Source: Candidatus Omnitrophota bacterium (GTDB taxonomy: Bacteria; Omnitrophota; Gorgyraeia; Duberdicusellales; 4484-171). Taken from it: a stretch of 64,000 bases of DNA. Below the pieces are notes generated by a model. It saw nothing but the letters and a program-made list of their open reading frames with translations. It did not search any database and was not told the origin of the DNA. This document shows, piece after piece, positions 1 to 64,000 of this stretch. The stretch covers positions 123,446 to 187,445 of the forward strand of contig PMCS01000030.1 in assembly GCA_003154195.1 (NCBI GenBank), read 5' to 3'. How positions within the stretch are numbered: position 1 is the stretch's first letter; every line of letters starts with the position of its first letter. The position numbers and the translations under genes were made by a program.

Positions 1-369
1 ACGAAATCGGCTTTAATCTGCCGGGGGTTAAAAGAAATGGCCAGGTTTGCCAAGGCTTATAAAGTAAAAGAAGAAACCCTTTACGGTATAAGCGGCCTCG
101 GCGATTTATGTACGACTTGTTTTTCGCCGTTGTCGCGCAACCGTTCGGTAGGCGAGGTAATCGGTAAAGGCAAAGCTTTAGGAGAGGTGTTAAACGGCAT
201 GAAAATGGTGGCTGAGGGGATTACTACGGTAAAATCAGTATATAAATTGAGCAAAAAATTTAAAATAGATATGCCGATAACCAAAGAAGTCTATCGTGTT
301 CTTTATGAAAACAAACCCGCTGCCAGGGCAGTAAAAGACTTGATGTCCCGGCCGTTAAAAACGGAGTAA
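1..369 (+). CDS. gpsA: NAD(P)H-dependent glycerol-3-phosphate dehydrogenase, C-terminal part (5'-truncated at the window edge)
   Basis: The frame-1 ORF is open from nt 1. The translation TKSALICRGLKEM...VAEGITT...VYRVLYE matches the GpsA C-terminal domain. TAA stop at 367-369. Confidence 0.8.
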   Translation, partial: TKSALICRGLKEMARFAKAYKVKEETLYGISGLGDLCTTCFSPLSRNRSVGEVIGKGKALGEVLNGMKMVAEGITTVKSVYKLSKKFKIDMPITKEVYRVLYENKPAARAVKDLMSRPLKTE

Positions 370-372
370 AAT

Positions 373-510
373 ATGAGAGGGTGTTGCGTAAATCGGCGGC
401 GTATTGCTGAAAATATCGAGGCCGGCGATTGGACGACAGTTTTGTTAGGTATTGCCGTATTTATCGTTGTTGCCGCGATAGCGGTTTTAGCGGTTGTGAT
501 GATATTTTAA
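373..510 (+). CDS. hypothetical small membrane protein (45 aa, single predicted TM helix)
   Basis: ATG at 373 to TAA at 508-510; the hydrophobic stretch LLGIAVFIVVAAIAVLAVVMIF predicts one TM helix. It is below the size cutoff of the ORF track. Confidence 0.25.
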   Translation: MRGCCVNRRRIAENIEAGDWTTVLLGIAVFIVVAAIAVLAVVMIF

Positions 511-675
511 ACGCTTGTTCAAAACTTCCTTTACACCCCTATAAAACTGGGTATAATTAAATTTTCAGGGATTTTTTCAGGCAGTTTATCGCATGGCCGG
601 GAAAGTCTCGTAGGGGAGTTTGGTTAGATAACTATTTTATAAAGGAAATAAAAACCTGAATAATTGCTTTTTAAA

Positions 676-753
676 CGGGGAGTAGCGCAGTTGGCTTAGC
701 GCACTTGCTTGGGGTGCAAGAGGCCGCGGGTTCAAGTCCCGCCTCCCCGACCA
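676..753 (+). tRNA. tRNA-Pro (anticodon GGG), CCA encoded
   Basis: Cloverleaf: acceptor stem CGGGGAG/CTCCCCG, D-arm GCGC...GCGC, anticodon stem CTTGC/GCAAG with loop TTGGGGT, T-arm GCGGG-TTCAAGT-CCCGC, discriminator A plus CCA. Confidence 0.9.
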
Positions 754-870
754 TATTGGTAACTCGTAAGGCAGGCGAGGGAAGTAGGCTCATCGTAACG
801 CGGTAGGCCTAATACATTCTTGGAAGCAATAGCGCTTCGCGCACTGTGTCCTGCGGACACAGATTGTTTG

Positions 871-889
871 CAAGTCCCGCCTCCCCGAC
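871..889 (+). repeat. Direct repeat of the tRNA-Pro 3' end (CAAGTCCCGCCTCCCCGAC), att-site-like
   Basis: The 19 bp at 871-889 are identical to 734-752 (tRNA-Pro T-arm/acceptor 3' half). A hairpin GCACTGTGTCCTGCGGACACAG precedes it. Confidence 0.6.
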
Positions 890-1101
890 GTTTTATTTTT
901 ACTTCGTAAAAATAAAACGCGGTTGTAATTTTTCGCGAAGCGAAAAATTACGGGGATAAATTCAAGAATAATAAAAAACAGAAATTTTAAAAATGTTTTT
1001 ATGGGTAGTTATTTTTTATATAAATATTATTTTTTACGGAGTAAAAAATAATATTTAGGAGGATGTTTATTTTTTAAGAAGTAAAAAATAAACATAAAAT
1101 T

Positions 1102-1458
1102 ATGAAATATAACGGCCCGGAAAAAAGAAAATTTATCAGGATAACCGCAAGCTGTACGGTGAGTTATAAACCTGAAGAAGTTGACAGCCACCACGATATA
1201 ACCTTTACGAGAGACATCAGCCAGGGCGGAGCAATTATTACTACGGATAAGAGTTTCACTCCAGGAACTGCGCTTGCTATTGTAATAAGGCTGCCTTCTT
1301 TACCGGAGAAGATCGAGGCTACGGTAAAGGTGGTAAATTGCCGGGAAGTTGTAAAAAATTCCATATATGAAACAAGAGTAAAATTTATCGATTTAAGCCC
1401 GCAGTATGTTCAAAGATTAGGCGAATTCGTTGAGGCTAAAAGCGGAGGAAAAAAATGA
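1102..1458 (+). CDS. PilZ-domain c-di-GMP-binding protein
   Basis: RxxxR motif (RKFIR) plus DxSxGG motif (DISQGGA) are typical of PilZ. 118 aa. Confidence 0.75.
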   Translation: MKYNGPEKRKFIRITASCTVSYKPEEVDSHHDITFTRDISQGGAIITTDKSFTPGTALAIVIRLPSLPEKIEATVKVVNCREVVKNSIYETRVKFIDLSPQYVQRLGEFVEAKSGGKK

Positions 1459-1805
1459 AGACATATGTCGGCAGCGAAAAAAGAAAGCACCCCAGGCTTA
1501 GCGCAAATTTTATAATCAGCTACAGGATAACACAGGTTCCTGAAAATTATGATTTAAGCCAAACGAAAAACGTGAGCCAGGGCGGCATATTGCTGACTAC
1601 TAATAAAAAGTTTGAAAAAGGCTTATGTCTTGCTTTAACCATAAGATTTCCTTTTATTTCCCAAAGGATATCCGTGCACGGAGAAGTTGTGGAATCTAAA
1701 GAAGTGGTAAGAGACCTGATTTATGAAACAAGAGTAAAGTTTCTTGATTTAGATACGGAATTATTTGAAAAAGTAGGCGAGTTTGTTAAAAAATACCTGA
1801 AATAA
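1455..1805 (+). CDS. PilZ-domain protein, tandem paralog
   Basis: RKHPR and NVSQGG motifs. It overlaps the upstream paralog by 4 nt (ATGA) and is alignable to it along its full length. Confidence 0.75.
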   Translation: MKTYVGSEKRKHPRLSANFIISYRITQVPENYDLSQTKNVSQGGILLTTNKKFEKGLCLALTIRFPFISQRISVHGEVVESKEVVRDLIYETRVKFLDLDTELFEKVGEFVKKYLK

Positions 1806-1856
1806 ACTTATGCTCAAAGTGAAATTTGGGACGATTAGTCCCCAGCGGAGCTGGTT

Positions 1857-3125
1857 ATGATCAAGCGAATCGGTATAATCGGTTTAGGCAATGTCGGACA
1901 GGCAACAGTACGTTCAATTATCAAATATTCTTCCTTGATTGCGCGGCGCGCTTCGGTAAAAATAGAAATCAAAGGTTTGTGCGACGTGCGAAAAGCAAAA
2001 GGAAAGTTCGCCGCGAAGTTTTCCCTGCCCTTCACCACCGACGCGGAGCAGCTCATTAACGACCCGGATATAGATATAATTGTAGAGCTGATCGGCGGCA
2101 ATGAGCCGGCTAAGACTTTTATTACCAAAGCGTTAAAGGCCGGTAAAAGCGTAGTAACCGCGAATAAATCTTTGCTCGCCTGCTCCGGCCGCGAAATTTT
2201 TAGCCTTGCCAAAAAATACAATAAAGCTATTGGCTTCGAAGCTTCGGTATGCGGCGCGATACCGCTGATCAAGAGTATTTCGGAAGGTTTAGTAAGCTGC
2301 CAGGTGAATAAAATATACGGCATTCTTAATGGAACGACCAACTATATCCTTTATCAAATGGCCAAAGAAAGAATAGATTTCTCCAACGCTTTACGCGAAG
2401 CTCAAGGCAAAGGGTTTGCCGAAAGGAATCCTGTTCTTGATATCGAAGGAAAAGATACTTTACATAAACTTTGTATTTTAACTTACCTTTGTTTTGGCGT
2501 ATGGCCTGATCCGGCCAAAGTTTATACCGAAGGGATTTCCAATATATCGCTGCTGGATATTCTTTACGCGGAAGAACTCGACTACCATATAAAATTATTG
2601 GCGGTGGCGGAAAAAGAAAGAGGTAAATTGAACTTAAGGGTGCATCCTACTTTTTTATCCGAAGACCATCCCTTATCGGAAACCTCTTCGGCGTTTAACG
2701 CGGTTTTTCTTGATACCGAACCGGCAGGCGACCTTCTTTTTTACGGCCAGGGCGCGGGCGGGGCCGCGACATCGTCGGCGGTGATTTCCGATATCGTGAG
2801 CATATCTTTAGACGGTAAATCAAATTTACGAAAAGAAATACGGGTGAAATTCCGCAATATCGACGATACGGCGTCGCGTTATTATATACGGTTTATGGCG
2901 CAGGATAAGCCGGGGGTACTGGCCCGTATTTCCCGGATACTGGCGTCATTTAATATCAGCATTGCTTCGGTCAGCCAGAAGGAAAGAGGAAGAAAGAAAA
3001 CCGTGCCAATTATCATGATCACCCATGACGTTAAAGAGCGCGATATGAAAAAAGCGCTTGCCAAAATTGATGCTCTTCCTGAAATCAAATACCCTTCGCA
3101 GAAGATAAGGATAGAAGATTTGTAA
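1857..3125 (+). CDS. hom: homoserine dehydrogenase
   Basis: N-terminal Rossmann IGIIGLGNVGQ, catalytic domain and C-terminal ACT domain. The RBS GGAGCTGG precedes ATG 1857. Confidence 0.9.
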   Translation: MIKRIGIIGLGNVGQATVRSIIKYSSLIARRASVKIEIKGLCDVRKAKGKFAAKFSLPFTTDAEQLINDPDIDIIVELIGGNEPAKTFITKALKAGKSVVTANKSLLACSGREIFSLAKKYNKAIGFEASVCGAIPLIKSISEGLVSCQVNKIYGILNGTTNYILYQMAKERIDFSNALREAQGKGFAERNPVLDIEGKDTLHKLCILTYLCFGVWPDPAKVYTEGISNISLLDILYAEELDYHIKLLAVAEKERGKLNLRVHPTFLSEDHPLSETSSAFNAVFLDTEPAGDLLFYGQGAGGAATSSAVISDIVSISLDGKSNLRKEIRVKFRNIDDTASRYYIRFMAQDKPGVLARISRILASFNISIASVSQKERGRKKTVPIIMITHDVKERDMKKALAKIDALPEIKYPSQKIRIEDL

Positions 3126-3201
3126 ACGCAGATGATCGCAGATTAAATGATACTGATGATCGCTGATATGAAAATATAACGCAGTGGAAGAAATAAAACT
3201 T

Positions 3202-4284
3202 ATGGAAAATAATCACCGAGGAATAATTTTAAATTATAAGAAATATCTGCCGGTTAGCGATAAGACTCCGATCGTTACTTTGCGGGAGGGTAATACTCCG
3301 CTTATTTCTGCCCCGGTGCTTTCCGCTTTTTGCGGCAAAAACGTTAAGGTGTATCTTAAATACGAAGGCCTCAATCCTACCGGTTCGTTTAAAGACAGGG
3401 GGATGACCATGGCGATATCCAAGGCCAAAGAAGAGGGTGCTGGCGCCGTGATCTGCGCTTCTACGGGGAACACTTCCGCTTCCGCCGCGGCGTATAGTGC
3501 CAGGGCCGGCATAAAGTGTATCGTGGTGATACCGCAGGGCGCGATTGCCCTGGGAAAGCTTGCTCAGGCGATGATCCATGGGGCTAAAGTTGTCGCCGTC
3601 CAGGGTAATTTTGACGATGCCCTGAGAATTGTCTGTGAACTTTCGGAAAAATATAAAATATGCTTGGTGAATTCCATAAATCCCTACCGTATCGAAGGCC
3701 AGAAAACTGCGGCTTTTGAGATTTGCGATGATCTGGGCGCGCCGCCGCATTACCATATCTTGCCGGTGGGTAACGCCGGGAATATCACGGCTTATTGGAA
3801 AGGCTATAAAGAATACTACGCGCATGGGAAAACAGCCTATTTACCGCACATGTTCGGTTTTCAGGCCAAAGGCTCATGCCCGATTGTCAAGGGTAAGCCG
3901 GTTAAGAATCCCCACACCATTGCTACAGCGATAAAAATCGGCAATCCCGCCAGCTGGCAGAAAGCCGTGGAAGCGAGAGATGAATCTGGGGGGATTATTT
4001 CCGCGGTCAGCGATAGCGAGATTCTGGCGGCTTATAAAGTTTTAGCGGCTCGGGAAGGAGTTTTCGCGGAGCCGGCTTCCGCGGCATCCGTGGCGGGGCT
4101 GCTTAAACTGGCTAAAGAAGGGTTCTTTAAAACCCATAAGACTAAAGAGATGAAAGAGACGGTTGTTGTCTGCACCCTTACCGGCCATGGCCTTAAAGAC
4201 CCCGAGATAGTAATAAAAAATATAAAATACCCGCCGATTGTCCCCGCAAAAATAGAAGCGGTTATGAAAGCTGCGAGGATGTAA
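3202..4284 (+). CDS. thrC: threonine synthase
   Basis: PLP-fold motifs [10 protein letters not shown] and ASTGNTSAS. The ORF track starts at GTG 3184; ATG 3202 is the preferred start. Confidence 0.9.
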
Positions 4285-4358
4285 ACAAGCACAGATGATC
4301 ACTGATTGAATGAAGCAGATGATCGCTGAAAAAGCTTGAAACCGTTATCGCAAAAAAT

Positions 4359-5951
4359 ATGAAAGACTTTTACGATAAGTTAGTCAACATTCTTGATGAA
4401 GCTGTCCAGAAAGAATACGACGTAAAATTGGAAGCGCCGCTCTGGGAGCTTCCGTCCAAGCAGGAATTCGGCGACCTTTCCACGATGGCGGCGATGAAGC
4501 TTGCTTCGTCGACGAAACAGGATCCTTTAGCGATTGCCGAAAGACTGAAGGGCATTTTAGACAAAGAACTCTCAGGGATTGTCGAGAAAATCGAGATTCT
4601 GAAACCAGCTTTTATCAATATATTTTTCTCCCGCAAAATCATCTTCGATTCGTTGAGCGGTGTGTTGAACGAAAAGGACAAGTTTTTCCGCCGCGATTTT
4701 AAACGCAAAGTTTTAATTGAATTTTGCAGCGCCAACCCTACCGGCCCGATTTCTATCGCCCATGGCAGGCAGGCGGTAGTAGGGGACGCTATCGCTAATA
4801 TCCTGAAATTCTGCGGTAATGGTGTTGAGAAGGAGTATTATGTAAACGATGAAGGCAACCAGATTGATTTGTTGGTAGAATCGGTTGCCCAGCGGATAAA
4901 AGAAATCAAAGGCGAACCGTTTGCTATTCCTGAAGGCGGCTATGTCGGCGAATATATCAAAAATACGGCGCAAGCTTATCTAAATGAAGGCGCGCTGGAT
5001 TTAAGGGAATTTACCCTGGCCCATATGCTGAATTGGATTAAGAAGGATTTAGCGTCCGCCGGCATAGACTATGACAATTGGCAGAGTCAGAAAAAAATCA
5101 TGCAGGAATGCAAAGTCGCCGCCGCGGTAGAATTATTAAGGTCTAAGGGGCTGCTTTATGATAAAGAAGAGGCATTGTGGTTCAGTTCGACTAAATTTGG
5201 CGACGATAAAGACCGCGTAATAAGAAAAGAGAACGGCGATCTTACTTATTTTGCTTACGATATCGCTTATCATAGAGACAAAATCGTGCGAGGTTTTGAC
5301 TTATTGATAAACCTCTGGGGGCCCGACCACCACGGATATATCAACCGGGTAAAATCGGCGATTGAGGCGCTTGGCTATAGTCGGGATATCCTTCATGTGA
5401 TTATCATGCAGTTGGTAACGCTTAAGAGTAAAGAGAAGATGTCCAAGCGTAAAGGCACGGCGATTCTATTTTCCGAACTTCGGGAAGATGTCGGCAAGGA
5501 CGCGGCGCGCTATTTTTATTTAACCAGGCGTAATTCTTCGATTTTAGAGTTTGACATCGATTTAGCTAAAGAAGCCAGCGTCAACAACCCGCTTTTTTAC
5601 GCCCAATACGCCTGCGCCCGCATTGAGAGCATTTTCCAGAAAGCTCAAGGGCAAAACTTTACCGGCGCGGATATAAGCAAGCTTGATGAAGCCGCGGAAA
5701 TCAATTTAGTCCGCGCGATTTTGCAATTTTCCTTTGCCGTCGAGAAAGCGTATTATACTTATGAACCGGTTTTTATCGTCGAATATCTCAAAGTTTTAGC
5801 GGCATCCTTCCATAAATTCTACGAAACTACCCGCGTCATCGTCGACGACCAGGAATTGACCCGCGCCCGGCTGAATCTCATTGCCGCCACTAAAACGGTT
5901 TTGCATTGCGCTTTGAATTTGCTAGGGATAACCCCGGTGCAGAAAATGTAA
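4359..5951 (+). CDS. argS: arginine--tRNA ligase
   Basis: Class I motifs: PTGPISIAHGR (HIGH-like) and KMSKRKG. 530 aa. Confidence 0.9.
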   Translation: MKDFYDKLVNILDEAVQKEYDVKLEAPLWELPSKQEFGDLSTMAAMKLASSTKQDPLAIAERLKGILDKELSGIVEKIEILKPAFINIFFSRKIIFDSLSGVLNEKDKFFRRDFKRKVLIEFCSANPTGPISIAHGRQAVVGDAIANILKFCGNGVEKEYYVNDEGNQIDLLVESVAQRIKEIKGEPFAIPEGGYVGEYIKNTAQAYLNEGALDLREFTLAHMLNWIKKDLASAGIDYDNWQSQKKIMQECKVAAAVELLRSKGLLYDKEEALWFSSTKFGDDKDRVIRKENGDLTYFAYDIAYHRDKIVRGFDLLINLWGPDHHGYINRVKSAIEALGYSRDILHVIIMQLVTLKSKEKMSKRKGTAILFSELREDVGKDAARYFYLTRRNSSILEFDIDLAKEASVNNPLFYAQYACARIESIFQKAQGQNFTGADISKLDEAAEINLVRAILQFSFAVEKAYYTYEPVFIVEYLKVLAASFHKFYETTRVIVDDQELTRARLNLIAATKTVLHCALNLLGITPVQKM

Positions 5952-6096
5952 GATGGTTAATCATTCTTTGCCGGACAACTAGCCGGTTATTTGGATTCTG
6001 CCGGTTGGCAACCGGTTGTTTGTTCAAAAATGTTTTCAATAATATTTTACTAAACGCAAAAAAACAAAATTTTCTCTTAAATTCTTCCTAAATTGT

Positions 6097-6105
6097 GGTA
6101 CAATT
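6097..6105 (+). promoter_or_regulatory. extended -10 promoter element (TGGTACAAT) upstream of gcvT
   Basis: A TGnTAnAAT-type sequence lies about 25 nt upstream of ATG 6130. Confidence 0.3.
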
Positions 6106-6129
6106 ATCTTCCCTTTGCAAAAAATAAAT

Positions 6130-7230
6130 ATGGAACTAAAAAAGACGCCACTTTACCCAAAACATCTGGAAAATAAAGGCCGTATGGTTGATTTCGGCGG
6201 TTGGGCGATGCCGGTAGAATACGAGAGTATTTTAAAGGAAGCCAGGGCTACGCGTTTGACCTGCGGTTTGTTTGACGCTTCTCATATGGGGGAGATCAGG
6301 ATAAGAGGTAAACGAGCGCTCGAGTTTTTACAGAAAGTTATTTCCAACGATATTACTCTTACGCAGCCCGGGCAATTGCAGTATAACCTTTTTTTAAACG
6401 ATAACGGCACGGTTATCGACGATTTGATGGTGTATAACTTTGGCCGGGAGTATCTTTGTGTGGTGAATGCTTCCAATACGGATAAAGATTTTGAATGGCT
6501 GAAAGAGAATAAGCTTGAAGGCGTAGAGATTGTGAACGAAAGTGGTATTACCTCCCTCCTTTCCCTTCAGGGGCCGAACGCTTATGCTTTAATGAAAGAG
6601 GTTATCGGCAGGGATTTTAATTCAAAGTATATGCGTTTCGCCCAGGAGAATATAAACGGCAAGCTGATTCTGCTTTCCCGCAGCGGTTATACCGGCGAAG
6701 ACGGTTTTGAGATTTATTCTTCCAATGACGACGCGCTTTTTTTGTGGGATTTAATTTTAGAAAAAGGTAAAAAATCAGGGTTGGTTTTATGCGGCTTGGG
6801 TTCGCGGGATATCCTGCGTGTCGAAGCCGGTTATTCCCTGTACGGCCACGAAATCAGCGACGGCATCAATCCGCTGGAGGCGGGTTTAGCCTGGGCGGTA
6901 AAATTCAATAAAGATTTTATCGGTAAAGACAGGCTTTTAGAAATTAAAGAAAAAGGCTTATCGCGTAAGCGCGTCGGATTCATCATGCAGGAAAGAGCGA
7001 TGCCGCGTCAGGGTTATACCGTGTATGCCGGTAACGCGCCGGTAGGCGAACCAGTAGGTTCGGTTACCAGCGGCGCTTATTCTCCCAATCTGGATAAATT
7101 TATCGGCATGGCTTTAGTCGATGTGAATTGTGCTGCGAATGGTGGTGAAATCGTGATAAAAGTGAGAGATAATTTTTATAAAGCTAAAATCGAAAAATTT
7201 CCTTTTATCGTGCCCAAGACATTACATTAA
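6130..7230 (+). CDS. gcvT: glycine cleavage system aminomethyltransferase T
   Basis: N-terminus TPLYPKHLENKGRMVDFGGWAMPVEY plus a GCV_T domain. The ORF track TTG at 6115 was replaced by ATG 6130. Confidence 0.9.
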   Translation: MELKKTPLYPKHLENKGRMVDFGGWAMPVEYESILKEARATRLTCGLFDASHMGEIRIRGKRALEFLQKVISNDITLTQPGQLQYNLFLNDNGTVIDDLMVYNFGREYLCVVNASNTDKDFEWLKENKLEGVEIVNESGITSLLSLQGPNAYALMKEVIGRDFNSKYMRFAQENINGKLILLSRSGYTGEDGFEIYSSNDDALFLWDLILEKGKKSGLVLCGLGSRDILRVEAGYSLYGHEISDGINPLEAGLAWAVKFNKDFIGKDRLLEIKEKGLSRKRVGFIMQERAMPRQGYTVYAGNAPVGEPVGSVTSGAYSPNLDKFIGMALVDVNCAANGGEIVIKVRDNFYKAKIEKFPFIVPKTLH

Positions 7231-7443
7231 GAACATAAAAATTCCCCTTAAGAATCAAAGAAAGCCATAGGATGATTGTAGAAATTTTTAGCCACTAAGA
7301 CACAAAGGCACTAAGATTATACATCGAGCTAAAGACAAAGAACATTATGATTAATTTCATTATAAATTGTAAATTTATCATTTCGGTACCTGTTATTTTT
7401 TCTTAGTGTTTTGGTGCCTTTGTGGCGGAAAAAAGGGGGTAAG

Positions 7444-7818
7444 ATGTTAAAATTCAGTAAATCTCATGAATGGGCGAAGATAGACGGCAGTACGGCAATG
7501 ATGGGGATTACCGATTACGCCCAACATTCGCTGGGTGATATTGTTTTTGTGGAATTACCTAAAGCGGGGACAAAGGTAACCCAGTCCGGCCGTTTAGGGA
7601 CAATCGAATCGACCAAGGCAGCCAGTGAATTATATTCGCCAATATCCGGGGAAGTTATTGAGGTTAACAAAGAGCTCGCCGGCAAGCCTCAGCTGGTAAA
7701 TGAAGACCCTCTCGGCAGGGGTTGGATGATTAAAATTAAAATAGCTAATCAGAAAGAAAGCGAAGGTTTAATGGACGAAGCGCAGTATAGAGAGTTTGTA
7801 GAAAAAGAAAAACATTAA
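7444..7818 (+). CDS. gcvH: glycine cleavage system H protein
   Basis: Lipoyl-lysine context ESTKAASELYSPISGEV. The RBS AAGGGGGT precedes ATG 7444; the ORF track TTG at 7411 was rejected. Confidence 0.9.
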   Translation: MLKFSKSHEWAKIDGSTAMMGITDYAQHSLGDIVFVELPKAGTKVTQSGRLGTIESTKAASELYSPISGEVIEVNKELAGKPQLVNEDPLGRGWMIKIKIANQKESEGLMDEAQYREFVEKEKH

Positions 7819-7948
7819 ATAACCTAAAAACTGAAAAACTGAAGAAGTAAGAAAAAGATATAAAACTAGTTTCAGTTTCATGGTTTTTATATTTTCTAGT
7901 TTTTAGTTCTTCAGTTTTTAGGTTTTTACGTTTTTTGGTGCATTAATT

Positions 7949-9292
7949 ATGCCTTACATCCTAAACACCGAAGCCGACATCAAGGAAATGCTTAAAGCGA
8001 TAGGGTTAAATTCGCTCGATGAGCTTTTCCGCCGGTTGCCCGGGCAAATCAGATTAAAAGAACCGCTGAAGATCGCCGCCGGCCTCAGCGAGTATCAAGT
8101 TAAAAGCGCTGTTGCTGCTTTGGCGGCAAAAAACACCCCGGTCGATGGTTTTAATTCTTTTTTAGGCGCGGGTTGTTATGACCACTATATACCTGCGGCA
8201 TTACCGTCGATAATTTCGCGTTCAGAATTTGTTACCGCTTATACTCCCTATCAGGCGGAAGCCTCTCAGGGGTCTTTGCAGGCGATTTATGAGTATCAAA
8301 GCTATATCTGTCTTTTGACGGGCATGGATGTTGCCAATGCTTCGATGTTTGACGGCGCTTCCAGTATGGCGGAAGCGGCGTTGATGGCTTTGCGCATAAC
8401 CGGCAGGGATAAAATAGTTGTTTCCGGATCAATCCATCCCGAATTCCGGCAAACCTTAAAAACATATTTATCCGGTTTTGATTTCACGATAAAAAACGTC
8501 GGCTTTGATGAGCATGGTTTTGTCGATACCGGAAGCTTAAACGAGGCTATTGATGGCCGGTCGGCGTGTTTTATCGCGCAGAGCCCTAATTTTTTCGGGT
8601 TAATCGAAGACGCGGCAAAAATCGGCAGGATGATTAAGGAGAAGGGAGCCATTTTCATTATGGTTGCCAATCCTTTGTCTCTGGCGATTTTAAATGACCC
8701 GGCTTCCCTGGGCGTGGATATTTTTTGCGGCGACGGCCAGCCTTTAGGCGGAGCGCTGAATTTCGGCGGCCCTGCTTTCGGCATTCTGGCGACGCGAAAC
8801 GAATATTTGCGCCAGTTGCCGGGAAGGATCGTCGGTAAGACTACCGACCGGCAGGGGAAAGAAGCGTATTGCCTTACGATGCAGGCCAGAGAACAGCATA
8901 TCCGGAGAGAAAAAGCGACCAGTAATATTTGTTCCAACCAATCGCTTAACGCCATCGGCGCGGCGGTTTATCTTTCCCTTATGGGTAAAGAAGGGTTGAC
9001 CGGCGCGGCGCTGAGATCTTTAGAAATGGCGCGGTATCTTCATGAGTGTTTAAAGAATGTAGGAAAAGTTAAAATTAAATTTTCATCGCGATTTTTTAAC
9101 GAGTTTGTCTGGGAAATCGAAGGCGCAAAAAAAATTGTAAAGAAACTTTATAAAAAAAGAATAATCGCCGGTTTTCTTTTAGGCGAATTCTATCCCAAAT
9201 TAAAAAATTGTATTTTGAGTTGTTGCACTGAGAAAAAAAGTAAAGGCGATATTGATAATTTTATTGAAACATTGAAAAATGTAATTTGTTGA
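7949..9292 (+). CDS. gcvPA: glycine dehydrogenase (decarboxylating) subunit 1
   Basis: GDC-P N-terminal subunit signature. It follows gcvH in the operon. Confidence 0.9.
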   Translation: MPYILNTEADIKEMLKAIGLNSLDELFRRLPGQIRLKEPLKIAAGLSEYQVKSAVAALAAKNTPVDGFNSFLGAGCYDHYIPAALPSIISRSEFVTAYTPYQAEASQGSLQAIYEYQSYICLLTGMDVANASMFDGASSMAEAALMALRITGRDKIVVSGSIHPEFRQTLKTYLSGFDFTIKNVGFDEHGFVDTGSLNEAIDGRSACFIAQSPNFFGLIEDAAKIGRMIKEKGAIFIMVANPLSLAILNDPASLGVDIFCGDGQPLGGALNFGGPAFGILATRNEYLRQLPGRIVGKTTDRQGKEAYCLTMQAREQHIRREKATSNICSNQSLNAIGAAVYLSLMGKEGLTGAALRSLEMARYLHECLKNVGKVKIKFSSRFFNEFVWEIEGAKKIVKKLYKKRIIAGFLLGEFYPKLKNCILSCCTEKKSKGDIDNFIETLKNVIC

Positions 9293-9403
9293 GCCGGTTG
9301 GGATTGTTGAGCCTGTTAGTGCCGTTAGAAGATTTTAACGCTACAACCGGCTCAACCGACTTAACTGGCTCAACGAAAACACGATTTTAGTTCAGGTTAT
9401 TTT

Positions 9404-10846
9404 ATGAACAATAAGTTAATTTTTGAGAAAAGCAGCCCGGGGCGAAAAACCGGCTATTTTCCCGACAGCGGTATTTCTTTAGCGCAGGCGCAAGAGTTGC
9501 TCGGTAAAGATTATGTCCGCCGGGATTTACCGTTACCTTCCCTGGGAGAGCTTGAAGTAGTCAGGCATTATACTAATCTAAGCCGGATGAATTTTTCCGT
9601 GGACAGCAATTTTTATCCTTTAGGTTCCTGCACGATGAAGTATAACCCGAAAATCAATGAAGCGCTTTCTTCTCTGGAGGGGTTTACCAATATCCACCCC
9701 TATCAGAACGAGGATGGTGTCCAGGGGGCTTTAGAGATTATTTATAATCTGGAAGAAATGTTGCGCGAAATTACCGGGATGCGGCGTTTTTCTTTTCAGG
9801 CTTCCAGCGGCGCCCAGGGTGAATTTACCGGGATGTTAATGATAAAAAAGTACCATGAAACGTCGGGAAACAAAAAAACTAAAGTCATCGTTCCTGATTC
9901 GAGCCATGGTACCAACCCCGCTACCGCTTCAATGTGCGGCTACGAAACGGTTGTGGTAAAAAGCACCCGAGACGGCCTTATCGATTTAGATGAGCTGAAA
10001 AAGGTTGTGGACGGCCATACCGCGGGGATTATGCTCACCAATCCCAATACTATCGGTTTGTTTGAGGAAAATATTTTAGAAGTCGGCCGGCTTATTCATG
10101 AGCAAGGCGGCCTCCTATATTATGACGGCGCTAATTTTAACGCTCTTTTGGGCGTTACGAAAACGTCTCTGATGGGTTTTGACGTAGTCCATTTGAATCT
10201 TCATAAAACATTTTCTACGCCTCATGGTTGCGGTGGGCCGGGCGCGGGAGCCGTCGGCGTAACCGAAAAACTCGTTGATTTTTTGCCGGCGCCCGTCGTG
10301 GAAAAAAAAGACGGTACTTTTTATCTTAACCATAAGATAAAAAATTCAATCGGCAGGGTGCGCGGTTTTTATGGAAACTTCACGGTTTTGGTCAGAGCTT
10401 ACGCTTATCTTCTGCGCCTGGGCCGGGAAGGAATCTTGCGCGTTTCGCAAAACGCGGTTTTAAACGCAAGTTACATCAGGGAAAAATTGAAAGATTATTA
10501 CGAACTTGCTTCGACGCTGCCGTGTATGCATGAAGTAGTTTTTTCTTGCGAAAAACAAGCTCAAAAAGGCGCGCGTGTCATGGACATCGCCAAGCGCCTT
10601 ATCGATTACGGTATCCATCCGCCGACAATATACTTTCCTTTAATCGTGAAGGAAGCGTTGATGGTTGAGCCGACCGAAACGGAAAGCAAGGCCACAATCG
10701 ATTATTTTATCGAAGCAATGCTTGAAATAAACAAAGAAATAGATGCTAATCCCGATAGCGTTCGTAACGCACCGCATTCCACCTGCATTAAGCGGCCCGA
10801 TGAAGTTAAAGCGGCCCGCCAGCCTGATTTACGTTATCGTTACTGA
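9404..10846 (+). CDS. gcvPB: glycine dehydrogenase (decarboxylating) subunit 2
   Basis: PLP-lysine region NLHKTFSTPHGCGGPG. 480 aa. Confidence 0.9.
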   Translation: MNNKLIFEKSSPGRKTGYFPDSGISLAQAQELLGKDYVRRDLPLPSLGELEVVRHYTNLSRMNFSVDSNFYPLGSCTMKYNPKINEALSSLEGFTNIHPYQNEDGVQGALEIIYNLEEMLREITGMRRFSFQASSGAQGEFTGMLMIKKYHETSGNKKTKVIVPDSSHGTNPATASMCGYETVVVKSTRDGLIDLDELKKVVDGHTAGIMLTNPNTIGLFEENILEVGRLIHEQGGLLYYDGANFNALLGVTKTSLMGFDVVHLNLHKTFSTPHGCGGPGAGAVGVTEKLVDFLPAPVVEKKDGTFYLNHKIKNSIGRVRGFYGNFTVLVRAYAYLLRLGREGILRVSQNAVLNASYIREKLKDYYELASTLPCMHEVVFSCEKQAQKGARVMDIAKRLIDYGIHPPTIYFPLIVKEALMVEPTETESKATIDYFIEAMLEINKEIDANPDSVRNAPHSTCIKRPDEVKAARQPDLRYRY

Positions 10847-10904
10847 GCATTTTATCTGCGATCATCTGTATCCTCTAATCAGCAATAATCTGTGTTTATA
10901 AAAT

Positions 10905-11723
10905 ATGAACAACCAATGGCGGTTAATTTTAGACGATGACAACAACGGCTATTATAATATGGCGGTCGATGAGGCGCTATTTCTTCGCTATCCCACGCAA
11001 AAAATACCTACCTTGAGAATCTACGGATGGCATCCGGCGTGTGTTTCTTTGGGCTACAACCAGGTTTTCAAAACTGTTCTTAAGAAAAATCATCCCTTTG
11101 ATGTTGTGAGGCGTATTACCGGCGGAGCGTCGATCCTGCATTGTAAAGAGATAACCTATAGCTTGGCGTGCTCCGCAGCCGATTTGGATTTGCCGGTAAA
11201 AGTTAAAGATTCTTACGGTACAATTTGTTCATTTTTGTTGGAATTTTACGCAGCGTTAGGTTTGAAAGCCGGTTTTGCTAAAGATATTTTTAATGATGCC
11301 CTGGTGGGACGATATGGAAATTTTTGTTTTTCTCACCGTGAGCATTACGATTTGGTCGTTGACAATAAAAAAATCGGCGGCAATGCTCAAAGGCGTAACC
11401 GCGATGTGATTTTTCAGCACGGGAGTATTCCTTTAATGATTGATTATGATGCTGTTGAGTCGGTGATTAATGATACTGTAACATTGCGTGAGAAGGCGGC
11501 CTCCTTAGAGGATATGCTGGGGCAGCAAGATATTTTTTTATTGCGGGAGAAGTTGGCGGAAAGCTTCGCAAAAACATTTAAGGTTAAACTCGTCGAGTCG
11601 GTATTAAATTTTTCCGAAGAATTACTTGCCAAAAATCTAATAAAAAATAAGTATCAAACCGACGAGTGGAACTTGTATAAGAATACCACTGAAAAATACG
11701 GTTATCCGCTCTTATCCGCGTAA
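10905..11723 (+). CDS. lipoate-protein ligase / octanoyltransferase family protein (BPL/LPL catalytic domain)
   Basis: The LplA/LipM-like N-terminus MAVDEALF...LRIYGWHPACVSLGYNQ. It lies between the gcv genes and lipA. Confidence 0.75.
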   Translation: MNNQWRLILDDDNNGYYNMAVDEALFLRYPTQKIPTLRIYGWHPACVSLGYNQVFKTVLKKNHPFDVVRRITGGASILHCKEITYSLACSAADLDLPVKVKDSYGTICSFLLEFYAALGLKAGFAKDIFNDALVGRYGNFCFSHREHYDLVVDNKKIGGNAQRRNRDVIFQHGSIPLMIDYDAVESVINDTVTLREKAASLEDMLGQQDIFLLREKLAESFAKTFKVKLVESVLNFSEELLAKNLIKNKYQTDEWNLYKNTTEKYGYPLLSA

Positions 11724-11759
11724 GCGGATGGCGGATATTTTTTTGCGAAGCAACCCCTT

Positions 11760-11990
11760 CGCTTCGCTCAGGGGTAATTCGACTATCCCCTGCGGGGATA
11801 GTTCAACTACAGACATTTGCTTCACCTTCGGCTTGCAAATGTCTAAGTTTCACTACAGCCTCGCTGAACATGAGTACATGTTCACTCGGCTAAGTCTCAA
11901 ACCCCTTCGCTAATGCTTCAGGGGTAATTCGACTACAGCCTCGCTGAACATGAGTACATGTTCACTCGGCTAAGCCTCATTAAAATATGC
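11760..11990. repeat. Two tandem copies of the dispersed repeat family C (GGGGTAATTCGACTAC ... CGGCTAAG(T/C)CTCA)
   Basis: A near-identical roughly 75-bp unit occurs at 11861-11921 and 11924-11988. It is related to the copies at 63690-64000, 17640-17770 and 41705-41790. Confidence 0.5.
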
Positions 11991-12829
11991 ATAAACCTTA
12001 CTGGTTGGATAAAAAAATAAACTTAAGCGACATCCGGCGCACCAAGGAGCTTTTGCGCGGTTTCAAGCTCAGCACGGTTTGCGAAGAGGCGATGTGCCCT
12101 AATCTGGGCGAGTGTTTTCGTAAGGGGGTCGCCACATTTATGATTCTGGGTAATGTTTGCACGCGGCATTGTTCTTTCTGCGCGACTAAAAAAGGTAAAG
12201 GCAAACCGTGGGATATTGACGAGCCGATAAGAATAAAACAGGCGGCTGAAAAATTAAGATTAAGTTACGCGGTAGTTACTTCACCGACTCGCGATGATTT
12301 AGCCGATTATGGCGTGCAAGCTTTCTGCCGGACAGTCGAAGAAATCAAAAAAATAAAACCGGCGACTGCGGTGGAAATTTTAATTCCTGATTTTTGCGCC
12401 CAGGAAAGCGCTTTGAAAAAAATTTCCCGGTGCGGCGCCGATGTGGTGGCGCATAATCTGGAAACCGTACCCTCTTTATATATTAAGGTAAGGCAGGGCG
12501 CCGATTATGGCCGTTCCCTTGAGGTATTGCGCGCGGTTAAAAAAAACAACGCTGAAATAAAAACTAAGTCGGGAATTATGCTTGGGTTAGGGGAGAGGGA
12601 AAAAGAGGTGATGGAGGTGTTCAAGGACCTGGCGGGAGTAAACTGTGACCTTTTGACTTTAGGCCAGTATCTGTCTCCTTCGCGCAGGCATTATCCGGTT
12701 AGGGAATATATAAATCCCGCAAAGTTTATGGAATTTCAAGCGAAAGCTCTATCGTTCGGGTTCAAGAGCGTGCAGAGCTCGCCGTACTCACGTTCCTCGT
12801 ATTTAGCCGGGGAAATGTGCCGGCCATAA
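11987..12829 (+). CDS. lipA: lipoyl synthase
   Basis: Radical SAM motif CTRHCSFC plus the N-terminal cysteine cluster CEEAMCPNLGEC. Confidence 0.9.
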   Translation: MHKPYWLDKKINLSDIRRTKELLRGFKLSTVCEEAMCPNLGECFRKGVATFMILGNVCTRHCSFCATKKGKGKPWDIDEPIRIKQAAEKLRLSYAVVTSPTRDDLADYGVQAFCRTVEEIKKIKPATAVEILIPDFCAQESALKKISRCGADVVAHNLETVPSLYIKVRQGADYGRSLEVLRAVKKNNAEIKTKSGIMLGLGEREKEVMEVFKDLAGVNCDLLTLGQYLSPSRRHYPVREYINPAKFMEFQAKALSFGFKSVQSSPYSRSSYLAGEMCRP

Positions 12830-12946
12830 AATAAACTATTGCGCTAACGTATCTTTAGGCTAGAATAAATTCCCAGGGCAGAACCGAAAAAATGCATCGC
12901 GCCCGTTTAACGTGCGGGCAAATATTATTACGGTTAAGGAGGCTAA

Positions 12947-13222
12947 ATGGCTATAAAAACTATTGAAATAATTTGTACTCCTTGTTTTAAATGTGAAAAC
13001 ATAAAGAGGATGATCGGCGAAGCGGTCAAGGCCATCGAATTACAAAATAAAATAAAAATCGTTTATGATTTTAAACATACCATCCATCTTAGGGATGTGA
13101 ACCGGTATAGCGTTAATGCTTCGCAGGCGCCCGTTGTGATTATTAACGGTAAAGTTGAGCTTACCGGACAACCCTTGCCGGCAGTCCTGAAAAATAAGCT
13201 GGAAGCAATAAATAGATATTAA
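12947..13222 (+). CDS. thioredoxin-fold small redox-active disulfide protein (TIGR00412-like)
   Basis: 91 aa with a CTPC motif near the N-terminus and a VIINGKVE motif. Confidence 0.55.
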   Translation: MAIKTIEIICTPCFKCENIKRMIGEAVKAIELQNKIKIVYDFKHTIHLRDVNRYSVNASQAPVVIINGKVELTGQPLPAVLKNKLEAINRY

Positions 13223-13258
13223 AACAAAGAATTCTCTTCGTTAAAAGTATAGCGTTTA

Positions 13259-13292
13259 CCCCGTTAGAGAACGAAGTCCTCTAACGGGGTTT
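13259..13292 (+). terminator. hairpin (CCCCGTTAGAG ... CTCTAACGGGG) downstream of the thioredoxin-like gene
   Basis: An 11-bp perfect stem with only a short T-tract after it, so any terminator role would be weak. Confidence 0.35.
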
Positions 13293-13435
13293 ACTCCCCA
13301 GAAAATAATTAATTAGTGCTCTCAAAAACCCGAAAAACGCAGAACTTCTTGGAACTACTCACCTTTTCGCTCCCGCAGTCAAATTAACACACCCAATATA
13401 TAGTGGTATCAAAAAAAATATACCATATATAGAAT

Positions 13436-13465
13436 ATTATAACAAATTATAACAGATTATAATTG
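13436..13465 (+). promoter_or_regulatory. three 10-bp phased direct repeats (ATTATAACAA / ATTATAACAG / ATTATAATTG) upstream of the HTH-pilMNOPQ operon
   Basis: Exact 10-bp periodicity in an AT-rich promoter region. An adjacent imperfect inverted repeat (TATATAGTGGTAT / ATACCATATATA) lies at about 13397-13431. Confidence 0.35.
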
Positions 13466-13508
13466 ATTAGTTGAAAGAAATGTATTTAAATATAAACGTA
13501 ACCAATTT

Positions 13509-13706
13509 ATGAAAAAGATGAGAAAACAGAGAATAACACGATTGCTGAGCGTAGATGAGCTTGCCGATTATTTGGGTTTGCAAAAGCAGACTATTTATAA
13601 TTGGTTAAATCAAAAAAAGATTGCCGGGATAAAAATCGGCAAGGTCTGGCGTTTTGAGCGGAAATATATTGATGAATGGCTTACTAAATTGCAGCAGGGG
13701 CAATAA
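13509..13706 (+). CDS. small helix-turn-helix DNA-binding protein (excisionase/MerR-like HTH family)
   Basis: 65 aa. LSVDELADYLGLQKQTIYNWLNQKKIAGIKIGKVWRF is typical of Xis-family HTH_17. Its stop abuts the pilM start. Confidence 0.5.
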   Translation: MKKMRKQRITRLLSVDELADYLGLQKQTIYNWLNQKKIAGIKIGKVWRFERKYIDEWLTKLQQGQ

Positions 13707-15188
13707 ATGGCTAAAAAGAAAATAGGTTTATACATGGGGGTTAATTCTTTAGGCGGCGTTGTTGTGGAAAACCGAAAGCTCATTTCTTCGGTAAAATATG
13801 ATTTATCTTCTCTGGAAGAAGAGACCAAGGTGGAAAATTTAAACGAAGAAGTGAAGTGGGAGGCATTGATCAATAAAACTTTACGCGAGATGAAAGCTGA
13901 GGGGAAAGAGGTCTGCGTTTCCCTGGCCGATAAAGATTTTATTTTCCGGTCATTCGAAATGCCCTTGATGAGTAAACGTGAAATCGAATCGTCGCTCAAT
14001 TATGAAATCGAAAAATATATACCGTTTAAAGTAGAAGAGCTGCTGTGTGATTTCAGCTACGCGGCGTTTCCCCGCGAAAAAAAGATAACTATTTCTTTCG
14101 TGGGCATACGCGAGAGTACGCTCAACCGCAGCAGCGAAATATTCACCCGTTTGGGTTTAGAACCGGTTGTGGTTGAGCCTTCCGCTCTTTCCCTTGTCCG
14201 TATTCTGAAATCGATGAAAGGGTATGCCAACTTAAAGAATTTTGCCCTTTTGGATTTTACCGAGAACGAGGCGTACCTGACTTTTTTTTACTATGACCTC
14301 CCGGTGTTCAACCGTTATTTTGCCATACCCAAGAACGAAAGCGGCATCGACCTTGAGAAATTCATTGAACCGATACGCTTATCTTTCCAATATTTCCAGC
14401 GGGAATTTAAATCTTACGAATTAGATAAATTCATCATTATCGCCGACGCGAATAACGAAAAATTAACGGCGATGCTAAAAGAAGAATTGCAGACCAATAT
14501 CGAGTTGATTACCGCCGTTAATTTTACCGGTAAAGATCCCAGCTATGTGGAAAACCTTAAAGCGCTGGGCATTGCCGACCGGGATAGTTTTAGCTACAAG
14601 TTTAAACCGGTTTTTTTGAAAAGGACGAAAGAACAATTGACCACGGGAAAGGTTATCAAGGATGTTCCTTTACAGCCCGGGTTAATCATTCCGCTGATGG
14701 TTGTGGCTGCGATAATCTATTTTACGGCGGTATTGTTCTGGTCCAATGATATATCCGCCCGGCAACGGCAGATGAAACAGGAAGAAGACGCTTTGGTTAT
14801 ACCCGAATTTTTTAAAAATTTAAACTGGCAAGAAAGAGACGGCGCCTTAAAGAAAAAAGTCGAAGCAAACAACGCCTTGAAGTCTGTGGCAAGGATTTTG
14901 AAGAAAAGCTTTCCTTTTCTGGAGACGATCCCGGCTGTCCTTCCCGAAGGTTTATGGCTGGAAAGTTTTAGTCTAGGCGGCGAGTCAGGAAAATATAAAG
15001 GGACAATCGCCGGTTACGTTTTCCTGGGCGACGGCGACAAGGAAAGGCTCGCCATAAATGATTTTATTTCCAACCTGAAATCACGTAAAGAGATAAAAAG
15101 TATTTTTTCGGATATCAGTTTAGGGGCATCGCAAAAAACGGAATCGAACGGTTTTAATGTTACTTCTTTCAGCATGACACTGGAGTAG
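13707..15188 (+). CDS. type IV pilus assembly protein PilM fused to a PilN-like TM/periplasmic segment
   Basis: Actin-like PilM-type N-terminal ~300 aa, a single TM helix (LIIPLMVVAAIIYFTAVLFW) near aa 320, then a periplasmic segment. It sits directly upstream of the pilOPQ genes. Confidence 0.6.
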   Translation: MAKKKIGLYMGVNSLGGVVVENRKLISSVKYDLSSLEEETKVENLNEEVKWEALINKTLREMKAEGKEVCVSLADKDFIFRSFEMPLMSKREIESSLNYEIEKYIPFKVEELLCDFSYAAFPREKKITISFVGIRESTLNRSSEIFTRLGLEPVVVEPSALSLVRILKSMKGYANLKNFALLDFTENEAYLTFFYYDLPVFNRYFAIPKNESGIDLEKFIEPIRLSFQYFQREFKSYELDKFIIIADANNEKLTAMLKEELQTNIELITAVNFTGKDPSYVENLKALGIADRDSFSYKFKPVFLKRTKEQLTTGKVIKDVPLQPGLIIPLMVVAAIIYFTAVLFWSNDISARQRQMKQEEDALVIPEFFKNLNWQERDGALKKKVEANNALKSVARILKKSFPFLETIPAVLPEGLWLESFSLGGESGKYKGTIAGYVFLGDGDKERLAINDFISNLKSRKEIKSIFSDISLGASQKTESNGFNVTSFSMTLE

Positions 15189-15192
15189 AACA

Positions 15193-15672
15193 ATGGTGCA
15201 ACGATTTAAAAATATCTTGATCATCATCGCGGTTATCGCGGTTACTTTTATTATGATTAAGAATAAGTACGCTGATTATGACGCGCAAAAAAATAATATT
15301 GAATCCGACCGCACGGGTTTAGAAAAGAAAAAATTATTGGCAAAAGTCGGAGATAGCGTAGCGCGGGAATATGATGAAACCATTAAAAATTTCTCCTTTA
15401 AGGACGAGGAGGAGTTTAAAAAATTTGTGGGAGATGAAGCCGGCGAGCATAATGTCGTGGTTGATTCTTTCCGTCCCGCTAAAACCGATAAAGGGGTTTA
15501 TCTGGAGATAAAAATAGAGATTGTTTCGCCGTCGCCATACAAGAATGTGGCGGATTTTGTGAAAGCGCTGGAAGGGCAAAACATAGAGATTTTGAAGCTG
15601 GAAATAAAAAATATTTCCGAAAACGCAAGGCAGGCATTAATTGCGGTACGAGGAATAATTCCCAAGGTGTGA
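15193..15672 (+). CDS. PilO-like pilus assembly protein
   Basis: N-terminal TM helix and a charged coiled region, positioned between pilM/N and pilP. Confidence 0.45.
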   Translation: MVQRFKNILIIIAVIAVTFIMIKNKYADYDAQKNNIESDRTGLEKKKLLAKVGDSVAREYDETIKNFSFKDEEEFKKFVGDEAGEHNVVVDSFRPAKTDKGVYLEIKIEIVSPSPYKNVADFVKALEGQNIEILKLEIKNISENARQALIAVRGIIPKV

Positions 15673-15676
15673 CGCT

Positions 15677-16024
15677 ATGCGGAAAATAATTTTTCTCGCG
15701 GGAGGGATAGTTTACGTGATTTGTTTCAGCTTTCTGGGTTATGCCCAGGAGGCTCGCCGCGACCCTTTCGCGTCGTTACTTCCCAGAAAAACCCCGGTTG
15801 CGGATAATTCGCCACCTTCGGTTGAACGGGTAATAACGCCGCCGACGGTGAATATCCAGGGTTTGCTTTGCGGTACGAATATGCCGATGGCAATCATCGA
15901 TGGCGAGGTTTATAAAGAAGGCGATATCCTGGATAAAAGCGGAGCTAAATTATATAAAATAGAGAAAAATAAAATTTGTATCATTTATCAGGGGAAACCG
16001 TTCGACGTGATTATGGAGCAATGA
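15677..16024 (+). CDS. PilP-like pilus assembly lipoprotein
   Basis: Signal peptide plus the conserved RDPF motif. It is immediately upstream of the secretin. Confidence 0.45.
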   Translation: MRKIIFLAGGIVYVICFSFLGYAQEARRDPFASLLPRKTPVADNSPPSVERVITPPTVNIQGLLCGTNMPMAIIDGEVYKEGDILDKSGAKLYKIEKNKICIIYQGKPFDVIMEQ

Positions 16025-16055
16025 CCGGGGCGCGTAGTTTCAAATTTAAAATAAT

Positions 16056-17645
16056 ATGGTTATTCCTGAGCATACCTTGGGCGGATTGAGGGAGAAAAGA
16101 TTGAGAAAATATATTATTACGGCGATTTGTTTATGCATCGCTTTTTTACCGGAGGCGGGATTGCCGCAAGGGGATGTCGATAATATTTATGGCGATTATG
16201 CCATCGGCAAATCTCCCCAAAAAGTTTCCCTGGATCTTAGGGCCGCGAATCTTAATGATGTGTTAAAGATGCTTTCTCGGCAAACCGGCCTTAATTTTGT
16301 TTCCACGGAAACAGTTAAGGAGAGAGTCTTGACTCTGTATATGGATAATGTTCCCTTAAAAGAGGCGATGGATATAATTTTTAAGGCGAATAATTTAGGC
16401 TATGATTTTTATCCGGAAGCGAAGGTATTCGTGGTCAAGGAGCTGGGCAATCCTGCTATTGAAGTAAAAACCAAAGTTTACTATTTAAAATATATAACCG
16501 TCAATTCTTCGAACGTAAAAAGCGTTATTTCCGCCGGCGGCGAAACGGCAAAGACTCCCGGGGGCGGCGGGGGGCCAGGCGGCGGAGCTTCTTCCAGGGG
16601 CGGGGGCGCAGCGGCCGGCGGTTCGGGCGGCAGCCTTACGGATTCATTGAAGAACATGATGAGCGAATTTGGCAAGATATCGGAAGACCCGTTGACCAAC
16701 TCTTTGATTATTACCGATATCCCTACGCGCTTTCCTTTAATCGAGGAGTTGCTTTCCAAGCTGGATGTGCCTATCCCGCAGGTGATGATTGAAGTGGAGA
16801 TGCTTGATGTTTCCAGGGGGCTTATCGATCAATTAGGATTTAATTTTACCAACGGGTTTATCGCTACTTTTACGCCGGGGGGGTTCAGCACGCCATTCCC
16901 GTTGAAGGCTAAAGATAACTTCAACCTGGTTAATAAATTTTCTCCTATTTCTAATCTTGGCACGCCTGGTGGTCTTTTGAGCAACCTTGACTTCAGCAGT
17001 ATGCAAATGGTTATGCAATTTTTGAATAAAGACACTTCAACACGATTCTTAGCCCGGCCCAGGATATTGACTCTGGTTAATGAAAGCGCGGAAGTGGATT
17101 TAACGATGGATGAAGTAGTGAGCGCGGTGGGTACAAGTTCTCAAGGGACCGGACCAGCGGTAACTACTACTACGATTGAGCGAAAAGAAACCGGCACCAA
17201 GCTGACGGTTACTCCCCAGGTTAATCTGGAGACCGGGGAGGTTATCATGTCGCTGAACGTGAGCAACAAAGAATCGAAGATTTCAACCCTTACAGCAGCG
17301 ACTAAAGACATTGAAACGCGCGGCACAAAATCCATGGTACGCTTAAAAGACGGCGATACTCTTTTAATCGGCGGCCTCATCCGGAAAACCGACGAAGATG
17401 CTGTTACGAAAATTCCTTTTATTTCCGAGATACCGGTTTTGGGCAGGTTATTCCGGTATAAAAACACCAATCATACCGAACGTGAACTTTGCGTTTTCTT
17501 AACTCCGCATATAATAATCCCCTCAGCCGGTTCTTCTCCGGAGATTAAAAAGGAAGTTTTCCCTAAAGAAAGTTTTCAAAGGGAACAGGCCAACTACGCT
17601 AAGCAGGATGCCGTAAGGTCTTCGCTGGATAAATTCTCCCGTTAA
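16056..17645 (+). CDS. pilQ: type IV pilus secretin PilQ
   Basis: C-terminal secretin domain (LLIGGLIRKTDEDAVTKIPFISEIPVLGRLF), secretin-N domains and a Gly-rich linker. Confidence 0.85.
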   Translation: MVIPEHTLGGLREKRLRKYIITAICLCIAFLPEAGLPQGDVDNIYGDYAIGKSPQKVSLDLRAANLNDVLKMLSRQTGLNFVSTETVKERVLTLYMDNVPLKEAMDIIFKANNLGYDFYPEAKVFVVKELGNPAIEVKTKVYYLKYITVNSSNVKSVISAGGETAKTPGGGGGPGGGASSRGGGAAAGGSGGSLTDSLKNMMSEFGKISEDPLTNSLIITDIPTRFPLIEELLSKLDVPIPQVMIEVEMLDVSRGLIDQLGFNFTNGFIATFTPGGFSTPFPLKAKDNFNLVNKFSPISNLGTPGGLLSNLDFSSMQMVMQFLNKDTSTRFLARPRILTLVNESAEVDLTMDEVVSAVGTSSQGTGPAVTTTTIERKETGTKLTVTPQVNLETGEVIMSLNVSNKESKISTLTAATKDIETRGTKSMVRLKDGDTLLIGGLIRKTDEDAVTKIPFISEIPVLGRLFRYKNTNHTERELCVFLTPHIIIPSAGSSPEIKKEVFPKESFQREQANYAKQDAVRSSLDKFSR

Positions 17646-17849
17646 TTCGGCTACTGTCTCAATCTACGCCCCCGCCATCCCATAGATGGCGAGGTCTCGT
17701 CAATTCGTTTAACGAATTGACGGACTTCGGGCTTGATTTCGGTGAAGTCTCATTAAATATTTCCTTGCCCCCCGTAGTATTTCTATTATAATAAAATATA
17801 ACCTGGAATATAATTATAAAGCATAGAGTTCTCTTTTCAGGATATCGGG

Positions 17850-17990
17850 GAATCAGGATGTCAGGATTTGGGGATTGGGAAATCGGGGGATTAGGGAAAT
17901 GCCGAAGAAGCGATAGCTGTCAGCCAAATATCCCAATGCCCTAATTTCCAAATCCCAATTGCCTAATATCCTAATTCCTTTATTATTACA
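17850..17990. repeat. long imperfect palindrome built from GGGATT(A)GGG / CCCTAATCC-type short repeats (family B-like)
   Basis: Left arm GGATTTGGGGATTGGGAAATCGGGGGATTAGGG; right arm CCCAATGCCCTAATTTCCAAATCCCAATTGCCTAATATCC. Confidence 0.45.
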
Positions 17991-18041
17991 CTTGGTTAGC
18001 GCCGAAGGCACGCTAAGCTCAGTTAAAGGGGTTATAAACCA

Positions 18042-19751
18042 ATGGCCAGATATAGAAAAATAGGGGATATCCTGTTAGCGGAAGGGATTATCACCGAAAC
18101 ACAAATTAAAGAAGCGATTGCCGCCCAGCAAAAAGAAGGCGGGAAGTTGGGAGAAATCCTGGTTAAGCTGGGATATGTCACGGAAGAGCAAATCGTTATC
18201 GCCTTAAGCAAACAATTATCCATTTCTTATGTTTCCCTTGTCTCGGGAAAATTAAAGCCGGCCGCCGATCAGGAGCTGGAAGAGCTCGTTCCCCACGACT
18301 TTGCCGTGAGAAACCTGGTGCTGCCGCTTTTTCGCAATATCAATTCTTTAACGGTAGTGATGTTCAATCCCCTTGATTTAATCCTCATCGATAATTTAAA
18401 GAAACTGACCGGATGCGAGATAAATCTTATCATATCCACCAAAGCGGATATTTTAAAAGCAATCGAAGCGTTTTACGGCAAAGACAGCCTTTTGAAGGAT
18501 ATGATTGATGCGGCCGCCGGCGATAATATTGTCACCGCGGAGATCCGCAATGTGGCGCAGAGCGATTTAAGCATCGATAAACTTATCGAACAGGCGGAAG
18601 AGGCGCCGGTAATCAAGCTTGTTGATTTGATCATTAAGCAGGCGATTGACGAAAGCGCTTCGGATATCCACATCGAGCCCCAGTTTGATAAATTCAGCCT
18701 GCGCTATAGAATAGACGGTATGCTTTATGAGATGCCTTCCCCGGCCATGTCGTTGTATTCGCCGATCGTATCGAGGATTAAAATACTCTCCAAAATGGAT
18801 ATCGCGGAAAAACGCCTTCCTCAGGACGGAAGCTTTATGGTGAAGATGGGCGAACGGATCATCGATTTGCGGGTATCAAGTTTGCCTACGATTTACGGCG
18901 AGAAGGTCGTCATGAGGATTCTTGATAAAACGCGTATCCCCCTTGATCTGGCAAAACTGGGATTTTTGCCCCAGGAATTGGAGATGATCAGAAAAGGCAT
19001 ATCCTCGTCTTACGGTTTGGTTTTTCTTACCGGGCCTACGGGCAGCGGAAAATCAACGACGCTTTACGCGGCGCTTAATGAGCTGCGCTCGTCGACGACC
19101 AATATCCTTACCGCGGAGGACCCTGTCGAATACCGGGTCGAAGGGATCAACCAGGTGCAGGTTAAACCGGATATCGGCTTGACTTTTGCCACAGCCTTAC
19201 GCTGTTTTATGCGTCAGGACCCCGATATAATCCTGGTAGGAGAAGTGCGCGATTTGGAAACCGCGGAAATCTGCATAAAAGCGGCTTTGACCGGGCATCT
19301 GGTTTTATCTACCCTGCATACCAATGACGCGGCTTCTACTGTCACCCGGTTGGTGGATATCGGGTTGCCCAGTTATCTGGTTACGGCAAGTTTACGTTTG
19401 ATTGTTGCCCAACGATTAATACGTAAACTCTGCCCTCAATGCAAAGAGCCCTATGAGGTTAAGGAAGAAGAAATTCCCAAGGGGGTAAAGCTTAATTCCC
19501 CCGTGATTTATAAAGCGAAAGGCTGTGAAAAATGTAATTTTATCGGTTATAAAGGAAGGATGGTTATCCCCGAGATCATTCTGATGAGCGATGAATTGCG
19601 GGAAGCCATTCATAACAAGTGCAGTCCCGCTCAGTTTATGGAGATAGCCCGGCACAAAGGAACAATGACCCTTTTGGAGAGCGGTATCAAAAGAATCGAA
19701 GAGGGCGCTACTTCTTTAGAAGAAGTTCTTTCTTCGACTACGATATTTTAA
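18042..19751 (+). CDS. pilB: type IV pilus assembly ATPase PilB (GspE family)
   Basis: N-terminal GSPII_E_N domain, Walker A GPTGSGKST and the tetracysteine motif CPQC...CEKC. Confidence 0.9.
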   Translation: MARYRKIGDILLAEGIITETQIKEAIAAQQKEGGKLGEILVKLGYVTEEQIVIALSKQLSISYVSLVSGKLKPAADQELEELVPHDFAVRNLVLPLFRNINSLTVVMFNPLDLILIDNLKKLTGCEINLIISTKADILKAIEAFYGKDSLLKDMIDAAAGDNIVTAEIRNVAQSDLSIDKLIEQAEEAPVIKLVDLIIKQAIDESASDIHIEPQFDKFSLRYRIDGMLYEMPSPAMSLYSPIVSRIKILSKMDIAEKRLPQDGSFMVKMGERIIDLRVSSLPTIYGEKVVMRILDKTRIPLDLAKLGFLPQELEMIRKGISSSYGLVFLTGPTGSGKSTTLYAALNELRSSTTNILTAEDPVEYRVEGINQVQVKPDIGLTFATALRCFMRQDPDIILVGEVRDLETAEICIKAALTGHLVLSTLHTNDAASTVTRLVDIGLPSYLVTASLRLIVAQRLIRKLCPQCKEPYEVKEEEIPKGVKLNSPVIYKAKGCEKCNFIGYKGRMVIPEIILMSDELREAIHNKCSPAQFMEIARHKGTMTLLESGIKRIEEGATSLEEVLSSTTIF

Positions 19752-19799
19752 TAAAAATAACATAAAAACCAAAAAACTGAAAAACCAAAAAACTTAACA

Positions 19800-20174
19800 A
19801 TGAGCGATATTTTTAGATTCAGAGAATTTCCGGTATATAAAGACGCAAGAAAATTGAGAAAAGATTTAAAGCTGCTAAGTAAAGAAAAATTCCCCGGAAC
19901 CGAACAATATTGTTTAACATCTCAGTTGTGGAGAGCATTGGATTCGATTATTCTCAATATAGCCGAGGGTTCAGACAGATGTTCAGATACGGATTTCAGT
20001 AGATTTTTAAACAATTCCTTAACCTCCGTTAATGAAGTAGCCGCCCGTTTGGATTGTGCTTTAGATGATGGCTATATTACTGTAAAAGAGCAAGACATAT
20101 TTATTCCCTTGGCTGAAAATATTGCGAAACAGCTAAAGGCTTTTAGTTCAAAAGTACGAAATGATAATGGTTAG
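19800..20174 (+). CDS. four-helix-bundle protein (23S rRNA intervening-sequence protein family)
   Basis: 124 aa. The YKDARKL...FPGTEQYCLTSQLWRALDSIILNIAEGSDR...FLNNSLTSVNEVAARLDCALDDGYI pattern matches PF05635-type proteins. It is flanked by inverted A/T-rich repeats at 19752-19799 and 20175-20215. Confidence 0.7.
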   Translation: MSDIFRFREFPVYKDARKLRKDLKLLSKEKFPGTEQYCLTSQLWRALDSIILNIAEGSDRCSDTDFSRFLNNSLTSVNEVAARLDCALDDGYITVKEQDIFIPLAENIAKQLKAFSSKVRNDNG

Positions 20175-20215
20175 TTTCTCGGTTTTTAAGTTTTTTCGTT
20201 TTTAGGTTACCTACC

Positions 20216-21436
20216 ATGCCCCAATACCTCTACGTTGCTAAAACAAAAGACGCGCGTCAGATAAAAGAGAAAGAAGAAGCCGGCTCCCGGGAAGAGCTGG
20301 TGGCGCGGCTGCGCAGCCGCGGGCTGTTTATTATCTCGCTGGCGGAGGTGCAGGTTCAGAAAGGTCCCACGCTTTTTTTTATGAAGAAAAGCAAGCGCGG
20401 ATCGGTCAATCTTTACGACCTGACGCTTTTTTCGAGGAACCTGGCTACTACCTTGTCGAGCGGCGTAACATTATTGCGCAGCCTGGAGATACTCGCCGTT
20501 CAAACCGAGAGCGCTAAATTGGAAAAAATACTGAAAGCCTGCTCCGGATACATAAAAGGCGGGCTTTCTTTAAGTGATGCCATCGCCAAGTACCCCAATG
20601 TTTTTTCGCCGCTCTGGCGGGGTATTGTGGAAGTGGGGGAGGCCAGCGGAAATTTACCGTCGGTTCTGGAGAGATTGGCGGATTATTTAGAGATGCGCAT
20701 GGATTTTGAGCGTAAAGTGCAGAGCGCGATGGTATACCCGGCGATAATTCTTGTCGTTGCGGGCGGCGCGATGGTTGTTTTTTTTAAGTTTATCCTTCCT
20801 AAATTTACGGAAATATTCAAGCAATTTAATATGAAATTACCCCTGTCGACGCAGATTATGTTCACGATCAGCCAAATTTTTGAAAAATATTTTATTTTAC
20901 TTTTGGGAGGAACTGTAGGTTTAGTGATTGCCGGTATTTATGCGATGAAACAGCCCGAAGTAAGAAAGGTGTGGGATAGAGTCAGCCTTAAATTACCGAT
21001 ACTGGGCCCTCTTCTCACTCTCACTGCTTTGGAGAGGTTTACTTCTACGATTAATATTCTTTTAGACAGCGGGCTTCCCCTGGTATTCAGCCTCGAAGTT
21101 TCGGCGAGAGGTATCGGCAATTCTCTTTTGGAACATAGCATCCTGGCGGTTAAAGATAAGGTTAAGGAGGGTTCTCCTTTATCCGACGAATTAAGGAAGC
21201 TTAATATTTTTCCCGCTCTCGTATCGGAGATGTCCAAAATCGGCGAAGAAACCGGCAGTATGCCTGAGGTGTATAAAAAAATATCAGTATATTATCAAAA
21301 AGAATTATCGGCGCGCGTCGAGCGTCTTGTCGCGGCGTTCGAGCCGTTAATGATTGTTTTTATGGGACTGCTTATCGGAGCAATGGTTATTTCTTTATTT
21401 CTGCCCCTGTTTAAGCTTAGCTCGCCTGGCGGGTAA
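20216..21436 (+). CDS. pilC: type IV pilus inner-membrane platform protein PilC (T2SS-F family)
   Basis: Two T2SSF repeats and three TM segments. 406 aa. Confidence 0.9.
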   Translation: MPQYLYVAKTKDARQIKEKEEAGSREELVARLRSRGLFIISLAEVQVQKGPTLFFMKKSKRGSVNLYDLTLFSRNLATTLSSGVTLLRSLEILAVQTESAKLEKILKACSGYIKGGLSLSDAIAKYPNVFSPLWRGIVEVGEASGNLPSVLERLADYLEMRMDFERKVQSAMVYPAIILVVAGGAMVVFFKFILPKFTEIFKQFNMKLPLSTQIMFTISQIFEKYFILLLGGTVGLVIAGIYAMKQPEVRKVWDRVSLKLPILGPLLTLTALERFTSTINILLDSGLPLVFSLEVSARGIGNSLLEHSILAVKDKVKEGSPLSDELRKLNIFPALVSEMSKIGEETGSMPEVYKKISVYYQKELSARVERLVAAFEPLMIVFMGLLIGAMVISLFLPLFKLSSPGG

Positions 21437-21603
21437 TACTAAACCACCGACGAATTCGGTGGCAATCCACTCAAAAGTAACGTATCGGCGAATTGGGGAA
21501 TTTGCCATTCTCTAAACGCGGCAACCGCTGATCTGGCTAAGCATTCCAGCGGTAAGGCGGAGGCGGCGCTTCATATCTACTGGCGCGCTACCTAAAAAAA
21601 ACA

Positions 21604-21632
21604 TTTGACTTTTGCCAATGGAATATTATGAT
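21604..21632 (+). promoter_or_regulatory. putative sigma70 promoter (TTGACT-N17-TATGAT) for the pilin gene
   Basis: A -35/-10-like pair about 75 nt upstream of ATG 21709. Confidence 0.3.
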
Positions 21633-21708
21633 TAATAGTATAGAAATCAACAAAAAGTATTTCATTTATACATACCGGAAAGTTAATAAAGAAAAAAGGA
21701 GGATACTT

Positions 21709-22143
21709 ATGAGAAGAAAAAGCTTTACGCTTTTAGAATTGGTAATCGTTCTTATTATTCTCGGCGTTTTAGCTACATTAGGCATTTCGCAATACATGAG
21801 AAGTATTGAGCAATCTCGCGGCGCCGAAGCGCGGTCAATATTGGGCCAGATTCGCACTTCTGTTTTAGGCTATTATATGTCAATAAGTACTCTGACCGGT
21901 ATCGATAATACTGCTGTCGGCATAGGAACAACTAACGATCTTATTCCTTCTTCTTGCCGAGCCAGTCATTATTTTAACTACGCTTTGAGCCTTATAACTT
22001 CTACCACTCTTAGAATTGATGGAACTCGTTGCAGCGCCGGCGGCAAGACGCCCACGGCTAGTGTTGGTATAGGGGGTATTCAGTTGACGGTTGACGCTAA
22101 CGCCGGTACCGATACCTGGTCGATGTCCCCGGCTTATAGGTGA
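21709..22143 (+). CDS. type IV pilin (prepilin-type N-terminal domain), major pilin candidate
   Basis: RBS AAGGAGG, then MRRKSFTLLELVIVLIILGVLA (class III signal peptide with E at +5; Ser at -1). The ORF track start at 21628 lies upstream of the RBS. Confidence 0.7.
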   Translation: MRRKSFTLLELVIVLIILGVLATLGISQYMRSIEQSRGAEARSILGQIRTSVLGYYMSISTLTGIDNTAVGIGTTNDLIPSSCRASHYFNYALSLITSTTLRIDGTRCSAGGKTPTASVGIGGIQLTVDANAGTDTWSMSPAYR

Positions 22144-22291
22144 TACCCGGCGTAATATTTTTGAAATTAATAAGAGGTTTTTATTCCCAGCTTAATCGCT
22201 TTGGTATAACAGGGGTTACTAAGGGTATAGTTTTTTTCAAGGTAATAAGCGATAGGCAGGTATAAATAAGCAGGGGCAAAATTTTGTTTTA

Positions 22292-22336
22292 GGGCGATAG
22301 CTTTTTGAAGAAAAGCTATCGCCCTTTTTGTTTTTT
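22292..22336 (+). terminator. rho-independent-type terminator hairpin, probably bidirectional
   Basis: GGGCGATAGCTTTTT / AAAAGCTATCGCCC stem followed by TTTTTGTTTTTT, between the convergent pilin and minus-strand genes. Confidence 0.55.
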
Positions 22337-22441
22337 CCATAGCCAGGTATATTTTGCCTAAATTAAAATGGGCTTGTAAGTCAAAAGGATTTGTTTTTAT
22401 CCGGGCCCGGTAATAAGAGATTGTTTTTTTGCTTAGCCGGT

Positions 22442-24442
22442 TTATTTTTTCGTTTTTCCGTTTGCTTCGTAAAGTCCGGTAAGAAGCGGGTAAGCCGATA
22501 AAAAATCCGGGTCAAGCTTTATCGCTTTTTCCAGATTTTTTATCGCATCTTCCGGCAAGCCGGTTTTTCTGTATAAAACTGCCAGATTGTAATAAATTCC
22601 CGGCGTTTCATTATTCATCGCGATAGTCTGATTATATTCTTCTATAGCTTTTTTGTAATTGCCCAGCGCGGAATACGCTAGCCCGAGGTTATAGTGCGCC
22701 GGGGCGCTGGGCGTTGTCTGGAGAGATTTTTTCAGATACCGGACAGCTTTCGGGATATCTTGATGATTAAAATAATACATCCCCAGCGCGTTATATACCC
22801 ACTCGTGTTCGTTTTTTAGTTTCGGTTCTATCGCCAGGGTTTTTTTATATAATTTTACCGCTTTTCTAAAATCGCCCGCCATATAATATTCGTCAGCTAA
22901 ATTTTTCCACATCCGCGCGCTTTTCGGCGAGTATCGTAACGTCCGTTTGTAAAAAGCGAGAGGTTCCCGCCAATAATTATTTTGTTGTATCGTGCGGATA
23001 GAATAGAAAATCACCAGCGATAGCGTCAGAAGTATCAACGGCAGTCTTAAATTATTTTTTTTGTATAGAAAGGATAATTTTTCGGCGATAACAAGGAAAA
23101 AACCGATCGAGGGGAGATAGAGCCAGTGTTCAGCCATGTAAGCGTTTATTGGGTAGATATTCGCATAGGGAAGAAGGGTAAGAAAAAACCAGAGAATAGA
23201 AAATGTTACGAGATAATTTTCCTTTCTTTTTTTGAACGCATAAACAAGCAGACCTGAAAAAATAGTTGCGCCGGCAATTATTTTTGCGATATTCAAAGCG
23301 CCGGGGGCTTTGCCGTATTCTACGTGGAGGTTGAACGGCAATATCAATAATTTGAGGTAATCGAGAAGCGCGCAGAAAAAATTAATTGTCCTTACGGTAA
23401 AAGGAGGGGTTTCAACGCCGGCGAGCGGTAATTTTAACAGCGCGTGCCGGGCGATAAGATAAAGGGAGCTTAAAATAAAAAGAAAAAATATTTCTTTTCT
23501 TTTTATTCTCCTTCGCCGAATACCCTGCGGCTTGCCGCAGGGATGAAGGCTCTGCTGCTTGGCTTCGGAGAAATGAAGCTGGATACCCCGCGGCTTGCCG
23601 CGGGGAGAACATTGGTGCTTCATTTTACCGCAGAAAACCGCCGTTGTAAGGCGGCGGATGAATGCGGTAAAATAATCCCGCCGTATTTTGGCGGGATTAT
23701 ACCGGTAAGCCCCCGGCTCTACGAGCCGAAGGGTTCGGAGAGCCACCGGCGTAAGCCGGTGGTAGTTCACTGCCGCGATAAAGGATGGCGCGGTTGTTTT
23801 ACCCGATGGAGAAAGTTTAAGTTGATTGTTTTTTTGATCAAGATAAGCATAGAGAACCAGCAAGGCGGGCACAACGATTACCGACGATTCTTTTGACAAT
23901 AGCGCCGCCAGGTATGAAGCGGTTAACGCGGCGCGCCATCGTAATTCAGGTTCGCGGCAATACTTTATGTAAGACAATAGCGCGAGAAGAATAAATATTG
24001 CCGATAACAAATCGGCCCTGCCGGATATGAAAGAAACTGCTTCCGTGTGAAGAGGGCAGGCGATAAATAATACGCCGGTAATAAACGCGGTCAGATAATC
24101 GCCGGCAATAACAGAAATCAGCCAATATAATAATAGCGCTACGCTTATGTGCAGGAGGATATTGGTTAAACGGTATCCCGCGGGGTTTAATTTCCACAAC
24201 GCGTAGTCGCCGGCGTAGGTTACGATTTCCAGCGGCCGGTAAAAAGCGTTATCCCGGTCTAACCCCCCGGTGATATTAGTTTTGAATACTTCGCCTAAGC
24301 CGTTCCAGCTTCTTATGTGATTGTTGCGGACGACTAAAACCTTGTCGTCCCAGATAAATTTACCGCCCAGCGAGCCGGAATAAATAATAAATCCCAGGGA
24401 GGCGATTAAAAAAAGATGCGCAAAAATATATTTTTTAGCCAT
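22442..24442 (-). CDS. polytopic GT-C-type (TMTC/PMT-like) membrane protein with C-terminal TPR repeats
   Basis: N-terminus GGKFIWDDKVLV... with many TM helices, and at least five C-terminal TPR-like repeats. It contains an atypical GC-rich, hairpin-dense segment (23523-23763). Confidence 0.55.
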   Translation of the reverse strand: MAKKYIFAHLFLIASLGFIIYSGSLGGKFIWDDKVLVVRNNHIRSWNGLGEVFKTNITGGLDRDNAFYRPLEIVTYAGDYALWKLNPAGYRLTNILLHISVALLLYWLISVIAGDYLTAFITGVLFIACPLHTEAVSFISGRADLLSAIFILLALLSYIKYCREPELRWRAALTASYLAALLSKESSVIVVPALLVLYAYLDQKNNQLKLSPSGKTTAPSFIAAVNYHRLTPVALRTLRLVEPGAYRYNPAKIRRDYFTAFIRRLTTAVFCGKMKHQCSPRGKPRGIQLHFSEAKQQSLHPCGKPQGIRRRRIKRKEIFFLFILSSLYLIARHALLKLPLAGVETPPFTVRTINFFCALLDYLKLLILPFNLHVEYGKAPGALNIAKIIAGATIFSGLLVYAFKKRKENYLVTFSILWFFLTLLPYANIYPINAYMAEHWLYLPSIGFFLVIAEKLSFLYKKNNLRLPLILLTLSLVIFYSIRTIQQNNYWREPLAFYKRTLRYSPKSARMWKNLADEYYMAGDFRKAVKLYKKTLAIEPKLKNEHEWVYNALGMYYFNHQDIPKAVRYLKKSLQTTPSAPAHYNLGLAYSALGNYKKAIEEYNQTIAMNNETPGIYYNLAVLYRKTGLPEDAIKNLEKAIKLDPDFLSAYPLLTGLYEANGKTKK
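23523..23763. repeat. cluster of five GC-rich perfect palindromes inside the TPR/GT-C CDS
   Basis: CCCTGCGGCTTGCCGCAGGG, CCCCGCGGCTTGCCGCGGGG, CCGCCGTTGTAAGGCGGCGG, ATCCCGCCGTATTTTGGCGGGAT and CCACCGGCGTAAGCCGGTGG, spaced about 40-60 bp apart. Confidence 0.5.
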
Positions 24443-25124
24443 TTATTTTCCAGCAGATTATTTCTTTGAATGTTCCCCAGATTGTTTTTAAATTAGCTAC
24501 TTTAGATTTACCGCCGGCGCGGGGGAGGTTGACGATGGAGATTTTTTTAAAGCGAAATCCTTGTTGGTAGGCTTTGATCACTAATTCAAAATTGAAGACG
24601 AATCGAGAATTTACGCATATTTTATCAAGAATTTTACGATGGAACAAATAAATCCCTTCGAGTGTGGGAAATTTACCGAAAAGGAGCCGCAATAACAGCC
24701 TTACCCCGGCGGACATGATTTTTCGGAATAATGAAGTATTGCGTTGATGATAAACCGTCGTGACGAAGTCAACGCTGTCGTCAAGCGCTTTCGCGCATTG
24801 GCCAAGCGCGGCAGGTTCGATTTGGCCGTCGGCAGGAAAAAATGATATCCAGCGATAACGCGCCTGCCGGAAACCGTCCGCCAGGCATTTGCCGATACCT
24901 TGTTTGAGCGTATGGGTAATAATAGTTACGTGGGTGTTTTTTTTAGACAGGCGGTCGGCAATTTTTGGCGTTTCATCGGTTGAGCCGTCGTTGATAATAA
25001 TAATTTCGTAGGCGCTGCCGGATATTGTTTGTAATACGGCGTTGACACTTTCCGCAACTTCGCCGAGGGTTTTTTCTTCGTTATAGGCGGGGATAATAAC
25101 CGAAAGATCAATCATAATATTCAA
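24435..25124 (-). CDS. family 2 glycosyltransferase (polyprenyl-phosphate sugar synthase / Dpm1-like)
   Basis: VIIPAYNEE ... INDGSTDET (GT-A DxD region). It overlaps the downstream gene by 8 nt. Confidence 0.8.
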   Translation of the reverse strand: MNIMIDLSVIIPAYNEEKTLGEVAESVNAVLQTISGSAYEIIIINDGSTDETPKIADRLSKKNTHVTIITHTLKQGIGKCLADGFRQARYRWISFFPADGQIEPAALGQCAKALDDSVDFVTTVYHQRNTSLFRKIMSAGVRLLLRLLFGKFPTLEGIYLFHRKILDKICVNSRFVFNFELVIKAYQQGFRFKKISIVNLPRAGGKSKVANLKTIWGTFKEIICWKING

Positions 25125-27058
25125 TTACGAATGGGAAGAACAATTTCGCCGATGGCAACGCTTCCGTCGGGGTTAATCGATTTTTGGCTTATTTTTTGAT
25201 CGAAAGTAAAAAATGTGCCTCTGTCCATCGAAGCTAATGTTAAGAGCAGAGCATATTTTCCTTTCGGTAAGTAACCCGGTATGGTCATAATATAGTAATC
25301 GTTGATAGTTTCGTCTTTTTGCCAGCGCTGGGTAGGATATATTCCATAACAAAGTTGGCGGATAGTTTCGTAGCGGGTTTTGCCGTTCTGGTCGACTAAT
25401 CGGATAAGCATCCCCAGGGTATTGTCATTTGGGTTTAAACAGCGCCAGGTAAAAGAAAATTTAATTGCCGTTGTCCCGCCTGCCTTTACCGGCGAATAAT
25501 TATAATCCTGGAGGCTGATTTTACCGGCAAGCGCGGCTGACGGTGTTTTATCAAATCCGCGTATCTTCGCCGGGATAATTTCGTATAATTTTTTATTGCC
25601 GGGGTGATTTTTTTTAAAAAGGGCGATGCTGTCAATAAAATCTATTACTTGCCAATTATTTCCTTCAAGAAAACGACGCATGTTTAAATCGGAATCAGGT
25701 TTGCGAAAGTATATCGTTGTATAGATATCATTAAAATCAATAAGCGCGTATTCGATATTGTCGGGGATAGCGTAAGGAACCCCGGGCCTCAGTTCGCCCT
25801 GGTAGATATAGTGGAAGGCATATAAGTAGCGCCGGTTCGACAGGTGGCTTAAAAATTCAAAAGTGCTCACAACCGCCGCGTTTTTGGGAATCATGGCAAT
25901 CAAGCGTTGTTTTTGTTTGGCGGTATTTTCTCTCAATAGGAGCACTAATTCTTTATTCATAGAATGGATCGGGCCGTAGATTATGTTGCTGATAATCGGC
26001 AGGATAATAATGTAGGAAAAGATGCGGCGCGGCAGATTGCCGCCGGAAAATTTTAACAAGCCGTATATCGCGGAAATATAAATGAAGGGGGTCATCGCGA
26101 TAGTGTAATGATTGACGATACTATGTTCAGCTATTCGTGTCGAAAGAAGGTGCTGCAGGATATTGAGCGCGCAAATCATTAATTCTTTGAGGGCAAAAAG
26201 AGAAAAGAAACCAGCGGGCATTAATATTTGCAGGATGAAATAACCGTTATCTTCTTGCAATAATGGTTGGAATAATATGGATGGCCGTGTAAGGATATTT
26301 TTAAATATTTCCGGAAAATCTTTTCCTAAATAGGCGTAAAACTGTTCATAGTTTACACCGGTGCGAAAATGCGGCAGAAAAACAAAAATCCCCAGATATA
26401 ACCAGACGAGGCTTATCGTTATGGGCAGTATTGACCAGCGCCACGGTTTTTTATCCAGCGCCGCGTATATTCCTATCATCAGCGTAACCAGGGTCATATC
26501 CAGGCGGCAAGCAATCGTGAGCAGGATACAGGTTATGTACCACCAGAAGCGGTCAGTCTTTAAACAATAAAATGCCCATAACAGCGTCAACCCGGCTAAG
26601 ACTAAATCAAAGTATTCAAAAAGCGCAAGAAACCATAGCGCGGGATATAAAAGATAAGAAACGGCAAACGCGGCGCCTAACCTTGGGGAGTGAGCGTGGC
26701 GGCCGATTAGGAATATCGGCATCGCTCCGGCGGCGAGGATGATTACTTTTATTATCAACATTGCCTGCGGAGAACAAAAAAACAAAGCATAAAGAAGGCT
26801 AAAGGGATAAGCAATAATTTCAATAGCATTACCCCATATCGTGGTATTGTCGATAATCGAAGCGCGGGGGCTGCCATGCAGGATATTCCAATATTTTTGC
26901 AAATGGATGGCAAAATCAAAATCAATATGAGAAAATGAGTTGTATTTCCATAAGCAGATGGCGCTGAAAATCACTGTATAGATCAGCATTCCCAGCAATA
27001 CAATAAAAAAGTATTTTTGTTTTAAAATGTAATTAAACGCTATTTTAAGATTTTTCAT
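25121..27058 (-). CDS. large polytopic membrane protein (DUF2079-like, putative GT-C-type glycosyl transferase)
   Basis: About 12 predicted TM helices plus a C-terminal beta-rich soluble domain. The ORF extends to 27208, but Met 27058 (MKNLKIAF...) is preferred because it leaves a divergent intergenic region. Confidence 0.45.
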   Translation of the reverse strand: MKNLKIAFNYILKQKYFFIVLLGMLIYTVIFSAICLWKYNSFSHIDFDFAIHLQKYWNILHGSPRASIIDNTTIWGNAIEIIAYPFSLLYALFFCSPQAMLIIKVIILAAGAMPIFLIGRHAHSPRLGAAFAVSYLLYPALWFLALFEYFDLVLAGLTLLWAFYCLKTDRFWWYITCILLTIACRLDMTLVTLMIGIYAALDKKPWRWSILPITISLVWLYLGIFVFLPHFRTGVNYEQFYAYLGKDFPEIFKNILTRPSILFQPLLQEDNGYFILQILMPAGFFSLFALKELMICALNILQHLLSTRIAEHSIVNHYTIAMTPFIYISAIYGLLKFSGGNLPRRIFSYIIILPIISNIIYGPIHSMNKELVLLLRENTAKQKQRLIAMIPKNAAVVSTFEFLSHLSNRRYLYAFHYIYQGELRPGVPYAIPDNIEYALIDFNDIYTTIYFRKPDSDLNMRRFLEGNNWQVIDFIDSIALFKKNHPGNKKLYEIIPAKIRGFDKTPSAALAGKISLQDYNYSPVKAGGTTAIKFSFTWRCLNPNDNTLGMLIRLVDQNGKTRYETIRQLCYGIYPTQRWQKDETINDYYIMTIPGYLPKGKYALLLTLASMDRGTFFTFDQKISQKSINPDGSVAIGEIVLPIRN

Positions 27059-27251
27059 ATCATCAACAATACACTGTTTAAAAGGATTAGTCAAGAATTT
27101 TCCGGTAAGAAAATTACGCCGGATAGAGACGGCCAGGTATTCGGCGAAAAGCTTTTTTGTTTTTGTCGTTAGCCTGCCGCTAAACACCTCGCCGGTAATT
27201 TTGCACAAAACAGTTGCAGTTTAAGGTTGGCCGGTGTATTATTATTTCTTG

Positions 27252-28823
27252 ATGAAGAATAACGAGAAAGTAAATATAGGAATGATCGGGTTGGGTTATT
27301 GGGGAAAGAATATTTTACGTAATCTTGTCGAGTTGGGGGCAGTATACGGAGCCTGTGACTCCAACGCCGGTGTTATCGCCGAACGGAAAAAAGATTTTCC
27401 CAATTTGACCTATTTTTCCGATTATAAACAATTGCTGGCCGATGATCGGATGAAGGCGGTTGTTATTGCCGCTCCCGCGGCAGCTCATTATCAATTAGCC
27501 AAGGACGCGCTTTGCCGGGATAAGGATGTTTTTGTGGAGAAGCCTTTAGCGCTTACTTATGAACACGGACGGGAGCTGGCAGATCTGGCGGAACGCAAAG
27601 GAAAGATTTTGATGGTCGGCCATATCCTGAATTACCATCCTGCCTTATTGAAAATGAAAGATTTAATCGCCGGGGGCGATTTAGGGAAGATCCAGTATGT
27701 ATATTCAAATCGTTTGAATATAGGGAAGCTTAGAGTTGAAGAAAATATTCTTTGGAGTTTCGCTCCCCATGATATTTCGGCGATGCTGATGCTTTTAGAA
27801 GAAGAACCGGTAAGGGTGACTTGCTTTGCCGCTGATTATCTTAACGAAAATGTTTACGACGTTACTTTAAGTTCTTTCGAATTTAAAAATAAAGTTAAAG
27901 CTCATATTTTTGTCAGCTGGCTGCACCCCTTTAAAGAACAAAAACTTGTTGTTGTCGGTTCTAAGGCAATGGCGGTTTTTGACGACCTGGCTAAAGAAAA
28001 ACTTATCGTTTACCCTCATACGATCGAGTGGCGGAACGGCAAAATCCCCGTTTCTAACAAAGCGGAAGGTATAAGCGTTGACGTAGAGGAAAAAGAGCCC
28101 TTAAAAGAGGAGCTCAAACATTTTATAGAGTGTGTTGCCAGTCGCAATACCCCCCGGACCGACGCTAAAGAGGCTTTGCGTGTTTTAAAAGTTCTTGAAG
28201 CCGCGGAGGAGTCAATTAGATCATGCTCCGGAGCGCGAACGGCGATGGAAAATAAAAAACATTTTATCCATTCCAGCGCGGTTATCGATGAAAACGTTGA
28301 TATCGGCGAGGGGACGAAAATCTGGCATTTTTCTCATATTCTGAAAAATGTTACTATCGGTAAAAATTGCGTTGTCGGCCAGAATGTGATGATCGGGCCC
28401 GATGCCGTAGTCGGCAGCAATTGCAAAATACAGAACAATGTTTCGCTTTACAAAGGCGTAACGCTTCAGGATGACGTTTTTTGCGGCCCGAGTTGCGTGT
28501 TTACCAACGTTATCAATCCTCGTTCGTTTATCGAACGTAAAGATGAATTTAAAGATACGCTGGTTAAAAAAGGCGCTACCATCGGCGCCAACGCGACGAT
28601 TATCTGCGGTGTTGATATCGGCAGCTACAGCTTGGTCGGCGCGGGGGCGGTGGTTACCAGGGATGTAAGCGATTATGCGCTTGTCGCGGGAGTCCCGGCT
28701 AAGCAAATCGGCTGGGTATGCGTTTGTGGAACGACGTTAAGTTTACGCAAAAATAACGCAAAATGTATCAGGTGCCAAAGGCGTTATAAATTTAATGCCG
28801 GCAGGTTAAGCGAAAAAAAATAA
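27252..28823 (+). CDS. fusion protein: Gfo/Idh/MocA sugar dehydrogenase (WbpB-like) plus left-handed beta-helix N-acetyltransferase (WbpD-like), with a C-terminal Cys4 ribbon
   Basis: N-terminal [13 protein letters not shown] Rossmann domain; C-terminal hexapeptide repeats ([25 protein letters not shown]...) ending in [20 protein letters not shown]. Confidence 0.7.
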
Positions 28824-28841
28824 GCCGGGATATCGGATGCG

Positions 28842-29801
28842 ATGGACAAAATATTTCATAGAGACAGTATTTTTAAAAATACCCGAAAAGCCTGGCAAAA
28901 GTATAAAGATAACCCCAGGGTTTTTAATTTCCCCGAAAGAATTACCGTCGAAATAACCAACCGGTGCAATCTGAAGTGTTTTATGTGCCCCCGTAATTTT
29001 GTCGATATGAAGTTGGGCGATATGCAACCGGCGTTATTTAAAAAAATAATTAATGAGGCGGCGAATTTTTTACCGGTAGCGCTTGTGCCGTTTTTCCGGG
29101 GAGAATCGCTGCTCCACCACGATTTTTTGGAGATGCTTTCCTATGCTAAGGGAAAAGGCATCGCGCCGATCCAGCTTGCGACTAACGCTTATTTTTTAAA
29201 TTCTACCATTGCGAGAAGAATCATCGATCTTGAGATTGATTTTATTTCCTTCAGCGTCGACGCCAACAGTCCGCGGATTTATGAAAAGATCAGGAAGAAC
29301 TCGGATTTTAAAAGAGTATTCTCCAATATATTGGATTTTATCTCGCATAAGAAAAATAAAGGCGCAAAGTTGCCTTTTCTCCAGGTCTCCGCGGTAAAAA
29401 CCGATAAGAACAAGCTTTTTATCTCTGATTTTATAAATTTTTGGCGCGATAAAGTCGATAGGGTGCGAATATACCGGCAGCATTCCCTGAACGGAGAGTT
29501 GGGCCGCGTTAAGGCCGTTTCCGGCAGGAGGAAACCTTGTTTAAAGCTGCTTACCGATATGGTGGTTTATTGGAATGGCGACGTAGCGCTTTGCAACCAT
29601 GATTGGCAGAGAAATGTTTTTATTGGAAATGTCAACAACCGTTCGTTGGAGGATATCTTCGGCGGCGCGGTTTATAACTGTATACGGGGAAAACATCTTA
29701 ATAATACCCTGAAAGGTTTTATGCCGTGTGAATCTTGTTCGCATTGGAAAGTCCACTATCAAAAAAGAACACTCATGGGTGAAGCCTATGAAAAAATTTA
29801 A
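28842..29801 (+). CDS. radical SAM domain protein with a SPASM-like C-terminal Cys cluster
   Basis: CNLKCFMC is a CxxxCxxC motif; the C-terminal region CLKLL...CNHDW...CESCSHW carries additional cysteines. Confidence 0.7.
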   Translation: MDKIFHRDSIFKNTRKAWQKYKDNPRVFNFPERITVEITNRCNLKCFMCPRNFVDMKLGDMQPALFKKIINEAANFLPVALVPFFRGESLLHHDFLEMLSYAKGKGIAPIQLATNAYFLNSTIARRIIDLEIDFISFSVDANSPRIYEKIRKNSDFKRVFSNILDFISHKKNKGAKLPFLQVSAVKTDKNKLFISDFINFWRDKVDRVRIYRQHSLNGELGRVKAVSGRRKPCLKLLTDMVVYWNGDVALCNHDWQRNVFIGNVNNRSLEDIFGGAVYNCIRGKHLNNTLKGFMPCESCSHWKVHYQKRTLMGEAYEKI

Positions 29802-30909
29802 TTTTCCCATTATCAAGCCTTACGCGTGGGGTAAAGAATTGTCTAATGTCGCGAAGGTTTTGGCCAGCGGTTGGTTGACGCAAGGCCCTTATGCCGATAG
29901 ATTAGAAAAGAAGATAAACGCGTATATCGGTTCGCGGTTCTCTTTTCTGGTTAATTCTGCGACCTCAGGCTTGATCGCGGGCCTGGAGGCTTTAGGTTTA
30001 CAAAGCGGCGATGAGGTAATCGTGCCGTCTTTTACTTTTCCCGCCACCGCTAATTCTGTGGTTATCGCCGGAGGAAGACCGGTTTTTTGCGATATCGATT
30101 TGGCGACGTTTAATATTGACGCGGACAAGATTGAAGCTTTGATTACCGGAAAGACGAAAGGGATTATCGCGGTGCATGCCTTCGGGCTTGCGGCGGATAT
30201 GGCCGCGGTTAGAAAAATTGCCGGTAAACACCGTTTATTTATTATTGAGGATGCCGCTTGTTCTTTCGGCGCGGAATACCAGGGAAGGAAAACCGGTTTA
30301 TTTTCCGATGTCGGCGTATTTTCTTTTCACCCCCGTAAAATAATAACCTGCGGCGAAGGAGGGTGTGTTGTTACGAACAATAGAGAGACAGCGAAAAAAA
30401 TTGCTTGCTTGCGCAATCATGGCGAGTACGATAAGAAATTTATAAACCGCGGATATAATTTTCGTTTGTCGGATATCCAGGCGGCGGTTTTGGACGCTCA
30501 GATGGAGAGAGTCGACGCAATCATCGAACGGCGCATTAAACTTTCCCGAAATTACCAAGCTTTGCTTAAGCCTTGGGAGAAAAGAGGAATTTTGAAAGCG
30601 CCCTTATGCCCGCGGGGATACCGGCATATTTATCAATCTTATGTCGTTTTGCTGGCGGATTATGTTGACCGGGATAAAGTAAAGATGTTTTTAAAGGGGA
30701 AAAGCATAGAGACACAGTTCGGCACCTATTGCGTTCCCGCGCTTGATTACTATCTTAAAAATTTTCCTGCGCCGAAGGAGGCATACGCTGACGCGTATTA
30801 CGCGTTTGCCCATTCCCTTGCGCTTCCTTTATATCATACATTGAGCGCCGGCGACCAGGAATATATTATCGGCAGGCTAAACCAGGCGATTAACATGGTT
30901 GCGCGATAA
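29788..30909 (+). CDS. DegT/DnrJ/EryC1/StrS-family PLP-dependent sugar aminotransferase (WbpE-like)
   Basis: Fold-type I aminotransferase motifs for nucleotide-sugar amination. Start taken at MKKFNFPIIKPYAWG. Confidence 0.85.
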   Translation: MKKFNFPIIKPYAWGKELSNVAKVLASGWLTQGPYADRLEKKINAYIGSRFSFLVNSATSGLIAGLEALGLQSGDEVIVPSFTFPATANSVVIAGGRPVFCDIDLATFNIDADKIEALITGKTKGIIAVHAFGLAADMAAVRKIAGKHRLFIIEDAACSFGAEYQGRKTGLFSDVGVFSFHPRKIITCGEGGCVVTNNRETAKKIACLRNHGEYDKKFINRGYNFRLSDIQAAVLDAQMERVDAIIERRIKLSRNYQALLKPWEKRGILKAPLCPRGYRHIYQSYVVLLADYVDRDKVKMFLKGKSIETQFGTYCVPALDYYLKNFPAPKEAYADAYYAFAHSLALPLYHTLSAGDQEYIIGRLNQAINMVAR

Positions 30910-30970
30910 CGCAACGATTATAATACAGAAAAATGCGTAAGTTGTATTTTTTCACTTGGCGGGAGGCGGT

Positions 30971-32863
30971 ATGTGCGCGATAACGGGGATTATAAACCTC
31001 ACGAAAAACCCGGTCGATAGGAAGATACTGTGGGATATGACCGACGCGTTAGCCCATCGCGGCCCGGATGGCCGAGGTATCTATATCGATCATTATCTTG
31101 GTCTGGGCCATCGGCGTTTGGCGATAATTGATTTATCTGATGCGGCATCGCAGCCGATGCGTAGCGCGGATAAAAATTTTGTCGTAAGCTATAACGGCGA
31201 AATATATAATTTTTGCGCGTTACGCAGCCAGCTAAAGCATCGTTACGATTTTCGTTCGCGTTCCGATACGGAAGTAGTGGTTAACGCTTTCGCGGCGTGG
31301 GGCGTTAATGCCCTGAAAAAGTTCAACGGGATGTTCGCGCTGGCGTTGTGGGACAAGCGCAGCAGGACTCTTACCCTGGCGCGGGACAGGTATGGAATAA
31401 AACCGTTGTATTACTGGCGCAACGAAAAAGTTTTTATTTTTGCTTCGGAAATAAAGGCCTTTCTAAAGCATCCGGAATTTAAAGCCGTCGTGGATCGCGA
31501 AGCGCTTCTCGAATATTTTACTTTCCAAAATAATTTTACCGATAAAACATTGTTTAATGGGGTCAAGCTCTTGCCCGCCGGTTCTTTTTTACAGGTTTCC
31601 CTTAAAGAAGGAGCAGCGATCAATGCGCATTGTTATTGGGATTTTTGTTTTAAAGAAGAAAAATCATTGAAAAATAACAATGAGTACTATGAAGAGCTTG
31701 ACCGGTTATTTAAACGGGCGGTAAAACGCCAGCTTGTCGGCGACGTGGAGGTAGGGTCGTTTTTGAGCGGGGGGATCGACTCCGGTTCGATCGTCGCCGC
31801 GGCGAGCCATTATCAACCGGGCTTAAAGACTTTTTGCGTGGGGTTTGACCTTTCTTCGGCATCGGGATTAGAGTTGTCGTTTGACGAAAGGAAAAAAGCC
31901 GAGAGGCTTTCTTATCTTTATCAAACCGAGCATTACGAGATGGTTTTGAAATCCGGGGACATGAAACGCTGTCTTCCCCGATTGATATGGTCACTGGAGG
32001 ACCTTCGCCTGGGGCAGAGTTACCCCAATTTTTACGCCGCTAAAATTGCTTCACGTTTTGTTAAGGTCTGCCTCTCCGGTATCGGCGGAGACGAGTTGTT
32101 CGCGGGTTATCCGTGGCGATATTATCGTACCATACACAGCAAGAACTTTACCCATTATATCGAAGAGTATTATCGATATTGGCAGAGGCTTGTGCCTAAT
32201 AAGATTATCAGGAATTTATTTTCTCCGGTATGGGATAGCGTGAAGCATGTTTGGACCCAGGATATATTCAAGAATGTTTTTCCTCCCCGGATGTCTTTGC
32301 CTCGCACGGCGGAAGACTATATAAACCATTCTTTATATTTTGAAGGGAAGACATTTTTAAACGGCCTTTTTATCGTCGAAGATAAGCTGAGTATGGCCAA
32401 TAGTATGGAAGTGCGCGTTCCCTTTTTTGATAACGATCTTGTCGATTTTGCCATGAAGATTCCCGTGAAACTAAAATTAAAAAACATAAAAAAGGTTTTA
32501 AGCATTGATGAAGATGAGCTTGCGAAAAGGGAAAAATATTTTGCAAGGATGCGCGATGGGAAAATTATATTGCGAAAAGTCTTCGGCAAATACGTTGACG
32601 ACAGTATAATCAAACAGTATAAGCAGGGGTTCAGCGGCCCGGATGCGAGCTGGTTCAGGGGGGAGAGTATCGAATATGTTAAGACGCTATTGTTAAGCCG
32701 GAAGGCGAATATCTATGATTATTTTGATTACCGGACGGTTCAGTCGTTGATTGCGGAACATCTCGGCGGTAAATTTAACCGGCGTCTTTTTATCTGGTCT
32801 CTTTTGTGCTTCGAATGGTGGCTTAAGATTTTTATATCGGGCAAAGCGCAGGAAAAACTTTAA
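30971..32863 (+). CDS. asparagine synthase (glutamine-hydrolysing) family amidotransferase (WbpS-like)
   Basis: The N-terminal nucleophile Cys follows Met (MCAITGI) and a PP-loop SGGIDSG is present. 631 aa. Confidence 0.85.
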   Translation: MCAITGIINLTKNPVDRKILWDMTDALAHRGPDGRGIYIDHYLGLGHRRLAIIDLSDAASQPMRSADKNFVVSYNGEIYNFCALRSQLKHRYDFRSRSDTEVVVNAFAAWGVNALKKFNGMFALALWDKRSRTLTLARDRYGIKPLYYWRNEKVFIFASEIKAFLKHPEFKAVVDREALLEYFTFQNNFTDKTLFNGVKLLPAGSFLQVSLKEGAAINAHCYWDFCFKEEKSLKNNNEYYEELDRLFKRAVKRQLVGDVEVGSFLSGGIDSGSIVAAASHYQPGLKTFCVGFDLSSASGLELSFDERKKAERLSYLYQTEHYEMVLKSGDMKRCLPRLIWSLEDLRLGQSYPNFYAAKIASRFVKVCLSGIGGDELFAGYPWRYYRTIHSKNFTHYIEEYYRYWQRLVPNKIIRNLFSPVWDSVKHVWTQDIFKNVFPPRMSLPRTAEDYINHSLYFEGKTFLNGLFIVEDKLSMANSMEVRVPFFDNDLVDFAMKIPVKLKLKNIKKVLSIDEDELAKREKYFARMRDGKIILRKVFGKYVDDSIIKQYKQGFSGPDASWFRGESIEYVKTLLLSRKANIYDYFDYRTVQSLIAEHLGGKFNRRLFIWSLLCFEWWLKIFISGKAQEKL

Positions 32864-32878
32864 CCGGAGAGGTTTCTT

Positions 32879-33454
32879 ATGCGAAGACAAAATAAAATTT
32901 CGCACAAACAGATTATTGCCGCGCATCATTTATTGCGCGATGATATCTTAAGAAAATGGAAAAGGGTTTTGCCGCTTAACGAGGCGTTTGGCGATAGATG
33001 GGAAAAGGCTCGTTATCTGGGTTTTGGAAAAAATACGAGTATCTATGATTCCAGTTTTATTTTCGGCGATGTTAAAGTGGGCGAGAATACCTGGATCGGC
33101 CCGTTTACGCTTTTGGACGGGAGCGCCGGGCTATCGATAGGAAGTTTTTGTTCGGTATCGGCGGGGGTGCAGATATATACCCATGACAGTGTCGCGTGGG
33201 CTATCTCCGGCGGGAAAGCTAAATATGCGTATGCCCCGGTGGCGATCGGCGATTGTTCTTATATCGGGCCAAACGCCGTGATATCTAAAGGCGTGGTTAT
33301 CGGCAATCATTGTATTGTGGGTGCCGGCAGCTTTGTGAATAAGAATATACCATCGTTTTCTGCCGCTTTTGGTATCCCTGTCAAGGTGGTCGGCAGGGTG
33401 AAGATCGATAGGAACGGCGCGGTAACGATAGTCTATAAGAAAAATAAATCATAG
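32879..33454 (+). CDS. hexapeptide-repeat acetyltransferase (WbbJ/LacA-like)
   Basis: Left-handed beta-helix repeats VGENTWIGPFTLLDGSAGLSIGSFCSVSAGVQI. Confidence 0.7.
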   Translation: MRRQNKISHKQIIAAHHLLRDDILRKWKRVLPLNEAFGDRWEKARYLGFGKNTSIYDSSFIFGDVKVGENTWIGPFTLLDGSAGLSIGSFCSVSAGVQIYTHDSVAWAISGGKAKYAYAPVAIGDCSYIGPNAVISKGVVIGNHCIVGAGSFVNKNIPSFSAAFGIPVKVVGRVKIDRNGAVTIVYKKNKS

Positions 33455-33462
33455 GAGATATC

Positions 33463-33873
33463 ATGAGCCATCTTGATACCCGGAAAAGTTTTACGCTTAT
33501 TGAGCTTAGTATTGTTCTTGTTATTTTGGGCGTGTTGGCTACTCTTTCGCTTAATTATGCAGGGATTATGCACGAAAAGACGCTTGGCCGGGAAGCGGCG
33601 TCGCAGTTGAAACTTATCCAGTCCGCGTTAGAAGCTTTGCGCGTCGAAACCAATGCCGACAGCTATACGCCTTGCGGGCCTACCGCGGATTGCAACGCTA
33701 AGCTTCGTATTATACTGCCCGGTAACGGTAATTGGATTTATTCGGTTATGGCAGCAGGAAACGGCGCCGGCGCTACTTATACGGCTACGGCAACCCGGCA
33801 GGGAATAGCATTATGCACCTATACCATCAATCAAGCGCAGACAGATCCGGTGAATAATGGTTGCCAGCCGTAG
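33463..33873 (+). CDS. type IV pilin-like protein (prepilin-type N-terminal domain)
   Basis: RBS AGGAGA, then MSHLDTRKSFTLIELSIVLVILGVLATL. 136 aa with a Cys pair near the C-terminus. Confidence 0.6.
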   Translation: MSHLDTRKSFTLIELSIVLVILGVLATLSLNYAGIMHEKTLGREAASQLKLIQSALEALRVETNADSYTPCGPTADCNAKLRIILPGNGNWIYSVMAAGNGAGATYTATATRQGIALCTYTINQAQTDPVNNGCQP

Positions 33874-33914
33874 CGTCGGGCGATTGGCAGAAAGATTGTG
33901 CTTTGGCCGAATTT

Positions 33915-35348
33915 ATGAATAAAACCAGTCGTTATGATTTAATCAGCCTGAGCGTGATTGCGCTCGTCAGTATTTTTTCGCTCTGCCGGTTTAATTATCT
34001 CCCCCAATTTATTGACGGTTATTATCATTTATCCGTGGCTAACGCTTTTTTGAAATCCGGCGGCTGGGTAGGCTGGTCCTGGTGGGATTTTGCGCCGTTA
34101 GGCCGGCCGCATCTATATCCGCCTTTATATCATTTTATCTTAGCGGGCTTAATCAAATCCGGGATCAGCGGTATCAACGCCGTGCGGCTTACCGAAGTTT
34201 CAATTGTTCCTTTATTTTTTATAAACGTATGGTATGTTTTTCGGCGGCTCACCGGCGTTAAATTCGCTTTTTTTACTACCTTTATCTTAAGCGGATTTTT
34301 CCCTTTTTATTCCTCGGTTTCCGCCAATGTCCCGGCCAGCCTTGCCTTAATTTTTGGGGTTTTTACCTGGTTTTTTACGGCGCGACGACAAACCCGCCGC
34401 GCCGTGTTGATGCTAACTCTGTGTTTTTATACTCATGCGGCAATACCCTGGCTATTTTTTATTTCTCTTGTTTTTGCCGCGGTCTTCGATCAAGATTATC
34501 GAAAAATTATTTTAAAAATAATTATCCTCAGCCTTATTTTTTATTCGCCCCTCCTTGATCATCAAATTAAATACCTGAGTTATCTTAACATAAAGGTATG
34601 GGCTGAAGCGTCTTATACTTATGTTAATATTTTTGTCATGCTTTTCGGATTATTCTCGTTATTCAAAAATTTACGAAATAACACCCTGGCTTACCGATTT
34701 TTTTTAGGATATGTTTTAGCCGGGGCGGTTATCTTTGCGAAATATCCCTATCGTTTTTTCAGCGCGCAAGGTTTTATCGGTCCGGCGCTTATCAGCGCGT
34801 GGCTGCTTGAGCAGGCGGTGAAGCCGTTGAAAGGTTTAGGTTTACATTTATTTGTCGTTGCCGTAAGCGTTTATTTGTTTTTATTCAGTTCTATACTCAG
34901 TATTAATAGGGGAGACCCTAAGGTTGAGCTGATGGCGTCAACTTGCTATAAATTTATCAACGGCAGTATGCTTGATGTCGGTCAATATCAATCATCATTT
35001 TATCCCGGGTATTATAATGATGTTATCGCAGTGATTAAGAAGAATACTTCCCCCGATGACATAATTTCTTCCAACGTTATGGTTATTTCTCAGATTTTTT
35101 CAAGTCTTTGCAATCGGCCTTGCGCCAATTCCATGCTTATGGAGACGCGTCCGAAAAATATTTCCCATGGTTATGAGAATTCGAAAATTATCGTATGGCT
35201 TAAAGATGTGGCTGGAAGCAAAGGTGATTTTAAACATACGGGATGGGAAAAAATATTAGAAAATGACATTTTATATGTTTTTTTGAATCATAATTGCCGC
35301 GTGAAGGCGGTTATCCTGCCGGCTAAGATAAGATTTATCCGCGTATAG
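33915..35348 (+). CDS. polytopic membrane protein immediately downstream of the pilin; candidate pilin glycosyl/oligosaccharyl-transferase-like enzyme
   Basis: At least ten predicted TM helices plus a C-terminal soluble domain. The ORF track TTG at 33861 was replaced by ATG 33915. The functional call is an inference from synteny. Confidence 0.4.
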   Translation: MNKTSRYDLISLSVIALVSIFSLCRFNYLPQFIDGYYHLSVANAFLKSGGWVGWSWWDFAPLGRPHLYPPLYHFILAGLIKSGISGINAVRLTEVSIVPLFFINVWYVFRRLTGVKFAFFTTFILSGFFPFYSSVSANVPASLALIFGVFTWFFTARRQTRRAVLMLTLCFYTHAAIPWLFFISLVFAAVFDQDYRKIILKIIILSLIFYSPLLDHQIKYLSYLNIKVWAEASYTYVNIFVMLFGLFSLFKNLRNNTLAYRFFLGYVLAGAVIFAKYPYRFFSAQGFIGPALISAWLLEQAVKPLKGLGLHLFVVAVSVYLFLFSSILSINRGDPKVELMASTCYKFINGSMLDVGQYQSSFYPGYYNDVIAVIKKNTSPDDIISSNVMVISQIFSSLCNRPCANSMLMETRPKNISHGYENSKIIVWLKDVAGSKGDFKHTGWEKILENDILYVFLNHNCRVKAVILPAKIRFIRV

Positions 35349-35416
35349 GAAGAATTTGTCGCTATGTTTGTCGCCGGGGCGGTAGTATGGTATAATTTAG
35401 ATAGGGGATAGGGGAT

Positions 35417-35863
35417 ATGTTAACCAAAAAAAGCCCATTTTTTAGAGCATTCTTCCGGTTGAGGAAGGCTACCGGTTTCATCGAACTTATTGTGGCGGCG
35501 CTTATTTTATCCGCTGTGGTGGCCGGGCTTCTGTCTTCTTTTATCTCGGTGCGCAGTTACATCACCCATTCCAACAAACGGCTGGTATCGGCTAATCTGG
35601 GAAGAAGTATTTTGAGCCGGCTTGGCGGATGTGTCAGCGAGGCTTCATGGAACGTTAGCGGCACCGCGCTCTACGCGCCGCCGGGCCAAGCGTGGCAACC
35701 CCATACTGCCGGCGATGTGGCGGTGGGTTTAGGGCCGATTGATAATATAAATTACGATCCTGCTCCTGCCGGTTCTACCGGTTATCGGGTGCGGCGGGTC
35801 GAGACGCCGGCGGGCGACGAACGTTATCGCGAAGTCGAGGTAAATATTACCTATCCCGACTAA
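35417..35863 (+). CDS. minor pilin / pseudopilin (prepilin-type N-terminal cleavage/methylation domain)
   Basis: The G|FIELIVAALILSAVVAG motif. Confidence 0.6.
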   Translation: MLTKKSPFFRAFFRLRKATGFIELIVAALILSAVVAGLLSSFISVRSYITHSNKRLVSANLGRSILSRLGGCVSEASWNVSGTALYAPPGQAWQPHTAGDVAVGLGPIDNINYDPAPAGSTGYRVRRVETPAGDERYREVEVNITYPD

Positions 35864-35935
35864 TCAAAATAATGCTTACGCATTATTTTGATTAGTCGTA
35901 AACGAAAACGTAAAAACAAAACCTGAAAAAATTCT

Positions 35936-36622
35936 ATGGATTATCGGATTCTCGGTTTTCTTTCAAAATATTCCCAAAAAACAAAACGGCTGTATTTTTT
36001 TCCTACCTGCCGGCAGTCCGGTCGGAACCGAAAAAATGCGTCATGCTTGCCTGACGGTAGTCAGGAATTTTTCCGGTTTATAAAATCCGTTACGTTAATC
36101 GAATTGATAATTACGATGACTCTTTTCAGCGTGATCATTATTGCCGCCGGCTCTTTTGAGATCACCGCTAACCGGCTTTTTCTTTCTTCGGAAAGAAAAG
36201 CGGCGGTGCTTAATGAGATGACTTATGTTTTAGAGCATATCAATAAAAGTTCCCTCCGGGTGCATAGTATGGGCGGCGGTAGCGGCGTTCAAGTTACGCC
36301 CAATACGAGGATAGCGTTTAGGTTGGATAATAATCCGCCGACGCCGCTTGTCTTTACCGACGATATATGGGTAGCCTATCAATTTGATACTGCGACGAGT
36401 AATATAAGTTATTGTCCCAACTGGAATACAGCAGGGGCAGGGTCATGCACCGGAGCTTGGGAAGTATTAACTTCAAGATTAAATAGTGTGACTATTGCCA
36501 CTACTCCTTACGTCAGTTTGCAGCTTACGGGCGTGTACAATCCGGCGATAGCGAACGATTCCAGCATTAATCCTAACGTAACTGTTCAGACTACTATTTA
36601 TTGTCCCGGTTACTCCTCATAG
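35936..36622 (+). CDS. pilin-like protein with an unusually long leader; the true start is uncertain
   Basis: A KSVTLIELIITMTLFSVIIIAAGS prepilin-like hydrophobic segment follows a 46-aa N-terminal extension. A TTG or other internal start is possible. Confidence 0.4.
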   Translation: MDYRILGFLSKYSQKTKRLYFFPTCRQSGRNRKNASCLPDGSQEFFRFIKSVTLIELIITMTLFSVIIIAAGSFEITANRLFLSSERKAAVLNEMTYVLEHINKSSLRVHSMGGGSGVQVTPNTRIAFRLDNNPPTPLVFTDDIWVAYQFDTATSNISYCPNWNTAGAGSCTGAWEVLTSRLNSVTIATTPYVSLQLTGVYNPAIANDSSINPNVTVQTTIYCPGYSS

Positions 36623-36653
36623 CTTTTATTTTTTGCTGCGCAAAAAATAAAAG
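36623..36653. repeat. AT-rich palindrome, family A (CTTTTATTTTTTGCTGCGCAAAAAATAAAAG)
   Basis: Perfect inverted repeat. The same core occurs at 39659-39683, 46241-46265, 40053-40080, 52713-52740 and 47497-47525. Confidence 0.6.
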
Positions 36654-36868
36654 ATACCCTCTAACCGGCAAAGCGCTTTAGGCCAATCAGCCAGCCGCCG
36701 AATTGCCTCATAATTAGTATTGCCGCATCAAACACCAGAAGGTTTCAGCGCTTTACCAATACGGGATTATTATTGTTTTATTCTCTTTTAAGCGATAAGC
36801 CCTCCTGGGTAACGCTTATTTATTAGGCAATACTGCGGCGATGTGTTATCTTGCGGTGCCCGAAAAAT

Positions 36869-36877
36869 ATGATATAA
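36869..36877 (+). promoter_or_regulatory. extended -10 element TGATATAAT upstream of the OMP gene
   Basis: Sequence match about 25 nt upstream of ATG 36901. Confidence 0.3.
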
Positions 36878-36900
36878 TCCATATTTATATGGGCGGATCA

Positions 36901-37581
36901 ATGAAAAAAATATTTCTATTTATTTTGTTTATTTCCGGCGTAATTTTTTCTTCGAAAGCGGCGCCGTGTTACGGCACGAGAATGCCCAGCCGGAAGCAAT
37001 TTTTTGCCGGAGCCCAGAGCTATACTATTTTTCAAAGAAAGCTGGAGGGGGATTTCGGCAATCTCCGCAGCCAGCAGGGTTTTTTTACGCTTTCCGGCGG
37101 CCTGAGCGATTGGCTCAGCATCGATTTAAAAATCGGCACGGGAAATATCCTGCAGCACCCGGTCGGCCGGAACGAAATAGATTATCCTACGAGCTTTGCC
37201 GGCGGTTACGGGTATCGCCTGAAATTACTGGATAAAGAAACAACAAAAGCGGTTTTTGGTTTCCAGCATATCAGCGTGCATCCCTATTCTAGGGAAATCG
37301 GCGATGTGCGCAACGAAGCCATTCTTGACGATTGGCAATATTCCCTGCTTGTTTCTCAGCAGGTAAAAACGATTACGCCTTATATCGGCGCGTATTGGTC
37401 GCGTGTTGACTATATCCATCACTGGGATAACGAACATAAACGCAAGATGTCCAGCTTAGCGCATGCGGTCGGCCTGGTCTGCGGCGTTGATTTTGACGTC
37501 ACAAAAAAATCGTGGCTAAATTTAGAGGGGCAGTTTTTTGCCGGCTCCGCCTTTTCCGCAAGTTATAATTATTCATTTTAA
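36901..37581 (+). CDS. outer-membrane beta-barrel protein (hypothetical)
   Basis: Signal peptide MKKIFLFILFISGVIFSSKA, alternating beta-strand pattern and a C-terminal aromatic residue (...YNYSF). Confidence 0.5.
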   Translation: MKKIFLFILFISGVIFSSKAAPCYGTRMPSRKQFFAGAQSYTIFQRKLEGDFGNLRSQQGFFTLSGGLSDWLSIDLKIGTGNILQHPVGRNEIDYPTSFAGGYGYRLKLLDKETTKAVFGFQHISVHPYSREIGDVRNEAILDDWQYSLLVSQQVKTITPYIGAYWSRVDYIHHWDNEHKRKMSSLAHAVGLVCGVDFDVTKKSWLNLEGQFFAGSAFSASYNYSF

Positions 37582-38167
37582 CTAAAAAACTCGTTTTCCA
37601 AACGAATTTTTTAGTTAAGAAGGAAAAAATGCCGCCGTTTTTTGAAAGTTTCCTAAAGCCAAAATATAAGGAATAAAATAAATTCCTTGCAGCCGGCTCG
37701 CCTCACGGCGAAGCCGTGGGCTATCCCTGGGGCAAGCCCGCAGCCCCGTTTCCCTGATATATTGATTAAGGTTCGGGGCGTCCCGTACCTTAGTATACTA
37801 TCTAGGGTAACGGGACAGGGTATTTCGCTGGCTGCATGGCGCTTTGCGCCACCGGAATTTCTTTTATTTGTTTTGTCCGCCACAAATAATAAATTATTCA
37901 GGCGGATCCGCCTTCGGCGGAAAAACCTATGCTGCGGTTTTTCCGCTTGCAAAGCGAGACTTCGCCAAAAGATGGAAACTTTTGGCGAGCAAACTTTCCC
38001 TTTCGTTTCCGAAACGGGAAATTGGATTTTCCAATTTCCCGCGGCAAAAGACGCCATTCATCCCCGCTGCAAGCAGCGGGAAATTCTGGCGGATTTTGTT
38101 AAAAAGAGATTTGGGCGGCATTTTTTCCCGGAGCCGGGAAAATGCGCCAAACGCATTTTACCGGCTA

Positions 38168-39625
38168 ATGATAAAGAAAACCTCAGATTTTCAAACTTAC
38201 CTCGAAGATACATCCAATTTGAAAGGGCATGCTGAATGCCTTTATCTTCCCGAATCTAAAGAAGAAGTCCGGTTCTTAATCGGCGAGTGCAATCGGTCAA
38301 AGTCCCCCCTGACGGTTTCCGCGGGGAGGACCGGGACTACCGCCGGTTGCGTCCCCTTGTCCGGAGCCTTACTTTCTTTGCAAAATCTCAATAAAATTAT
38401 CAATATTGATGCCGGGGTAAAAGAAGCGCGCGTGGAAGCGGGAGTTTTGCTGGAGGATTTGTTGAAAGAGGCAGTTAAATTTAATCTTACCTTACGGGCG
38501 TCGCCTACCGAGCCTCTGGCTTATGCCGGTGGGGCGGTTTCAACCGCCGCTTCCGGCGTGCGGGGCTTTGGCTATGGTTCAATACGAAACTATGTCCGCG
38601 CGATCGAGATTGTCCTGGCGGGAGGCGATGTTCTTAAGATACAACGGGGAAAAATTTTTTCCCTGGGGAGGGCTTTCGATTTCACCTGCGGCGGTAAAAG
38701 ATTTAAATTCAATCTCCCTTCCTACGACATGCCGCCGGTTAAGTCTCAGGCCGGTTTTTTTGTTAAAGATAATATGGACTTGATCGATTTATTCATCGGC
38801 AGTGAAGGCGTGCTGGGGATTATTACCGAATGCTGTCTTTCGCTGCAAACAATCGCGCCGTACATTATCGACGGGTTGGTTTTTTTTGACTGTGAAGAGA
38901 AAGCGTTGGGGTTCAGCGGGAGCGTAAAAAGCCTTAAGCGGGATAACTTGATAAATCCGGCGTCGCTGGAGTTTTTTGATCATAATTCTTTAGAGTTGTT
39001 AGGGCCGGTTTATTCTTTTATCCCCGCTTCGGCCGCGGCGGCAATTTATTTCGAGCAGGAAGCCGAAGATAAATCGTCGTCGGAGCAATTAATGGATACC
39101 TGGGCGAAGCTTATCGAAAACGGCGGCGCGTCCCTGGATACTTGTATCATCGCCGATAATCCCAATGCCCGCCGGAGCATTTTTGAATTCCGGCATAAAG
39201 TGCCGCAGCTCATCAACGAATTTTTAAGAGCGTACGGCCAACAGAAGATTGCTTCCGATATTGCCGTGCCGCCGGAACATTTTGCGGCGATGTATGAATC
39301 CTATAAATCAACCGCCCGGGAAACGGCTCTGCGATACGTCAATTTCGGCCACATCGGCGAAGGGCACCTGCACTTTAATTTCCTGCCGCGCAGTGACCAA
39401 GAAAGCGTCCGGGCCGGGGAAGGCATCGCCCGCCTTTGCCGTCAAGCGGTTGCCTGGGGCGGGACAGTCTGCGCCGAGCATGGGGTAGGCAAGGTTAAAA
39501 AACCTTACCTTAAGATTATGTACGGCGATAAGCATATTAAAGAAATGGCGGCGTTGAAAAAATATTTCGACCCTAATTGCATACTCAATTTGGATAATAT
39601 ATTTGATAAGGAGTTTTTATTGTAG
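38168..39625 (+). CDS. FAD-linked oxidase (GlcD / D-lactate dehydrogenase-like, PCMH-type FAD binding)
   Basis: FAD_binding_4 motifs (RTGTTAGCVP, GSEGVLGIITE) and a C-terminal FAD-oxidase_C domain. The ORF track extension to 37844 runs through a hairpin-dense leader and was rejected. Confidence 0.75.
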   Translation: MIKKTSDFQTYLEDTSNLKGHAECLYLPESKEEVRFLIGECNRSKSPLTVSAGRTGTTAGCVPLSGALLSLQNLNKIINIDAGVKEARVEAGVLLEDLLKEAVKFNLTLRASPTEPLAYAGGAVSTAASGVRGFGYGSIRNYVRAIEIVLAGGDVLKIQRGKIFSLGRAFDFTCGGKRFKFNLPSYDMPPVKSQAGFFVKDNMDLIDLFIGSEGVLGIITECCLSLQTIAPYIIDGLVFFDCEEKALGFSGSVKSLKRDNLINPASLEFFDHNSLELLGPVYSFIPASAAAAIYFEQEAEDKSSSEQLMDTWAKLIENGGASLDTCIIADNPNARRSIFEFRHKVPQLINEFLRAYGQQKIASDIAVPPEHFAAMYESYKSTARETALRYVNFGHIGEGHLHFNFLPRSDQESVRAGEGIARLCRQAVAWGGTVCAEHGVGKVKKPYLKIMYGDKHIKEMAALKKYFDPNCILNLDNIFDKEFLL

Positions 39626-39636
39626 AAGCGGTTTTC

Positions 39637-39683
39637 CCATCCGCGAAGCGGATGGCGGTTATTTTTTGCGCAGCAAAAAATAA
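39637..39683. repeat. composite family A element: GC hairpin CCATCCGCGAAGCGGATGG plus AT palindrome TTATTTTTTGCGCAGCAAAAAATAA
   Basis: The same two modules occur in inverted order at 46241-46289. Confidence 0.6.
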
Positions 39684-39684
39684 T

Positions 39685-40077
39685 ATGAAACGAGAATTAG
39701 ACGTAGTCGCGGCGTTGATTAAAAAAGGCAGAAAGATACTCCTTTGCCGGCGGCATCTTCATGATCACTACGGCGGTTTGTGGGAATTTCCCGGCGGGGC
39801 GGTGGAAAAGGGAGAAACTTTTGAGGCGGCAATCGAGCGGGAGATAAAAGAGGAAACCGATTTAAACATTAAGGCTGTCCGATTGGTGGGTAAATTTTAC
39901 GATGAGGATGAAACGTTGATCATCCATATTTATTTGTATCGTTGCGATATCATTTCGGGGCAGATTGCCGCTCGCGATTGCGCCGATTTTGGATTTTTCC
40001 CCTTGCCGGATATCGCCCGGTTGGATTTAGCTCCAGCCGATAAGAAAATTTATTATTTTTTACTGCGTAAAAAATAA
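39685..40077 (+). CDS. NUDIX hydrolase (MutT-like)
   Basis: Nudix box GGAVEKGETFEAAIEREIKEETDL. Confidence 0.8.
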   Translation: MKRELDVVAALIKKGRKILLCRRHLHDHYGGLWEFPGGAVEKGETFEAAIEREIKEETDLNIKAVRLVGKFYDEDETLIIHIYLYRCDIISGQIAARDCADFGFFPLPDIARLDLAPADKKIYYFLLRKK

Positions 40078-40307
40078 TTTTTGTTCGCCGGTAGGCGAGG
40101 CCGCATTTTTTCCGGAGGAAAAAATGGAAAATATTGCAAATTTTAACGTTAAGGGGTATAATTTGATTCTATCCGCCTTCGCCGAGGCTTCGGCGGATGT
40201 CACTAAATAGGCAAGCCCATGTGGCGGGTAGCCTTGTGAGGCTTCGACGTATGTTGTAGCGGCGGATAATGCATTTAGTTACCATGGGCTTGCTCAAGGG
40301 GTGTTCC

Positions 40308-40868
40308 ATGAAAAAACAGACAATCAGGCAAGAATTGTTAGGGATTATCAGGAAAGACGCTTTTTTTAAGAAAAAAGTGGTTCTTTCCAGCGGTAAGGTC
40401 AGTAATTATTATGTCGATGTGCGCCGGATTAGTTTATCCAGCCGGGGTATTTATCTTACCTCGCGATTGATTTGGGATATTGTTAAAAAAGAAAAGGCTA
40501 CTGCTTTTGGCGGGCCCACTTTAGGCGCCGACCCGATTGTGGCGGGGGTGTGCCTGCTTGCCGCTCAGGAAGGGAAAACGTTAAAAGGGTTTATTATACG
40601 CAAGGAGCCCAAGAAACACGGCCGGCAAAATTTAATCGAAGGTAAAGAATTATCCAAAAAAGATAAAATTATTATCGTTGACGATACCGCTACCAGCGGT
40701 TCTTCGCTTATTAAATCTATCGAGGCGCTGAAACAATCCGGCCTTAAGCCATTTAAGGCGATCGCGGTTGTCGATCGGGAAGAAGGCGCGCGCGATAATC
40801 TTGCTAAATTAAACTGCCCCTTGATTTCCCTGTTTAAAGCCGGCGAAATCGTCGATTTTTCCGGCTGA
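40308..40868 (+). CDS. pyrE: orotate phosphoribosyltransferase-like (type I PRTase)
   Basis: PRPP-binding motif IIIVDDTATSGSS, an N-terminal VLSSGKVSNYY motif and the RBS AAGGGG. The ORF track start at 40269 is embedded in a predicted leader helix. Confidence 0.65.
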   Translation: MKKQTIRQELLGIIRKDAFFKKKVVLSSGKVSNYYVDVRRISLSSRGIYLTSRLIWDIVKKEKATAFGGPTLGADPIVAGVCLLAAQEGKTLKGFIIRKEPKKHGRQNLIEGKELSKKDKIIIVDDTATSGSSLIKSIEALKQSGLKPFKAIAVVDREEGARDNLAKLNCPLISLFKAGEIVDFSG

Positions 40869-40924
40869 ACTGCCGGCGGAATCGCCGGCGAGCCGGAAAA
40901 ATTTCCGACGGAGACTGCAAAACA

Positions 40925-41719
40925 ATGGTTTTTGAAAAAATCGCCAAAAAAGTTTTTATCCGGTATCTGTTATTTGCCATCTGCTTTCTGTCTTTATGCG
41001 GGTGCGCTACCGAGTATAATACCGGGACTCATAAGGAAGATTGGATTTTTTATTCGACGGAGAGCGAGGTTTCGATGGGGCTGGCAATCTCCCGGGCAAT
41101 CGCTAAAGACAAGGAAATGAAAATATCCAATGACCCCATCGATATAAAACGCGTCAATAGAATCGGCGATAAGATAGCTGAAGTTTGCGACCGGAGCGAA
41201 TTGACTTATTATTTTTATGTGCTCTTGGACGAGAAAGAGGTAAATGCTTTTAGCCTTCCCGGCGGGTATGTGTATATCTTTAAAAAGCTTCTCGATGATT
41301 TAAACGATGATGAGCTGGCGTTTGTCCTGGCGCATGAGGTGGGCCATATTGTATCGCGCCACGCCATAAAGGCATTACAGGCGGCGATAGCGGCTAATGT
41401 TTTGACCCTTGCCGGAGCGTTTGCGCCCGGAGGCAGCGGGGAATTTGCGCAGGGTCTTTCTTTTGCTTTAGCGCAGATCATGGTGGGTTATTCGCGGGAA
41501 GACGAATTCAACGCCGACGAACAGGCGGTAAAGTACACTAAAATATGCGGTTATGACTCTAAGGCCGGGATAAACGTCATGGAAAAACTTTATAAAGAAG
41601 AAAAGAAAACCATAAACCCGATTTCATTTTTTCGGACTCACCCTTATACCGCGCAGCGAATCCGCCATATCAGAGAAACCCTGCATCTCCCGCTTTCTGC
41701 CGCCGACTACCTCAATTAA
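40925..41719 (+). CDS. M48-family zinc metallopeptidase lipoprotein
   Basis: HEVGH (HExxH) motif plus a distal E; lipobox LSLCGC. Confidence 0.8.
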   Translation: MVFEKIAKKVFIRYLLFAICFLSLCGCATEYNTGTHKEDWIFYSTESEVSMGLAISRAIAKDKEMKISNDPIDIKRVNRIGDKIAEVCDRSELTYYFYVLLDEKEVNAFSLPGGYVYIFKKLLDDLNDDELAFVLAHEVGHIVSRHAIKALQAAIAANVLTLAGAFAPGGSGEFAQGLSFALAQIMVGYSREDEFNADEQAVKYTKICGYDSKAGINVMEKLYKEEKKTINPISFFRTHPYTAQRIRHIRETLHLPLSAADYLN

Positions 41720-41790
41720 TGAGGCTTCGCCGAAATCAAGCCCGAAGGGCGCAGATTGAGGCGGTAGCCGAATTACCCAGCACTAATTTT
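41705..41790. repeat. repeat family C copy (inverted orientation)
   Basis: TTAATGAGGCTTCGCCGAAATCAAGCCCGAAGG is the reverse complement of CTTCGGGCTTGATTTCGGTGAAGTCTCATTAA at 17712-17745. Confidence 0.5.
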
Positions 41791-41922
41791 GCTGTGGCAA
41801 AATTAGTGCTGGGTATAGCGTAAACAGCTACTTCGTCGGTGACGTTTCGCTTTCCCAGCAGGAAAAATTAATCTGCCAATAGGCAGGACGGAGCCGGAAA
41901 AATGCGTTTCTTATTTTTCCGG

Positions 41923-42912
41923 CTAAAGGGCGTTTTTTACCGCCAGCAGGGTGATGAGGCTGGTAGAATTAAAAATCGAATGAAAAATAATCGGCAGAGT
42001 AATATTTTGCGTTTTTTCGTAAAGATAACAGAGGCAGAGGCTTATTACCAAAAGAGGCAGGAAATATTGCGGTGTTCCATGAGGGAGAACAAAAAATATT
42101 GAAGTCAAAACAGCGGCAGCCACGGAAGAATATTTTTTTCTTACCAGCCGGTAGATAAAGCCGCGAAAAAATAACTCTTCGGCAACCGGCCCCAGAATTA
42201 TTATTTGTCCACAAAGCAATAAGGAAAAAAATATATTTTTCGAAGCAAGGACTAATTCCACCGCCGGGTTAAGCGAATATTTTAAGCCCAGCGCTTCGGC
42301 GATAAAGTTGTTGGCAACCGCGGCGGCTAACAATATGGGGATCATTGCCGTGTAGGTTTTCAGCGTCGCGGCGAGATGGCTCTTTTTTAAGGGAGAAAAA
42401 AGAAACGACGGTTTTAAAAACGCAACGGTCGCGGCAATGGCCGCTATTTCGATAATCAGGTTAACGATTATGGGAAAATTTGTTTTTTGGGATGAAAGAT
42501 AATTTTTAAACGGTTTTAATGCCGGAATAACTTTCGCCAGGCCGGCAAAAGATATTCCCGACGCGTAGAGCAGAAAAATAAGAAGCAGAATAATAAAGAT
42601 TAATTTCGCCGAGAGCTCTTCGTTTAAGGGGAATATTTTTTTCGCTTCGTCGATATCGAGGATAGGCTTTTTATTCATTTTTCTTACTACGAGGTCGGCT
42701 AAATTTAGCATTCCCGCAGTCAGGAGCACCAGATAGAGGATGCCGACTCCGGCCAGGGGCAGGGATTTTTCCGGCGCGGCGGTAATTTTTTCTTTGGTGA
42801 TTTGGGAGAAAATTTCCTTATCGTTATCTTTCCGGGGAGGATGGGAGATGTTATTCAGGAATATGGCCATAAAAAAAACGATGGATAAAATGATATAGAT
42901 GTTTTTTCGCAT
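41923..42912 (-). CDS. CPBP-family intramembrane metalloprotease (CAAX protease / Abi-like)
   Basis: Motifs EELFFRGF and FHSIFN, with about eight TM helices. Confidence 0.8.
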   Translation of the reverse strand: MRKNIYIILSIVFFMAIFLNNISHPPRKDNDKEIFSQITKEKITAAPEKSLPLAGVGILYLVLLTAGMLNLADLVVRKMNKKPILDIDEAKKIFPLNEELSAKLIFIILLLIFLLYASGISFAGLAKVIPALKPFKNYLSSQKTNFPIIVNLIIEIAAIAATVAFLKPSFLFSPLKKSHLAATLKTYTAMIPILLAAAVANNFIAEALGLKYSLNPAVELVLASKNIFFSLLLCGQIIILGPVAEELFFRGFIYRLVRKKYSSVAAAVLTSIFFVLPHGTPQYFLPLLVISLCLCYLYEKTQNITLPIIFHSIFNSTSLITLLAVKNAL

Positions 42913-43028
42913 TAAAGCATTGTAGCAAATTTAGAGTTTGCCGCAATGAAATAAAATATTTCATAGTTTGCCGGTTGTTTGGTATAATTGCTAAGGAAAT
43001 AAAAACCGGTATAAATACATTTTCAATT

Positions 43029-43118
43029 GGAGAGGTGGTCGAGTTGGTTTAAGGCGCCGGTCTCGAAAACCGGAGTCCGACTTATGTTGGACCGTGAGTT
43101 CAAATCTCACCCTCTCCG
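43029..43118 (+). tRNA. tRNA-Ser (anticodon CGA)
   Basis: Acceptor stem GGAGAGG/CCTCTCC, anticodon loop CTCGAAA, long variable arm and T-arm GTGAG-TTCAAAT-CTCAC. No CCA is encoded. Confidence 0.85.
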
Positions 43119-43282
43119 TTTTTTGCTTTGCAAAAAACGGAAAAGTCTCGCCCGCCAAAATTGTAAAACAATTTTGGCGAGACGGACTCTCCGCAAAAGT
43201 TTGCTACCGTTCGCTCAGACAAATTATGGCGAGATATTGTTCTTCAAAGCCGGGCGTAGAAAATTGAAGAAAATGCTTTTCT

Positions 43283-44416
43283 ATGTTTGAGCGGAAGGGA
43301 ATTAAAATTATTGATGCGCGAATGAAAAACATAGTTAAAGGCAATTCAACAAAAGTTATTTTAATAGCGCTTGGCGTGCTTTTCGTTGCTTCCATTCTGG
43401 TCGGTATCCCAATGCAAATGGTTATGGCCATTCATAAAGCGGCGGCCATAATATGGGAGGAGAAGAATTTATCTCATGGAATCGATGGCTATGTTTTAGA
43501 AGCACATGGAAATAGTCTGGTCGCTTTTGATCTTAACAATAAAAGCGCCCATATTGTAAAAGCTGTGCCGAAAGAATCATTTTCTGATGGATGGCGCATT
43601 TTTGATGTAACGGGGCCAAGCAGAGATGGGAAAATAATTTACCTCTTAACGAATCCATGGAATAAACAAACTAATTCATGGGATGATCACGCTGTATGCG
43701 CATGCGTGCTTTGAATGTGTGGTCTCCAAGGTTTGGATGATATTGTTTTGGCTGACAAATTTAATGTTGGATACGACACGACGCAACATTTATCAATTTC
43801 GCCCGATGGAAAATTGTTAGCGACGTTGTTCCATCGAGAAAAACAGAAAGATTCAAGCAGCGGAAGGGGTTCTGAAGCTGGTGTTTTGGAAATATTCCGC
43901 GTCCCCTCAATGGAAAAGGTTAAAGAAATTTCCTCTGTAGCTGATGGGAATATCTCTTGGTTTCCTGACAGCTCTTCAATTCTTTTTACCATGCCGGAAG
44001 GTAAGCGCAGTGTTATTAGAAAATTAGAAATAGGATCAGGAAAAATATTAAGTTTCAATCAAGGCATGTATCAACGAATATCTCCCGATGGTTCCAAGAT
44101 GGCTTATCTCGATTTAGAAAATAATCATTGGGATTTAAAAATAAGGAATTTAGACAATAAGGGGTCTATCCGAAGCCCTTTAACAAAAAAAGATGAAATA
44201 ATCGGTATTATTGGCATGGTTGACGCGAATCGAATTTTGTATGTTGGTGTTACAACCGGTATGCTTCCATCCAAGATCCAAAATGGATCCATATCATTAA
44301 AAATTGCGGATGCAGCGAAGGGAATGTTCGAGACTCTTCATGTATTTGAGGATGAAAATTGTGGCGGCTATTCATATGCGATAAATGAAGAAGTTAGTTA
44401 TGGAAATATTGATTAG
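43283..44416 (+). pseudogene. TolB-like beta-propeller (PD40 repeat) protein interrupted by an in-frame TGA at 43712-43714
   Basis: ORFs 43283..43714 and 43715..44416 share a reading frame. PD40-like motifs (ISPDGKLLA, ISPDGSKMAY) occur in both halves. It is a paralog of the 47625..48569 product. Confidence 0.5.
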
Positions 44417-44837
44417 AATATTTTAGCTATTTTGAATAGAACACATTTAGCTATAGGGTTTGGCTTTTGTCCATGGCTACTCGCCATTTTTGCCGATGGC
44501 AAGAATGATAAAACTCCGCGTTAGACTTTTGCCTTGTAAGAAACCCTGACCCAAATAAGGTATCCAGATTTTTTCCTTCCCGTTTGGCGCGAAGCTTTGA
44601 ATCAGTTAAGCCAGATTCCCGAATTATTAATGTGCGAGTTAGTTTTTCCCTCAAACCGCTAATGGCAACGCTAATTTTGAAAATTACGACTACCTTACTT
44701 TTGATATTACGGCGATGAACGACGTTAGCCCCAAGCAGGTGGAGGAGATGCTTATTGGGGAACGCCCTCGTTGAGCCGCCTTCACATTAGACTATCTTCG
44801 CAAACATTCTTATCTTATTGTCTTCGTGTATTGTATT

Positions 44838-44880
44838 TTTTTATCCTATTTTTTGTTGCAATTGCAATAAAAAATAGGAT
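44838..44880. promoter_or_regulatory. 40-bp palindrome containing TTGCAATTGCAA (candidate operator)
   Basis: ATCCTATTTTTTGTTGCAATTGCAATAAAAAATAGGAT sits directly upstream of the PaaX-like gene. A related palindrome is at 45838-45880. Confidence 0.45.
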
Positions 44881-44889
44881 AATAATTTT

Positions 44890-45732
44890 ATGAAAAAAAC
44901 CATTAATAAAATTGGTTATGCGCTTGTTGATACCGCAGGGGTTGCCAAGAATGTTCTACGGGACGGGTGGGAAGGTGTTTGTTATTTATTGTGGCTGGTT
45001 AATCCGCCTACGATGAGCAAGGCAATGTTCGGCCCGCAGATGCGGGAGTTGTATTCTTATAAGTCGCTTTATCAAAGAATGGACGGTTTATACGAGAAAG
45101 GTTATATCGGGCGCATCGGCCGGCACAAAAAATTTTCGTTTTTTTTCAAAAAAGGATTCCGTTATAATTTTCTCGATGATTATTTGGCGTTAAAAATAGA
45201 AAAATTCTACAAACCTTGGGACAGGAAATGGCGGCTTCTTATTTATGATATTCCTCAGAAAAACAGCCCCAAGCGGGAACAGTTCCGGAGGCATATTAAA
45301 AACCTGGGGTTCGGTATGTCCCAGAAAAGCTGTTGGGTTAATGCTTATGATTTTACCTACCCGATTGATGAGTTTTGCCGCCAGAATAAGATGAGTGATT
45401 GCATTTGTTCGTATGAAGGGGCATTTTTGACCGGGGAGAATATAGATACGATGGTGGAGCGGGTTTGGAAAATAAGCGATTTTTTCTCTGTTTACGAAAC
45501 GATAATATCGATGGCCGATGGTTATCTGCGCGCGATTAAAACACAACAAATATCATTTAAAGATTACTATGTGAAATATTGCGAGCTATTTGCGCAATAC
45601 AAAAATGCCTTATTACGCGATCCTTTCCTGCCCAAAGAATTTACGCCGCTGTGGCAAAAAAGAGATCTTGCCGAAAATAGATTAAGTATTTTACTCCGCG
45701 CGCTTTTTAAAGAATGCGGCATGAGTCTATAA
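44890..45732 (+). CDS. PaaX-family-like transcriptional regulator
   Basis: The RKWRLLIYDIPQKNSPKREQFRRHIKNLGFGMSQKSCWVN region resembles the PaaX middle (Cas2-like) domain. The N-terminal region is wHTH-like. Confidence 0.5.
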   Translation: MKKTINKIGYALVDTAGVAKNVLRDGWEGVCYLLWLVNPPTMSKAMFGPQMRELYSYKSLYQRMDGLYEKGYIGRIGRHKKFSFFFKKGFRYNFLDDYLALKIEKFYKPWDRKWRLLIYDIPQKNSPKREQFRRHIKNLGFGMSQKSCWVNAYDFTYPIDEFCRQNKMSDCICSYEGAFLTGENIDTMVERVWKISDFFSVYETIISMADGYLRAIKTQQISFKDYYVKYCELFAQYKNALLRDPFLPKEFTPLWQKRDLAENRLSILLRALFKECGMSL

Positions 45733-45837
45733 AAATTACACTACCCCCGCGCTAAAACTACTTTTTTTATCCCCAGTATCGCAAGGACTTAAATTACTTT
45801 ACTGACGTCTTTATGAAAAAGGGAAAACATTATCCTT

Positions 45838-45880
45838 AAATCTTGTTGCAATTGCAACAAGAAAATAGGATGAAAAGAGG
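45838..45880. promoter_or_regulatory. palindrome CTTGTTGCAATTGCAACAAG...AAAATAGGAT, related to 44838-44880
   Basis: It shares the GTTGCAATTGCAA core and the AAAATAGGAT tail with the upstream palindrome. Confidence 0.45.
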
Positions 45881-45912
45881 TTGATGAATTTGTGAGGAAG
45901 GCGATAAAACAA

Positions 45913-45942
45913 AAAAGAGCCGAAGAAATCCGGCTCTTTTTT
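45913..45942 (+). terminator. terminator-like hairpin AAAAGAGCCGAAGAAATCCGGCTCTTTTTT
   Basis: GC stem followed by a T-tract. Confidence 0.45.
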
Positions 45943-46158
45943 GTTGATGATGCGCGGGGTGTCCGCCGTATCGCATGCGGCATGTGAACTCGGGGAGATC
46001 TCGCCAAGCGAAGCTTGGCGGAGGACTTGCCACTTGTCTCTCCGGTAAGGCCGGAGAGGGTGTCCTAAGGATGCTGCAAGTGCCAATAATGTGCTAGCCA
46101 TTTGCTGAACGATAAACCTTCCGTTACATTTCAAACCGATTGAATTAAAAGAAAACCA

Positions 46159-46240
46159 TGCGCGGGGTGGGAGTTGAACCCACATGGGGGTTACCCATAC
46201 GCTTCTGAGGCGTACGCGTCTGCCATTTCGCCACCCGCGC
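46159..46240 (-). tRNA. tRNA-Leu (anticodon CAG)
   Basis: The reverse complement GCGCGGGTGGCGAAATGGCAGACGCGTACGCCTCAGAAGCGTATGGGTAACCCCCATGTGGGTTCAACTCCCACCCCGCGCA aligns well with bacterial tRNA-Leu, including the long variable arm. Confidence 0.85.
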
Positions 46241-46289
46241 TAATTTTTTGCTGCGCAAAAAATTAGAGCTCCATCCGCTTCGCGGATGG
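46241..46289. repeat. composite family A element (AT palindrome TAATTTTTTGCTGCGCAAAAAATTA plus hairpin CCATCCGCTTCGCGGATGG)
   Basis: Inverse arrangement of the element at 39637-39683. Confidence 0.6.
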
Positions 46290-46519
46290 AAAAATAAAAA
46301 CTTTTGATATTTTAAGGATAGGTTGCAAACCTGTTCTTACCGGAATTTATATTTTCCTAAATCCGCCGGAGGCGGATTTGGGGATAAAATAACCCCGCGG
46401 TGTTTCGCGGGGTTATTTTATCAATGCTATTATATTTTATTACCTTTGTCAACTAAATATGCTATAATCCCTAATCGGTAAACGCCGCAAAAGCGCTCTT
46501 CCGGTCAGGGGATTATCGT

Positions 46520-47470
46520 ATGAATGCCGCCATAACCTTAGCTATTATAAAACTTACGTTGCTTGCCGTATTCGGTTTTTTTCTCTACCGGAAGGCGGTA
46601 ATCGATGAAAAAAGCCTTACTTTTTTAACTACCTTTCTTATCTCTTTTGCCATACCATTTTTAATTTTTTCCCGTATTGTCGCTAACCGGAAACTCCACA
46701 GCGGGTTTTCGCCGCTTTTGTTCCTGCCGATAAGCCTGGGGATATTTGTTTTGGGGCTGGTTTTAGGTTTTTTATTTTCGCTTAAACGCAATCATGATTT
46801 TAAAAAAGAATTCATCGGCCTCGTCAGCTTTCAAAACGCGTTATATCTGCCGATGAGCCTGGCGTTCGCGCTTTTTCCCGCGGCGGTCAGGGAAGAATTT
46901 CTGCTCTACGCGTTTTTGTATTTAATCGGTTTTGACGTATTGATGTGGTCGGCGGGCAGTTTCCTGATTTTTAAAAAGGAAGGCGACCGATATGATGTTA
47001 AAACTCTTTTTACGCCGCCGATAATCAGTATTGCCGTTTCTTTATTTTTAGTTTATACGGGAAGCGCTAAGTTTATTCCTTCTTTTCTTATGGATACGGT
47101 TAAGATGCTCGGCGATACCAGTTTCGTCTTTTCGATGCTGGTACTGGGTTGTTTCCTGGCTAAAATCAGCCGCGAGGGGATGTGGCGCAAATTTTTAATT
47201 ACCGCCGAAGCCTCTATCCTGAAGCTTATCGTTATGCCTCTTGTTGTTTTAATCTTTTTAGCCTATTTTAAGATATTTTCTCTTTTGGGGATGTTTATCC
47301 TGATGCAGGCGGCGATGCCTTCGGCTTCTTCCCTGCCGATCGTCGCCGGTTTACGCGGCACGGATTCAAGTTTTGTTTCGCAGGGAGTATTGTCTACGCA
47401 TGTTTTGAGCATCATTACGATTCCTTTGTGGCTGAGTTTGTATTTAAAAATATCCGGGTTTTCGTGGTAA
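46520..47470 (+). CDS. AEC-family transporter (auxin efflux carrier / Mem_trans)
   Basis: About ten TM helices with the AEC-typical two-repeat architecture. An extended -10 TGCTATAAT lies at 46460-46468. Confidence 0.75.
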   Translation: MNAAITLAIIKLTLLAVFGFFLYRKAVIDEKSLTFLTTFLISFAIPFLIFSRIVANRKLHSGFSPLLFLPISLGIFVLGLVLGFLFSLKRNHDFKKEFIGLVSFQNALYLPMSLAFALFPAAVREEFLLYAFLYLIGFDVLMWSAGSFLIFKKEGDRYDVKTLFTPPIISIAVSLFLVYTGSAKFIPSFLMDTVKMLGDTSFVFSMLVLGCFLAKISREGMWRKFLITAEASILKLIVMPLVVLIFLAYFKIFSLLGMFILMQAAMPSASSLPIVAGLRGTDSSFVSQGVLSTHVLSIITIPLWLSLYLKISGFSW

Positions 47471-47624
47471 TGCTAAACCACCGACTTCGTCGATGGTAAT
47501 TCACTATTTTTTTTGCACGGCAAAAAAATAATTACCGTCCGCTTCGCGGAAGAAGAAAAAAATAAATATAAAAATACAAAATGTATTTATGTTGTGATGC
47601 GACAATCATGAGGGGGATTCGATT

Positions 47625-48569
47625 ATGGAAGGAAAAGTTGTTTTTGCTTCCGGTAAGGCGGGCGATTACGATATCTGGTCGCTGGATCTGGCGACCAGAG
47701 AATTAGGCCAGCTTACCGACGGCGCGTATTGGAATGACTGTCCTAAATGGTCGCCTGACGGCAGGAAAATAATTTTTATTTCCAACCGCATCGGCAGCGC
47801 GCAAATCTGGATGATGGACGAAAATGGATTGAACCAGGCTCAAGTCACTGAGACAGACCGTTGGCATGGCGCTCCCGCATGGTCTCCTGATGGAAAGCGG
47901 ATCGTATTCTGCGCCAACTACGACGGTAATATCAACATTTACGTCTTGGATCTGGCCGGCGGCAATCTTCAGCGGATTACTAATGATAAAAGTAAAGATT
48001 CTCATCCGCGTTTTTCGCCCGACGGCAAGAAGATTATTTTTGTTTCGCAGCGTTCCGGCAACGATGATATCTGGGCGTATCACCTTGAAACAGGACAGTT
48101 GCGGCAGTTAACGACATGCAAACAGAAGCATTTTTACCCGGTTTATTCGCCGGACGGCCAAACCATAGTTTTTGTGCGCGGTGTGATGATGCCCGGCGGG
48201 GAAGAAAATTTAGAGATTTATCTGATGGATGAGTCCGGCGGAAATATCAGAAAGTTGACCGATAATTTAAGGTCCGAGCATTACGTTAACTGGTCTCCCG
48301 ACGGAAAATTTTTGATACACGTTTCAAGAAGATTGTCGGTGGCGGAAAGGCTTGCCGGGATGCCGTCGTTCGCGGAGAGATTGATGGTTACCGATATCGA
48401 AACAAAAAAGAGCCGTTATGTCGAATTTGACCGGGAAAAATTAAACGACGAAATCGACGTAAAAACTCCCGGCGTGGGAATTTTTGCTATCCTGCCCAAT
48501 TTTATTACCAAGCGGCTTTATCCCCAGCAGTATTTCGGCACGGAGCGTTATCCGGACTGGAAGTTATAA
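47625..48569 (+). CDS. TolB-like periplasmic beta-propeller protein (PD40 repeats)
   Basis: Repeated WSPDGK/FSPDGK/YSPDGQ/WSPDGK motifs. Confidence 0.7.
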   Translation: MEGKVVFASGKAGDYDIWSLDLATRELGQLTDGAYWNDCPKWSPDGRKIIFISNRIGSAQIWMMDENGLNQAQVTETDRWHGAPAWSPDGKRIVFCANYDGNINIYVLDLAGGNLQRITNDKSKDSHPRFSPDGKKIIFVSQRSGNDDIWAYHLETGQLRQLTTCKQKHFYPVYSPDGQTIVFVRGVMMPGGEENLEIYLMDESGGNIRKLTDNLRSEHYVNWSPDGKFLIHVSRRLSVAERLAGMPSFAERLMVTDIETKKSRYVEFDREKLNDEIDVKTPGVGIFAILPNFITKRLYPQQYFGTERYPDWKL

Positions 48570-48685
48570 AAAAATCTATAAAAAAATGGAAAAGTGTGAA
48601 AAAAATAGTATAATAATAATTTAGTAAATGTTGTCGGAAGATGCCCCATGTGAGACAAAACTAAAATTACAAAGAGGAGCCGAAG

Positions 48686-49144
48686 ATGAAGATATCGGAA
48701 TATTTGAAAAAAGAATTTTGCGTGATGGATTTGCAAGCGGTAAAAAAAGAGGATGCTATTAACGAAATCGTTTCTTGTTTGTCGGCTTGCGGCAAGGTGA
48801 AAGATAAAGAGAAATTTATCGGCGATATCCTGGAAAGAGAGAGCCTGGGCTCTACCGGCATCGGGAAAAATATCGCCATTCCTCATTCCCGGACCGGCGC
48901 CGTGGAAGGTTTTGTCATCGGTTTCGGCCGTTCGCGCGATGGTATTGATTTTAAGTCGCTCGACGGCGAAAAAGTCAATTTAGTTTTTTTGATGGGGACG
49001 AGCCTGCAGGAATTAAATTTATACTTACGGCTGTTGGCGGAACTGTCCCGGTTGTTGATGGAAAATACTTTTCGCCGCGAGCTTTTAGCGGCTAAAAGCG
49101 CCGAGGAGATTATCGATACGTTTAAAAAATTTGAAAAAACCTGA
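48686..49144 (+). CDS. ptsN: PTS EIIA type-2 domain protein (nitrogen-regulatory PtsN-like)
   Basis: Active-site His context GKNIAIPHSRT. 152 aa. RBS AAAGAGGAG. Confidence 0.7.
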   Translation: MKISEYLKKEFCVMDLQAVKKEDAINEIVSCLSACGKVKDKEKFIGDILERESLGSTGIGKNIAIPHSRTGAVEGFVIGFGRSRDGIDFKSLDGEKVNLVFLMGTSLQELNLYLRLLAELSRLLMENTFRRELLAAKSAEEIIDTFKKFEKT

Positions 49145-49146
49145 TT

Positions 49147-50367
49147 ATGAAACAATACCGCGAAGAAATACTTTCCATGGTGATGGCCGGCGGCCGGGGC
49201 GAACGTCTTTTCCCTTTGACGATGGAGCGCACCAAGCCTTCGGTTCCTTTCGGCGGGAAATACCGTATCATTGATTTCGCGCTGAGTAATTTTATAAATT
49301 CCGGGGTTTACTCGATTTATGTGCTCGTTCAATATAAATCCCAGTCGTTGATTGAACACATCAGGACCACCTGGACCAAGGGCAGTACTTTGCCGAATCA
49401 TTTCGTTACCGTGGTGCCGCCGCAGATGCGCAAAGAAAAAGAGTGGTACCGCGGCACCGCCGATTCGATTCATCAAAATATAAACCTGGTGTATGATTTT
49501 AAGCCGAGGCTGGTCGCCATCTTCGGCGGCGACCATATTTACCGGATGAATATTAAAGAAATGATTGATTATCACCTGAAGAAAAAAGCGCAGGCGACAG
49601 TTGCGGTTATTCCGATAGATTCTAAGGACGCCGGCCAGTTCGGCGTGGCTGATACGGCAAGCGACGGCCGGATTTCCAGATTTATCGAAAAACCGAAAAT
49701 GCCGAAAGGTAAAACTGTTTTGGCTTCGATGGGTAATTATATTTTTAATGCCGAATTCCTTATTGATGTTTTGGCGGAAGATGCTCGAAAAAATACCGAT
49801 CATGATTTCGGCAAGAATATTCTTCCTTTTTTAATTGAAGGTAAAAAAGCTAAAATATACGCTTATGATTTTTCTTCCAACAGGATTCCCTCGCTTAAAA
49901 AATACGAAGCCGATTATTACTGGCGGGATGTCGGTACGATTAAAAGTTATTGGGAAGCTAATATGGATTTACTGGGCAAGAATCCCAAACTTGATTTAGA
50001 CAATCAGGATTGGCCGATTTACGCTTCCAACCTCGATTGTCCGCCGGCGCATATTTCAGATTCTCAGGTGGAAAATTCTCTTATTTGTGAAGGGGCAAGG
50101 GTGGACGGCGCGATTGTGAATAATTCTATCGTGGGCCGGTCGGTAAAGATTGAGCCGGGTTGTGTAGTCCAGGATTCGATAATCCTTGATTTCAGCCGGG
50201 TAGGCGCCGGGTCGCAAGTCAAAAAAGCAATCGTGGACCGGTTTAATATTATTGACAAAAATTCTAAAGTTTACCGCGACAAAAATCTGGATTCTTCTAA
50301 ATATTTTCTTGATTCCTCGGGCATCGTGGTGGTAAAACGGGGGGCAAGAAAAGTATTTTACTTCTAA
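49147..50367 (+). CDS. glgC: glucose-1-phosphate adenylyltransferase
   Basis: Nucleotidyltransferase motif MAGGRGERLFPLT...KPSVPFGGKYRIIDF plus a C-terminal LbH domain. Confidence 0.9.
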   Translation: MKQYREEILSMVMAGGRGERLFPLTMERTKPSVPFGGKYRIIDFALSNFINSGVYSIYVLVQYKSQSLIEHIRTTWTKGSTLPNHFVTVVPPQMRKEKEWYRGTADSIHQNINLVYDFKPRLVAIFGGDHIYRMNIKEMIDYHLKKKAQATVAVIPIDSKDAGQFGVADTASDGRISRFIEKPKMPKGKTVLASMGNYIFNAEFLIDVLAEDARKNTDHDFGKNILPFLIEGKKAKIYAYDFSSNRIPSLKKYEADYYWRDVGTIKSYWEANMDLLGKNPKLDLDNQDWPIYASNLDCPPAHISDSQVENSLICEGARVDGAIVNNSIVGRSVKIEPGCVVQDSIILDFSRVGAGSQVKKAIVDRFNIIDKNSKVYRDKNLDSSKYFLDSSGIVVVKRGARKVFYF

Positions 50368-50410
50368 GTTATTTTTTTACCACGAAGACACAAAGTCGAG
50401 AAAATCAAAA

Positions 50411-50537
50411 ACCGGTTAAGGTAATGGTAAGGATGCCAGTATAGGTTAGGGTAAAGGTAAAGGCTTTAAAATTAGTATCAGCCTTTACCTTTGCCTTAGC
50501 CCAAACCGGCTTCCTTACCCTAACCCTAACCTTAGTG
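50411..50537. repeat. about 125-bp imperfect palindrome built from GGTAAGG / GGTTAGGGT short repeats (family B)
   Basis: Arms GGTTAAGGTAATGGTAAGG...GGTTAGGGTAAAGGTAAAGGC and GCCTTTACCTTTGCCTTAGCCC...CCTTACCCTAACCCTAACC. Confidence 0.55.
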
Positions 50538-50604
50538 TTCGTGCTTGTTGTGGCTAAAATATTTATAGTTTTGTTATTATATTTGGTTTGTGAGAGGTAA
50601 TATT

Positions 50605-52710
50605 ATGGCGCGTAAATATCCGTTGGAAAAAATCAGGAATATCGGAATCGTGGCGCATATCGACGCCGGTAAAACTACTACTACCGAGCGGGTGCTTTTC
50701 TATACGGGAAAATCTCATAAGTTGGGAGAGGTCCATAACGGCAGCGCGGTTATGGATTGGATGAAGCAGGAACAGGAAAGAGGAATCACTATTACCAGCG
50801 CTGCTACTACTTGTTTCTGGCAAGATTGCAGTATTACTATCATTGATACTCCCGGGCATGTCGATTTTACTGCGGAGGTGGAAAGGAGTTTACGCGTTCT
50901 TGACGGAGCGGTCGTTCTTTTTTGTGCCGTAGGCGGCGTAGAGCCGCAGAGTGAAACAGTGTGGCGCCAGTCGCAGAAATATAATGTCCCCAAGGTTGTT
51001 TTTATTAATAAAATGGATCGAGTGGGGGCTGATTTTTTTATGGTTTTAAAAGAAATACAGCATAATCTGGGCGCTAACGCCATACCTTTGCAGGTTCCTA
51101 TTGGGGCAGAAGAGAATTTTCGCGGCGTGATTGACTTGATCGAGATGAAGGCTTATATCTATGAAGAAGATTCATTGGGCAAGGAGTTTCGTATAGAAGA
51201 TATTCCTGCGGATTTAATAGCGATCGCTAAAGAATACAACCATAAGACTGTGGAAAAAGCCGTGGAGCTTGATGACAAATTGATGGAAAAGTATCTTGAG
51301 TCACAGGAATCGATTACCCCCGAAGAATTAAAAGCGGCAATCCGTAAAGGAACGGTTGCCAACAAGGTTGTTCCGGTGATCTGCGGCGCGTCTTTTAAAA
51401 ATAAAGGCGTACAGAAACTCCTTGACGCGATTATCGATTATCTTCCTTCGCCGGCGGATTTACCGCCGGTTACCGGCCACGATCCCCGGGATACCGATAA
51501 GCAGCTCGTCAGAAGTTGCGACGATAAGGAACCGTTCAGCGCGTTGGCGTTCAAAGTCCAGGCTGATTCTCACATGGGAAAACTTGTTTATTTGCGTGTT
51601 TATTCCGGCAGTCTTCCCGCCGGTACCTATATTACTAATGCCACAAAAGATAAAAAAGAAAGAATCAGCAGGATCTTCCAGATGCATGCCAACCAGCGCC
51701 AGTCTCAAGCTGAAGTTAATGCCGGCGATATTGTAGCGGTGGTAGGTTTGGAAGATACGATAACCGGCGATACTCTTTGTGATGAAAATAATCCGGTTAT
51801 ATTAGAGGCGATAGAATTTCCTACCCCGGTTATTTCCATAAGCGTCGCGCCTAAGACGCGCGCCGACCAGGATAAGCTGGGTAAGGGATTAATGCGGCTG
51901 GCAGAAGAAGACCCCACGTTCAATGTCGAGTCGGACCAGGAAACCAATGAAACTATTCTTTCCGGCATGGGCGAGCTACACCTGGAGATAATTGTCGACC
52001 GCTTAAAGCATGAATTCGGCGTTGAGGCTATCGTGGGTAAGCCTAAGGTTGCCTATAAGGAAACGATTACTCATAGCGTTGAAGAGGAATATAAGCACAT
52101 TAAGCAGTCCGGCGGCCGCGGCCAATACGGGCATGTTATTTTAAAGCTTGAGCCGGCCGATCCCGAGACCGGTTTCGAATTTATCAATGCCGTGGTAGGA
52201 GGAAGGATCCCCCGCGAATACATTCCGGCCGTAGAAAAAGGCGTAATCGAAGCGATGAAAGAAGGCGCTTATGCCGGCTATCCGGTTGTGGACGTGAAAG
52301 TCACGCTGCTCGATGGTTCATTCCACGAAGTTGATTCCAGCGAGATAGCCTTTAAGATTGCCGCCATCACTTGCTTCAAGAAAGCTTTCTTAAGGTGTTC
52401 TCCAATTTTACTTGAGCCGGAAATGTCTATGGAAATAATTTCTCCCCGAGATTTTGCCGCCAATATCGTCGGCAATCTTTGTTCCCGCCGGGGAAAAGTT
52501 TTAGGCATGGAGGAAAAGGTCGGCCAGCAAGTTATCGCTGCCAACGCTCCGCTTTCGGAGCTATTCGGTTATACTACCACTTTGCGTTCGCTTTCCAGCG
52601 GCCGCGCCAACTATTCGATGCACTTCGAAAAATACGTCCCCGTGCCGTTTGCCATCGCCGAAGCCGTAAGGGAAGAACGGGCAAAAGAAAAAGCGGCGCG
52701 TAACAAATAG
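50605..52710 (+). CDS. fusA: translation elongation factor G
   Basis: G domain [17 protein letters not shown] and NKMD motifs. 701 aa. Confidence 0.95.
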
Positions 52711-52869
52711 GTTATTTTTTACGCAGTAAAAAATAACCTTGGACCGCTGGCGCGGATCGGGAAAGTTCCGGTTCAGGCATTTTTCCCGGTTTGGCAAACT
52801 CTTTCAAAATACCTCAACTCCCCGAGTCAAATCAATCCGGGAAAATCGATAACCCTTTATTCTCCTTCG

Positions 52870-53000
52870 CTGAAGTTCGCCTTCGCCAAGACTTCGGCGA
52901 GATTCCTCCGAAGCTCGAAGAGCGAAGGAGAACTTCGGCGAAATCTCTCCGAAGCTAAAAAAAAGCGAAGGAGGACTTCGGAGAAATGAAGCTATATGTC
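52870..53000. repeat. three roughly 40-bp tandem direct repeats (CTTCGGCGAGATTCCTCCGAAGCT... variants)
   Basis: Each unit carries a GAAG...CTTC hairpin. A family A-like palindrome GGTTATTTTTTACGCAGTAAAAAATAACC lies at 52711-52740. Confidence 0.5.
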
Positions 53001-53053
53001 GCGGGGAGGAAATTTGGGCTTCATTATTTTCTCCTTGGTGGTAAAATCTTATT

Positions 53054-53878
53054 GTGATTATTACCGATAAAAATAAAAATATTCTTTATCGCAAATGGGT
53101 GGCCGGCAACACGAAGGAGGTATTTCTCCTGGTGCACGGCCTGGGTGGCCATAGCGAGCGCTGGGAAGAATTTGCGAAGTTCTTTTTGTCTTACGGCATA
53201 AGTTCTTACGCGATAGAATTGAGGGGTTTCGGCGAAACACCGGAACTTAAAGGGCATATCCCGTCATTTGAACAATATTACGGCGATATCCTTGCTCTCT
53301 GCCAAGTAATAAGGAATGAAAACCCGGATAAGAAGATTTTTCTGGCCGGGGAAAGCCTGGGTGGTTTACTTGCTTTTAAAATATCCTGCCGGTATTGGGA
53401 TTTTTTTAGCGGGTTGGCCTGTATCGCTCCGGTTTTTTCCGACAGATTAAAGGCTTCGCTGTTGGAGTATTTGCGGGTATTCTTTGCTCTTTTTTTTAAT
53501 CCCCGCAGACAATTCATCGTTCCTTTAGACGCGGCGATGCTTACGCGTGATCCCGTTTATCAGGAAAAGCTAGATACCGACAGCCGGGAGCATCGTTTTG
53601 TCACCAGCCGGATGATTTTTAATATCTTTGCCTTGCAGGCGCAAACACGATTTTCTAAAAACACCATCAAGCTGCCGGTATTGTTTTTGCTGGCCGGGGA
53701 TGACCGGGTAGTCAAGAATAGCGCCGGCCGGAAAGTTTTTGAGCGTTTGCAGTCGGAGGATAAAACCATAATCGAATATCCCGGCGCGCGCCACGCGCTT
53801 TCCATCGATTCGGACCGGGATAAAATGTTTAAGGATATTCTGGAGTGGGTGAGGCAAAGGCTGAAGGATGAGGGATGA
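53054..53878 (+). CDS. alpha/beta hydrolase (lysophospholipase / monoacylglycerol lipase-like)
   Basis: GESLGG nucleophile elbow and an HGLGGHSERW motif. GTG start. Confidence 0.7.
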   Translation: MIITDKNKNILYRKWVAGNTKEVFLLVHGLGGHSERWEEFAKFFLSYGISSYAIELRGFGETPELKGHIPSFEQYYGDILALCQVIRNENPDKKIFLAGESLGGLLAFKISCRYWDFFSGLACIAPVFSDRLKASLLEYLRVFFALFFNPRRQFIVPLDAAMLTRDPVYQEKLDTDSREHRFVTSRMIFNIFALQAQTRFSKNTIKLPVLFLLAGDDRVVKNSAGRKVFERLQSEDKTIIEYPGARHALSIDSDRDKMFKDILEWVRQRLKDEG

Positions 53879-53899
53879 GAGAAGAAGGACGAAAGAATA

Positions 53900-54045
53900 G
53901 TGTTGGAGTGTCAGAGAAAAACCGAAGGACGTGGGACGTCCGCGGTAGTAACCGCTGGGACGAAGGACGAGCGTCAAAGTGTCAGGGCGTCAGAGCGGTT
54001 TTTAACTATGACGCTGTGACGCTATGACACTTTGACACTATAATA
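53900..54045. repeat. palindromic short-repeat element (GTCAAAGTGTCAGGGCGTCAGAGCG / CGCTGTGACGCTATGACACTTTGAC)
   Basis: Inverted arms built from GTCA/GACG-type short repeats. Confidence 0.45.
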
Positions 54046-54057
54046 ATTGCGGTGATT

Positions 54058-55539
54058 ATGGAGTATATCTTAGCCATTGACCAGGGGACGACCGGCAGCC
54101 GTGCTGTTGTCTACGATAAATACGGGAAAAAAATCGCCGCTTCTTATCATGAATTTAAACAGTATTTTCCCCGGCCCGGCTGGGTTGAGCATAATCCGCG
54201 GGAAATCTGGCAAAGCGTAAACAATTCTATCCAGGAAGTCCTTAAAGACATTCCCGCCGCTTCGATCGCCGCAATCGGTATTACCAACCAGCGTGAAACA
54301 ACAATCGTCTGGGACAAGGATACCGGTAAGCCCGTCTACAATGCCATTGTCTGGCAGTGCCGGCGTACTGCCGCGGCTTGTGACGCGTTGAAAAATAAAA
54401 GAGGCGAAGGGGAATTTTTCCGTTCGCGCACCGGCCTGCCGATTGACGCTTATTTCAGCGCGACCAAGCTGGCCTGGATCCTGAAAAATGTCCCCGGCGC
54501 TTTGCCTAAAGCAAAAAAAGGAAAACTTCTATTCGGCACAACCGACAGCTGGGTTTTATGGCAATTGACCGGCGCCATGGTTCACGCCACTGATTATACC
54601 AATGCCGGCCGCACCATGCTGTTTAATATCAACAAATTAGAGTGGGATAAGGATATTCTTGGTAAATTCAATATCCCTTCGCTAATACTGCCGCGGGCTT
54701 TGCCGTCTTCGGGCATCTTCGGCGTAAGCGCTAAAATTGGAAGACTGGGGCAGGGCATCCCCATATCTGGTATTGCCGGTGACCAGCAGGCGGCATTATT
54801 CGGCCAGGCCTGTTTCGCGCCGGGTACGCTGAAGAATACCTATGGCACCGGGGCATTTATGCTGCTCAATACCGGCAAAAACCGGCCGGTCTCAAAATAC
54901 GGCTTGATCACTACTCTTGCCTGTGGCCCGCAAGCGGAGCCGGTTTATGCCTTGGAGGGATCAATCTTTATCGCCGGCGCGGCAATCCAGTGGCTGCGCG
55001 ACGGGCTTAAGATTTTAGACAAAGCTTCCCAGTCGCAGGATTTAGCGTTAGCGTTAAAAGACAATGAAGGCGTATATTTTGTCCCGGCGTTGACCGGCCT
55101 GGGCGCGCCTTATTGGGACCAGAATGCCCGGGGCCTGATAAATGGTATCACGCGGGGAACCACTCGCCAGCACCTGGCGCGGGCGGCGCTGGAAGCGATG
55201 TGCTACCAGACTATGGACGTGATGACGGCGATGAAAAAAGACAGCGGCTTGAGCATAAAAGATTTGAAGATTGACGGCGGCGCGTCCGCCAACGATTTTT
55301 TATGCCAGTTCCAGGCGGATATCTCCGGGGTAAATGTCCTGCGTCCGCGGGTCATCGAGACTACTTCCCTGGGCGCGGCGTACCTGGCGGGTTTGGCCGT
55401 AGGGTATTGGAAAAATACCGGCGAGATTAAAAAATGCTGGCGGCTCGACCGCGTTTTTAAGCCGAAGATGCAAAGAGCGCAAGCGCGTAAGTTCTACGAA
55501 GGGTGGCAGGGGGCGGTAGCCAAGACGTTAACTATTTGA
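54058..55539 (+). CDS. glpK: glycerol kinase
   Basis: FGGY family. N-terminus YILAIDQGTTGSRAVVYD. Confidence 0.9.
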   Translation: MEYILAIDQGTTGSRAVVYDKYGKKIAASYHEFKQYFPRPGWVEHNPREIWQSVNNSIQEVLKDIPAASIAAIGITNQRETTIVWDKDTGKPVYNAIVWQCRRTAAACDALKNKRGEGEFFRSRTGLPIDAYFSATKLAWILKNVPGALPKAKKGKLLFGTTDSWVLWQLTGAMVHATDYTNAGRTMLFNINKLEWDKDILGKFNIPSLILPRALPSSGIFGVSAKIGRLGQGIPISGIAGDQQAALFGQACFAPGTLKNTYGTGAFMLLNTGKNRPVSKYGLITTLACGPQAEPVYALEGSIFIAGAAIQWLRDGLKILDKASQSQDLALALKDNEGVYFVPALTGLGAPYWDQNARGLINGITRGTTRQHLARAALEAMCYQTMDVMTAMKKDSGLSIKDLKIDGGASANDFLCQFQADISGVNVLRPRVIETTSLGAAYLAGLAVGYWKNTGEIKKCWRLDRVFKPKMQRAQARKFYEGWQGAVAKTLTI

Positions 55540-55548
55540 TCAGTCGGT

Positions 55549-55932
55549 TTGGGCAGAAATGTTGTATTTTTGTCGCGCTCCCGCAATTTTGACATCAATT
55601 GTGTCGACCCGATACAAAATAATAAAATATCCAATAATCATGAAATAAATCATAGCGGGCGGACACACCGGTCCGCCCTTACAATATCCGGTATAATCCA
55701 ATGGTTTAAAACAATGACAACGAATAAATATATTCAAAATATCGAAAATAATAATTGGTCGTCATTTGTCAAATGTCTATGGCAACGTAATTTCCACGAC
55801 CATGTTATACGTAACGACAAATCGTTGGGTAAAATCCGGGAATATATAATCAATAATCCTGCAACCTGGAATAATGATATTGAAAATCCCGATAGAACAG
55901 GCAGTATGGAATCAAAATTGATTGAGGTTTAA
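55549..55932 (+). pseudogene. remnant (C-terminal part) of a REP-associated tyrosine transposase (RayT / IS200-like HUH family)
   Basis: IQWFKTMTTNKYIQN...WQRNFHDHVIRNDKSLGKIREYIINNPATW matches the characteristic RayT C-terminal segment. No N-terminal HUH motif is present, so the gene is truncated. Confidence 0.45.
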
Positions 55933-55992
55933 CCAACTTATCCAGCGGATTTTTGCGTCAGACAAAATATGTAAAATAAAAATTAAAAATTT

Positions 55993-57420
55993 ATGCTTTA
56001 CGACGTTATCATCATCGGCGGCGGAGTGGCGGGGACGGCAATCGCGCGGGAGTTATCGCGGTTCCGGATATCAACCGCTCTTTTAGAAAAGGAAGAAGAG
56101 CTCGCTTTTGGCGTTTCTAAATCCAATAGCGGTATCATCCACCCGGGGACGCAGAATCCACCCGGTTCTTTAAAGGGGCAGCTTTGCGTATGGGGGAACC
56201 GGCTGACCAGGGAAATTGCCGGAGAACTGGGCGTTGATTTTAAGGAAGTGGGAGAATTAATCGTCGCGTTTAACCAGGGAGAGCTCGCGCAGCTGCAGCA
56301 GATTAAAAAAGACGCGCAAGCCCTGGGCGTGCCGCGCTTGAAAATCGTCAACCGCGCCTGGCTCGATAAAAACGAACCCAATCTTTCGCGGGAAGCGATC
56401 GCCGCGCTTTACGCGCCTACCGCGGGGATCATCAGCCCCTATCGGCTGGTTTACGCTTTAGCCGCCGACGCTTTAGCTAACGGCGTGGAAATTTTTACGC
56501 GGGCAAAAGTGCAGAATATCCGGCGTAAGGGCGACTGTTTCGAGGTTCATACCACGCGCGGCATTTTCGACGGCCAATATATCGTTAATGCCGCCGGGCT
56601 TTTTGCCGACGAAGTGGCGGCAATGGCCGGCGCCGGTAATTTTACGATCACCCCGCGTAAAGGCGAAGAATTTTTGTTGGATAAAAAATGCCGCGATTTA
56701 ACCAACCACCTTATTTTTCCTTTGCCATCAAAGGCTTCCAAGGGTATTCTGGTTATAAAGACAAGCGACGGCAATCCGATGATCGGCCCGACTGCCTGCG
56801 AGGCGGCCGGCAAAGATGATTTATCGACTACCGATGAGGGGTTGGCGAATGTTCTGGCGGCGGCAAAAAAACTGGTTCCCTCAATCGACGGAAAGGATAT
56901 CATCGCTTACTTCGCGGGATTGCGTCCTATCGCGGGGGATGATTTTATCATTCGCGCCGAAGAAGGCGAGCGGAAATTTATTAATGTCGCCGGTATCCAG
57001 TCGCCGGGGTTGACCGCGGCGCCGGCAATTGCGATTGTTGTGATCGAGACCTTAAACAAAAACGGCTTGGCCTTTAAACGAAAATCTCTTTTTAAGCAAA
57101 ACTGTGTGGAACCCGGCCATTTGTTTTCCGTACCGTTGGCGAAGACAAAAGAATTCATCGAGAAAGACCCGGCTTACGGCGATATCGTTTGCCGCTGCGA
57201 ACTTGTTTCGGCCAAAGAGATAAAAGATGCCGTATCTGCCGGCGCGGCAACGCTGGACGGTATAAAATTCCGCACCCGCGCCCAGGCCGGACGCTGCCAT
57301 GGGAGTTTTTGCACGACCAGGATCATGAAAATTTTGGCTGAGAGTACAAATAAAAAATTAACAGAAATTACCAAACGTGGCAAAGGGTCGGAGATCGTGA
57401 AGGGGGATAGAGGTGGATAG
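55993..57420 (+). CDS. FAD-dependent oxidoreductase, GlpA-like (anaerobic glycerol-3-phosphate dehydrogenase subunit A-like), with a C-terminal BFD-like [2Fe-2S] domain
   Basis: DVIIIGGGVAGTAIA motif; C-terminal CRCELVSAKEIKDAV...CHGSFC. Confidence 0.75.
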   Translation: MLYDVIIIGGGVAGTAIARELSRFRISTALLEKEEELAFGVSKSNSGIIHPGTQNPPGSLKGQLCVWGNRLTREIAGELGVDFKEVGELIVAFNQGELAQLQQIKKDAQALGVPRLKIVNRAWLDKNEPNLSREAIAALYAPTAGIISPYRLVYALAADALANGVEIFTRAKVQNIRRKGDCFEVHTTRGIFDGQYIVNAAGLFADEVAAMAGAGNFTITPRKGEEFLLDKKCRDLTNHLIFPLPSKASKGILVIKTSDGNPMIGPTACEAAGKDDLSTTDEGLANVLAAAKKLVPSIDGKDIIAYFAGLRPIAGDDFIIRAEEGERKFINVAGIQSPGLTAAPAIAIVVIETLNKNGLAFKRKSLFKQNCVEPGHLFSVPLAKTKEFIEKDPAYGDIVCRCELVSAKEIKDAVSAGAATLDGIKFRTRAQAGRCHGSFCTTRIMKILAESTNKKLTEITKRGKGSEIVKGDRGG

Positions 57421-57435
57421 TAAAAAGTAATAATC

Positions 57436-57568
57436 GGCTAAGGCTAAGGTTATGAAGCCGGTATAGGTAAAGGTGAGGGTTAGGGCTTAAAACAATTTTT
57501 TAGCCTTAACCTTGACCCTAACCCTAACCTATACGGGCATCATTACCCTTACCCTAACCATTTTGTAT
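57436..57568. repeat. about 130-bp imperfect palindrome of GGCTAAGG / GGTTAGGG / CCCTAACC short repeats (family B)
   Basis: Arms GGCTAAGGCTAAGGTTATG...GGTGAGGGTTAGGGC and GCCTTAACCTTGACCCTAACCCTAACC...CCCTTACCCTAACC. Confidence 0.55.
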
Positions 57569-57610
57569 ACTATGCCGGCGTCGTAACCATAGCCTTTACC
57601 GGAGTATATT

Positions 57611-58618
57611 ATGTTAACTCGTGATTTGGTGATTATCGGTGGTGGCCCGGCAGGAATGGCGGCGGCAATTTCCGCGCAGGAAGCCGGCGTAAAAAATATC
57701 CTGTTGCTGGAGCGTGACCAATTCCTGGGGGGGATATTGAACCAGTGTATCCATACCGGTTTCGGGCTGGATTATTTTAAGGAAATCTTGACCGGGCCGG
57801 AATATGCCGGCCGTTTCATCGAACGCGTGGAAAAAAATAAGGAGATAGAAGTAAGTTTAAAATCTTTTGCGGTCAGCTTGACAAGAGACAAGGAAATTAC
57901 TTATTTAAAACCCGGAAAATTGGAGCAGCTGAAAGCTAAAGCGATTATCATGGCTACGGGTTGCCGTGAGAAAACCCGCGAGATGATTCATATCCCGGGA
58001 ACCCGGCCGGCGGGGATTTTCAGCGCGGGATTGGCGCAAAAACTTATCAATATCGAAGGGTTATTGCCCGGCAAAGAAGCGGTGATCGTGGGCAGCGGCG
58101 ATATCGGTTTAATCATGGCGCGCCGTTTTATTTTAGAGGGAGCAAAAGTAAACGCGGTCGTGGAAATACAGGACAAAAGCCGGGGGCTATTGCGCAATAT
58201 CGTACAGTGCCTGGAAGATTTCGATATACCTATATATTATAACCATAAAATCTCTCAAGTCTACGGTAAGGACAGGGTCGAGGCGGTTGATGTAGTTAAG
58301 GTTGACGCCGGCAATAATGAAATAGCCGGTTCAAAGTCAAAGTTGGCATGTGACACTCTGCTTGTTTCGGTAGGATTGATTCCCGAAAACGAATTAATCG
58401 AAATGGCCGGGGTTGCTCTCGATAAAAAAACCAATTCGCCGATAGCGGACGGCGTAAACAAAACGTCGCTCCCGGGCATTTTCGCCTGCGGGAATTGTTT
58501 TAAAGTTTACGATCTGGTAGATAACGTCACTAAAGATGCGGAGCTGGCGGGACGAATGGCGGCGGAATATCTTAATCAGGAAAATACCGCTTCCGACATT
58601 TTACCGATATGGGAATAA
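57611..58618 (+). CDS. NAD(P)/FAD-dependent pyridine-nucleotide-disulfide-type oxidoreductase (second component of the GlpA-like module)
   Basis: Two Rossmann motifs: VIIGGGPAGMAAA and VIVGSGDIGLIMA. Confidence 0.7.
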   Translation: MLTRDLVIIGGGPAGMAAAISAQEAGVKNILLLERDQFLGGILNQCIHTGFGLDYFKEILTGPEYAGRFIERVEKNKEIEVSLKSFAVSLTRDKEITYLKPGKLEQLKAKAIIMATGCREKTREMIHIPGTRPAGIFSAGLAQKLINIEGLLPGKEAVIVGSGDIGLIMARRFILEGAKVNAVVEIQDKSRGLLRNIVQCLEDFDIPIYYNHKISQVYGKDRVEAVDVVKVDAGNNEIAGSKSKLACDTLLVSVGLIPENELIEMAGVALDKKTNSPIADGVNKTSLPGIFACGNCFKVYDLVDNVTKDAELAGRMAAEYLNQENTASDILPIWE

Positions 58619-58638
58619 ATTTTAAAAAGATAATTTTT

Positions 58639-59004
58639 ATGAATAATATAACTAAAAAATTGACCTGTATCGAATGTCCTAAGGGCTGCGCTTTGACGAT
58701 CGATATCCAGAAAGGCAAGGTTGTCGGGGTTTCCGGCAATACCTGTCCCAAGGGTGATGATTATGCCCGGGTTGAGGTGGAAAACCCGATGCGTATTCTT
58801 ACGGCAACCGTGTTGGCGCAAGGGTTAGCGCTTAAGGTGATACCGGTTAAAACCAGCGGCCCGATCGCGAAAGCCAAGATAAAAGACGCGTTGAGCCGGA
58901 TTAAAAAACTTAAGATAACCATGCCGGTTAAAACCGGTGATTGTCTCGTGGAAAATTTTTTGGGGGCGGGGGTAAACTTGGTGGTAACGCGCCATTGTGC
59001 TTAA
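58639..59004 (+). CDS. DUF1667-domain protein (third component of the GlpA-like module)
   Basis: CIECPKGC ... CPKGDDY cysteine motifs. Start at ATG 58639; the ORF track start overlaps the upstream stop. Confidence 0.6.
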   Translation: MNNITKKLTCIECPKGCALTIDIQKGKVVGVSGNTCPKGDDYARVEVENPMRILTATVLAQGLALKVIPVKTSGPIAKAKIKDALSRIKKLKITMPVKTGDCLVENFLGAGVNLVVTRHCA

Positions 59005-59075
59005 ATCCGGTTTTTGTTTGAATTTTCTGTTGGCTTTCCGGAGAAACAGAGCTATAATTATTTAGATAGGAGAGG

Positions 59076-62000
59076 ATGATGAATAAAAAAATAATAACCG
59101 GCCGGATGTTATTTTGCGCATTAGCGCTGTGCCTGGTTGCTGTTTTTCAGGTTTTCGCGGAAAATATTATCTTGAAATCCGGGCGCGTAATCAACAAGCC
59201 CGTTATCGAGAAAGGTTACGATTTTATAAAAATCGATTTTGACGAAACGGTTTTAAAATTCTATTATTACGAGATTGCCAGCATTGATGGTAAGAGCGTT
59301 GAGATATTTACCGCGCCCGCCGAACAAACCGCCCAAGAAATTCCTGCCGCGGCTAACGCCGGAGAAGGAACCGCTAACCCCGAACCCGTAAAGAAAGAAA
59401 CGGCAGATAAAGATAAGCAAACGGTTGAGTCGCCGGCAGAAGGGCAAAGCGCAAAAAGCGCAGGGGAAAGCGTAAAACCGGAAATTTCCGAAAAAGATAA
59501 AGAAGCCGCCGATGCCGGGCAGCAAGCCCCGGCGTTATTTCCTGCGCCGGTGAGCGAAAAAGTTACGGCGCAAATTACAGTTTCTCCTGATTCTCACGGC
59601 GGCAGCCTCGCGGAAGAAATAGAAGTTCTTAAAAGAGAAATCAAGGATAAAGAAGATGAGCTGGCGCGGTTGAAGGCGGATTCGGCGGAAAAAGATAAGC
59701 TCACCGCTTTGTTGAAAGAACAGAATGAAGCGTTCGCGGCAAAAGAAAAAGACATTTTTTCCGGTACCGTTCGTTTCAACGATGAAATAAGCCGTTTATC
59801 CCAGGAGCTCGAGGCGGTTAAGAAATCGTTAAGGGATAAGGAGGACGATTTGGCGCAGGAAAAAAGCCTTTCGTCCGATAAGGATAAGCTTATCGCCGGT
59901 TTAAAAGAGCAGGTCTCCGCTTTTTCTTCCACGGAGCAGGAGCTGAATACTACTCTCAACCGGGCCAATTCCGGCATGATCGGCCTTGCCGAGGAATTGC
60001 AGGGATTTAAGAAAAGCCTTAAGGAAAAAGAAGCGGCGCTTGAGGAAATGAAACAACAGGCAGGGGGAAAGGACAGGGCTCTCGCTCATTTGCAGGAAAA
60101 AGCCAATTCGGCGGCAGATAAAGAAAAAAATTTCGATTCTTCCCTGGACGAAGCCGGCAGGAAAATTGCCGAACTTACAAAAAATAATGAAACCCTGACA
60201 GCCGATTTAAACGCGAAAAGCGCAAACCTTAATGAAGAGGCGGCAAAGATTTCCCGGAAGGATAAGATTATCGAAGACCTCAGCGCCAGGCAGGCCATCC
60301 TTTCGGAAAAAGAAAAAGAAAGTACCGATATTATAAATAAACTTAACGTTCAGCTCTCCGGTTTGTCCCGGGATATCGCTTCGTTTAAAAACGGCCTTGA
60401 GGCGAAAGATAATCATTTGCGCGAAAACGAAGGAAAATTTATCGCTAAGGACGAGCTTATCGCGAACCTCGCGGAAAAAAATAAAACTTTATCCGAGAAG
60501 GAAAAGCAATTGGCTGAGAACCTCGCGCGGGTAAACGCTGACTTAGGAAATATTTCCCGGGAAAGGGAAGCGTTAAGAAAAAGCGCCGGGGAAAAAGAGG
60601 CGGCGTTATCCCGTCTTGATAAAGATTTCTCCGATTTGTCGGCAAGAGAAAAAAATCTTAACGCGCAATCGGCAAAATCAAACGCCGTCGCTGAGAGCCT
60701 GGCAAATAATATCGATTCGTTGAAGAAGGAGCTCGGCGTAAAAGATAATGTTATCAACGAAATAAACGCTAAGTCAAAGGATAAAGACGCCGTCATCGTT
60801 TCCCTGCAGGAAACCAACGCGCAGTTTGCCGAAAAAGAAAAGGGATTGTCTTCTTCTCTGGCCCAGGCGGGGCTTAGCCTTTCCAATTTTTCCCAGGAAG
60901 TCGGCGCCCTTAAAAAAGTGATTCAAGCTAAAGATGACGCCATCCGGCAGGAAAAAGACCAATCCGCCGCAAAAGATAAACTTATCGCTTCGTTGAGCGC
61001 GCAGAATGAAAATATTCTCCGGAAGGAGGCGTTGATTGAGTCGAATTTCGATAAAGCGGGAGAAAGCATTTCTGCGCTTACGAAAGAAATGGAAACTCTT
61101 AAGAAAGACTTAAGCGCCGCGGAATTCCGCTACAAAGATGAAGTGGCACGTTCCCTGGAAAAAGATAATTCGCTCGAAGCCTTGAAAGCGCAGAGCGCCG
61201 CTGTAATCAAAAAGAACGACGAATATGAAACGACCGCCCGGGCGCTTAATTCAAAGCTGGAGAGTTTATCCAGGGAGATGGAAGATGTAAAAAATGAATT
61301 GGCGTTAGAGAAATCCCGTTCGCGGGATAAAGATAAACTGATTGTTGCCTTTAAAGATGAAAATGTGCGCGTTCTTTTAAGCGAGAAGGAATTATCCGCT
61401 AAATTTGACCGGGCCAATTCGCGCGCCGGCATTTTAGAAAAAACTTGCGGTGAAAAAGACGCTCAAGCAATCCAAAAAGATAATTTAATCGCGGGCTTGC
61501 AGAGTCAGAATAATGTTCTGGCGAAAAAGGCGGAGAGTGTGGCGGTAACGCTCGCGCAATCAAATCTAAGCGTTTCTCATTTCGCTAAGGAACTGGAAAA
61601 TTTTAAGAAAGAATTCAGTTTCCAGGGAGAAGCGATAAAAGCCAAAGACAGCCAGATCTCCCAGAAGGATGCAGCCCTCTCGGAGCTCAGCACTAAGCTC
61701 GCGTCTCTGACCCAGGAAAAGAATAACCAGCTTAACGAAAAGGAAGGTATCATCTCGTCTATTCCGGCAAAAGATAAGCTTATCGAATCTTTAAGGGGGC
61801 AGAATGTTGAATTGTCCAGGAAGAGAGAAGAGCTTAACGCCGAAACAGCCAGGCTTAATTCAGAAACTTCGCGTTTTACCAAAGAGATAGGCGCGCTTAA
61901 AGAAACCCTTGCGTCTAAAGACGCCGTTTTATTCCGGTCGGATGCTCAGGCTGCGGAGAAGGATAAGACTATCGCTTCGCTGAAAGAAGAAGCGGCTGCC

Positions 62001-63680
62001 GCTATTCAGAAAGGCGGCGCGATCACCGGGCTTAAGGGCCAGATCTCCCAGAAGGATGCAGCCCTCTCGGAGCTCAGCACTAAGCTCGCGTCTCTGACCC
62101 AGGAAAAGAAAGCCTTAGACGATACAGCGGCTAAATTAAACTCGGAGATCAGCCGTCTGTCCGGGGACAGAGAAGCTTTGCGAAAAGATAACGAGACTAA
62201 AGATAAATTGCTCAAGGAAAAGAATAACCAGCTTAACGAAAAGGAAGGTATCATCTCGTCTATTCCGGCAAAAGATAAGCTTATCGAATCAAAAGATACA
62301 GCTATCGCCGGTTTACAACAGCGTTTTAATGTTCTTGCGGCGGATAAAGACAGCCTTTTAGGAAAACTTAATGAGGCGGCGAAAAAAATCGATAGTTTAG
62401 AACGATCCACTACTTCTTTGCAAAAAGATACCGCCGGGCGCGAGAGTTTAAATAAGAAACTTCAGGCGCAGATTTCCGTCAACGATGAAGCAATCGCCGC
62501 TTTAAGAAAACAGGCCGATGCCGGCGCGGAAAAAGATAAGTTATTGGCCGTCGGGAAAGAAGAAAGGCAGAAATTTTTACAGAAAGAAAATAATTTGAAA
62601 GAGGAATTAGCTAAAGCCGGTTCCGAGATCAATCGCCTGAATGGAGCGTTGAATACCGGCCGGGGTGATCTTTTAACGCAGAGCGGGCAAATCCAGAAAC
62701 TTGAGGAGCAAGCCGAGGGAAAAGATAAGCTTTTGGCCGCCGCGAATCAACGCAATGACGTTTTATCCCGTAAAGAAAAAGATTCTGCCGCGGCGGTTTT
62801 CCGTTACGAAAATCTTGCTAAAGAGCTTGAGTCGGTAAGAAAAGATTTTGCGGGTAAAGAAACGGCTTATAAAGAAAAGCAGGCAAGATCTTTAGAAAAA
62901 GACAGCTTGATCGCGGAACTTAAGGCGCAAAATGCCAATCTTGCGAAAAAGGAAAACGATATTAACCGGAGTTTCACGAGCGCTAACCTGGAGATCAACC
63001 GTTTGTCGGCCGACCTTGCTGCGGCGCGTAACGAGATTAAATCCAAAGAGGGAATATTACAACGGTTGAGCAATCAGTCGCAGGGCCGGCAGGCGGTTGC
63101 CGCGACGATAAAAGGGCAGCAGCTGGCCGGGGGTTCTTCTCCGTCTAAAAATACCGCCGGTAAGGCCGGCGATAAGAACGAGGCGTTATTCTTATATGAA
63201 GAGATAGGAAGGCTTAACCGTAAGCTGGAAACAGACAGCAATATTTTAAAGGCAAAATACGGCCAGTCTCTGAGAAAAGACAAAGTGATTGACGATTTAA
63301 AAAATGAGATTACCAAAATGATTGATGAGTATAATGATGAGAGTGTGGCAAAAGAAAAAAATGTGGCCCAATTAAATAATCGAATAGCAGCTTTATCGAA
63401 AAGCAAACAAGATTTAGCCGGCGAGCTTGACGCGGTTACCGACGAAATCGGCCGTCTTACTGCCGCTTTCGTCGAGGAAAGCAAAACCGAAGATTCATCG
63501 AAGTTTTCCGGAGAAGCGCCAGCCGGCGCCGGCCGGTTGCGGAACATCTCCCGGTTAATTGAAGAAAAAGATAAGCAGATTGGGGAAAAAGAGAAACAAA
63601 TAGAATATTTAAAGAAAGTTATTGCCGACGTGATGGCAAAAATGAAGGTTGCTTCCGGCGGGGATTCGGCCGGCAGGTAA
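59076..63680 (+). CDS. giant (1534 aa) secreted coiled-coil repeat protein
   Basis: Signal peptide and a small N-terminal domain, then a Glu/Lys/Ala-rich region with more than 20 degenerate repeats carrying (E)KDKLIAxLKxQN motifs. Exact internal DNA duplications (61653-61789 versus 62040-62110 plus 62218-62288). Confidence 0.7.
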   Translation: MMNKKIITGRMLFCALALCLVAVFQVFAENIILKSGRVINKPVIEKGYDFIKIDFDETVLKFYYYEIASIDGKSVEIFTAPAEQTAQEIPAAANAGEGTANPEPVKKETADKDKQTVESPAEGQSAKSAGESVKPEISEKDKEAADAGQQAPALFPAPVSEKVTAQITVSPDSHGGSLAEEIEVLKREIKDKEDELARLKADSAEKDKLTALLKEQNEAFAAKEKDIFSGTVRFNDEISRLSQELEAVKKSLRDKEDDLAQEKSLSSDKDKLIAGLKEQVSAFSSTEQELNTTLNRANSGMIGLAEELQGFKKSLKEKEAALEEMKQQAGGKDRALAHLQEKANSAADKEKNFDSSLDEAGRKIAELTKNNETLTADLNAKSANLNEEAAKISRKDKIIEDLSARQAILSEKEKESTDIINKLNVQLSGLSRDIASFKNGLEAKDNHLRENEGKFIAKDELIANLAEKNKTLSEKEKQLAENLARVNADLGNISREREALRKSAGEKEAALSRLDKDFSDLSAREKNLNAQSAKSNAVAESLANNIDSLKKELGVKDNVINEINAKSKDKDAVIVSLQETNAQFAEKEKGLSSSLAQAGLSLSNFSQEVGALKKVIQAKDDAIRQEKDQSAAKDKLIASLSAQNENILRKEALIESNFDKAGESISALTKEMETLKKDLSAAEFRYKDEVARSLEKDNSLEALKAQSAAVIKKNDEYETTARALNSKLESLSREMEDVKNELALEKSRSRDKDKLIVAFKDENVRVLLSEKELSAKFDRANSRAGILEKTCGEKDAQAIQKDNLIAGLQSQNNVLAKKAESVAVTLAQSNLSVSHFAKELENFKKEFSFQGEAIKAKDSQISQKDAALSELSTKLASLTQEKNNQLNEKEGIISSIPAKDKLIESLRGQNVELSRKREELNAETARLNSETSRFTKEIGALKETLASKDAVLFRSDAQAAEKDKTIASLKEEAAAAIQKGGAITGLKGQISQKDAALSELSTKLASLTQEKKALDDTAAKLNSEISRLSGDREALRKDNETKDKLLKEKNNQLNEKEGIISSIPAKDKLIESKDTAIAGLQQRFNVLAADKDSLLGKLNEAAKKIDSLERSTTSLQKDTAGRESLNKKLQAQISVNDEAIAALRKQADAGAEKDKLLAVGKEERQKFLQKENNLKEELAKAGSEINRLNGALNTGRGDLLTQSGQIQKLEEQAEGKDKLLAAANQRNDVLSRKEKDSAAAVFRYENLAKELESVRKDFAGKETAYKEKQARSLEKDSLIAELKAQNANLAKKENDINRSFTSANLEINRLSADLAAARNEIKSKEGILQRLSNQSQGRQAVAATIKGQQLAGGSSPSKNTAGKAGDKNEALFLYEEIGRLNRKLETDSNILKAKYGQSLRKDKVIDDLKNEITKMIDEYNDESVAKEKNVAQLNNRIAALSKSKQDLAGELDAVTDEIGRLTAAFVEESKTEDSSKFSGEAPAGAGRLRNISRLIEEKDKQIGEKEKQIEYLKKVIADVMAKMKVASGGDSAGR

Positions 63681-63689
63681 TTTAACTAC

Positions 63690-64000
63690 CATTTTCGGGG
63701 ATAGTCCAACTACAAGTATTTTTTTGCGTCTTCGGTACAAATATCTAAATTTCACTAACCCCTTCGCTTCGCTCCGGGGTAATTCAACTACCGTTTCAAT
63801 CTGCGTTCTTCAGGCTTGATAATTCAACTAAGCCCGGAGTACCGGGCAAGTTTCATTACGGCGAAGTTTCAAACTCATTACCCTTCGGCTCCCTTCGGTC
63901 GCTCAGGGTAATTCGACTACAGCCTCTCGCTTCGCTCTTCCAGAGCTTGCGCTCGGCTAAGTCTCATTATAATAAATTGCTGCCCACTTCCGCAAGTTGA
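63690..64000. repeat. repeat family C array (at least three units ending GGGTAATTC(G/A)ACTAC ... CGGCTAAGTCTCATTA)
   Basis: Shares CCCCTTCGCTTCGCTC(A/C)GGGGTAATTCGACTAC and GGGGATAGT(T/C)CAACTACA motifs with 11728-11990. Confidence 0.5.

Follow-up and report, generated by a model that had tools for sequence, protein, structure and literature searches.

A previously undescribed hairpin-repeat family, most likely miniature mobile DNA, between housekeeping genes of an uncultured peat bacterium, probably of the Omnitrophota

The analysed window, a stretch of 64,000 nucleotides, carries a repeat family, designated family C, at four places: 11752–11982 (+) in the gap between lplA and lipA (array A), 17643–17755 (+) at the end of pilQ, 41717–41814 (−) at the end of the M48 protease gene, and 63678–63969 (+) between a gene for a 1534-aa coiled-coil protein and a convergent PhoH/PIN gene (array D) (Table 1). 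A first-pass annotation had proposed a dispersed repeat family here. A covariance model was built from 16 units, and the whole window was scanned with it with filters off; all four places were confirmed, with corrected borders. The strong matches were confined to them, and the rest of the window gave no credible match. Tandem Repeats Finder reported no array at these places. Within about 72 kb of contiguous genome, five arrays were found (approximately one per 14 kb), all of them intergenic or overlapping stop codons only, as is characteristic of short, extragenic palindromes of the REP type. The same arrays were recovered in independent assemblies (ENA, JGI, NCBI, and Logan). The neighbours of the arrays are housekeeping genes, and the type IV pilus genes pilM, pilQ, and pilB lie directly beside two of them.

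Table 1. Features of the family C arrays in the window, with covariance model scores
Feature	Position	Strand	Score (bits)	Remarks
palT terminator-like composite repeat, ATCCGCG(T)AAGCGGAT-GGCGGATA-T7-GCGAAGCAA	11705–11751	+		Interrupted by array A in the descending A-run
Leader hairpin "a", A-CCCC-TTC-GC-TTC-GC-TCA-GGGG	11752–11774	+		Array A
L linker TAATTCGACTA	11775–11785	+		Array A
Small hairpin "b", TCCCC-TGC-GGGGA	11786–11798	+		Array A
Complete unit, variant covarying linkers TAGTTCAACTA ... AAGTTTCACTA	11799–11855	+	59.9	Array A
Core hairpin "d" copy 1, truncated R linker AAGTCTCA	11856–11899	+	17.7	Array A
Second leader hairpin "a"	11900–11924	+		Array A
Complete unit, L + core "d" copy 2 + R	11925–11982	+	61.3	Array A; ends 4 nt before the lipA ATG at 11987
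113-nt unit with 54-nt two-hairpin insert in the apical loop	17643–17755	+	54	Starts with the pilQ stop codon TAA
Complete 59-nt unit	41717–41775	−	84.1	E 4e-26; last three bases TTA, complement of the M48 protease stop codon (41717–41719)
Long leader hairpin "a", ACCCAGCACTAATTTTGC-CACA-GCAAAATTAGTGCTGGGT	41776–41814	−		Sister copy in L030
Array D, mosaic of eight linkers	63678–63969	+		Bounded by two TAA stop codons
Family C element	63702–63757	+	21.3	Array D
39-nt mini-unit "f", TAATTCAACTA-AGCCCGGAGTACCGGGC-AAGTTTCATTA	63820–63858	+	30.5	Nested in core hairpin 63791–63871
Terminal complete unit of array D	63909–63969	+	77.1

The basic unit is a rod-like imperfect palindrome, 59 nt long in most copies, with the layout TAAT-TC-GACT-AC-(4 bp)-TC-(4 bp)-(apical hairpin)-TT-(4 bp)-TC-(4 bp)-A-AGTC-TC-ATTA, and it is usually preceded by a small CCCC...GGGG leader hairpin. 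The conserved termini that had been described as flanking a variable hairpin in a dispersed, multi-copy family were upheld; however, the two termini are not independent. The rod ends TAATTCGACTAC and AAGTCTCATTA pair with each other and, because the termini (TAAT-TC-GACT and AGTC-TC-ATTA) are mutually complementary and covary, the unit forms one long rod hairpin. The ends can also be read as the terminal inverted repeats of a MITE: TAATTCGACT agrees with the reverse complement of the right end TAATGAGACT at eight of ten positions, with a fixed 2-nt difference. The 10-nt motif TAATNNGACT is confined to the units within the window and was found in both orientations at gene ends.

All 16 distinct units fit a single fold with 95.3% of the cells paired, in comparison with 23–43% in the control in which the partners were slid by 1–3 columns. 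Compensatory changes on both sides were detected in 14 of the 20 pairs, and the observed covariation value was reached by none of 500 shuffles. The linkers, near-invariant in comparison with the variable stems, also covary with each other (GACT/AGTC, GGCT/AGCC, AACT/AGTT; TAAT/ATTA versus TAGT/ACTA), and between the inverted conserved ends the spacer length and hairpin are kept by compensatory change, as in REPs and REPINs. The internal loops are TC/TC in 16 of 16 units at the outer position and in 14 of 16 at the inner one, where both exceptions (GC/GC and AT/AT) are self-complementary. On the opposite, bottom strand, these loops become tandem sheared G.A in a Y-GA-R context, and the apical loops are mostly of the GNA type (GAA, GUA). 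As RNA, the bottom strand is more stable by a mean of 3.8 kcal/mol (22 of 25 units). The fold z-scores of the units range from −2.9 to −6.1; the unit at 11799–11855 scored −4.7 (top strand) and −6.1 (bottom strand).

The units join up in mosaic and tandem arrays, which are patchworks of modules rather than simple tandem copies. Tandem, near-identical units had been reported in both array A and array D. This held for array A only (11852–11899 and 11932–11979, 98% identical, 80-nt period), whereas array D is a mosaic of different modules. The 80-nt d+a repeat of array A occurs in one, two, or at least three copies depending on the assembly, a variation to which assembly artefacts could have contributed in part. 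The end of array D was first annotated at 64000 but lies at 63969; the array starts with the TAA stop of the coiled-coil gene (63678–63680) and ends with that of the PhoH/PIN gene (63967–63969, minus strand). Its composite of f, CGGCG, and R was also found at four other loci (L015, L022, L023, and L030), and a 160-nt composite is 78% identical to one on another contig. The pilQ copy had been regarded as partial but is a complete unit with an insert; a second 113-nt variant with an identical insert is located just past the 3′ end of the window (L045, 16885–16997), with about 48 kb between the two loci. At three positions, the pilQ copy has C changed to T; pairing there survives only as G.U on the strand that is cotranscribed with pilQ. 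The M48 copy is inverted, as proposed, but it is a complete unit with a leader hairpin rather than a partial one. Both the M48 and the pilQ sites were identical across all assemblies, with no clean empty/filled polymorphism among strains. A location at operon 3′ ends in all four places is not supported either: array A is situated inside the gcv-lplA-lipA cluster, with 4 nt between its end and the lipA start codon. At other places, arrays run in either orientation and are found adjoining tRNA genes and upstream of genes.

Further copies, whose existence had been left as a point to be checked, were retrieved from peat metagenomes with a strict 21-mer. Approximately 12 further distinct loci carry family C, all as covariance model matches with E-values of 1e-16 to 1e-26, and the family loci together contain 25 matches; no copy was found by the model in viral contigs. 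Copies differ rather markedly from locus to locus, their stems being fully compensated; leader-hairpin subfamilies are common to several loci, and assembly contigs break inside the repeat. In 22 kb of two syntenic relatives, no family C copy was present: lplA and lipA overlap by 23 nt in the relatives versus a 263-nt gap here, and pilQ and pilB are 10 nt apart versus a 396-nt gap here.

Seven array ends fall exactly on TAA stop codons, namely those of pilQ, the coiled-coil gene, PhoH/PIN, M48, aspartokinase, GroEL, and a TonB-dependent receptor, and five arrays interrupt palT at one position, directly after GC-NNN-GCAA. Uninterrupted palT copies are located in the window at 39640–39690, 46230–46290 (−), and 47505–47550. 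The orientation of the arrays is mixed relative both to the neighbouring genes and to GC skew. The right-end junctions are A/T-rich, with TTA before and A after the junction in 14 of 20. The pilQ unit is flanked by TTAA, three others by (A)TTA/TAA, and the palT insertions by CAA versus TAA; TA, TAA, and TTAA as target duplication each fit only some of the copies, and no empty/filled pair was found for any one site. No transposase was detected in the window or beside the arrays, no RAYT (Y1 HUH) gene among the annotated neighbours in the approximately 0.2 Mb of the organism covered, and no autonomous element with the same ends in the family loci or viral contigs.

Taken together, family C represents a previously undescribed hairpin-repeat family, most likely miniature mobile DNA between housekeeping genes. 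We somewhat favour the reading that it is a lineage-specific family of small, palindromic, non-autonomous mobile elements akin to REPINs, BIMEs, and MITEs, carried by an uncultured peat bacterium that probably belongs to the Omnitrophota. The REP/MITE-like behaviour noted in the first-pass annotation is supported by the extra genomic copies, the contig breaks in the repeat, the absence at orthologous sites of relatives, and the occurrence of one variant at two loci. Judging from sequence comparison, the wider LplA-lipA and pilQ-pilB gaps suggest gain by insertion, and the 113-nt variant at two loci, the array D composite, and the common leader-hairpin subfamilies suggest copying between loci. 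The mixed orientation is as expected of selfish DNA and suggests this rather than a sense-strand RNA signal. Divergent copies with compensated stems and near-invariant linkers also fit long-term purifying selection for host function.

Among the known systems, REPs and REPINs, which RAYT transposases mobilise in Pseudomonas and E. coli, resemble family C in being short extragenic palindromes in many, lineage-specific copies and in forming higher-order clusters, tandem ones included. REPINs, too, are described as having conserved inverted ends that enclose a spacer, with compensatory changes preserving its length and its hairpin (PMC3116915). Unlike in REPINs, neither half of the family C unit is a palindrome in itself, the internal loops are all tandem TC/TC (G.A on the opposite strand), there is an additional leader hairpin, the copies diverge more than those of a typical REPIN population, and no RAYT gene was found beside them in about 0.2 Mb of sequence. 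REPs are marked by a conserved 5′ GT(A/G)G immediately ahead of the palindrome (PMC3686654), which family C lacks at the canonical position; on its top strand, the inner hairpin is preceded by CTAC, and GTAG therefore lies on the 3′ side of the hairpin on the bottom strand. E. coli BIMEs share with family C the mosaic arrays of palindromic units and a few short linker motifs, the alternating motif orientation along the array (in family C, L is approximately the reverse complement of R), and the position between genes and at operon ends. However, the sequences are unrelated, and in family C the hairpins vary and the 11-nt linkers are constant, with units nested inside linkers and core hairpins. 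Like MITEs (the Neisseria Correia elements with TA-type targets; Tourist-like elements with TAA/TTA duplications), family C has terminal inverted repeats starting with TA, A/T-rich junctions, and cotranscribed hairpins, and both insert next to genes in such a way that the stop codon is supplied or retained by the element. Family C is much smaller than MITEs (59-nt core) and forms, over its full length, a single rod hairpin whose stems covary. No consistent duplication emerged from the copies compared, and a parent insertion sequence is not known. The BOX elements of Streptococcus pneumoniae, built as A-B(n)-C with a variable number of the internal module and a strong predicted RNA structure, have to our knowledge no known transposase; family C is similar in these respects, but its sequence and fold are unrelated, and BOX modules are not made of complementary linker pairs. 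CRISPR arrays have direct repeats of 23–50 nt, unique spacers of similar length, and cas genes; such an array was rejected because the constant parts are 11-nt linkers of alternating orientation and the "spacers" are hairpins common to several loci; the sole CRISPR-repeat model match scored 13 bits against a threshold of 45.

As a mobile palindrome, family C would propagate as a leader hairpin (A-CCCC...GGGG-T) together with the 59-nt rod hairpin. It may spread via a folded single-stranded intermediate, likely of the bottom strand, recognised in trans by a putative enzyme, most plausibly a HUH/Y1-type transposase or another one with a preference for TA(A)/A-rich targets. As the units all terminate in ...ATTA and have the same motifs on their flanks, existing copies would recreate targets, and units would therefore pile up head to tail or nest. 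Local recombination would alter the number of tandem copies. The hairpins are very stable and, when transcribed along with adjoining genes, probably act as mRNA 3′-end barriers or insulators as well, which would be a side effect and not the reason for the family.

It is possible, though unlikely, that the units are instead host-functional structured RNAs transcribed together with the adjoining genes, namely 3′-end stabilisers, terminators, insulators, or binding or processing platforms for an RNA-binding protein or RNase that recognises the conserved single-stranded or tandem-G.A motifs, and maybe distant kin of the GA-cis motif (Rfam RF02987). The very strong covariation, the strictly constant geometry, and the almost invariant linkers beside variable stems would be in line with such a function, as would the closed rod with tandem G.A loops on the bottom strand, stabler as RNA in most units, the arrays starting within stop codons at gene ends, and the G.U pairs of the pilQ copy. 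GA-cis is the nearest Rfam family, with bottom-strand matches at three array positions of 24.5, 18.7, and 13.6 bits, below the gathering score of 34.7. The parts of the model that are matched are its 3′ hairpin, by the leader-hairpin bottom strand ACCCC-UGA-GC-GAA-GC-GAA-GGGGU, as in the sub-threshold match of the first leader hairpin of array A (11752–11774), and its linker, by the adjacent linker GUCGAAUU; the tandem G.A theme is common to both. However, the 5′ hairpin of the model is unmatched, GA-cis is described as a single cis-regulatory motif and not as a dispersed mosaic repeat, and membership was rejected on the best score; in the window and the 13 family loci, no Rfam family reached its gathering score. 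Moreover, with the orientation to the neighbouring genes being mixed, transcription would yield the wrong strand for about half of the copies, the G.T and A.C mismatches (8 versus 5) are without strand bias, syntenic relatives lack arrays at the same sites, and the arrays have no terminator T-runs of their own.

Rather unlikely are a new miniature class, in which the units would be substrates of a dedicated, putative single-strand-specific enzyme reading the tandem-G.A rod and the 11-nt tail and would home precisely to TAA stops and terminator A-runs of essential genes, or, alternatively, arrays that act as G.A-hairpin scaffolds for a host RNA-binding protein and are related to the orphan GA-cis motif.

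We consider it improbable that the units are not conventional transposon ends but recombination or nicking sites in single-stranded DNA, attC- or HUH-origin-like, for a Rep-like nuclease or a site-specific recombinase. The attC sites of integrons ("59-base elements") are also imperfect palindromes of about 59 nt with conserved unpaired positions, read as a folded single strand, and in a minority of units the L linker fits RYYYAAC (ATTCAAC, GTTCAAC, ATTTAAC, GTCCAAC); in compound arrays, the L motif can occupy the loop of a GGGG/CCCC stem. The right end, however, reads GTYTCAY and not GTTRRRY, the units abut head to tail among core genes with no ORFs or gene cassettes between them, and neither an integrase nor a Rep gene was found near the arrays; thus, attC identity was rejected. 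HUH substrates (IS200/IS605, relaxases) consist of a hairpin followed by a conserved tail, which the 11-nt conserved tail after each family C hairpin resembles.

Duplex protein-binding or uptake signals, with the 10-nt motif in inverted pairs as in DUS/USS or the nucleoid-protein/gyrase sites of E. coli BIMEs, appear very unlikely. DUS/USS inverted pairs double as terminators, and the same short motif in both orientations at gene ends, together with the pil genes of the host beside two arrays, could be read in this way. Known uptake sequences occur about once per kb, however, a far higher density than that of the arrays; recognition of a duplex would require neither covarying stems nor a fixed hairpin geometry, and the two motif copies differ systematically, one arm carrying TC in place of the complementary GA. 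An explanation by chance similarity, low complexity, or an assembly artefact might draw on the silence of Tandem Repeats Finder and the variable tandem copy number, but it is practically negligible and is refuted by the independent assemblies, the covariation test, and the model matches (E-values to 1e-26). The fold z-scores also speak against it, and pattern matches from unrelated contigs gave no model match.

Omnitrophota are uncultured, with genomes known only from metagenome bins, and family C breaks assemblies beside core genes (lipA, pilQ, groEL, tRNA-secE-nusG), thereby affecting bin completeness and gene calling. It also provides a clean natural data set of a compensated hairpin, with fixed 4-bp helices and invariant tandem G.A/T.C loops. 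The unusually precise placement, at stop codons and at one position of a terminator-like repeat, could reveal how small palindromic elements choose safe sites. If a mobilising enzyme is found, REP/RAYT-type biology would be extended outside Proteobacteria; if the units bind a host protein instead, they would give a context for an orphan GA-cis-like motif.

At all four places, the arrays could be read directly from the sequence as short hairpins with an 11-nt linker between them. The linker occurs as form L (TAATTCGACTA(C); variants TAGTTCAACTA, TAATTCAACTA, and TAATTCGGCTA) and form R (AAGTCTCATTA; variants AAGTTTCACTA, AAGCCTCATTA, and AAGTTTCATTA), which pair through 4 bp, a TC/TC internal loop, and another 4 bp. 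Since L and R are mutually complementary, “L - core hairpin - R” makes a single long rod. The unit consensus is TAATTCGACTAC-N37-AAGTCTCATTA, and the commonest unit length is 59 nt, with the layout TAAT-TC-GACT-AC-P1(4 bp)-TC-P2(4 bp)-3 nt-P3(4 bp)-triloop-P3'-TT-P2'-TC-P1'-A-AGTC-TC-ATTA. In nearly all cases, a leader hairpin “a” (A-CCCC...GGGG-T), often CCCC-TTC-GC-loop-GC-TCA-GGGG, precedes the unit. The outer internal loop is TC/TC in all 16 units and the inner one in 14; both inner exceptions, GC/GC and AT/AT, are self-complementary. UNCG tetraloops were rejected as an RNA signature, as a TTC/TAC/TTT triloop model fits equally well and the other strand reads GAA/GTA.

One structure fitted 16 distinct units, with 95.3% of cells paired. 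Both-sided changes were found in 14 of 20 pairs, a result matched by none of 500 shuffles, and pairing dropped to 23–43% of cells when partner columns were slid by 1–3. The linkers themselves covary (GACT/AGTC, GGCT/AGCC, and AACT/AGTT; TAAT/ATTA versus TAGT/ACTA), and fold z-scores of single units were -2.9 to -6.1. The covariance model of the unit, run with filters off over the whole 64 kb, returned the four arrays and no other credible match. With one mismatch allowed, a generic 12-nt pattern for the linker did no better than chance across the window (33 found versus 24 expected) and was replaced by a position-weight scan, in which high-scoring linkers were confined to the four clusters; Tandem Repeats Finder listed none of the arrays. 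The repeat described in the first-pass annotation is genuine and forms a well-defined family.

Array A has a complete unit nested immediately behind the ACTA of its first L and carries an 80-nt (d+a) segment in duplicate. Array D contains a 39-nt mini-unit “f” nested within a core hairpin, and its composite f + CGGCG + R was found again on other contigs. The positions of these and neighboring features are collected in the table.

Family C arrays and associated features (window coordinates unless a contig locus is named)
Feature	Position	Strand	Composition or context
Array A	11752-11982	+	a - L - b - [L' c R'] - d - R(truncated) - a - L - d - R
Array B	17643-17755	+	single unit, 54-nt two-hairpin insert in apical loop
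Array C	41717-41814	-	one leader hairpin and one unit
Array D	63678-63969	+	mosaic, eight linkers
Array in locus L036	5864-6187	-	long array abutting groEL stop codon; one unit with core deleted (TAATTCGGCTAC-AGTTTCAGG-CTCATTA), one with paired GC/GC in place of inner TC/TC loop
113-nt variant, locus L045	16885-16997		insert identical
Three arrays and two tRNA genes, locus L032	5511-6408 (= L015 10319-11216)	arrays beside tRNA genes opposite to transcription of all genes	~1.2 kb, between histidine kinase gene and secE-nusG-rplK
palT copies	1020-1095, 36619-36650, 39640-39690, 40046-40127, 43119-43140, 46230-46290, 47505-47550, 52705-52736; also 11705-11751		ATCCGCGAAGCGGAT-GGNNNTTA-T6-8-GC-GCA-GC-A6-8-TAA
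lipA start	11983-11989		start codon 4 nt past end of array A (last R linker); no Shine-Dalgarno-like sequence
Sigma-70-like promoter match	17765-17792		good match, TTGCCC-16-TATAAT (10/12), immediately following array B and ahead of pilB
Strain SNP	17693		C in window, T in four assemblies (L002-L005)
Inverted arrays of 7-8-nt periodic repeats	7817-7936, 19756-20210, 17840-17980, 50409-50531, 57510-57564, 53969-54041		(AAAAACTG)n/(CAGTTTTT)n; (GGGATTNG)n/(CNAATCCC)n; (GGTAAGG)n/(CCTTACC)n; (GAGCGTCA)n/(TGACGCTN)n
PF05635 “23S rRNA IVP” ORF	19800-20174		124 aa, four-helix bundle
Coiled-coil ORF	59076-63680		1534 aa, periodicity 189 nt
Exact duplications within coiled-coil ORF	61651-61723 = 62038-62110; 61714-61789 = 62215-62290		

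The window holds further repeats. One periodic inverted pair flanks the PF05635 ORF, and the pair at 7817-7936, with just 36 nt between its arms, resembles an empty version. The coiled-coil ORF is a break point of many assemblies.

On the bottom strand, the internal loops read as tandem G.A in a Y-GA-R context, a theme shared by the leader hairpin. Under RNA parameters, 22 of 25 units folded more stably on this strand, by 3.8 kcal/mol on average, with the entire rod closed and the terminal TAAT/ATTA helix included. DNA parameters offer no such bonuses, and under them the two strands were about equal; wobble pairs showed no bias for strand assignment (8 G.T versus 5 A.C). We take the bottom strand as the more likely folded form, either as RNA or as single-stranded DNA.

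By exact look-ups of window proteins, this locus was recovered from numerous peat and permafrost assemblies made independently (ENA, JGI, Logan, and NCBI GCA_003154645.1). Array A is a break point of many contigs, and the copy number of the 80-nt repeat varies by assembly (one, two, or at least three). A 21-mer across the a/L/core junction was used as a search probe. Among species-representative genomes, it gave no true match and one chance match, in an Actinomycetota bin; evidently, no copies are assembled in the representative of the host species. Viral contigs gave chance matches only and no true copies. In metagenomes, about 12 further distinct loci were recovered, all of which scored strongly with the covariance model, unlike the chance matches; the wider dispersal on which the first-pass annotation had made the family depend was thereby confirmed. 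The nearest lipA homologs were only about 60% identical, and no relative closer than 62% identity was reached through lipA; the named ones carry Candidatus Omnitrophica/Omnitrophota labels, which point to a probable Omnitrophota host. A literature search on the assembly accession and on Omnitrophota palindromic repeats returned nothing relevant.

The gene order gcvT-H-P1-P2-lplA-lipA-HTH-pilM...pilQ-pilB is kept in two syntenic relatives, relative to which the arrays represent a gain, evidence that they are insertions. The lplA and lipA genes overlap by 23 nt in one relative versus a gap of 263 nt in the window, and the pilQ-pilB spacing is 10 nt in the other versus 396 nt; neither relative gave a model match (22 kb covered). 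The overlap of lipA with lplA in one relative suggests translational coupling of lipA (loci considered: window 11983-11989, L053 7860, and L054 215); in the window, lipA lies downstream of a terminator-like repeat and an array. Several observations are evidence of copying: the 113-nt variant recurs ~48 kb away, just past the window end; another contig carries a composite that shares 78% identity with a 160-nt one in array D; and leader-hairpin subtypes are common to several loci. No strain-level empty sites were found for the pilQ and M48 arrays, where all assemblies were identical. Within units, a single strain SNP was seen; it belongs to the pilQ copy and lies inside its 54-nt insert.

Seven array ends fall exactly, base for base, on TAA stop codons. 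The codon comes from the TAA of the L linker in pilQ and the 1534-aa coiled-coil gene, and from the complement of the TTA of the R linker in the genes for M48 protease, PhoH/PIN, aspartokinase, GroEL, and a TonB-dependent receptor. Both ends of array D are stop codons; thus, it occupies the full interval from one to the other of these convergent stops. A second repeat, palT, is interrupted by five other arrays, always directly after GC-NNN-GCAA, and uninterrupted copies of palT occur in the window and in contig locus L030. Further arrays, oriented against transcription, adjoin tRNA genes upstream of secE-nusG-rplK. The palT repeat, composed of a GC hairpin (ATCCGC-GAA-GCGGAT) and an A/T palindrome (TTATTTTTTGC-GCA-GCAAAAAATAA), follows tRNA-Ser and tRNA-Leu and resembles a bidirectional terminator. 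Near arrays A and B, scans with promoter and terminator consensus sequences did not rise above background.

At the gathering score, Rfam returned tRNAs only, with no family at threshold for Family C. The sole recurrent weak match was GA-cis (RF02987) on the bottom strand (24.5, 18.7, and 13.6 bits versus a threshold of 34.7), which covered only the linker and leader hairpin. The architecture agrees with that of REPINs, described as having conserved inverted ends, a fixed-length spacer, and compensatory changes (Bertels and Rainey, PMC3116915), and its mosaic build from palindromes and short linkers is reminiscent of BIMEs. GT(A/G)G, the REP hallmark 5′ of the palindrome (PMC3686654), is not canonically placed in Family C. 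The definitions of integron attC and CRISPR do not describe the repeat, and Family C is outside every named family tested. No RAYT or other transposase was detected in about 40 ORFs (Pfam; 39 in the transposase search) or in precomputed annotations. In contig locus L012, two unannotated ORFs adjoining a unit translate into hydrophobic, probably membrane, proteins.

The best-supported explanation, which we hold to be somewhat more probable than all others together, is that Family C is a non-autonomous mobile palindrome of the REPIN/BIME/MITE kind, specific to its lineage. The main rival is an array selected by the host, as a structured RNA or for protein binding. That reading is favored by linkers that hardly vary and by full compensation in the stems; however, mixed array orientation relative to neighboring genes (with no bias relative to GC skew either) and the absence of Family C from relatives count against it, and we regard the rival as unlikely. 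The structure, its covariation, the distribution of copies, the gain relative to relatives, and the site coincidences are all observed; for a mobile element, we infer a mobilizing enzyme, an intermediate, and a target rule. Family C would have spread via a folded single strand, and its preferred TA(A)/A-rich targets would lie at stop codons, within terminator hairpins, and at the ends of existing copies. The mosaic arrays would follow from this preference.

Follow-up and report, generated by a model that had tools for sequence, protein, structure and literature searches.

A PF05635 gene framed by inverted arrays of 8-nt units in the pilB-pilC spacer of an Omnitrophota pilus operon: a candidate rRNA-IVS-type selfish cassette

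The function of the PF05635 'IVS protein' and the origin of the intervening sequences (IVSs) have stood open since about 1990, when IVSs were first described, and the same holds for the origin of the cyanobacterial STRRs (short tandemly repeated repetitive heptamers). A gene of this family lies within a type IV pilus operon in the 64-kb stretch of DNA analysed here (the window), which comes from a peat Omnitrophota metagenome-assembled genome (MAG). The order of the operon is pilM/N-?-?-pilQ-pilB-X-pilC-pilin, where X is the ORF at 19800-20174, and the locus raises the question of what X is and how it came to stand between two pilus genes. The evidence leans towards a selfish cassette of the rRNA-IVS type, composed of the PF05635 gene and inverted AARAACNN arrays and inserted in sense orientation into the pilB-pilC spacer, and this is the reading that we consider rather probable. 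The features on which the argument depends are the following.

18042-19751, + strand: pilB-like type IV pilus ATPase (T2SSE/MshEN; PF00437, E 1.6e-136, together with PF05157), the upstream host gene
19752-20215, + strand: the whole pilB-pilC spacer, 464 nt, inserted relative to the 1-20-nt spacers of relatives
19758-19799, + strand: left (5') arm, about five tandem 8-nt units (AAAAACCA, AAAAACTG, AAAAACCA, AAAAACTT etc.), abutting the ATG
19800-20174, + strand: 124-aa PF05635/TIGR02436 gene, assigned by profile matches, between pilB and pilC
20168-20209, + strand: right (3') arm, made of the unit reverse complements GGTTTTTA, AGTTTTTT and CGTTTTTA
20216-21436, + strand: pilC-like platform protein (T2SSF; PF00482, E 1.7e-55), the downstream host gene
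7809-7944, + strand: ORF-less hairpin filling the gcvH-gcvPA spacer, arms at about 7817-7858 and 7895-7936, built of the same units as the pilB-pilC element

ORF 19800-20174 is the sole open frame of such size in the spacer and the only PF05635 gene of the window. Its product scored above the cut-offs of both profiles of the rRNA-IVS-type family (PF05635: E 3.7e-23, 82.2 bits against a cut-off of 33.8; TIGR02436: E 2.1e-20, 72.9 bits against 24), which bears out the assignment made in the preliminary description. The start codon is not preceded by a Shine-Dalgarno sequence and the leader is A-rich, while a consensus scan of the + strand of the cassette for a promoter or terminator of its own returned no more than the shuffled expectation. 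No Rfam match was obtained at E up to 1 across positions 19600-20350, ruling out a known RNA family as the identity of the insert; rRNA is absent from the window, in which three tRNAs are the sole RNA-family matches. An anti-phage defence gene was ruled out as well, PADLOC giving no match at E up to 0.01.

Comparison with related sequences shows that the spacer is an insertion and that the host genes are intact. In the four closest relatives by PilC (62-67% identity) the order secretin-pilB-pilC is conserved and no PF05635 gene is present, the distance from the pilB stop to the pilC ATG being 1, 4, 20 and 14 nt. The C-terminus of the window pilB and the N-terminus of its pilC align end to end with the proteins of these four relatives, and the pilB stop codon is native, with a C-terminus equal in length to those of the relatives (loci L067-L070). 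Because their gaps measure 1-20 nt and the termini align in full, the 464-nt spacer represents added DNA, as the preliminary description had supposed; pilB and pilC are adjacent without the insert in these relatives, which is the reverse of a gene universally present at the locus without flanking repeats. The identical protein was found in GCA_003154645.1 and in five metagenome contigs with its context unchanged. All six assemblies of the window species carry the insert and, since they are 99.96-100% identical, they are uninformative about an empty/filled polymorphism.

The inverted A/T-rich strings reported to flank the gene are present as arms of 42 nt. The best inverted repeat pairs 19758-19799 with 20168-20209 (83% complementary, separation 368 nt) and delimits a cassette of about 452 bp, the right arm overlapping the stop codon of the PF05635 ORF and ending 6 nt upstream of the pilC ATG. 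Both arms are built of an 8-nt unit, AAAAACNN in the left and NNGTTTTT in the right, a tandem makeup that had escaped the first reading of the sequence. The three-unit pattern AAAAACNNAAAAACNNAAAAAC, with up to two mismatches, matched the window 11 times against 0.07 expected, and all 11 matches fall in the four arms of the pilB-pilC element and the gcvH hairpin, on the + strand in the left arms and on the - strand in the right ones. A regular expression for at least four units likewise matched the window at these four arms and nowhere else. Folding of the flanks as RNA, the check put forward together with the initial proposal, gave an arm duplex of -26.5 kcal/mol against -10.2 +/- 2.9 for shuffled sequences (z -5.5), and 26 long-range pairs with a mean probability of 0.87 were predicted for the 491 nt folded; the z-score of the whole-region fold is -0.5 only.

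The same architecture recurs well outside this genome. Homologues sharing 60-79% identity were found in Omnitrophota, many Patescibacteria classes, Saganbacteria/WOR-1, a Brocadiia MAG and MAGs labelled Gammaproteobacteria. The 120-nt flanks of 96 non-redundant copies were compared with displaced genomic controls, and the flanking inverted repeats of 89 of them scored above the 99th percentile of the controls (mean score 35.9 vs 15.5; median arm 31 nt). Arrays of period 8 numbered 61 upstream and 59 downstream of the gene, those of period 7 numbered 32 and 33, and the consensus units are A-A-R-A-A-C-N-N (8 nt) and T-G-A-C-A-W-T (7 nt). Average-linkage clustering defined two protein clades, which correspond to the unit period without exception (30/30 and 53/53); this correlation may reflect co-inheritance of gene and arms and not recognition of a site by the protein, and to that extent it counts against the selfish-cassette reading.

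More distant PF05635 genes accompanied by arrays of 7-8-nt units occur in Cytophagales (Bacteroidota), Luteolibacter (Verrucomicrobiota) and cyanobacterial plasmids, and the Omnitrophota relative L151 carries a different PF05635 subfamily with similar arrays. On plasmids of Anabaena, Pseudanabaena and Calothrix the PF05635 genes are embedded in tandem unit arrays, with runs of AAAAGCT (x15), CAGGTGA/CAGGGAA (x45) and TTAGCT/AGCTAAA, and on plasmids of cultured cyanobacteria the gene lies between cas6 and cas4. Most of the loci are MAG or metagenome contigs, so that array lengths may be mis-assembled, a caveat offset by the agreement of the cyanobacterial plasmids and of the six assemblies made independently for the window species. 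Where homologues lie among unrelated genes they bear similar inverted arms, as would be expected of the stem-loop-borne cassette initially proposed for this locus, and gene and arms travel as a single unit across phyla and contexts. Database homologues carry mis-called N-terminal extensions (TEELKNRRTEE and similar), which are translated arrays.

The cassettes are placed in sense with respect to their surroundings. At the 75 non-redundant loci having both neighbours called, by a simple ORF heuristic, both are co-directional with the cassette in 60 cases and the cassette is antisense to both in 3 (an earlier count gave 32/36); the gaps to the neighbours are approximately the arms themselves. 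Junctions within housekeeping operons include rpsB|tsf, def|fmt (twice), YebC/RuvC, pth, rplA and sigma factors. The Rfam scan detected no rRNA in 40 homologous loci, and no universal rRNA motifs were seen in the 156 loci fetched.

Hairpins of the same units also occur without the gene. The one at 7809-7944 (-41.1 kcal/mol, z -6.4), between gcvH and gcvPA, whose identities were confirmed, is probably a gene-less derivative of the pilB-pilC element family; a likeness to hairpins near gcvH had been pointed out in the preliminary description and extends to the units themselves, and the nearest relative (L151, GcvPA 70% identical) holds a full PF05635 cassette in this very spacer. In the relative L153 the gcvH|gcvPA spacer contains a 146-nt ORF-less periodic hairpin, with others in the adjacent gcv spacers. 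Dozens more unit arrays lie distant from any PF05635 gene in the fetched loci, most of them as +/- pairs forming hairpins of 70-130 nt that exactly fill gene-gene spacers (e.g. L075, L045, L039 and L147), and the ORF-less hairpins between + genes are in sense orientation in 9/9 cases. Three mini-hairpins stand in frame within an HdrA-like gene at locus L143, at least one of them a clear insertion relative to the solved HdrA. Within the window, long tandem-unit hairpins occupy the operon spacers at 7285-7432, 7809-7944, 9285-9377, 17864-17955, 50414-50531, 53970-54039 and 57436-57559; the other periodic-arm hairpins of the window's operon spacers, that of pilQ|pilB included, have different units. 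The inverted repeat around a NUDIX gene (39659/40051) proved to consist of a small self-palindrome present twice and is not a PF05635-type cassette. The family-wide occurrence of the arms and the ORF-less derivatives had gone unnoticed at first. Taken over several phyla, the gene-plus-arms cassettes and the gene-less hairpins appear to be a family of selfish elements not described before.

Selection for an RNA stem would make the complementarity of the arms depend on the mirrored order of their units and would raise G·U pairs above A·C mismatches; neither effect is seen. Permuting the unit order in the 3' arm changed the best complementarity from 20.6 to 18.9, with p <= 0.05 in only 5/56 elements, the window element among the five (z 3.2). 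On the sense strand 134 G·U wobble pairs were counted against 126 A·C mismatches (p 0.66), and of the 8-mer's two variable positions one is paired in only 41% of cells. In the absence of such a signature, the complementarity of the arms follows from one motif being repeated in both, oppositely oriented. Together with the whole-region fold, these tests led to rejection of a selected RNA stem, a side of the arms that the first reading had likewise missed. The pattern of sequence variation points to a constraint at the level of DNA or of a protein site, and we read the unit arrays as recognition sites or as the product of DNA-level homogenisation. According to the folding models the stem should still form in RNA, without being taken as the selected feature.

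The arms were also considered as translational insulators, with stops in all frames. All three frames are closed by the 5' arm (sense) and the 3' arm (antisense) in 47-48% of elements, compared with 6-8% of shuffles; this closure is driven by the TGACA 7-mer clade (87-93%), is weak for the 8-mers (26%) and is absent from the sense strand of the 3' arm. The idea is thus partly borne out, but it is contradicted by the in-frame inserts of L143.

These results bear directly on the strongest rival of the selfish cassette, a host-beneficial RNA module, which we consider unlikely. Intercistronic hairpins of the E. coli REP/BIME or cyanobacterial STRR type would here tune the stability, processing and translational coupling of operon mRNAs, the protein would be an RNA-binding accessory, and the cassette would be kept for regulating the operon (pilB vs pilC) and not through selfishness. 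Tandem-unit hairpins do fill many operon spacers of the window and several gcv spacers of L153, yet the nearest relatives manage with pilB-pilC spacers of 1-20 nt. The long-range stem is predicted with high probability, but the arms are devoid of an RNA signature, G·U and A·C being close in number, the permuted order about equal and one position near-random. A regulatory role would explain the strict sense orientation to the host genes, which the ORF-less forms share, and STRR hairpins have been proposed to influence transcript stability or coupling (PMC2670836); against this, the same cassette is found in unrelated junctions and duplicated within one genome, and a role in mRNA stability is implausible for the mini-hairpins lying in frame in the HdrA-like ORF.

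A second alternative is very improbable: X would have long resided in type IV pilus operons as an accessory gene with a role in the pilus, and the repeats would be incidental. This alternative draws on a recurrent association with pilus genes: further pilB|pilC insertions are present in another Omnitrophota lineage (L014/L079/L081) and in Paceibacter (L057), and pilC or pilin genes are neighbours at L010, L034/L137, L039, L041 and L052. The occupants of the pilB|pilC sites, however, are of two protein clades, each with its own unit type, implying that they were inserted separately, and the gene is missing from the four nearest relatives. Most homologues adjoin unrelated housekeeping genes, and the other homes of the family are rRNA and cas operons (PMC4990558, PMC3936711, PMC11270868).

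The AlphaFold2 (AF2) monomer model of the 124-aa protein (pLDDT 87.6) comprises four helices. In Foldseek comparisons the model superposed on Xcc0516 (2GSC) with TM 0.86-0.94 and rmsd 1.1-1.2 and on BT_0352 (2RLD) with TM 0.75-0.87; both entries contain five chains, and by analogy the protein is probably a pentamer. The RxxxSxxxNxxEG motif described for the PF05635 family (PMC3936711) is located in helix 2, with R45, S49, N53, E56 and G57 invariant among 22 homologues. Helix 1 is basic, and the pI of the window protein is 6.3 (not basic), the family median being 8.7. The median dN/dS within the clade of the window protein is 0.10; the protein is under purifying selection and is therefore functional. 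The weakest alternative, the Avd protein of a diversity-generating retroelement (DGR) or a DGR remnant, hardly deserves credence: Avd is a PF05635 member (PMC10053308) and the Bordetella phage Avd shares the fold, both by itself and within the DGR RNP (4DWL, 8UB7; TM 0.74-0.87), but the sequence search retrieved Xcc0516 at E 9e-10 and not Avd even at E up to 1, the neighbours of the homologues show no enrichment in reverse transcriptases, and none of the ten flanking ORFs, over about 8 kb, encodes a reverse-transcriptase domain, for which reason the gene is not taken as a DGR Avd.

Returning to the selfish cassette, evidence of movement comes from copies within and between genomes. Near-identical cassettes can occupy two sites of one genome: L086 and L088 lie 2.8 kb apart on a single contig and are 97.9% identical over arms and ORF, with unrelated flanks and a two-unit indel in one array. 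Cassette proteins of different phyla are 70-79% identical, above the 62-67% of PilC among the Omnitrophota relatives. The closest homologues are saturated at synonymous sites (dS above 1), so that most copies are old residents and not recent arrivals. No transposase, recombinase or reverse transcriptase was found in the cassette or among the neighbouring ORFs, nor any target-site duplication or conserved terminal motif at the junctions compared. Viral relatives were found neither in IMG/VR (pattern scan) nor in 50,697 phage records (tblastn), and the plasmid search gave three distant cyanobacterial matches only; a phage or plasmid vector was discarded on these grounds. The orientation bias, which includes the gene-less forms, fits by analogy a route dependent on single-stranded DNA and the replication strand (IS200/IS605, REP/RAYT) or one templated by RNA.

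A scheme can be proposed for the way in which such an element might work. The cassette would have no promoter of its own and would be expressed by read-through from the pil operon; once transcribed, its arms would pair into an imperfect stem of about 35-40 bp. This stem would be a plausible substrate of RNase III, as in the 23S rRNA IVSs, and its cleavage would free the ORF and leave pilB and pilC on separate messages, which would account for the tolerance of such insertions in operons and rRNA. The tandem units would be recognition sites, most likely for the encoded protein, and it would be these sites, not the RNA stem, that are kept by selection. The gene-less hairpins would be non-autonomous or decayed copies, and movement could go through an ssDNA hairpin (as in REP/IS200) or through RNA.

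The locus and its relatives thus point to a clade-specific, orientation-biased cassette of tandem-unit inverted arrays with gene-less derivatives, and what would be annotated as a 'hypothetical protein between pilus genes' leads to concrete questions, namely whether the protein binds the arrays, whether RNase III processes the arms and how hairpin copy number relates to the gene. For annotation, it matters that spurious N-terminal extensions regularly arise from translated arrays, which can also sit in frame within real genes.

Among known systems, the 23S rRNA IVSs (Leptospira, Coxiella burnetii, Xanthomonas and others) come nearest in protein family and in carrying the ORF in the loop of a hairpin of terminal inverted repeats. 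The Coxiella IVS measures 428-444 nt, contains an S23p ORF, is closed by a terminal stem of 28 bp and is cut by RNase III (PMC4990558), and the present element, of 452 nt, is of the same size class. Both kinds of element also lie in sense within a host unit that is highly transcribed, have a sporadic and horizontally patchy distribution and exist in short ORF-less versions. The host, in contrast, is here the spacer of an mRNA operon and not helix 25/45 of the 23S rRNA; the arms, in place of a near-perfect 28-bp stem, have 7-8-nt units in tandem that mispair about once each; and the ORF is under strong purifying selection, whereas that of Coxiella is decaying (PMC4990558). As the defining location fails, the pilB-pilC element is not a 23S rRNA IVS, though it would work like one.

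The cyanobacterial STRR hairpins are objects of the same kind as the arms: units of 7 nt in tandem pair with their complement to give hairpins between the co-transcribed hupS and hupL (PMC2670836), and an STRR hairpin inside the RNase P RNA gene is mentioned through a citation of Vioque 1997 in PMC4046671. Tandem short units with their complement likewise make a hairpin in an operon spacer here, and the sister clade has 7-nt units. The units of the window element are, however, of 8 nt, the host is an Omnitrophota and the hairpin carries a gene, whereas STRRs have been described without a protein and only in cyanobacteria. The literature searched, whose coverage is incomplete so that an earlier description of the arrays is possible, contains no link between STRRs and PF05635.

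REP/REPIN-RAYT systems have in common with the cassette a small gene between inverted short repeats, gene-less inverted doublets dispersed in the spacers of the same genome, repeats capable of forming hairpins and a strand or orientation bias. They differ in that the cassette encodes a four-helix bundle instead of an HUH/Y1 transposase, has tandem arrays as arms in place of one palindrome of 20-40 nt, and belongs to a family that spans phyla with 60-79% identity. Rickettsia palindromic elements (RPEs) and MITEs are also short, palindromic and non-autonomous insertions, and the in-frame hairpins of L143 are RPE-like; unlike in these elements (for MITEs, TIR transposons), neither a transposase partner nor a target-site duplication was seen, and the window copies are intergenic.

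PF05635 genes interrupting cas operons (cmr3|cmr2) have been viewed as having possible cas-associated functions, their flanking arrays going undescribed (PMC3936711, Zhang & Ye 2013). They stand, as does the gene found here between cas6 and cas4, between co-directional operon genes and belong to the same family as the pilB-pilC insert. All these cases allow a broader and tentative proposal, which we hold as possible and rather doubtful: PF05635 proteins may be the trans-acting partners of a hitherto unrecognised, phylum-spanning class of hairpin elements with arms of tandem 7-8-nt arrays, each clade recognising its own unit, which would unite the rRNA IVSs, the STRRs, the stray four-helix-bundle genes of cas, pil, gcv and ribosomal-protein operons and the RPE-like palindromes.

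A close inspection of contig Ga0180431_10000037 revealed two cassettes, each a PF05635 four-helix-bundle gene bracketed by inverted arms of tandem units, separated by 2.8 kb:

L086 1989-2372, fetched locus: cassette
L088 1989-2372, fetched locus: cassette

They share 97.9% identity, arms included, within unrelated flanks, and their left arrays differ by two units. An extended -10-like TGGTATAAT is placed immediately outside the left arm of both.

Among the fetched loci, cassettes are found between pilB and pilC in L014, L079, L081 and L057, and adjoin pilC or a pilin gene in L010, L034/L137, L039, L041, L052 and L045, the last of which also carries a mini-hairpin (paired arms without the gene) in each spacer between the small downstream genes. 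Cassettes of both unit types have thus entered type IV pilus operons independently and more than once. About 10% of the loci have their cassette in such an operon, a share that seems to exceed the expectation from gene content.

Periodic arms without the PF05635 gene could also be seen in the window:

7809-7944: hairpin with AAAAACNN units, as in the pilB-pilC cassette, occupying the gcvH-gcvPA spacer
7285-7432, 9285-9377, 17864-17955, 50414-50531, 53970-54039, 57436-57559: further long hairpins, in spacers of co-directional genes

The first folds at -41 kcal/mol (z -6.4), and in a relative (L151) the same spacer holds a complete PF05635 cassette of another subfamily. The arms of the further hairpins, one of which occupies the pilQ-pilB spacer, are built from tandem 6-8-nt units that differ in sequence from the AAAAACNN type, namely CACTAAGA, GTTGAGCC, GGGATTNG, GCGTCANN and, twice, a telomere-like GGTAAR/CCCTAA. 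These hairpins may be what is left of cassettes from other clades.

Some repeats depart from the inverted layout. The array 3' of the gene at L028 2867-3000 and L015 640-760 is oriented like the 5' array, and may be the left arm of a neighbouring element. Two further pairs in the window are self-palindromic and fall outside the periodic-arm type:

39659-39685 and 40051-40077: two copies of the self-palindrome TTATTTTTTGCGCAGCAAAAAATAA, bounding a NUDIX gene (39652-40077)
890-918 and 1065-1093: similar pair, around position 1000

In the 5' arms of 87 elements (window 19758-19799, for example), stops in all three frames were met on reading inward from either side in 47-48% of elements versus 6-8% of shuffles, and in 87-93% of the TGACA 7-mer clade. 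This enrichment may be a by-product of the unit motif. The annotated N-terminal extensions of the database homologues P0032, P0052, P0069, P0070 and P0071 (e.g. MNTTEELNNGRTEERKNGETEG) are the translated upstream unit array, their start codons being mis-called because of these repeats.

Two arrangements resemble known systems:

L143 722-850, 977-1048, 1297-1375: 8-mer-type mini-hairpins, in frame within an HdrA-like gene (621 aa)
L154 1208-1887, L155 1054-1829, L156 970-1520: four-helix-bundle gene within long heptamer arrays, cyanobacterial plasmids

The L143 mini-hairpins translate to TKELKNERTGSSVSPFLSSSVSS and the like, and at least the third (1297-1375) is an insertion with respect to the solved HdrA (8RVV); their in-frame position recalls the Rickettsia palindromic elements. 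The plasmids belong to cultured hosts (Pseudanabaena, Anabaena sp. 90 and Calothrix), and in the first two the gene is flanked by cas6 and cas4. Their arrays (AAAAGCT x15, CAGGTGA/CAGGGAA x45, TTAGCT/AGCTAAA), less regular in geometry than those of the window cassette, look like the classical STRR (short tandemly repeated repetitive) sequences of cyanobacteria.

Follow-up and report, generated by a model that had tools for sequence, protein, structure and literature searches.

The 64 kb stretch of DNA that was analyzed here (the window) comes from a peat or wetland MAG of the Omnitrophota, and contains a type IV pilus/T2SS-class gene cluster (13.7–37.6 kb) that is split by a block of ~11.3 kb. 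The 5' part of the cluster (13707–21436, plus strand) was found by Pfam to encode type IV filament (T4P/T2SS-class) machinery: a PilM/PilN-like fusion (13707–15188; PilM_2, E 6.8e-10), two small proteins (15193–16024), a secretin (16056–17645; Secretin, E 1.9e-39), a GspE/PilB ATPase (18042–19751; T2SSE, E 1.6e-136) and a GspF/PilC platform protein (20216–21436; T2SSF, E 1.7e-55), with a 23S_rRNA_IVP gene (19800–20174) inserted between the GspE and GspF genes. The block itself consists of a minus-strand DUF2079/GT2/PMT-TPR operon and a plus-strand sugar operon. All of the genes that the initial annotation had listed between 21600 and 36650 were recovered at or near their given positions, with significant HMM support (Pfam/NCBIfam; the membrane protein mem495 had no Pfam match). 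That annotation described a block bracketed by pilin genes; pilins do lie on both sides of it, but the block is really an insertion in a full set of pilus machinery genes beginning at 13707.

Synteny comparison revealed that three related Omnitrophota genomes (L010–L012) share the pilus cluster, with the order pilMN-secretin-gspE-gspF-pilins-minor pilins-orf246 and 41–74% identity across the machinery genes, and that none of the island genes occurs in their pilus clusters. The island is a lineage-specific insertion into this cluster. Its arrangement recurs in six further assemblies from different samples.

Pilin 1 (21709–22143, plus strand) is preceded by a promoter-like site (21605–21632) and has a class III signal peptide (KS/FTLLELV; N_methyl, E 1.5e-5). 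It is probably a major pilin or pseudopilin; its N-terminus resembles GspG/PilA (NCBIfam), and it shares 42–44% identity with the first of the pilins in L010 and L012. Ser/Thr residues make up 27% of pilin 1, compared to 13–21% in its homologues, a richness that might weakly favor a pilin as target. Between pilin 1 and the convergent PMT/TPR gene is a strong hairpin with a 16-bp stem and T-runs (22291–22325), probably a bidirectional terminator. The operon boundary 3' of this terminator, where the island lies, could be tolerant of insertions. On the far side of the block, pilin 2 (33463–33873, plus strand; KS/FTLIELS; N_methyl, E 4.2e-6) starts 9 bp 3' of the stop codon of the sugar operon's second acetyltransferase, and is 34–40% identical to the pilin ahead of the minor pilins in L010–L012. 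Neither pilin sequence contains an N-x-S/T sequon. Pilin 2 is followed, on the same strand and with gaps of ≤73 bp, by mem495 and two minor-pilin-like genes (35417–35863 and 35936–36622, the latter with a weak N_methyl match, E 0.0046), both having homologues at the matching place and in the same order in L010–L012. The last gene of the cluster (orf246; 36841–37581, plus strand) is conserved (54% identity to the same-position gene of L010) and encodes a protein with a signal peptide and no Pfam match.

The first gene of the block (22442–24442, minus strand) encodes a PMT-like GT-C protein with a C-terminal TPR domain (TPR_1, E 5.5e-29; PMT, 24.8 bits against a Pfam cut-off of 22.7 bits), an architecture of the TfpW/TMTC type. 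In the Omnitrophota its family is large and paralogous, and alignment revealed a WDD motif after TM1 that is kept in the homologues. Comparison with homologues and the DNA sequence also revealed an in-frame insertion of ~112 aa (23507–23842) that is missing from seven homologues and is built from short GC-rich hairpins arranged in series, including the twice-occurring motif CCGCGGCAAGCCGCGG and, on the coding strand, a hairpin resembling a terminator (23657–23638). Beyond the stop codon is a 57-aa TPR-like ORF, possibly a TPR remnant. The insert, the internal hairpin and the possible 3' remnant suggest that the gene may be impaired.

The adjoining gene (24435–25124, minus strand) encodes a 229-aa GT2 of the ArnC/DPMS/GtrB-like polyprenyl-phosphate sugar synthase type (Glycos_transf_2, E 5e-29). 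Its top matches were ArnC in NCBIfam (1.1e-17) and ArnC (8e-15) and DPMS (5mlz, 1.8e-12) in the PDB, in agreement with the Dpm1-like polyprenyl-P-sugar role that had been proposed for it, and it has no C-terminal TM helices. The third gene (25121–27208, minus strand; likely start M51 at 27058) encodes a DUF2079 GT-C glycosyltransferase (DUF2079, E 5e-39). In the structure model its C-terminal beta-sandwich resembles a carbohydrate-binding domain, and the acceptor may therefore be a glycan and not a protein.

On the plus strand, the sugar operon begins with a single ORF (27234–28823; Pfam) that joins an NAD-dependent GFO_IDH_MocA sugar 3-dehydrogenase to a WlbB/WbpD-type N-acetyltransferase (LbH, Hexapep); in L023 each half has a gene of its own, the two lying side by side (54% and 51% identity). 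This ORF had been read as a WbpB-WbpD fusion. The acetyltransferase half is indeed a WlbB/WbpD relative (3mqg, WlbB, E 3.5e-60), but the dehydrogenase half is not detectably WbpB-like: its PDB matches are 3c1a and 7bvj, the best NCBIfam match of the fusion is an archaeal UDP-GlcNAc 3-dehydrogenase (165.7 bits), and the domain is closer to the GnnA/archaeal types than to WbpB/WlbA. It is followed by a radical SAM/SPASM enzyme (28842–29801; Radical_SAM, E 6.8e-15; SPASM, E 8.5e-11), presumed to tailor the sugar, which had no NCBIfam match over cut-off and whose top PDB match (BtrN, 1e-7) covers only the N-terminus. A DegT-family PLP sugar aminotransferase comes next (29728–30909, likely starting at 29788 and so overlapping the radical SAM gene; DegT_DnrJ_EryC1, E 1.6e-102). 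Its identification as WbpE is not specifically supported, as ArnB and perosamine synthases match it at least as well as WbpE does (NCBIfam, PDB). The operon continues with a glutamine-dependent AsnB-type amidotransferase of the WbpS-like class (30956–32863; Asn_synthase, E 1e-82; GATase_7, E 1e-44; TIGR01536, 425 bits; TIGR03108, eps_aminotran_1, 424 bits, under its cut-off of 817; best PDB match 7ylz, 1.5e-63) and a second hexapeptide-repeat acetyltransferase (32879–33454; Hexapep, E 5.9e-13) akin to the NeuD/PglB/VioB and WbbJ families (NCBIfam). The name "uronic acid/uronamide" for the island sugar is unsupported, because Pfam and profile searches of the 64 kb window found no 6-dehydrogenase (the WbpA-type, uronic-acid-forming enzyme such a product needs), 2-epimerase or flippase.

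The third GT-C of the island is mem495, a 495-aa membrane protein (33861–35348, plus strand) that likely starts at ATG 33915, leaving a 41-bp gap after pilin 2 in place of an overlap. Structure models gave GT-C folds for mem495 and the DUF2079 protein that match ArnT and Pmt. GT-C or ligase signatures had been expected of the membrane proteins; the GT-C signature was found in all three, by PMT Pfam match or fold, but Wzy_C (Pfam) is absent from every island protein. Throughout the phylum the mem495 family is a core gene, placed in a conserved asd-truA-mem495-lipoprotein-MBL-xerC block, and lies 3' of truA in 52 of 66 informative loci. Only three of the 66 (L029, L052 and L062; 30–54% identity) have it directly 3' of a pilin or pseudopilin gene, and these copies are scattered over the family tree. 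Against a background of ~2 pilin-like ORFs per ~800 genes this gives a binomial P of 6e-4, or of 0.012 when L029 and L052 are counted as a single lineage. In L011 a GT-C-like membrane protein (hhalign probability 61%, E 8e-5) abuts the minor pilins and is possibly a second case of a pilin-cluster GT-C.

We tentatively favor the interpretation that the island is a lipid-phosphate-sugar/GT-C periplasmic glycosylation module set in a pilin array, with the pilins as its most likely targets, and give it slightly less than an even chance. The general lipid-P-sugar/GT-C mechanism is, in our view, highly probable. In the cytoplasm, the GFO domain would oxidize UDP-GlcNAc at C3, after which DegT would aminate it and the fused WlbB-like domain would N-acetylate it to give a UDP-2,3-diacetamido-2,3-dideoxy-hexose. 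The radical SAM/SPASM enzyme, AsnB-like amidotransferase and second acetyltransferase would tailor this sugar further, in ways not readable from sequence. The ArnC/DPMS-like GT2 would then move the sugar onto polyprenyl (presumably undecaprenyl) phosphate, the lipid-linked monosaccharide would be flipped across the membrane (the locus itself has no flippase gene), and in the periplasm it would serve the three GT-C enzymes. Sugar may be placed on pilin Ser/Thr by the TPR-bearing PMT-like enzyme, by mem495 next to the pilin, or by both, and the DUF2079 enzyme may extend or decorate a glycan, because its C-terminal domain looks carbohydrate-binding. The three GT-C families and a GT2/sugar cassette co-cluster in L022, L023, L070, L101 and L106, which suggests that the island parts form a functional set. 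That pilins are among the targets is suggested by gene position alone, and we consider the question close to balanced. The initial pilin-glycosylation interpretation is thus partly supported: the 9-bp operon gap to pilin 2 and the lack of the island from the L010–L012 clusters agree with it, but dedication to pilins is a position-only argument, and homologous modules elsewhere are mostly in housekeeping contexts. If true, the pili of an uncultured Omnitrophota bacterium may carry an unusual amino sugar.

Those other contexts lend credence to an alternative that we find plausible if rather doubtful, in which the same chemistry (UDP-diacetamido sugar to polyprenyl-P-sugar to GT-C transfer) serves a general envelope-glycan module whose acceptors are LPS/lipid A, another envelope glycan, or many periplasmic or surface proteins. 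Such a module would have settled, or persisted, at an operon boundary of the pilus cluster that permits insertions, and the strong terminator just ahead of the insertion point fits this. In other Omnitrophota, homologous DUF2079-GT2-(sugar cassette/PMT) modules adjoin housekeeping genes rather than pilins: DUF2079, GT2 and a Wbp-like cassette lie 3' of acpS and a carbohydrate kinase in L023 and L024, DUF2079-GT2-PMT_2 lies 3' of fabD in L106, and PMT/TPR pairs lie 3' of secG in L105. The core-gene status of mem495 and the DUF2079 beta-sandwich point the same way, as does the sugar cassette beside DUF2079, which differs from genome to genome like O-antigen-type modification loci. However, two separate GT-C-bearing pieces (the 11.3-kb block and mem495) are both within the pilin array, the sugar operon runs into pilin 2 over only 9 bp, pilins also directly precede mem495 homologues at three further loci, and Pfam and profile searches of the window turned up neither Wzx/Wzy nor WaaL nor any lipid A genes.

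That the island is partly decayed, with PMT/TPR inactivated by the hairpin-array insertion and 3' truncation, the minus-strand operon a relic, and the sugar operon and mem495 alone still functional, is improbable. The insert, its terminator-like hairpin and the 57-aa ORF are as expected for decay, and the product is called at just 485 aa in one assembly (P0093). Against this, the frame is open throughout the insert, and a second assembly, made from a different sample (L003), has the same 666-aa call; the insert, itself basic, takes the place of a short basic, probably cytoplasmic loop, so that topology could be kept; the catalytic WDD and conserved downstream motifs are intact; and GT2 and DUF2079 have no defects. 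Least probable by our estimate is that mem495, whose position directly 3' of a pilin is tfpO-like, is an en-bloc oligosaccharyltransferase (STT3/AglB/PglB type) moving a preassembled Und-PP-linked glycan to pilins while the remaining genes merely supply one of its sugars, as the window has no initiating phosphoglycosyltransferase, Wzx/PglK flippase or cytoplasmic GT-A/GT-B assembly enzymes (Pfam, NCBIfam), its sole transferase of non-GT-C kind is the Dpm1/ArnC-type GT2, mem495 has no STT3 Pfam match and no WWDYG in its C-terminal domain (its sole WWD is in the first loop), and pilins 1 and 2 lack the sequon.

Among known systems, the PglL/TfpO (PilO) O-oligosaccharyltransferases resemble the island in having a membrane enzyme gene right 3' of a pilin, with pilins the proposed substrate. 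The island proteins lack Wzy_C and its enzymes adopt the GT-C fold, and the donor here would presumably be a lipid-monophosphate monosaccharide instead of an Und-PP-oligosaccharide. The Wbp/Wlb UDP-ManNAc3NAcA pathway (WbpA, B, E, D, I; PMC10622841) shares the 3-dehydrogenase, 3-aminotransferase and WlbB/WbpD-type N-acetyltransferase; the AsnB-type gene beside wbp-like genes recalls P. gingivalis, in which wbpS (an AsnB-type amidotransferase) adjoins the wbp-like genes of the Wbp/Vim/WbpS linking sugar (PMC7468200). The island differs from this pathway in the absence of WbpA and WbpI from the window, its GnnA/archaeal-like dehydrogenase domain, the fusion of dehydrogenase and acetyltransferase, and its additional radical SAM/SPASM enzyme and acetyltransferase.

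In the two-component lipid-P-sugar systems ArnC/ArnT (lipid A Ara4N), GtrA/GtrB/GtrV (O-antigen glucosylation), Ppm1/Pmt (actinobacterial protein O-mannosylation) and PpgS/Rv3779, a small GT2 places a single sugar on polyprenyl phosphate for a GT-C to transfer on the outer face of the membrane. The island GT2 best matches ArnC, DPMS and GtrB and its GT-C models match ArnT and Pmt, but it has three GT-Cs per GT2, no GtrA/ArnEF-type flippase gene, and a GT2 missing the TM helices present at the C-terminus of ArnC and GtrB.

By analogy, the nearest precedent may be TfpW of P. aeruginosa, a GT-C that has a DDX motif and TPRs at its C-terminus, uses a lipid-P-sugar and is encoded directly 3' of pilA (bioRxiv 10.1101/2020.04.19.049825). 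In that system (Pa5196/PA7 pilin arabinosylation) the sugar is D-Araf, made as donor by the DprE1/E2 route, rather than the proposed 2,3-diacetamido hexose derivative loaded by an ArnC/DPMS-type GT2; there is one GT-C rather than three; and tfpW follows the pilin gene, whereas the TPR enzyme gene of the island converges on pilin 1. At the level of architecture, both have a GT-C with periplasmic C-terminal TPRs and DD(x) in the first periplasmic loop, encoded next to a pilin gene, and the island would likewise draw a polyprenyl-phosphate-linked monosaccharide donor from dedicated genes. In some species the TfpW sugar-biosynthesis genes are themselves clustered with pilA-tfpW (bioRxiv 10.1101/2020.04.19.049825).

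Pfam scans of the window, which comes from an uncultured Omnitrophota (Candidatus Omnitrophica) bacterium, located the island within a full type IV filament cluster of the T4P/T2SS class. This cluster includes a PilM/PilN-like fusion (13707–15188), two small proteins next to it, the secretin (16056–17645), the GspE/PilB ATPase (18042–19751), and the GspF/PilC platform protein (20216–21436), after which come the pilins. Pilin 1 (21709–22143), which has a hairpin terminator with a 16-bp stem on its 3′ side (22291–22325), converges on a minus-strand operon for a PMT-like protein with TPRs (PMT/TPR, 22442–24442), a GT2 enzyme (24435–25124), and a DUF2079 protein (25121–27208). Divergent from this operon, the plus strand carries a single ORF for a GFO_IDH_MocA dehydrogenase and a hexapeptide acetyltransferase (27234–28823), a radical SAM/SPASM protein (28842–29801), a DegT aminotransferase (29728–30909), an AsnB-type amidotransferase (30956–32863), and a second hexapeptide acetyltransferase (32879–33454), with pilin 2 (33463–33873) only 9 bp past the last of these. 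Then follow mem495, a 495-aa membrane protein (ORF 33861–35348) whose probable start is the ATG at 33915 because its homologues begin with MxKKLTRFDL, and two minor-pilin-like genes (35417–35863 and 35936–36622). The window pilins show the class III signal-peptide motif G/S-F/V-T-L-x-E together with a hydrophobic helix at the N terminus, and N_methyl matches were above the cut-off for pilins 1 and 2. The match was weak for 35936–36622, and the product of 35417–35863 has an atypical GFIELIV motif, yet is homologous to the SVTLIE-type minor pilins of related genomes. Every element that the initial annotation had listed for this locus was found there (pilins, minus-strand operon, sugar operon, membrane protein, and minor pilins), and the dehydrogenase and acetyltransferase are indeed fused as it described.

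A GspF scan of the genome collection led to three Omnitrophota relatives with the pilus cluster: L010 (a complete chromosome, CP070797.1), L011, and L012, whose GspF and GspE are 57–64% and 73–74% identical, respectively, to those of the window. Comparison by tblastn with all window proteins revealed the same order in these relatives: pilMN, two small genes, the secretin, gspE, gspF, two or three pilin-1-like genes, pilin 2, and both minor pilins. Downstream of the minor pilins, a match to orf246 (36841–37581 in the window) was found in L010 only and to the FAD oxidase in L012 only, the phosphoribosyltransferase and M48 peptidase were found in L010 and L012, and L011 had no further matches. 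By tblastn, none of the three contains the IVP gene, PMT/TPR, GT2, DUF2079, any of the sugar genes, or mem495. In the window lineage, a block of ~11.3 kb lies between pilins 1 and 2, and an extra GT-C gene lies between pilin 2 and the minor pilins. Since the relatives have the same order without these genes, the block and mem495 are additions in the window lineage, and by this sequence comparison the island is a lineage-specific insertion in the pilin array. The island radical SAM protein was found with an identical sequence, and beside the same genes, on 13 contigs from metagenomes of peat, fen, and other origin, and named homologues of the island membrane proteins were almost exclusively from Omnitrophota MAGs.

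A mobile-element origin of the island is unsupported, as no integrase, transposase, or flanking tRNA was found at the island (tRNAs are at 0.7, 43.0, and 46.2 kb) and its GC content of 42–45% is like that of its flanks. The pilus cluster has one more insertion specific to the lineage between gspE and gspF, where a gene of the 23S_rRNA_IVP family (19800–20174) encodes a four-helix-bundle protein (E 3.7e-23); this position is empty in all three relatives. L011, which is without the island, encodes a 511-aa polytopic protein (13476–15011, minus strand) abutting its minor pilins that can be aligned, DD motif included, with the GT-C portion at the N terminus of the PMT/TPR family (hhalign probability 61%, E 8e-5). 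Adjoining that gene, at 15249–17993 of L011, is one whose 914-aa product contains long (SDSDTG)n repeats and had no match in Pfam.

The dedicated pilin or protein glycosylation system proposed initially presupposes GT-C or ligase signatures in the membrane proteins, and a GT-C signature was found in all three, with structural matches of their polytopic membrane fold to solved enzymes of the GT-C superfamily. PMT/TPR scored above the Pfam PMT cut-off (24.8 vs 22.7 bits); its N-terminal PMT-like membrane domain has a WDD after TM1, as do all eight aligned homologues, and its TPRs are C-terminal (residues ~483–652). D48 of DUF2079 is invariant in 35 homologues, and D52 of mem495 is invariant in 55, as are H56 (FIDGYYH), R82, and Y86-P87-P88 (GRPHLYPPLYH). 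In the models from which the loop topology was derived, conserved acidic residues are predicted in the first extracytoplasmic loop of all three GT-C proteins. Weak matches to PMT_2 or DUF6541 were obtained for a few members of the mem495 family. No protein of the region had a Pfam match to Wzy_C at E ≤ 0.01, and an O-oligosaccharyltransferase of the PglL/TfpO type is therefore excluded. N-glycosylation at a sequon was likewise rejected, as pilins 1 and 2 contain no N-x-S/T.

The PMT/TPR gene has an in-frame insertion of ~112 aa (residues ~201–312; DNA 23507–23842, minus strand) that is not present in the seven homologues compared, in an alignment where the site is otherwise a short basic loop. 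Short GC-rich stem-loops follow one another through the inserted DNA (e.g., CCCCGCGGCAAGCCGCGGGG and CCCTGCGGCAAGCCGCAGGG), one of them terminator-like on the coding strand. The ORF is open throughout, and the same 666-aa gene call was made in an assembly from another sample (L003). We rejected an origin of the insert (23.5–23.8 kb) by copying of a repeat from another part of the window, as no long repeat connects it to other window sites; only a short hairpin motif recurs, inside the insert itself. We consider it quite improbable that this copy of PMT/TPR is impaired, and impairment would be compatible with every reading of the acceptor.

Just beyond the PMT/TPR stop codon, a TPR-like ORF of 57 aa (22167–22340, minus strand; …AIALKQNFAPAYLYLPIAYYLEKNY…KAIKLG) shares sequence with the terminator hairpin and was predicted as a gene in L003 too; it may be what is left of a longer TPR tail. 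The intergenic region upstream of the FAD-linked oxidase (37690–38160) is densely filled with short GC-rich hairpins, similar in style to the PMT/TPR insert and with no alignable copy of it; they lengthen the 5′ end of the mechanical ORF 37844–39625 by ~100 codons. Other repeats were observed in the window. A 40-nt hairpin element occurs twice, after gspF (21432–21471) and after the gene at 46520–47470 (47466–47505), and two 48-nt direct repeats, 80 nt apart, lie upstream of the lipoyl synthase gene (11852–11979). Repeats rich in GGTAAGG/GGTTAGGG (50409–50531, with a local hairpin at 50414–50531, and 57510–57564) form an inverted pair, 7 kb apart, around fusA, a hydrolase, a glycerol kinase-like gene, and a DAO-family oxidoreductase. 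An ORF of 1534 aa (59076–63680) contains many diverged repeat copies spaced at multiples of ~189 nt, with exact duplications of 73–76 nt at 61651/62038 and 61714/62215 and a strong AT skew across the region. Two tandem PilZ-domain genes are at 1102–1805.

The GT2 enzyme (226–229 aa; Glycos_transf_2 E 5e-29) was nearest to polyprenyl-phosphate glycosyltransferases. Its best PDB matches were ArnC (8e-15), the archaeal Dol-P-Man synthase DPMS (1.8e-12), and GtrB (4e-8), and its best NCBIfam match, ArnC (1.1e-17), was far below the equivalog cut-off. The C-terminal TM helices of ArnC and GtrB are absent, the ArnC alignments stopping at about residue 170–220 of chains of 316–363 aa, and the size of the enzyme is like that of TM-less Dpm1/PpgS-type enzymes. 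The assignment of a Dpm1-like polyprenyl-P-sugar enzyme stands, its GT-A domain being most like those of ArnC, DPMS, and GtrB.

The proposed WbpB/WbpE/WbpD logic stood only in part. The acetyltransferase is of the WlbB/WbpD type, as residues 345–519 in the C-terminal half of the fusion match WlbB (3mqg, a UDP-GlcNAc3NA N-acetyltransferase; E 3.5e-60, 207 bits), but the DegT protein (E 1.6e-102) appears from its PDB scores to have no specific likeness to WbpE (162 bits vs 186 for ArnB, 192 for perosamine synthase, and 216 for unnamed aminotransferases). For the N-terminal GFO_IDH_MocA half of the fusion, the best matches were 3c1a, 7bvj, and the NCBIfam archaeal UDP-GlcNAc 3-dehydrogenase (165.7 bits vs a cut-off of 450), with no chain called WbpB or WlbA in the best 60 PDB matches. 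Scores of the AsnB-like enzyme were equal for eps_aminotran_1, the family of WbpS and WbqG (PMC7468200), and for the general asparagine synthase model; its best solved relative was a hydroxyamidotransferase. The radical SAM/SPASM enzyme had a match to BtrN confined to the surroundings of the cluster motif, and no close characterized relative was found in NCBIfam or the PDB. The Wbp pathway comprises five enzymes, the first being the 6-dehydrogenase WbpA (PMC10622841). Pfam scans of all ORFs of at least 120 aa in 21.4–40.2 kb, and of the larger window ORFs elsewhere, revealed no WbpA-type UDP-GlcNAc 6-dehydrogenase (UDPG_MGDP_dh family), which could be encoded elsewhere in the genome, no WbpI 2-epimerase (Epimerase_2), and no Wzx/Wzy, initiating phosphoglycosyltransferase, or small flippase. 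As the window has neither the 6-dehydrogenase nor the 2-epimerase, the predicted sugar product supported by its genes is a UDP-2,3-diacetamido-2,3-dideoxy-hexose; the uronic acid or uronamide suggested initially would depend on genes outside the window.

The same modules were observed elsewhere in Omnitrophota. At one locus (L023), acpS and a carbohydrate kinase are followed by DUF2079 (39% identity), GFO, Hexapep, DegT, Hexapep, epimerase, DegT, and GT2 genes, the dehydrogenase (54%) and acetyltransferase (51%) being separate; at another (L024) the flank is as in L023 and the sugar cassette differs. A third locus (L106) has fabD, DUF2079, GT2, a PMT_2 GT-C, two radical SAM genes, a methyltransferase, and two GT2 genes, and shares the DUF2079-GT2-PMT order with the window. 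At a fourth (L022, 6593–13588), a mem495-like gene, two tandem DUF2079 genes, and one PMT/TPR lie between parB and ndk, with two pilin-like genes and a secretin 3–8 kb downstream of this GT-C group. PMT/TPR belongs to a very large paralogous Omnitrophota family with several copies per contig, and its closest homologue is found in the order secG, PMT/TPR, PMT/TPR, opp. A functional set of the small GT2, a variable sugar cassette, and the three GT-C families thus recurs in Omnitrophota.

A metagenome scan with a single DUF2079 protein as query found no relatives; a second, with the mem495 alignment as query, yielded 80 loci. Of these, 52 had truA upstream of the mem495-family member and 11 had a different gene; in three (L029, L052, and L062) that position was taken by a pilin or pseudopilin gene or by an array of them, and 14 loci were too short to tell. 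Pilin linkage was also sought for the closest database homologues of mem495 that were examined (P0002, P0003, P0014, and P0038), and all four were linked to truA. A conserved Omnitrophota block (asd, truA, mem495-family GT-C, a 160-aa lipoprotein, an MBL-fold hydrolase, xerC, poly(A) polymerase, and rbfA), in which the GT-C gene often overlaps truA, is present in L007, L008, L009, L107, and 52 of loci L025–L104. Given the deep conservation of this block, a GT-C that lacks annotation is one of the core genes of the phylum and is linked to housekeeping genes. The pilin-linked copies are dispersed in a neighbor-joining tree, which implies independent associations. With ~2 pilin-like ORFs among every 800 genes of these loci as background, pilin linkage in 3 of the 66 informative loci has a binomial P of ~6e-4, or 0.012 when L029 and L052 are taken as one lineage; the enrichment of mem495 after pilins is real but modest.

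By the logic of ArnC/ArnT, GtrB/GtrV, and Ppm1/Pmt, the Omnitrophota set very probably follows a lipid-phosphate-sugar/GT-C route. The nucleotide sugar would be made in the cytoplasm and then put on polyprenyl phosphate, the lipid-linked sugar would be flipped across the membrane, and the GT-C enzymes would use it on the outside. As a target we tentatively favor the pilins, because there are two separate insertions within the pilin array, the sugar operon runs into pilin 2, mem495 homologues repeatedly follow pilins, and, by analogy, TfpW provides a precedent as a GT-C/TPR enzyme with a DDX motif that is encoded beside pilA and takes a lipid-phosphate sugar as its donor (bioRxiv 10.1101/2020.04.19.049825). 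Set against these points, most genomes have the modules in housekeeping contexts, the DUF2079 domain resembles a carbohydrate-binding one, and the insertion point is an operon boundary, and a general envelope acceptor rather than the pilins is a possibility that we take seriously but do not favor. Transfer en bloc by an OST is very improbable, as mem495 had no STT3 match in the Pfam search, its sole WWD is in the first loop (residues ~72–74 of the translation), its C-terminal periplasmic domain is without the WWDYG signature of STT3/AglB/PglB, and its fold likeness to OSTs is of the general GT-C kind.

A broader reading, which we regard as unlikely, is that mem495, DUF2079, and PMT/TPR glycosylate type IV filament subunits across the phylum from polyprenyl-phosphate monosaccharide donors. 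Alongside PglL/TfpO and TfpW, such a system could represent a third class of machinery for pilin glycosylation, distinct in mechanism, and mem495, usually beside truA, could have been repeatedly drawn into pilin operons. If true, the exchange of sugar cassettes such as that of the window would vary what the pilus displays on its surface. This could, for instance, help these ultra-small bacteria, which may depend on hosts, to evade pilus-specific phages or to recognize a host or prey. Type IV filaments are considered key to the attachment of ultra-small Omnitrophota to surfaces or hosts. If the pilins are glycosylated by the module, then lipid-phosphate-sugar/GT-C pilin glycosylation would extend beyond Pseudomonas, where TfpW is the sole precedent in the literature searched, and three little-understood GT-C families (DUF2079, the bacterial TPR-PMT proteins, and one without a Pfam model) would each gain a function. 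A tangible example of variation at the pilus surface would be gained as well; P. aeruginosa is protected from pilus-specific phages by glycosylation of its pilins (bioRxiv 10.1101/150227). Should the target be something other than pilins, DUF2079, GT2, and a variable sugar cassette still form a conserved, relocatable Omnitrophota module that is useful for annotation.

In the literature searched, nothing relevant was found on DUF2079 or on Omnitrophota pilus glycosylation, and only the TfpW paper combined GT-C, TPR, and pilin glycosylation. PMT/TPR resembles TfpW in having a GT-C domain with WDD and C-terminal TPRs. As to placement, TfpW-type genes are immediately downstream of the pilin. In the window, PMT/TPR converges on pilin 1 across a 300-bp gap with a terminator, and pilin 2 is followed directly by mem495, an enzyme without TPRs. 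Unlike PglL/TfpO systems, the region encodes no protein with Wzy_C, and mem495 differs from STT3/AglB/PglB in the two signatures that it lacks. The WlbB/WbpD-type acetyltransferase is shared with the Wbp/Wlb UDP-ManNAc3NAcA pathway, of which WbpA and WbpI are not in the window, and the lipid-linked sugar logic proposed for the Omnitrophota set is that of the ArnC/ArnT, GtrB/GtrV, and Ppm1/Pmt pairs. From its sequences and models, the locus is best classed as a putative variant of lipid-phosphate-sugar/GT-C glycosylation linked to pilins.
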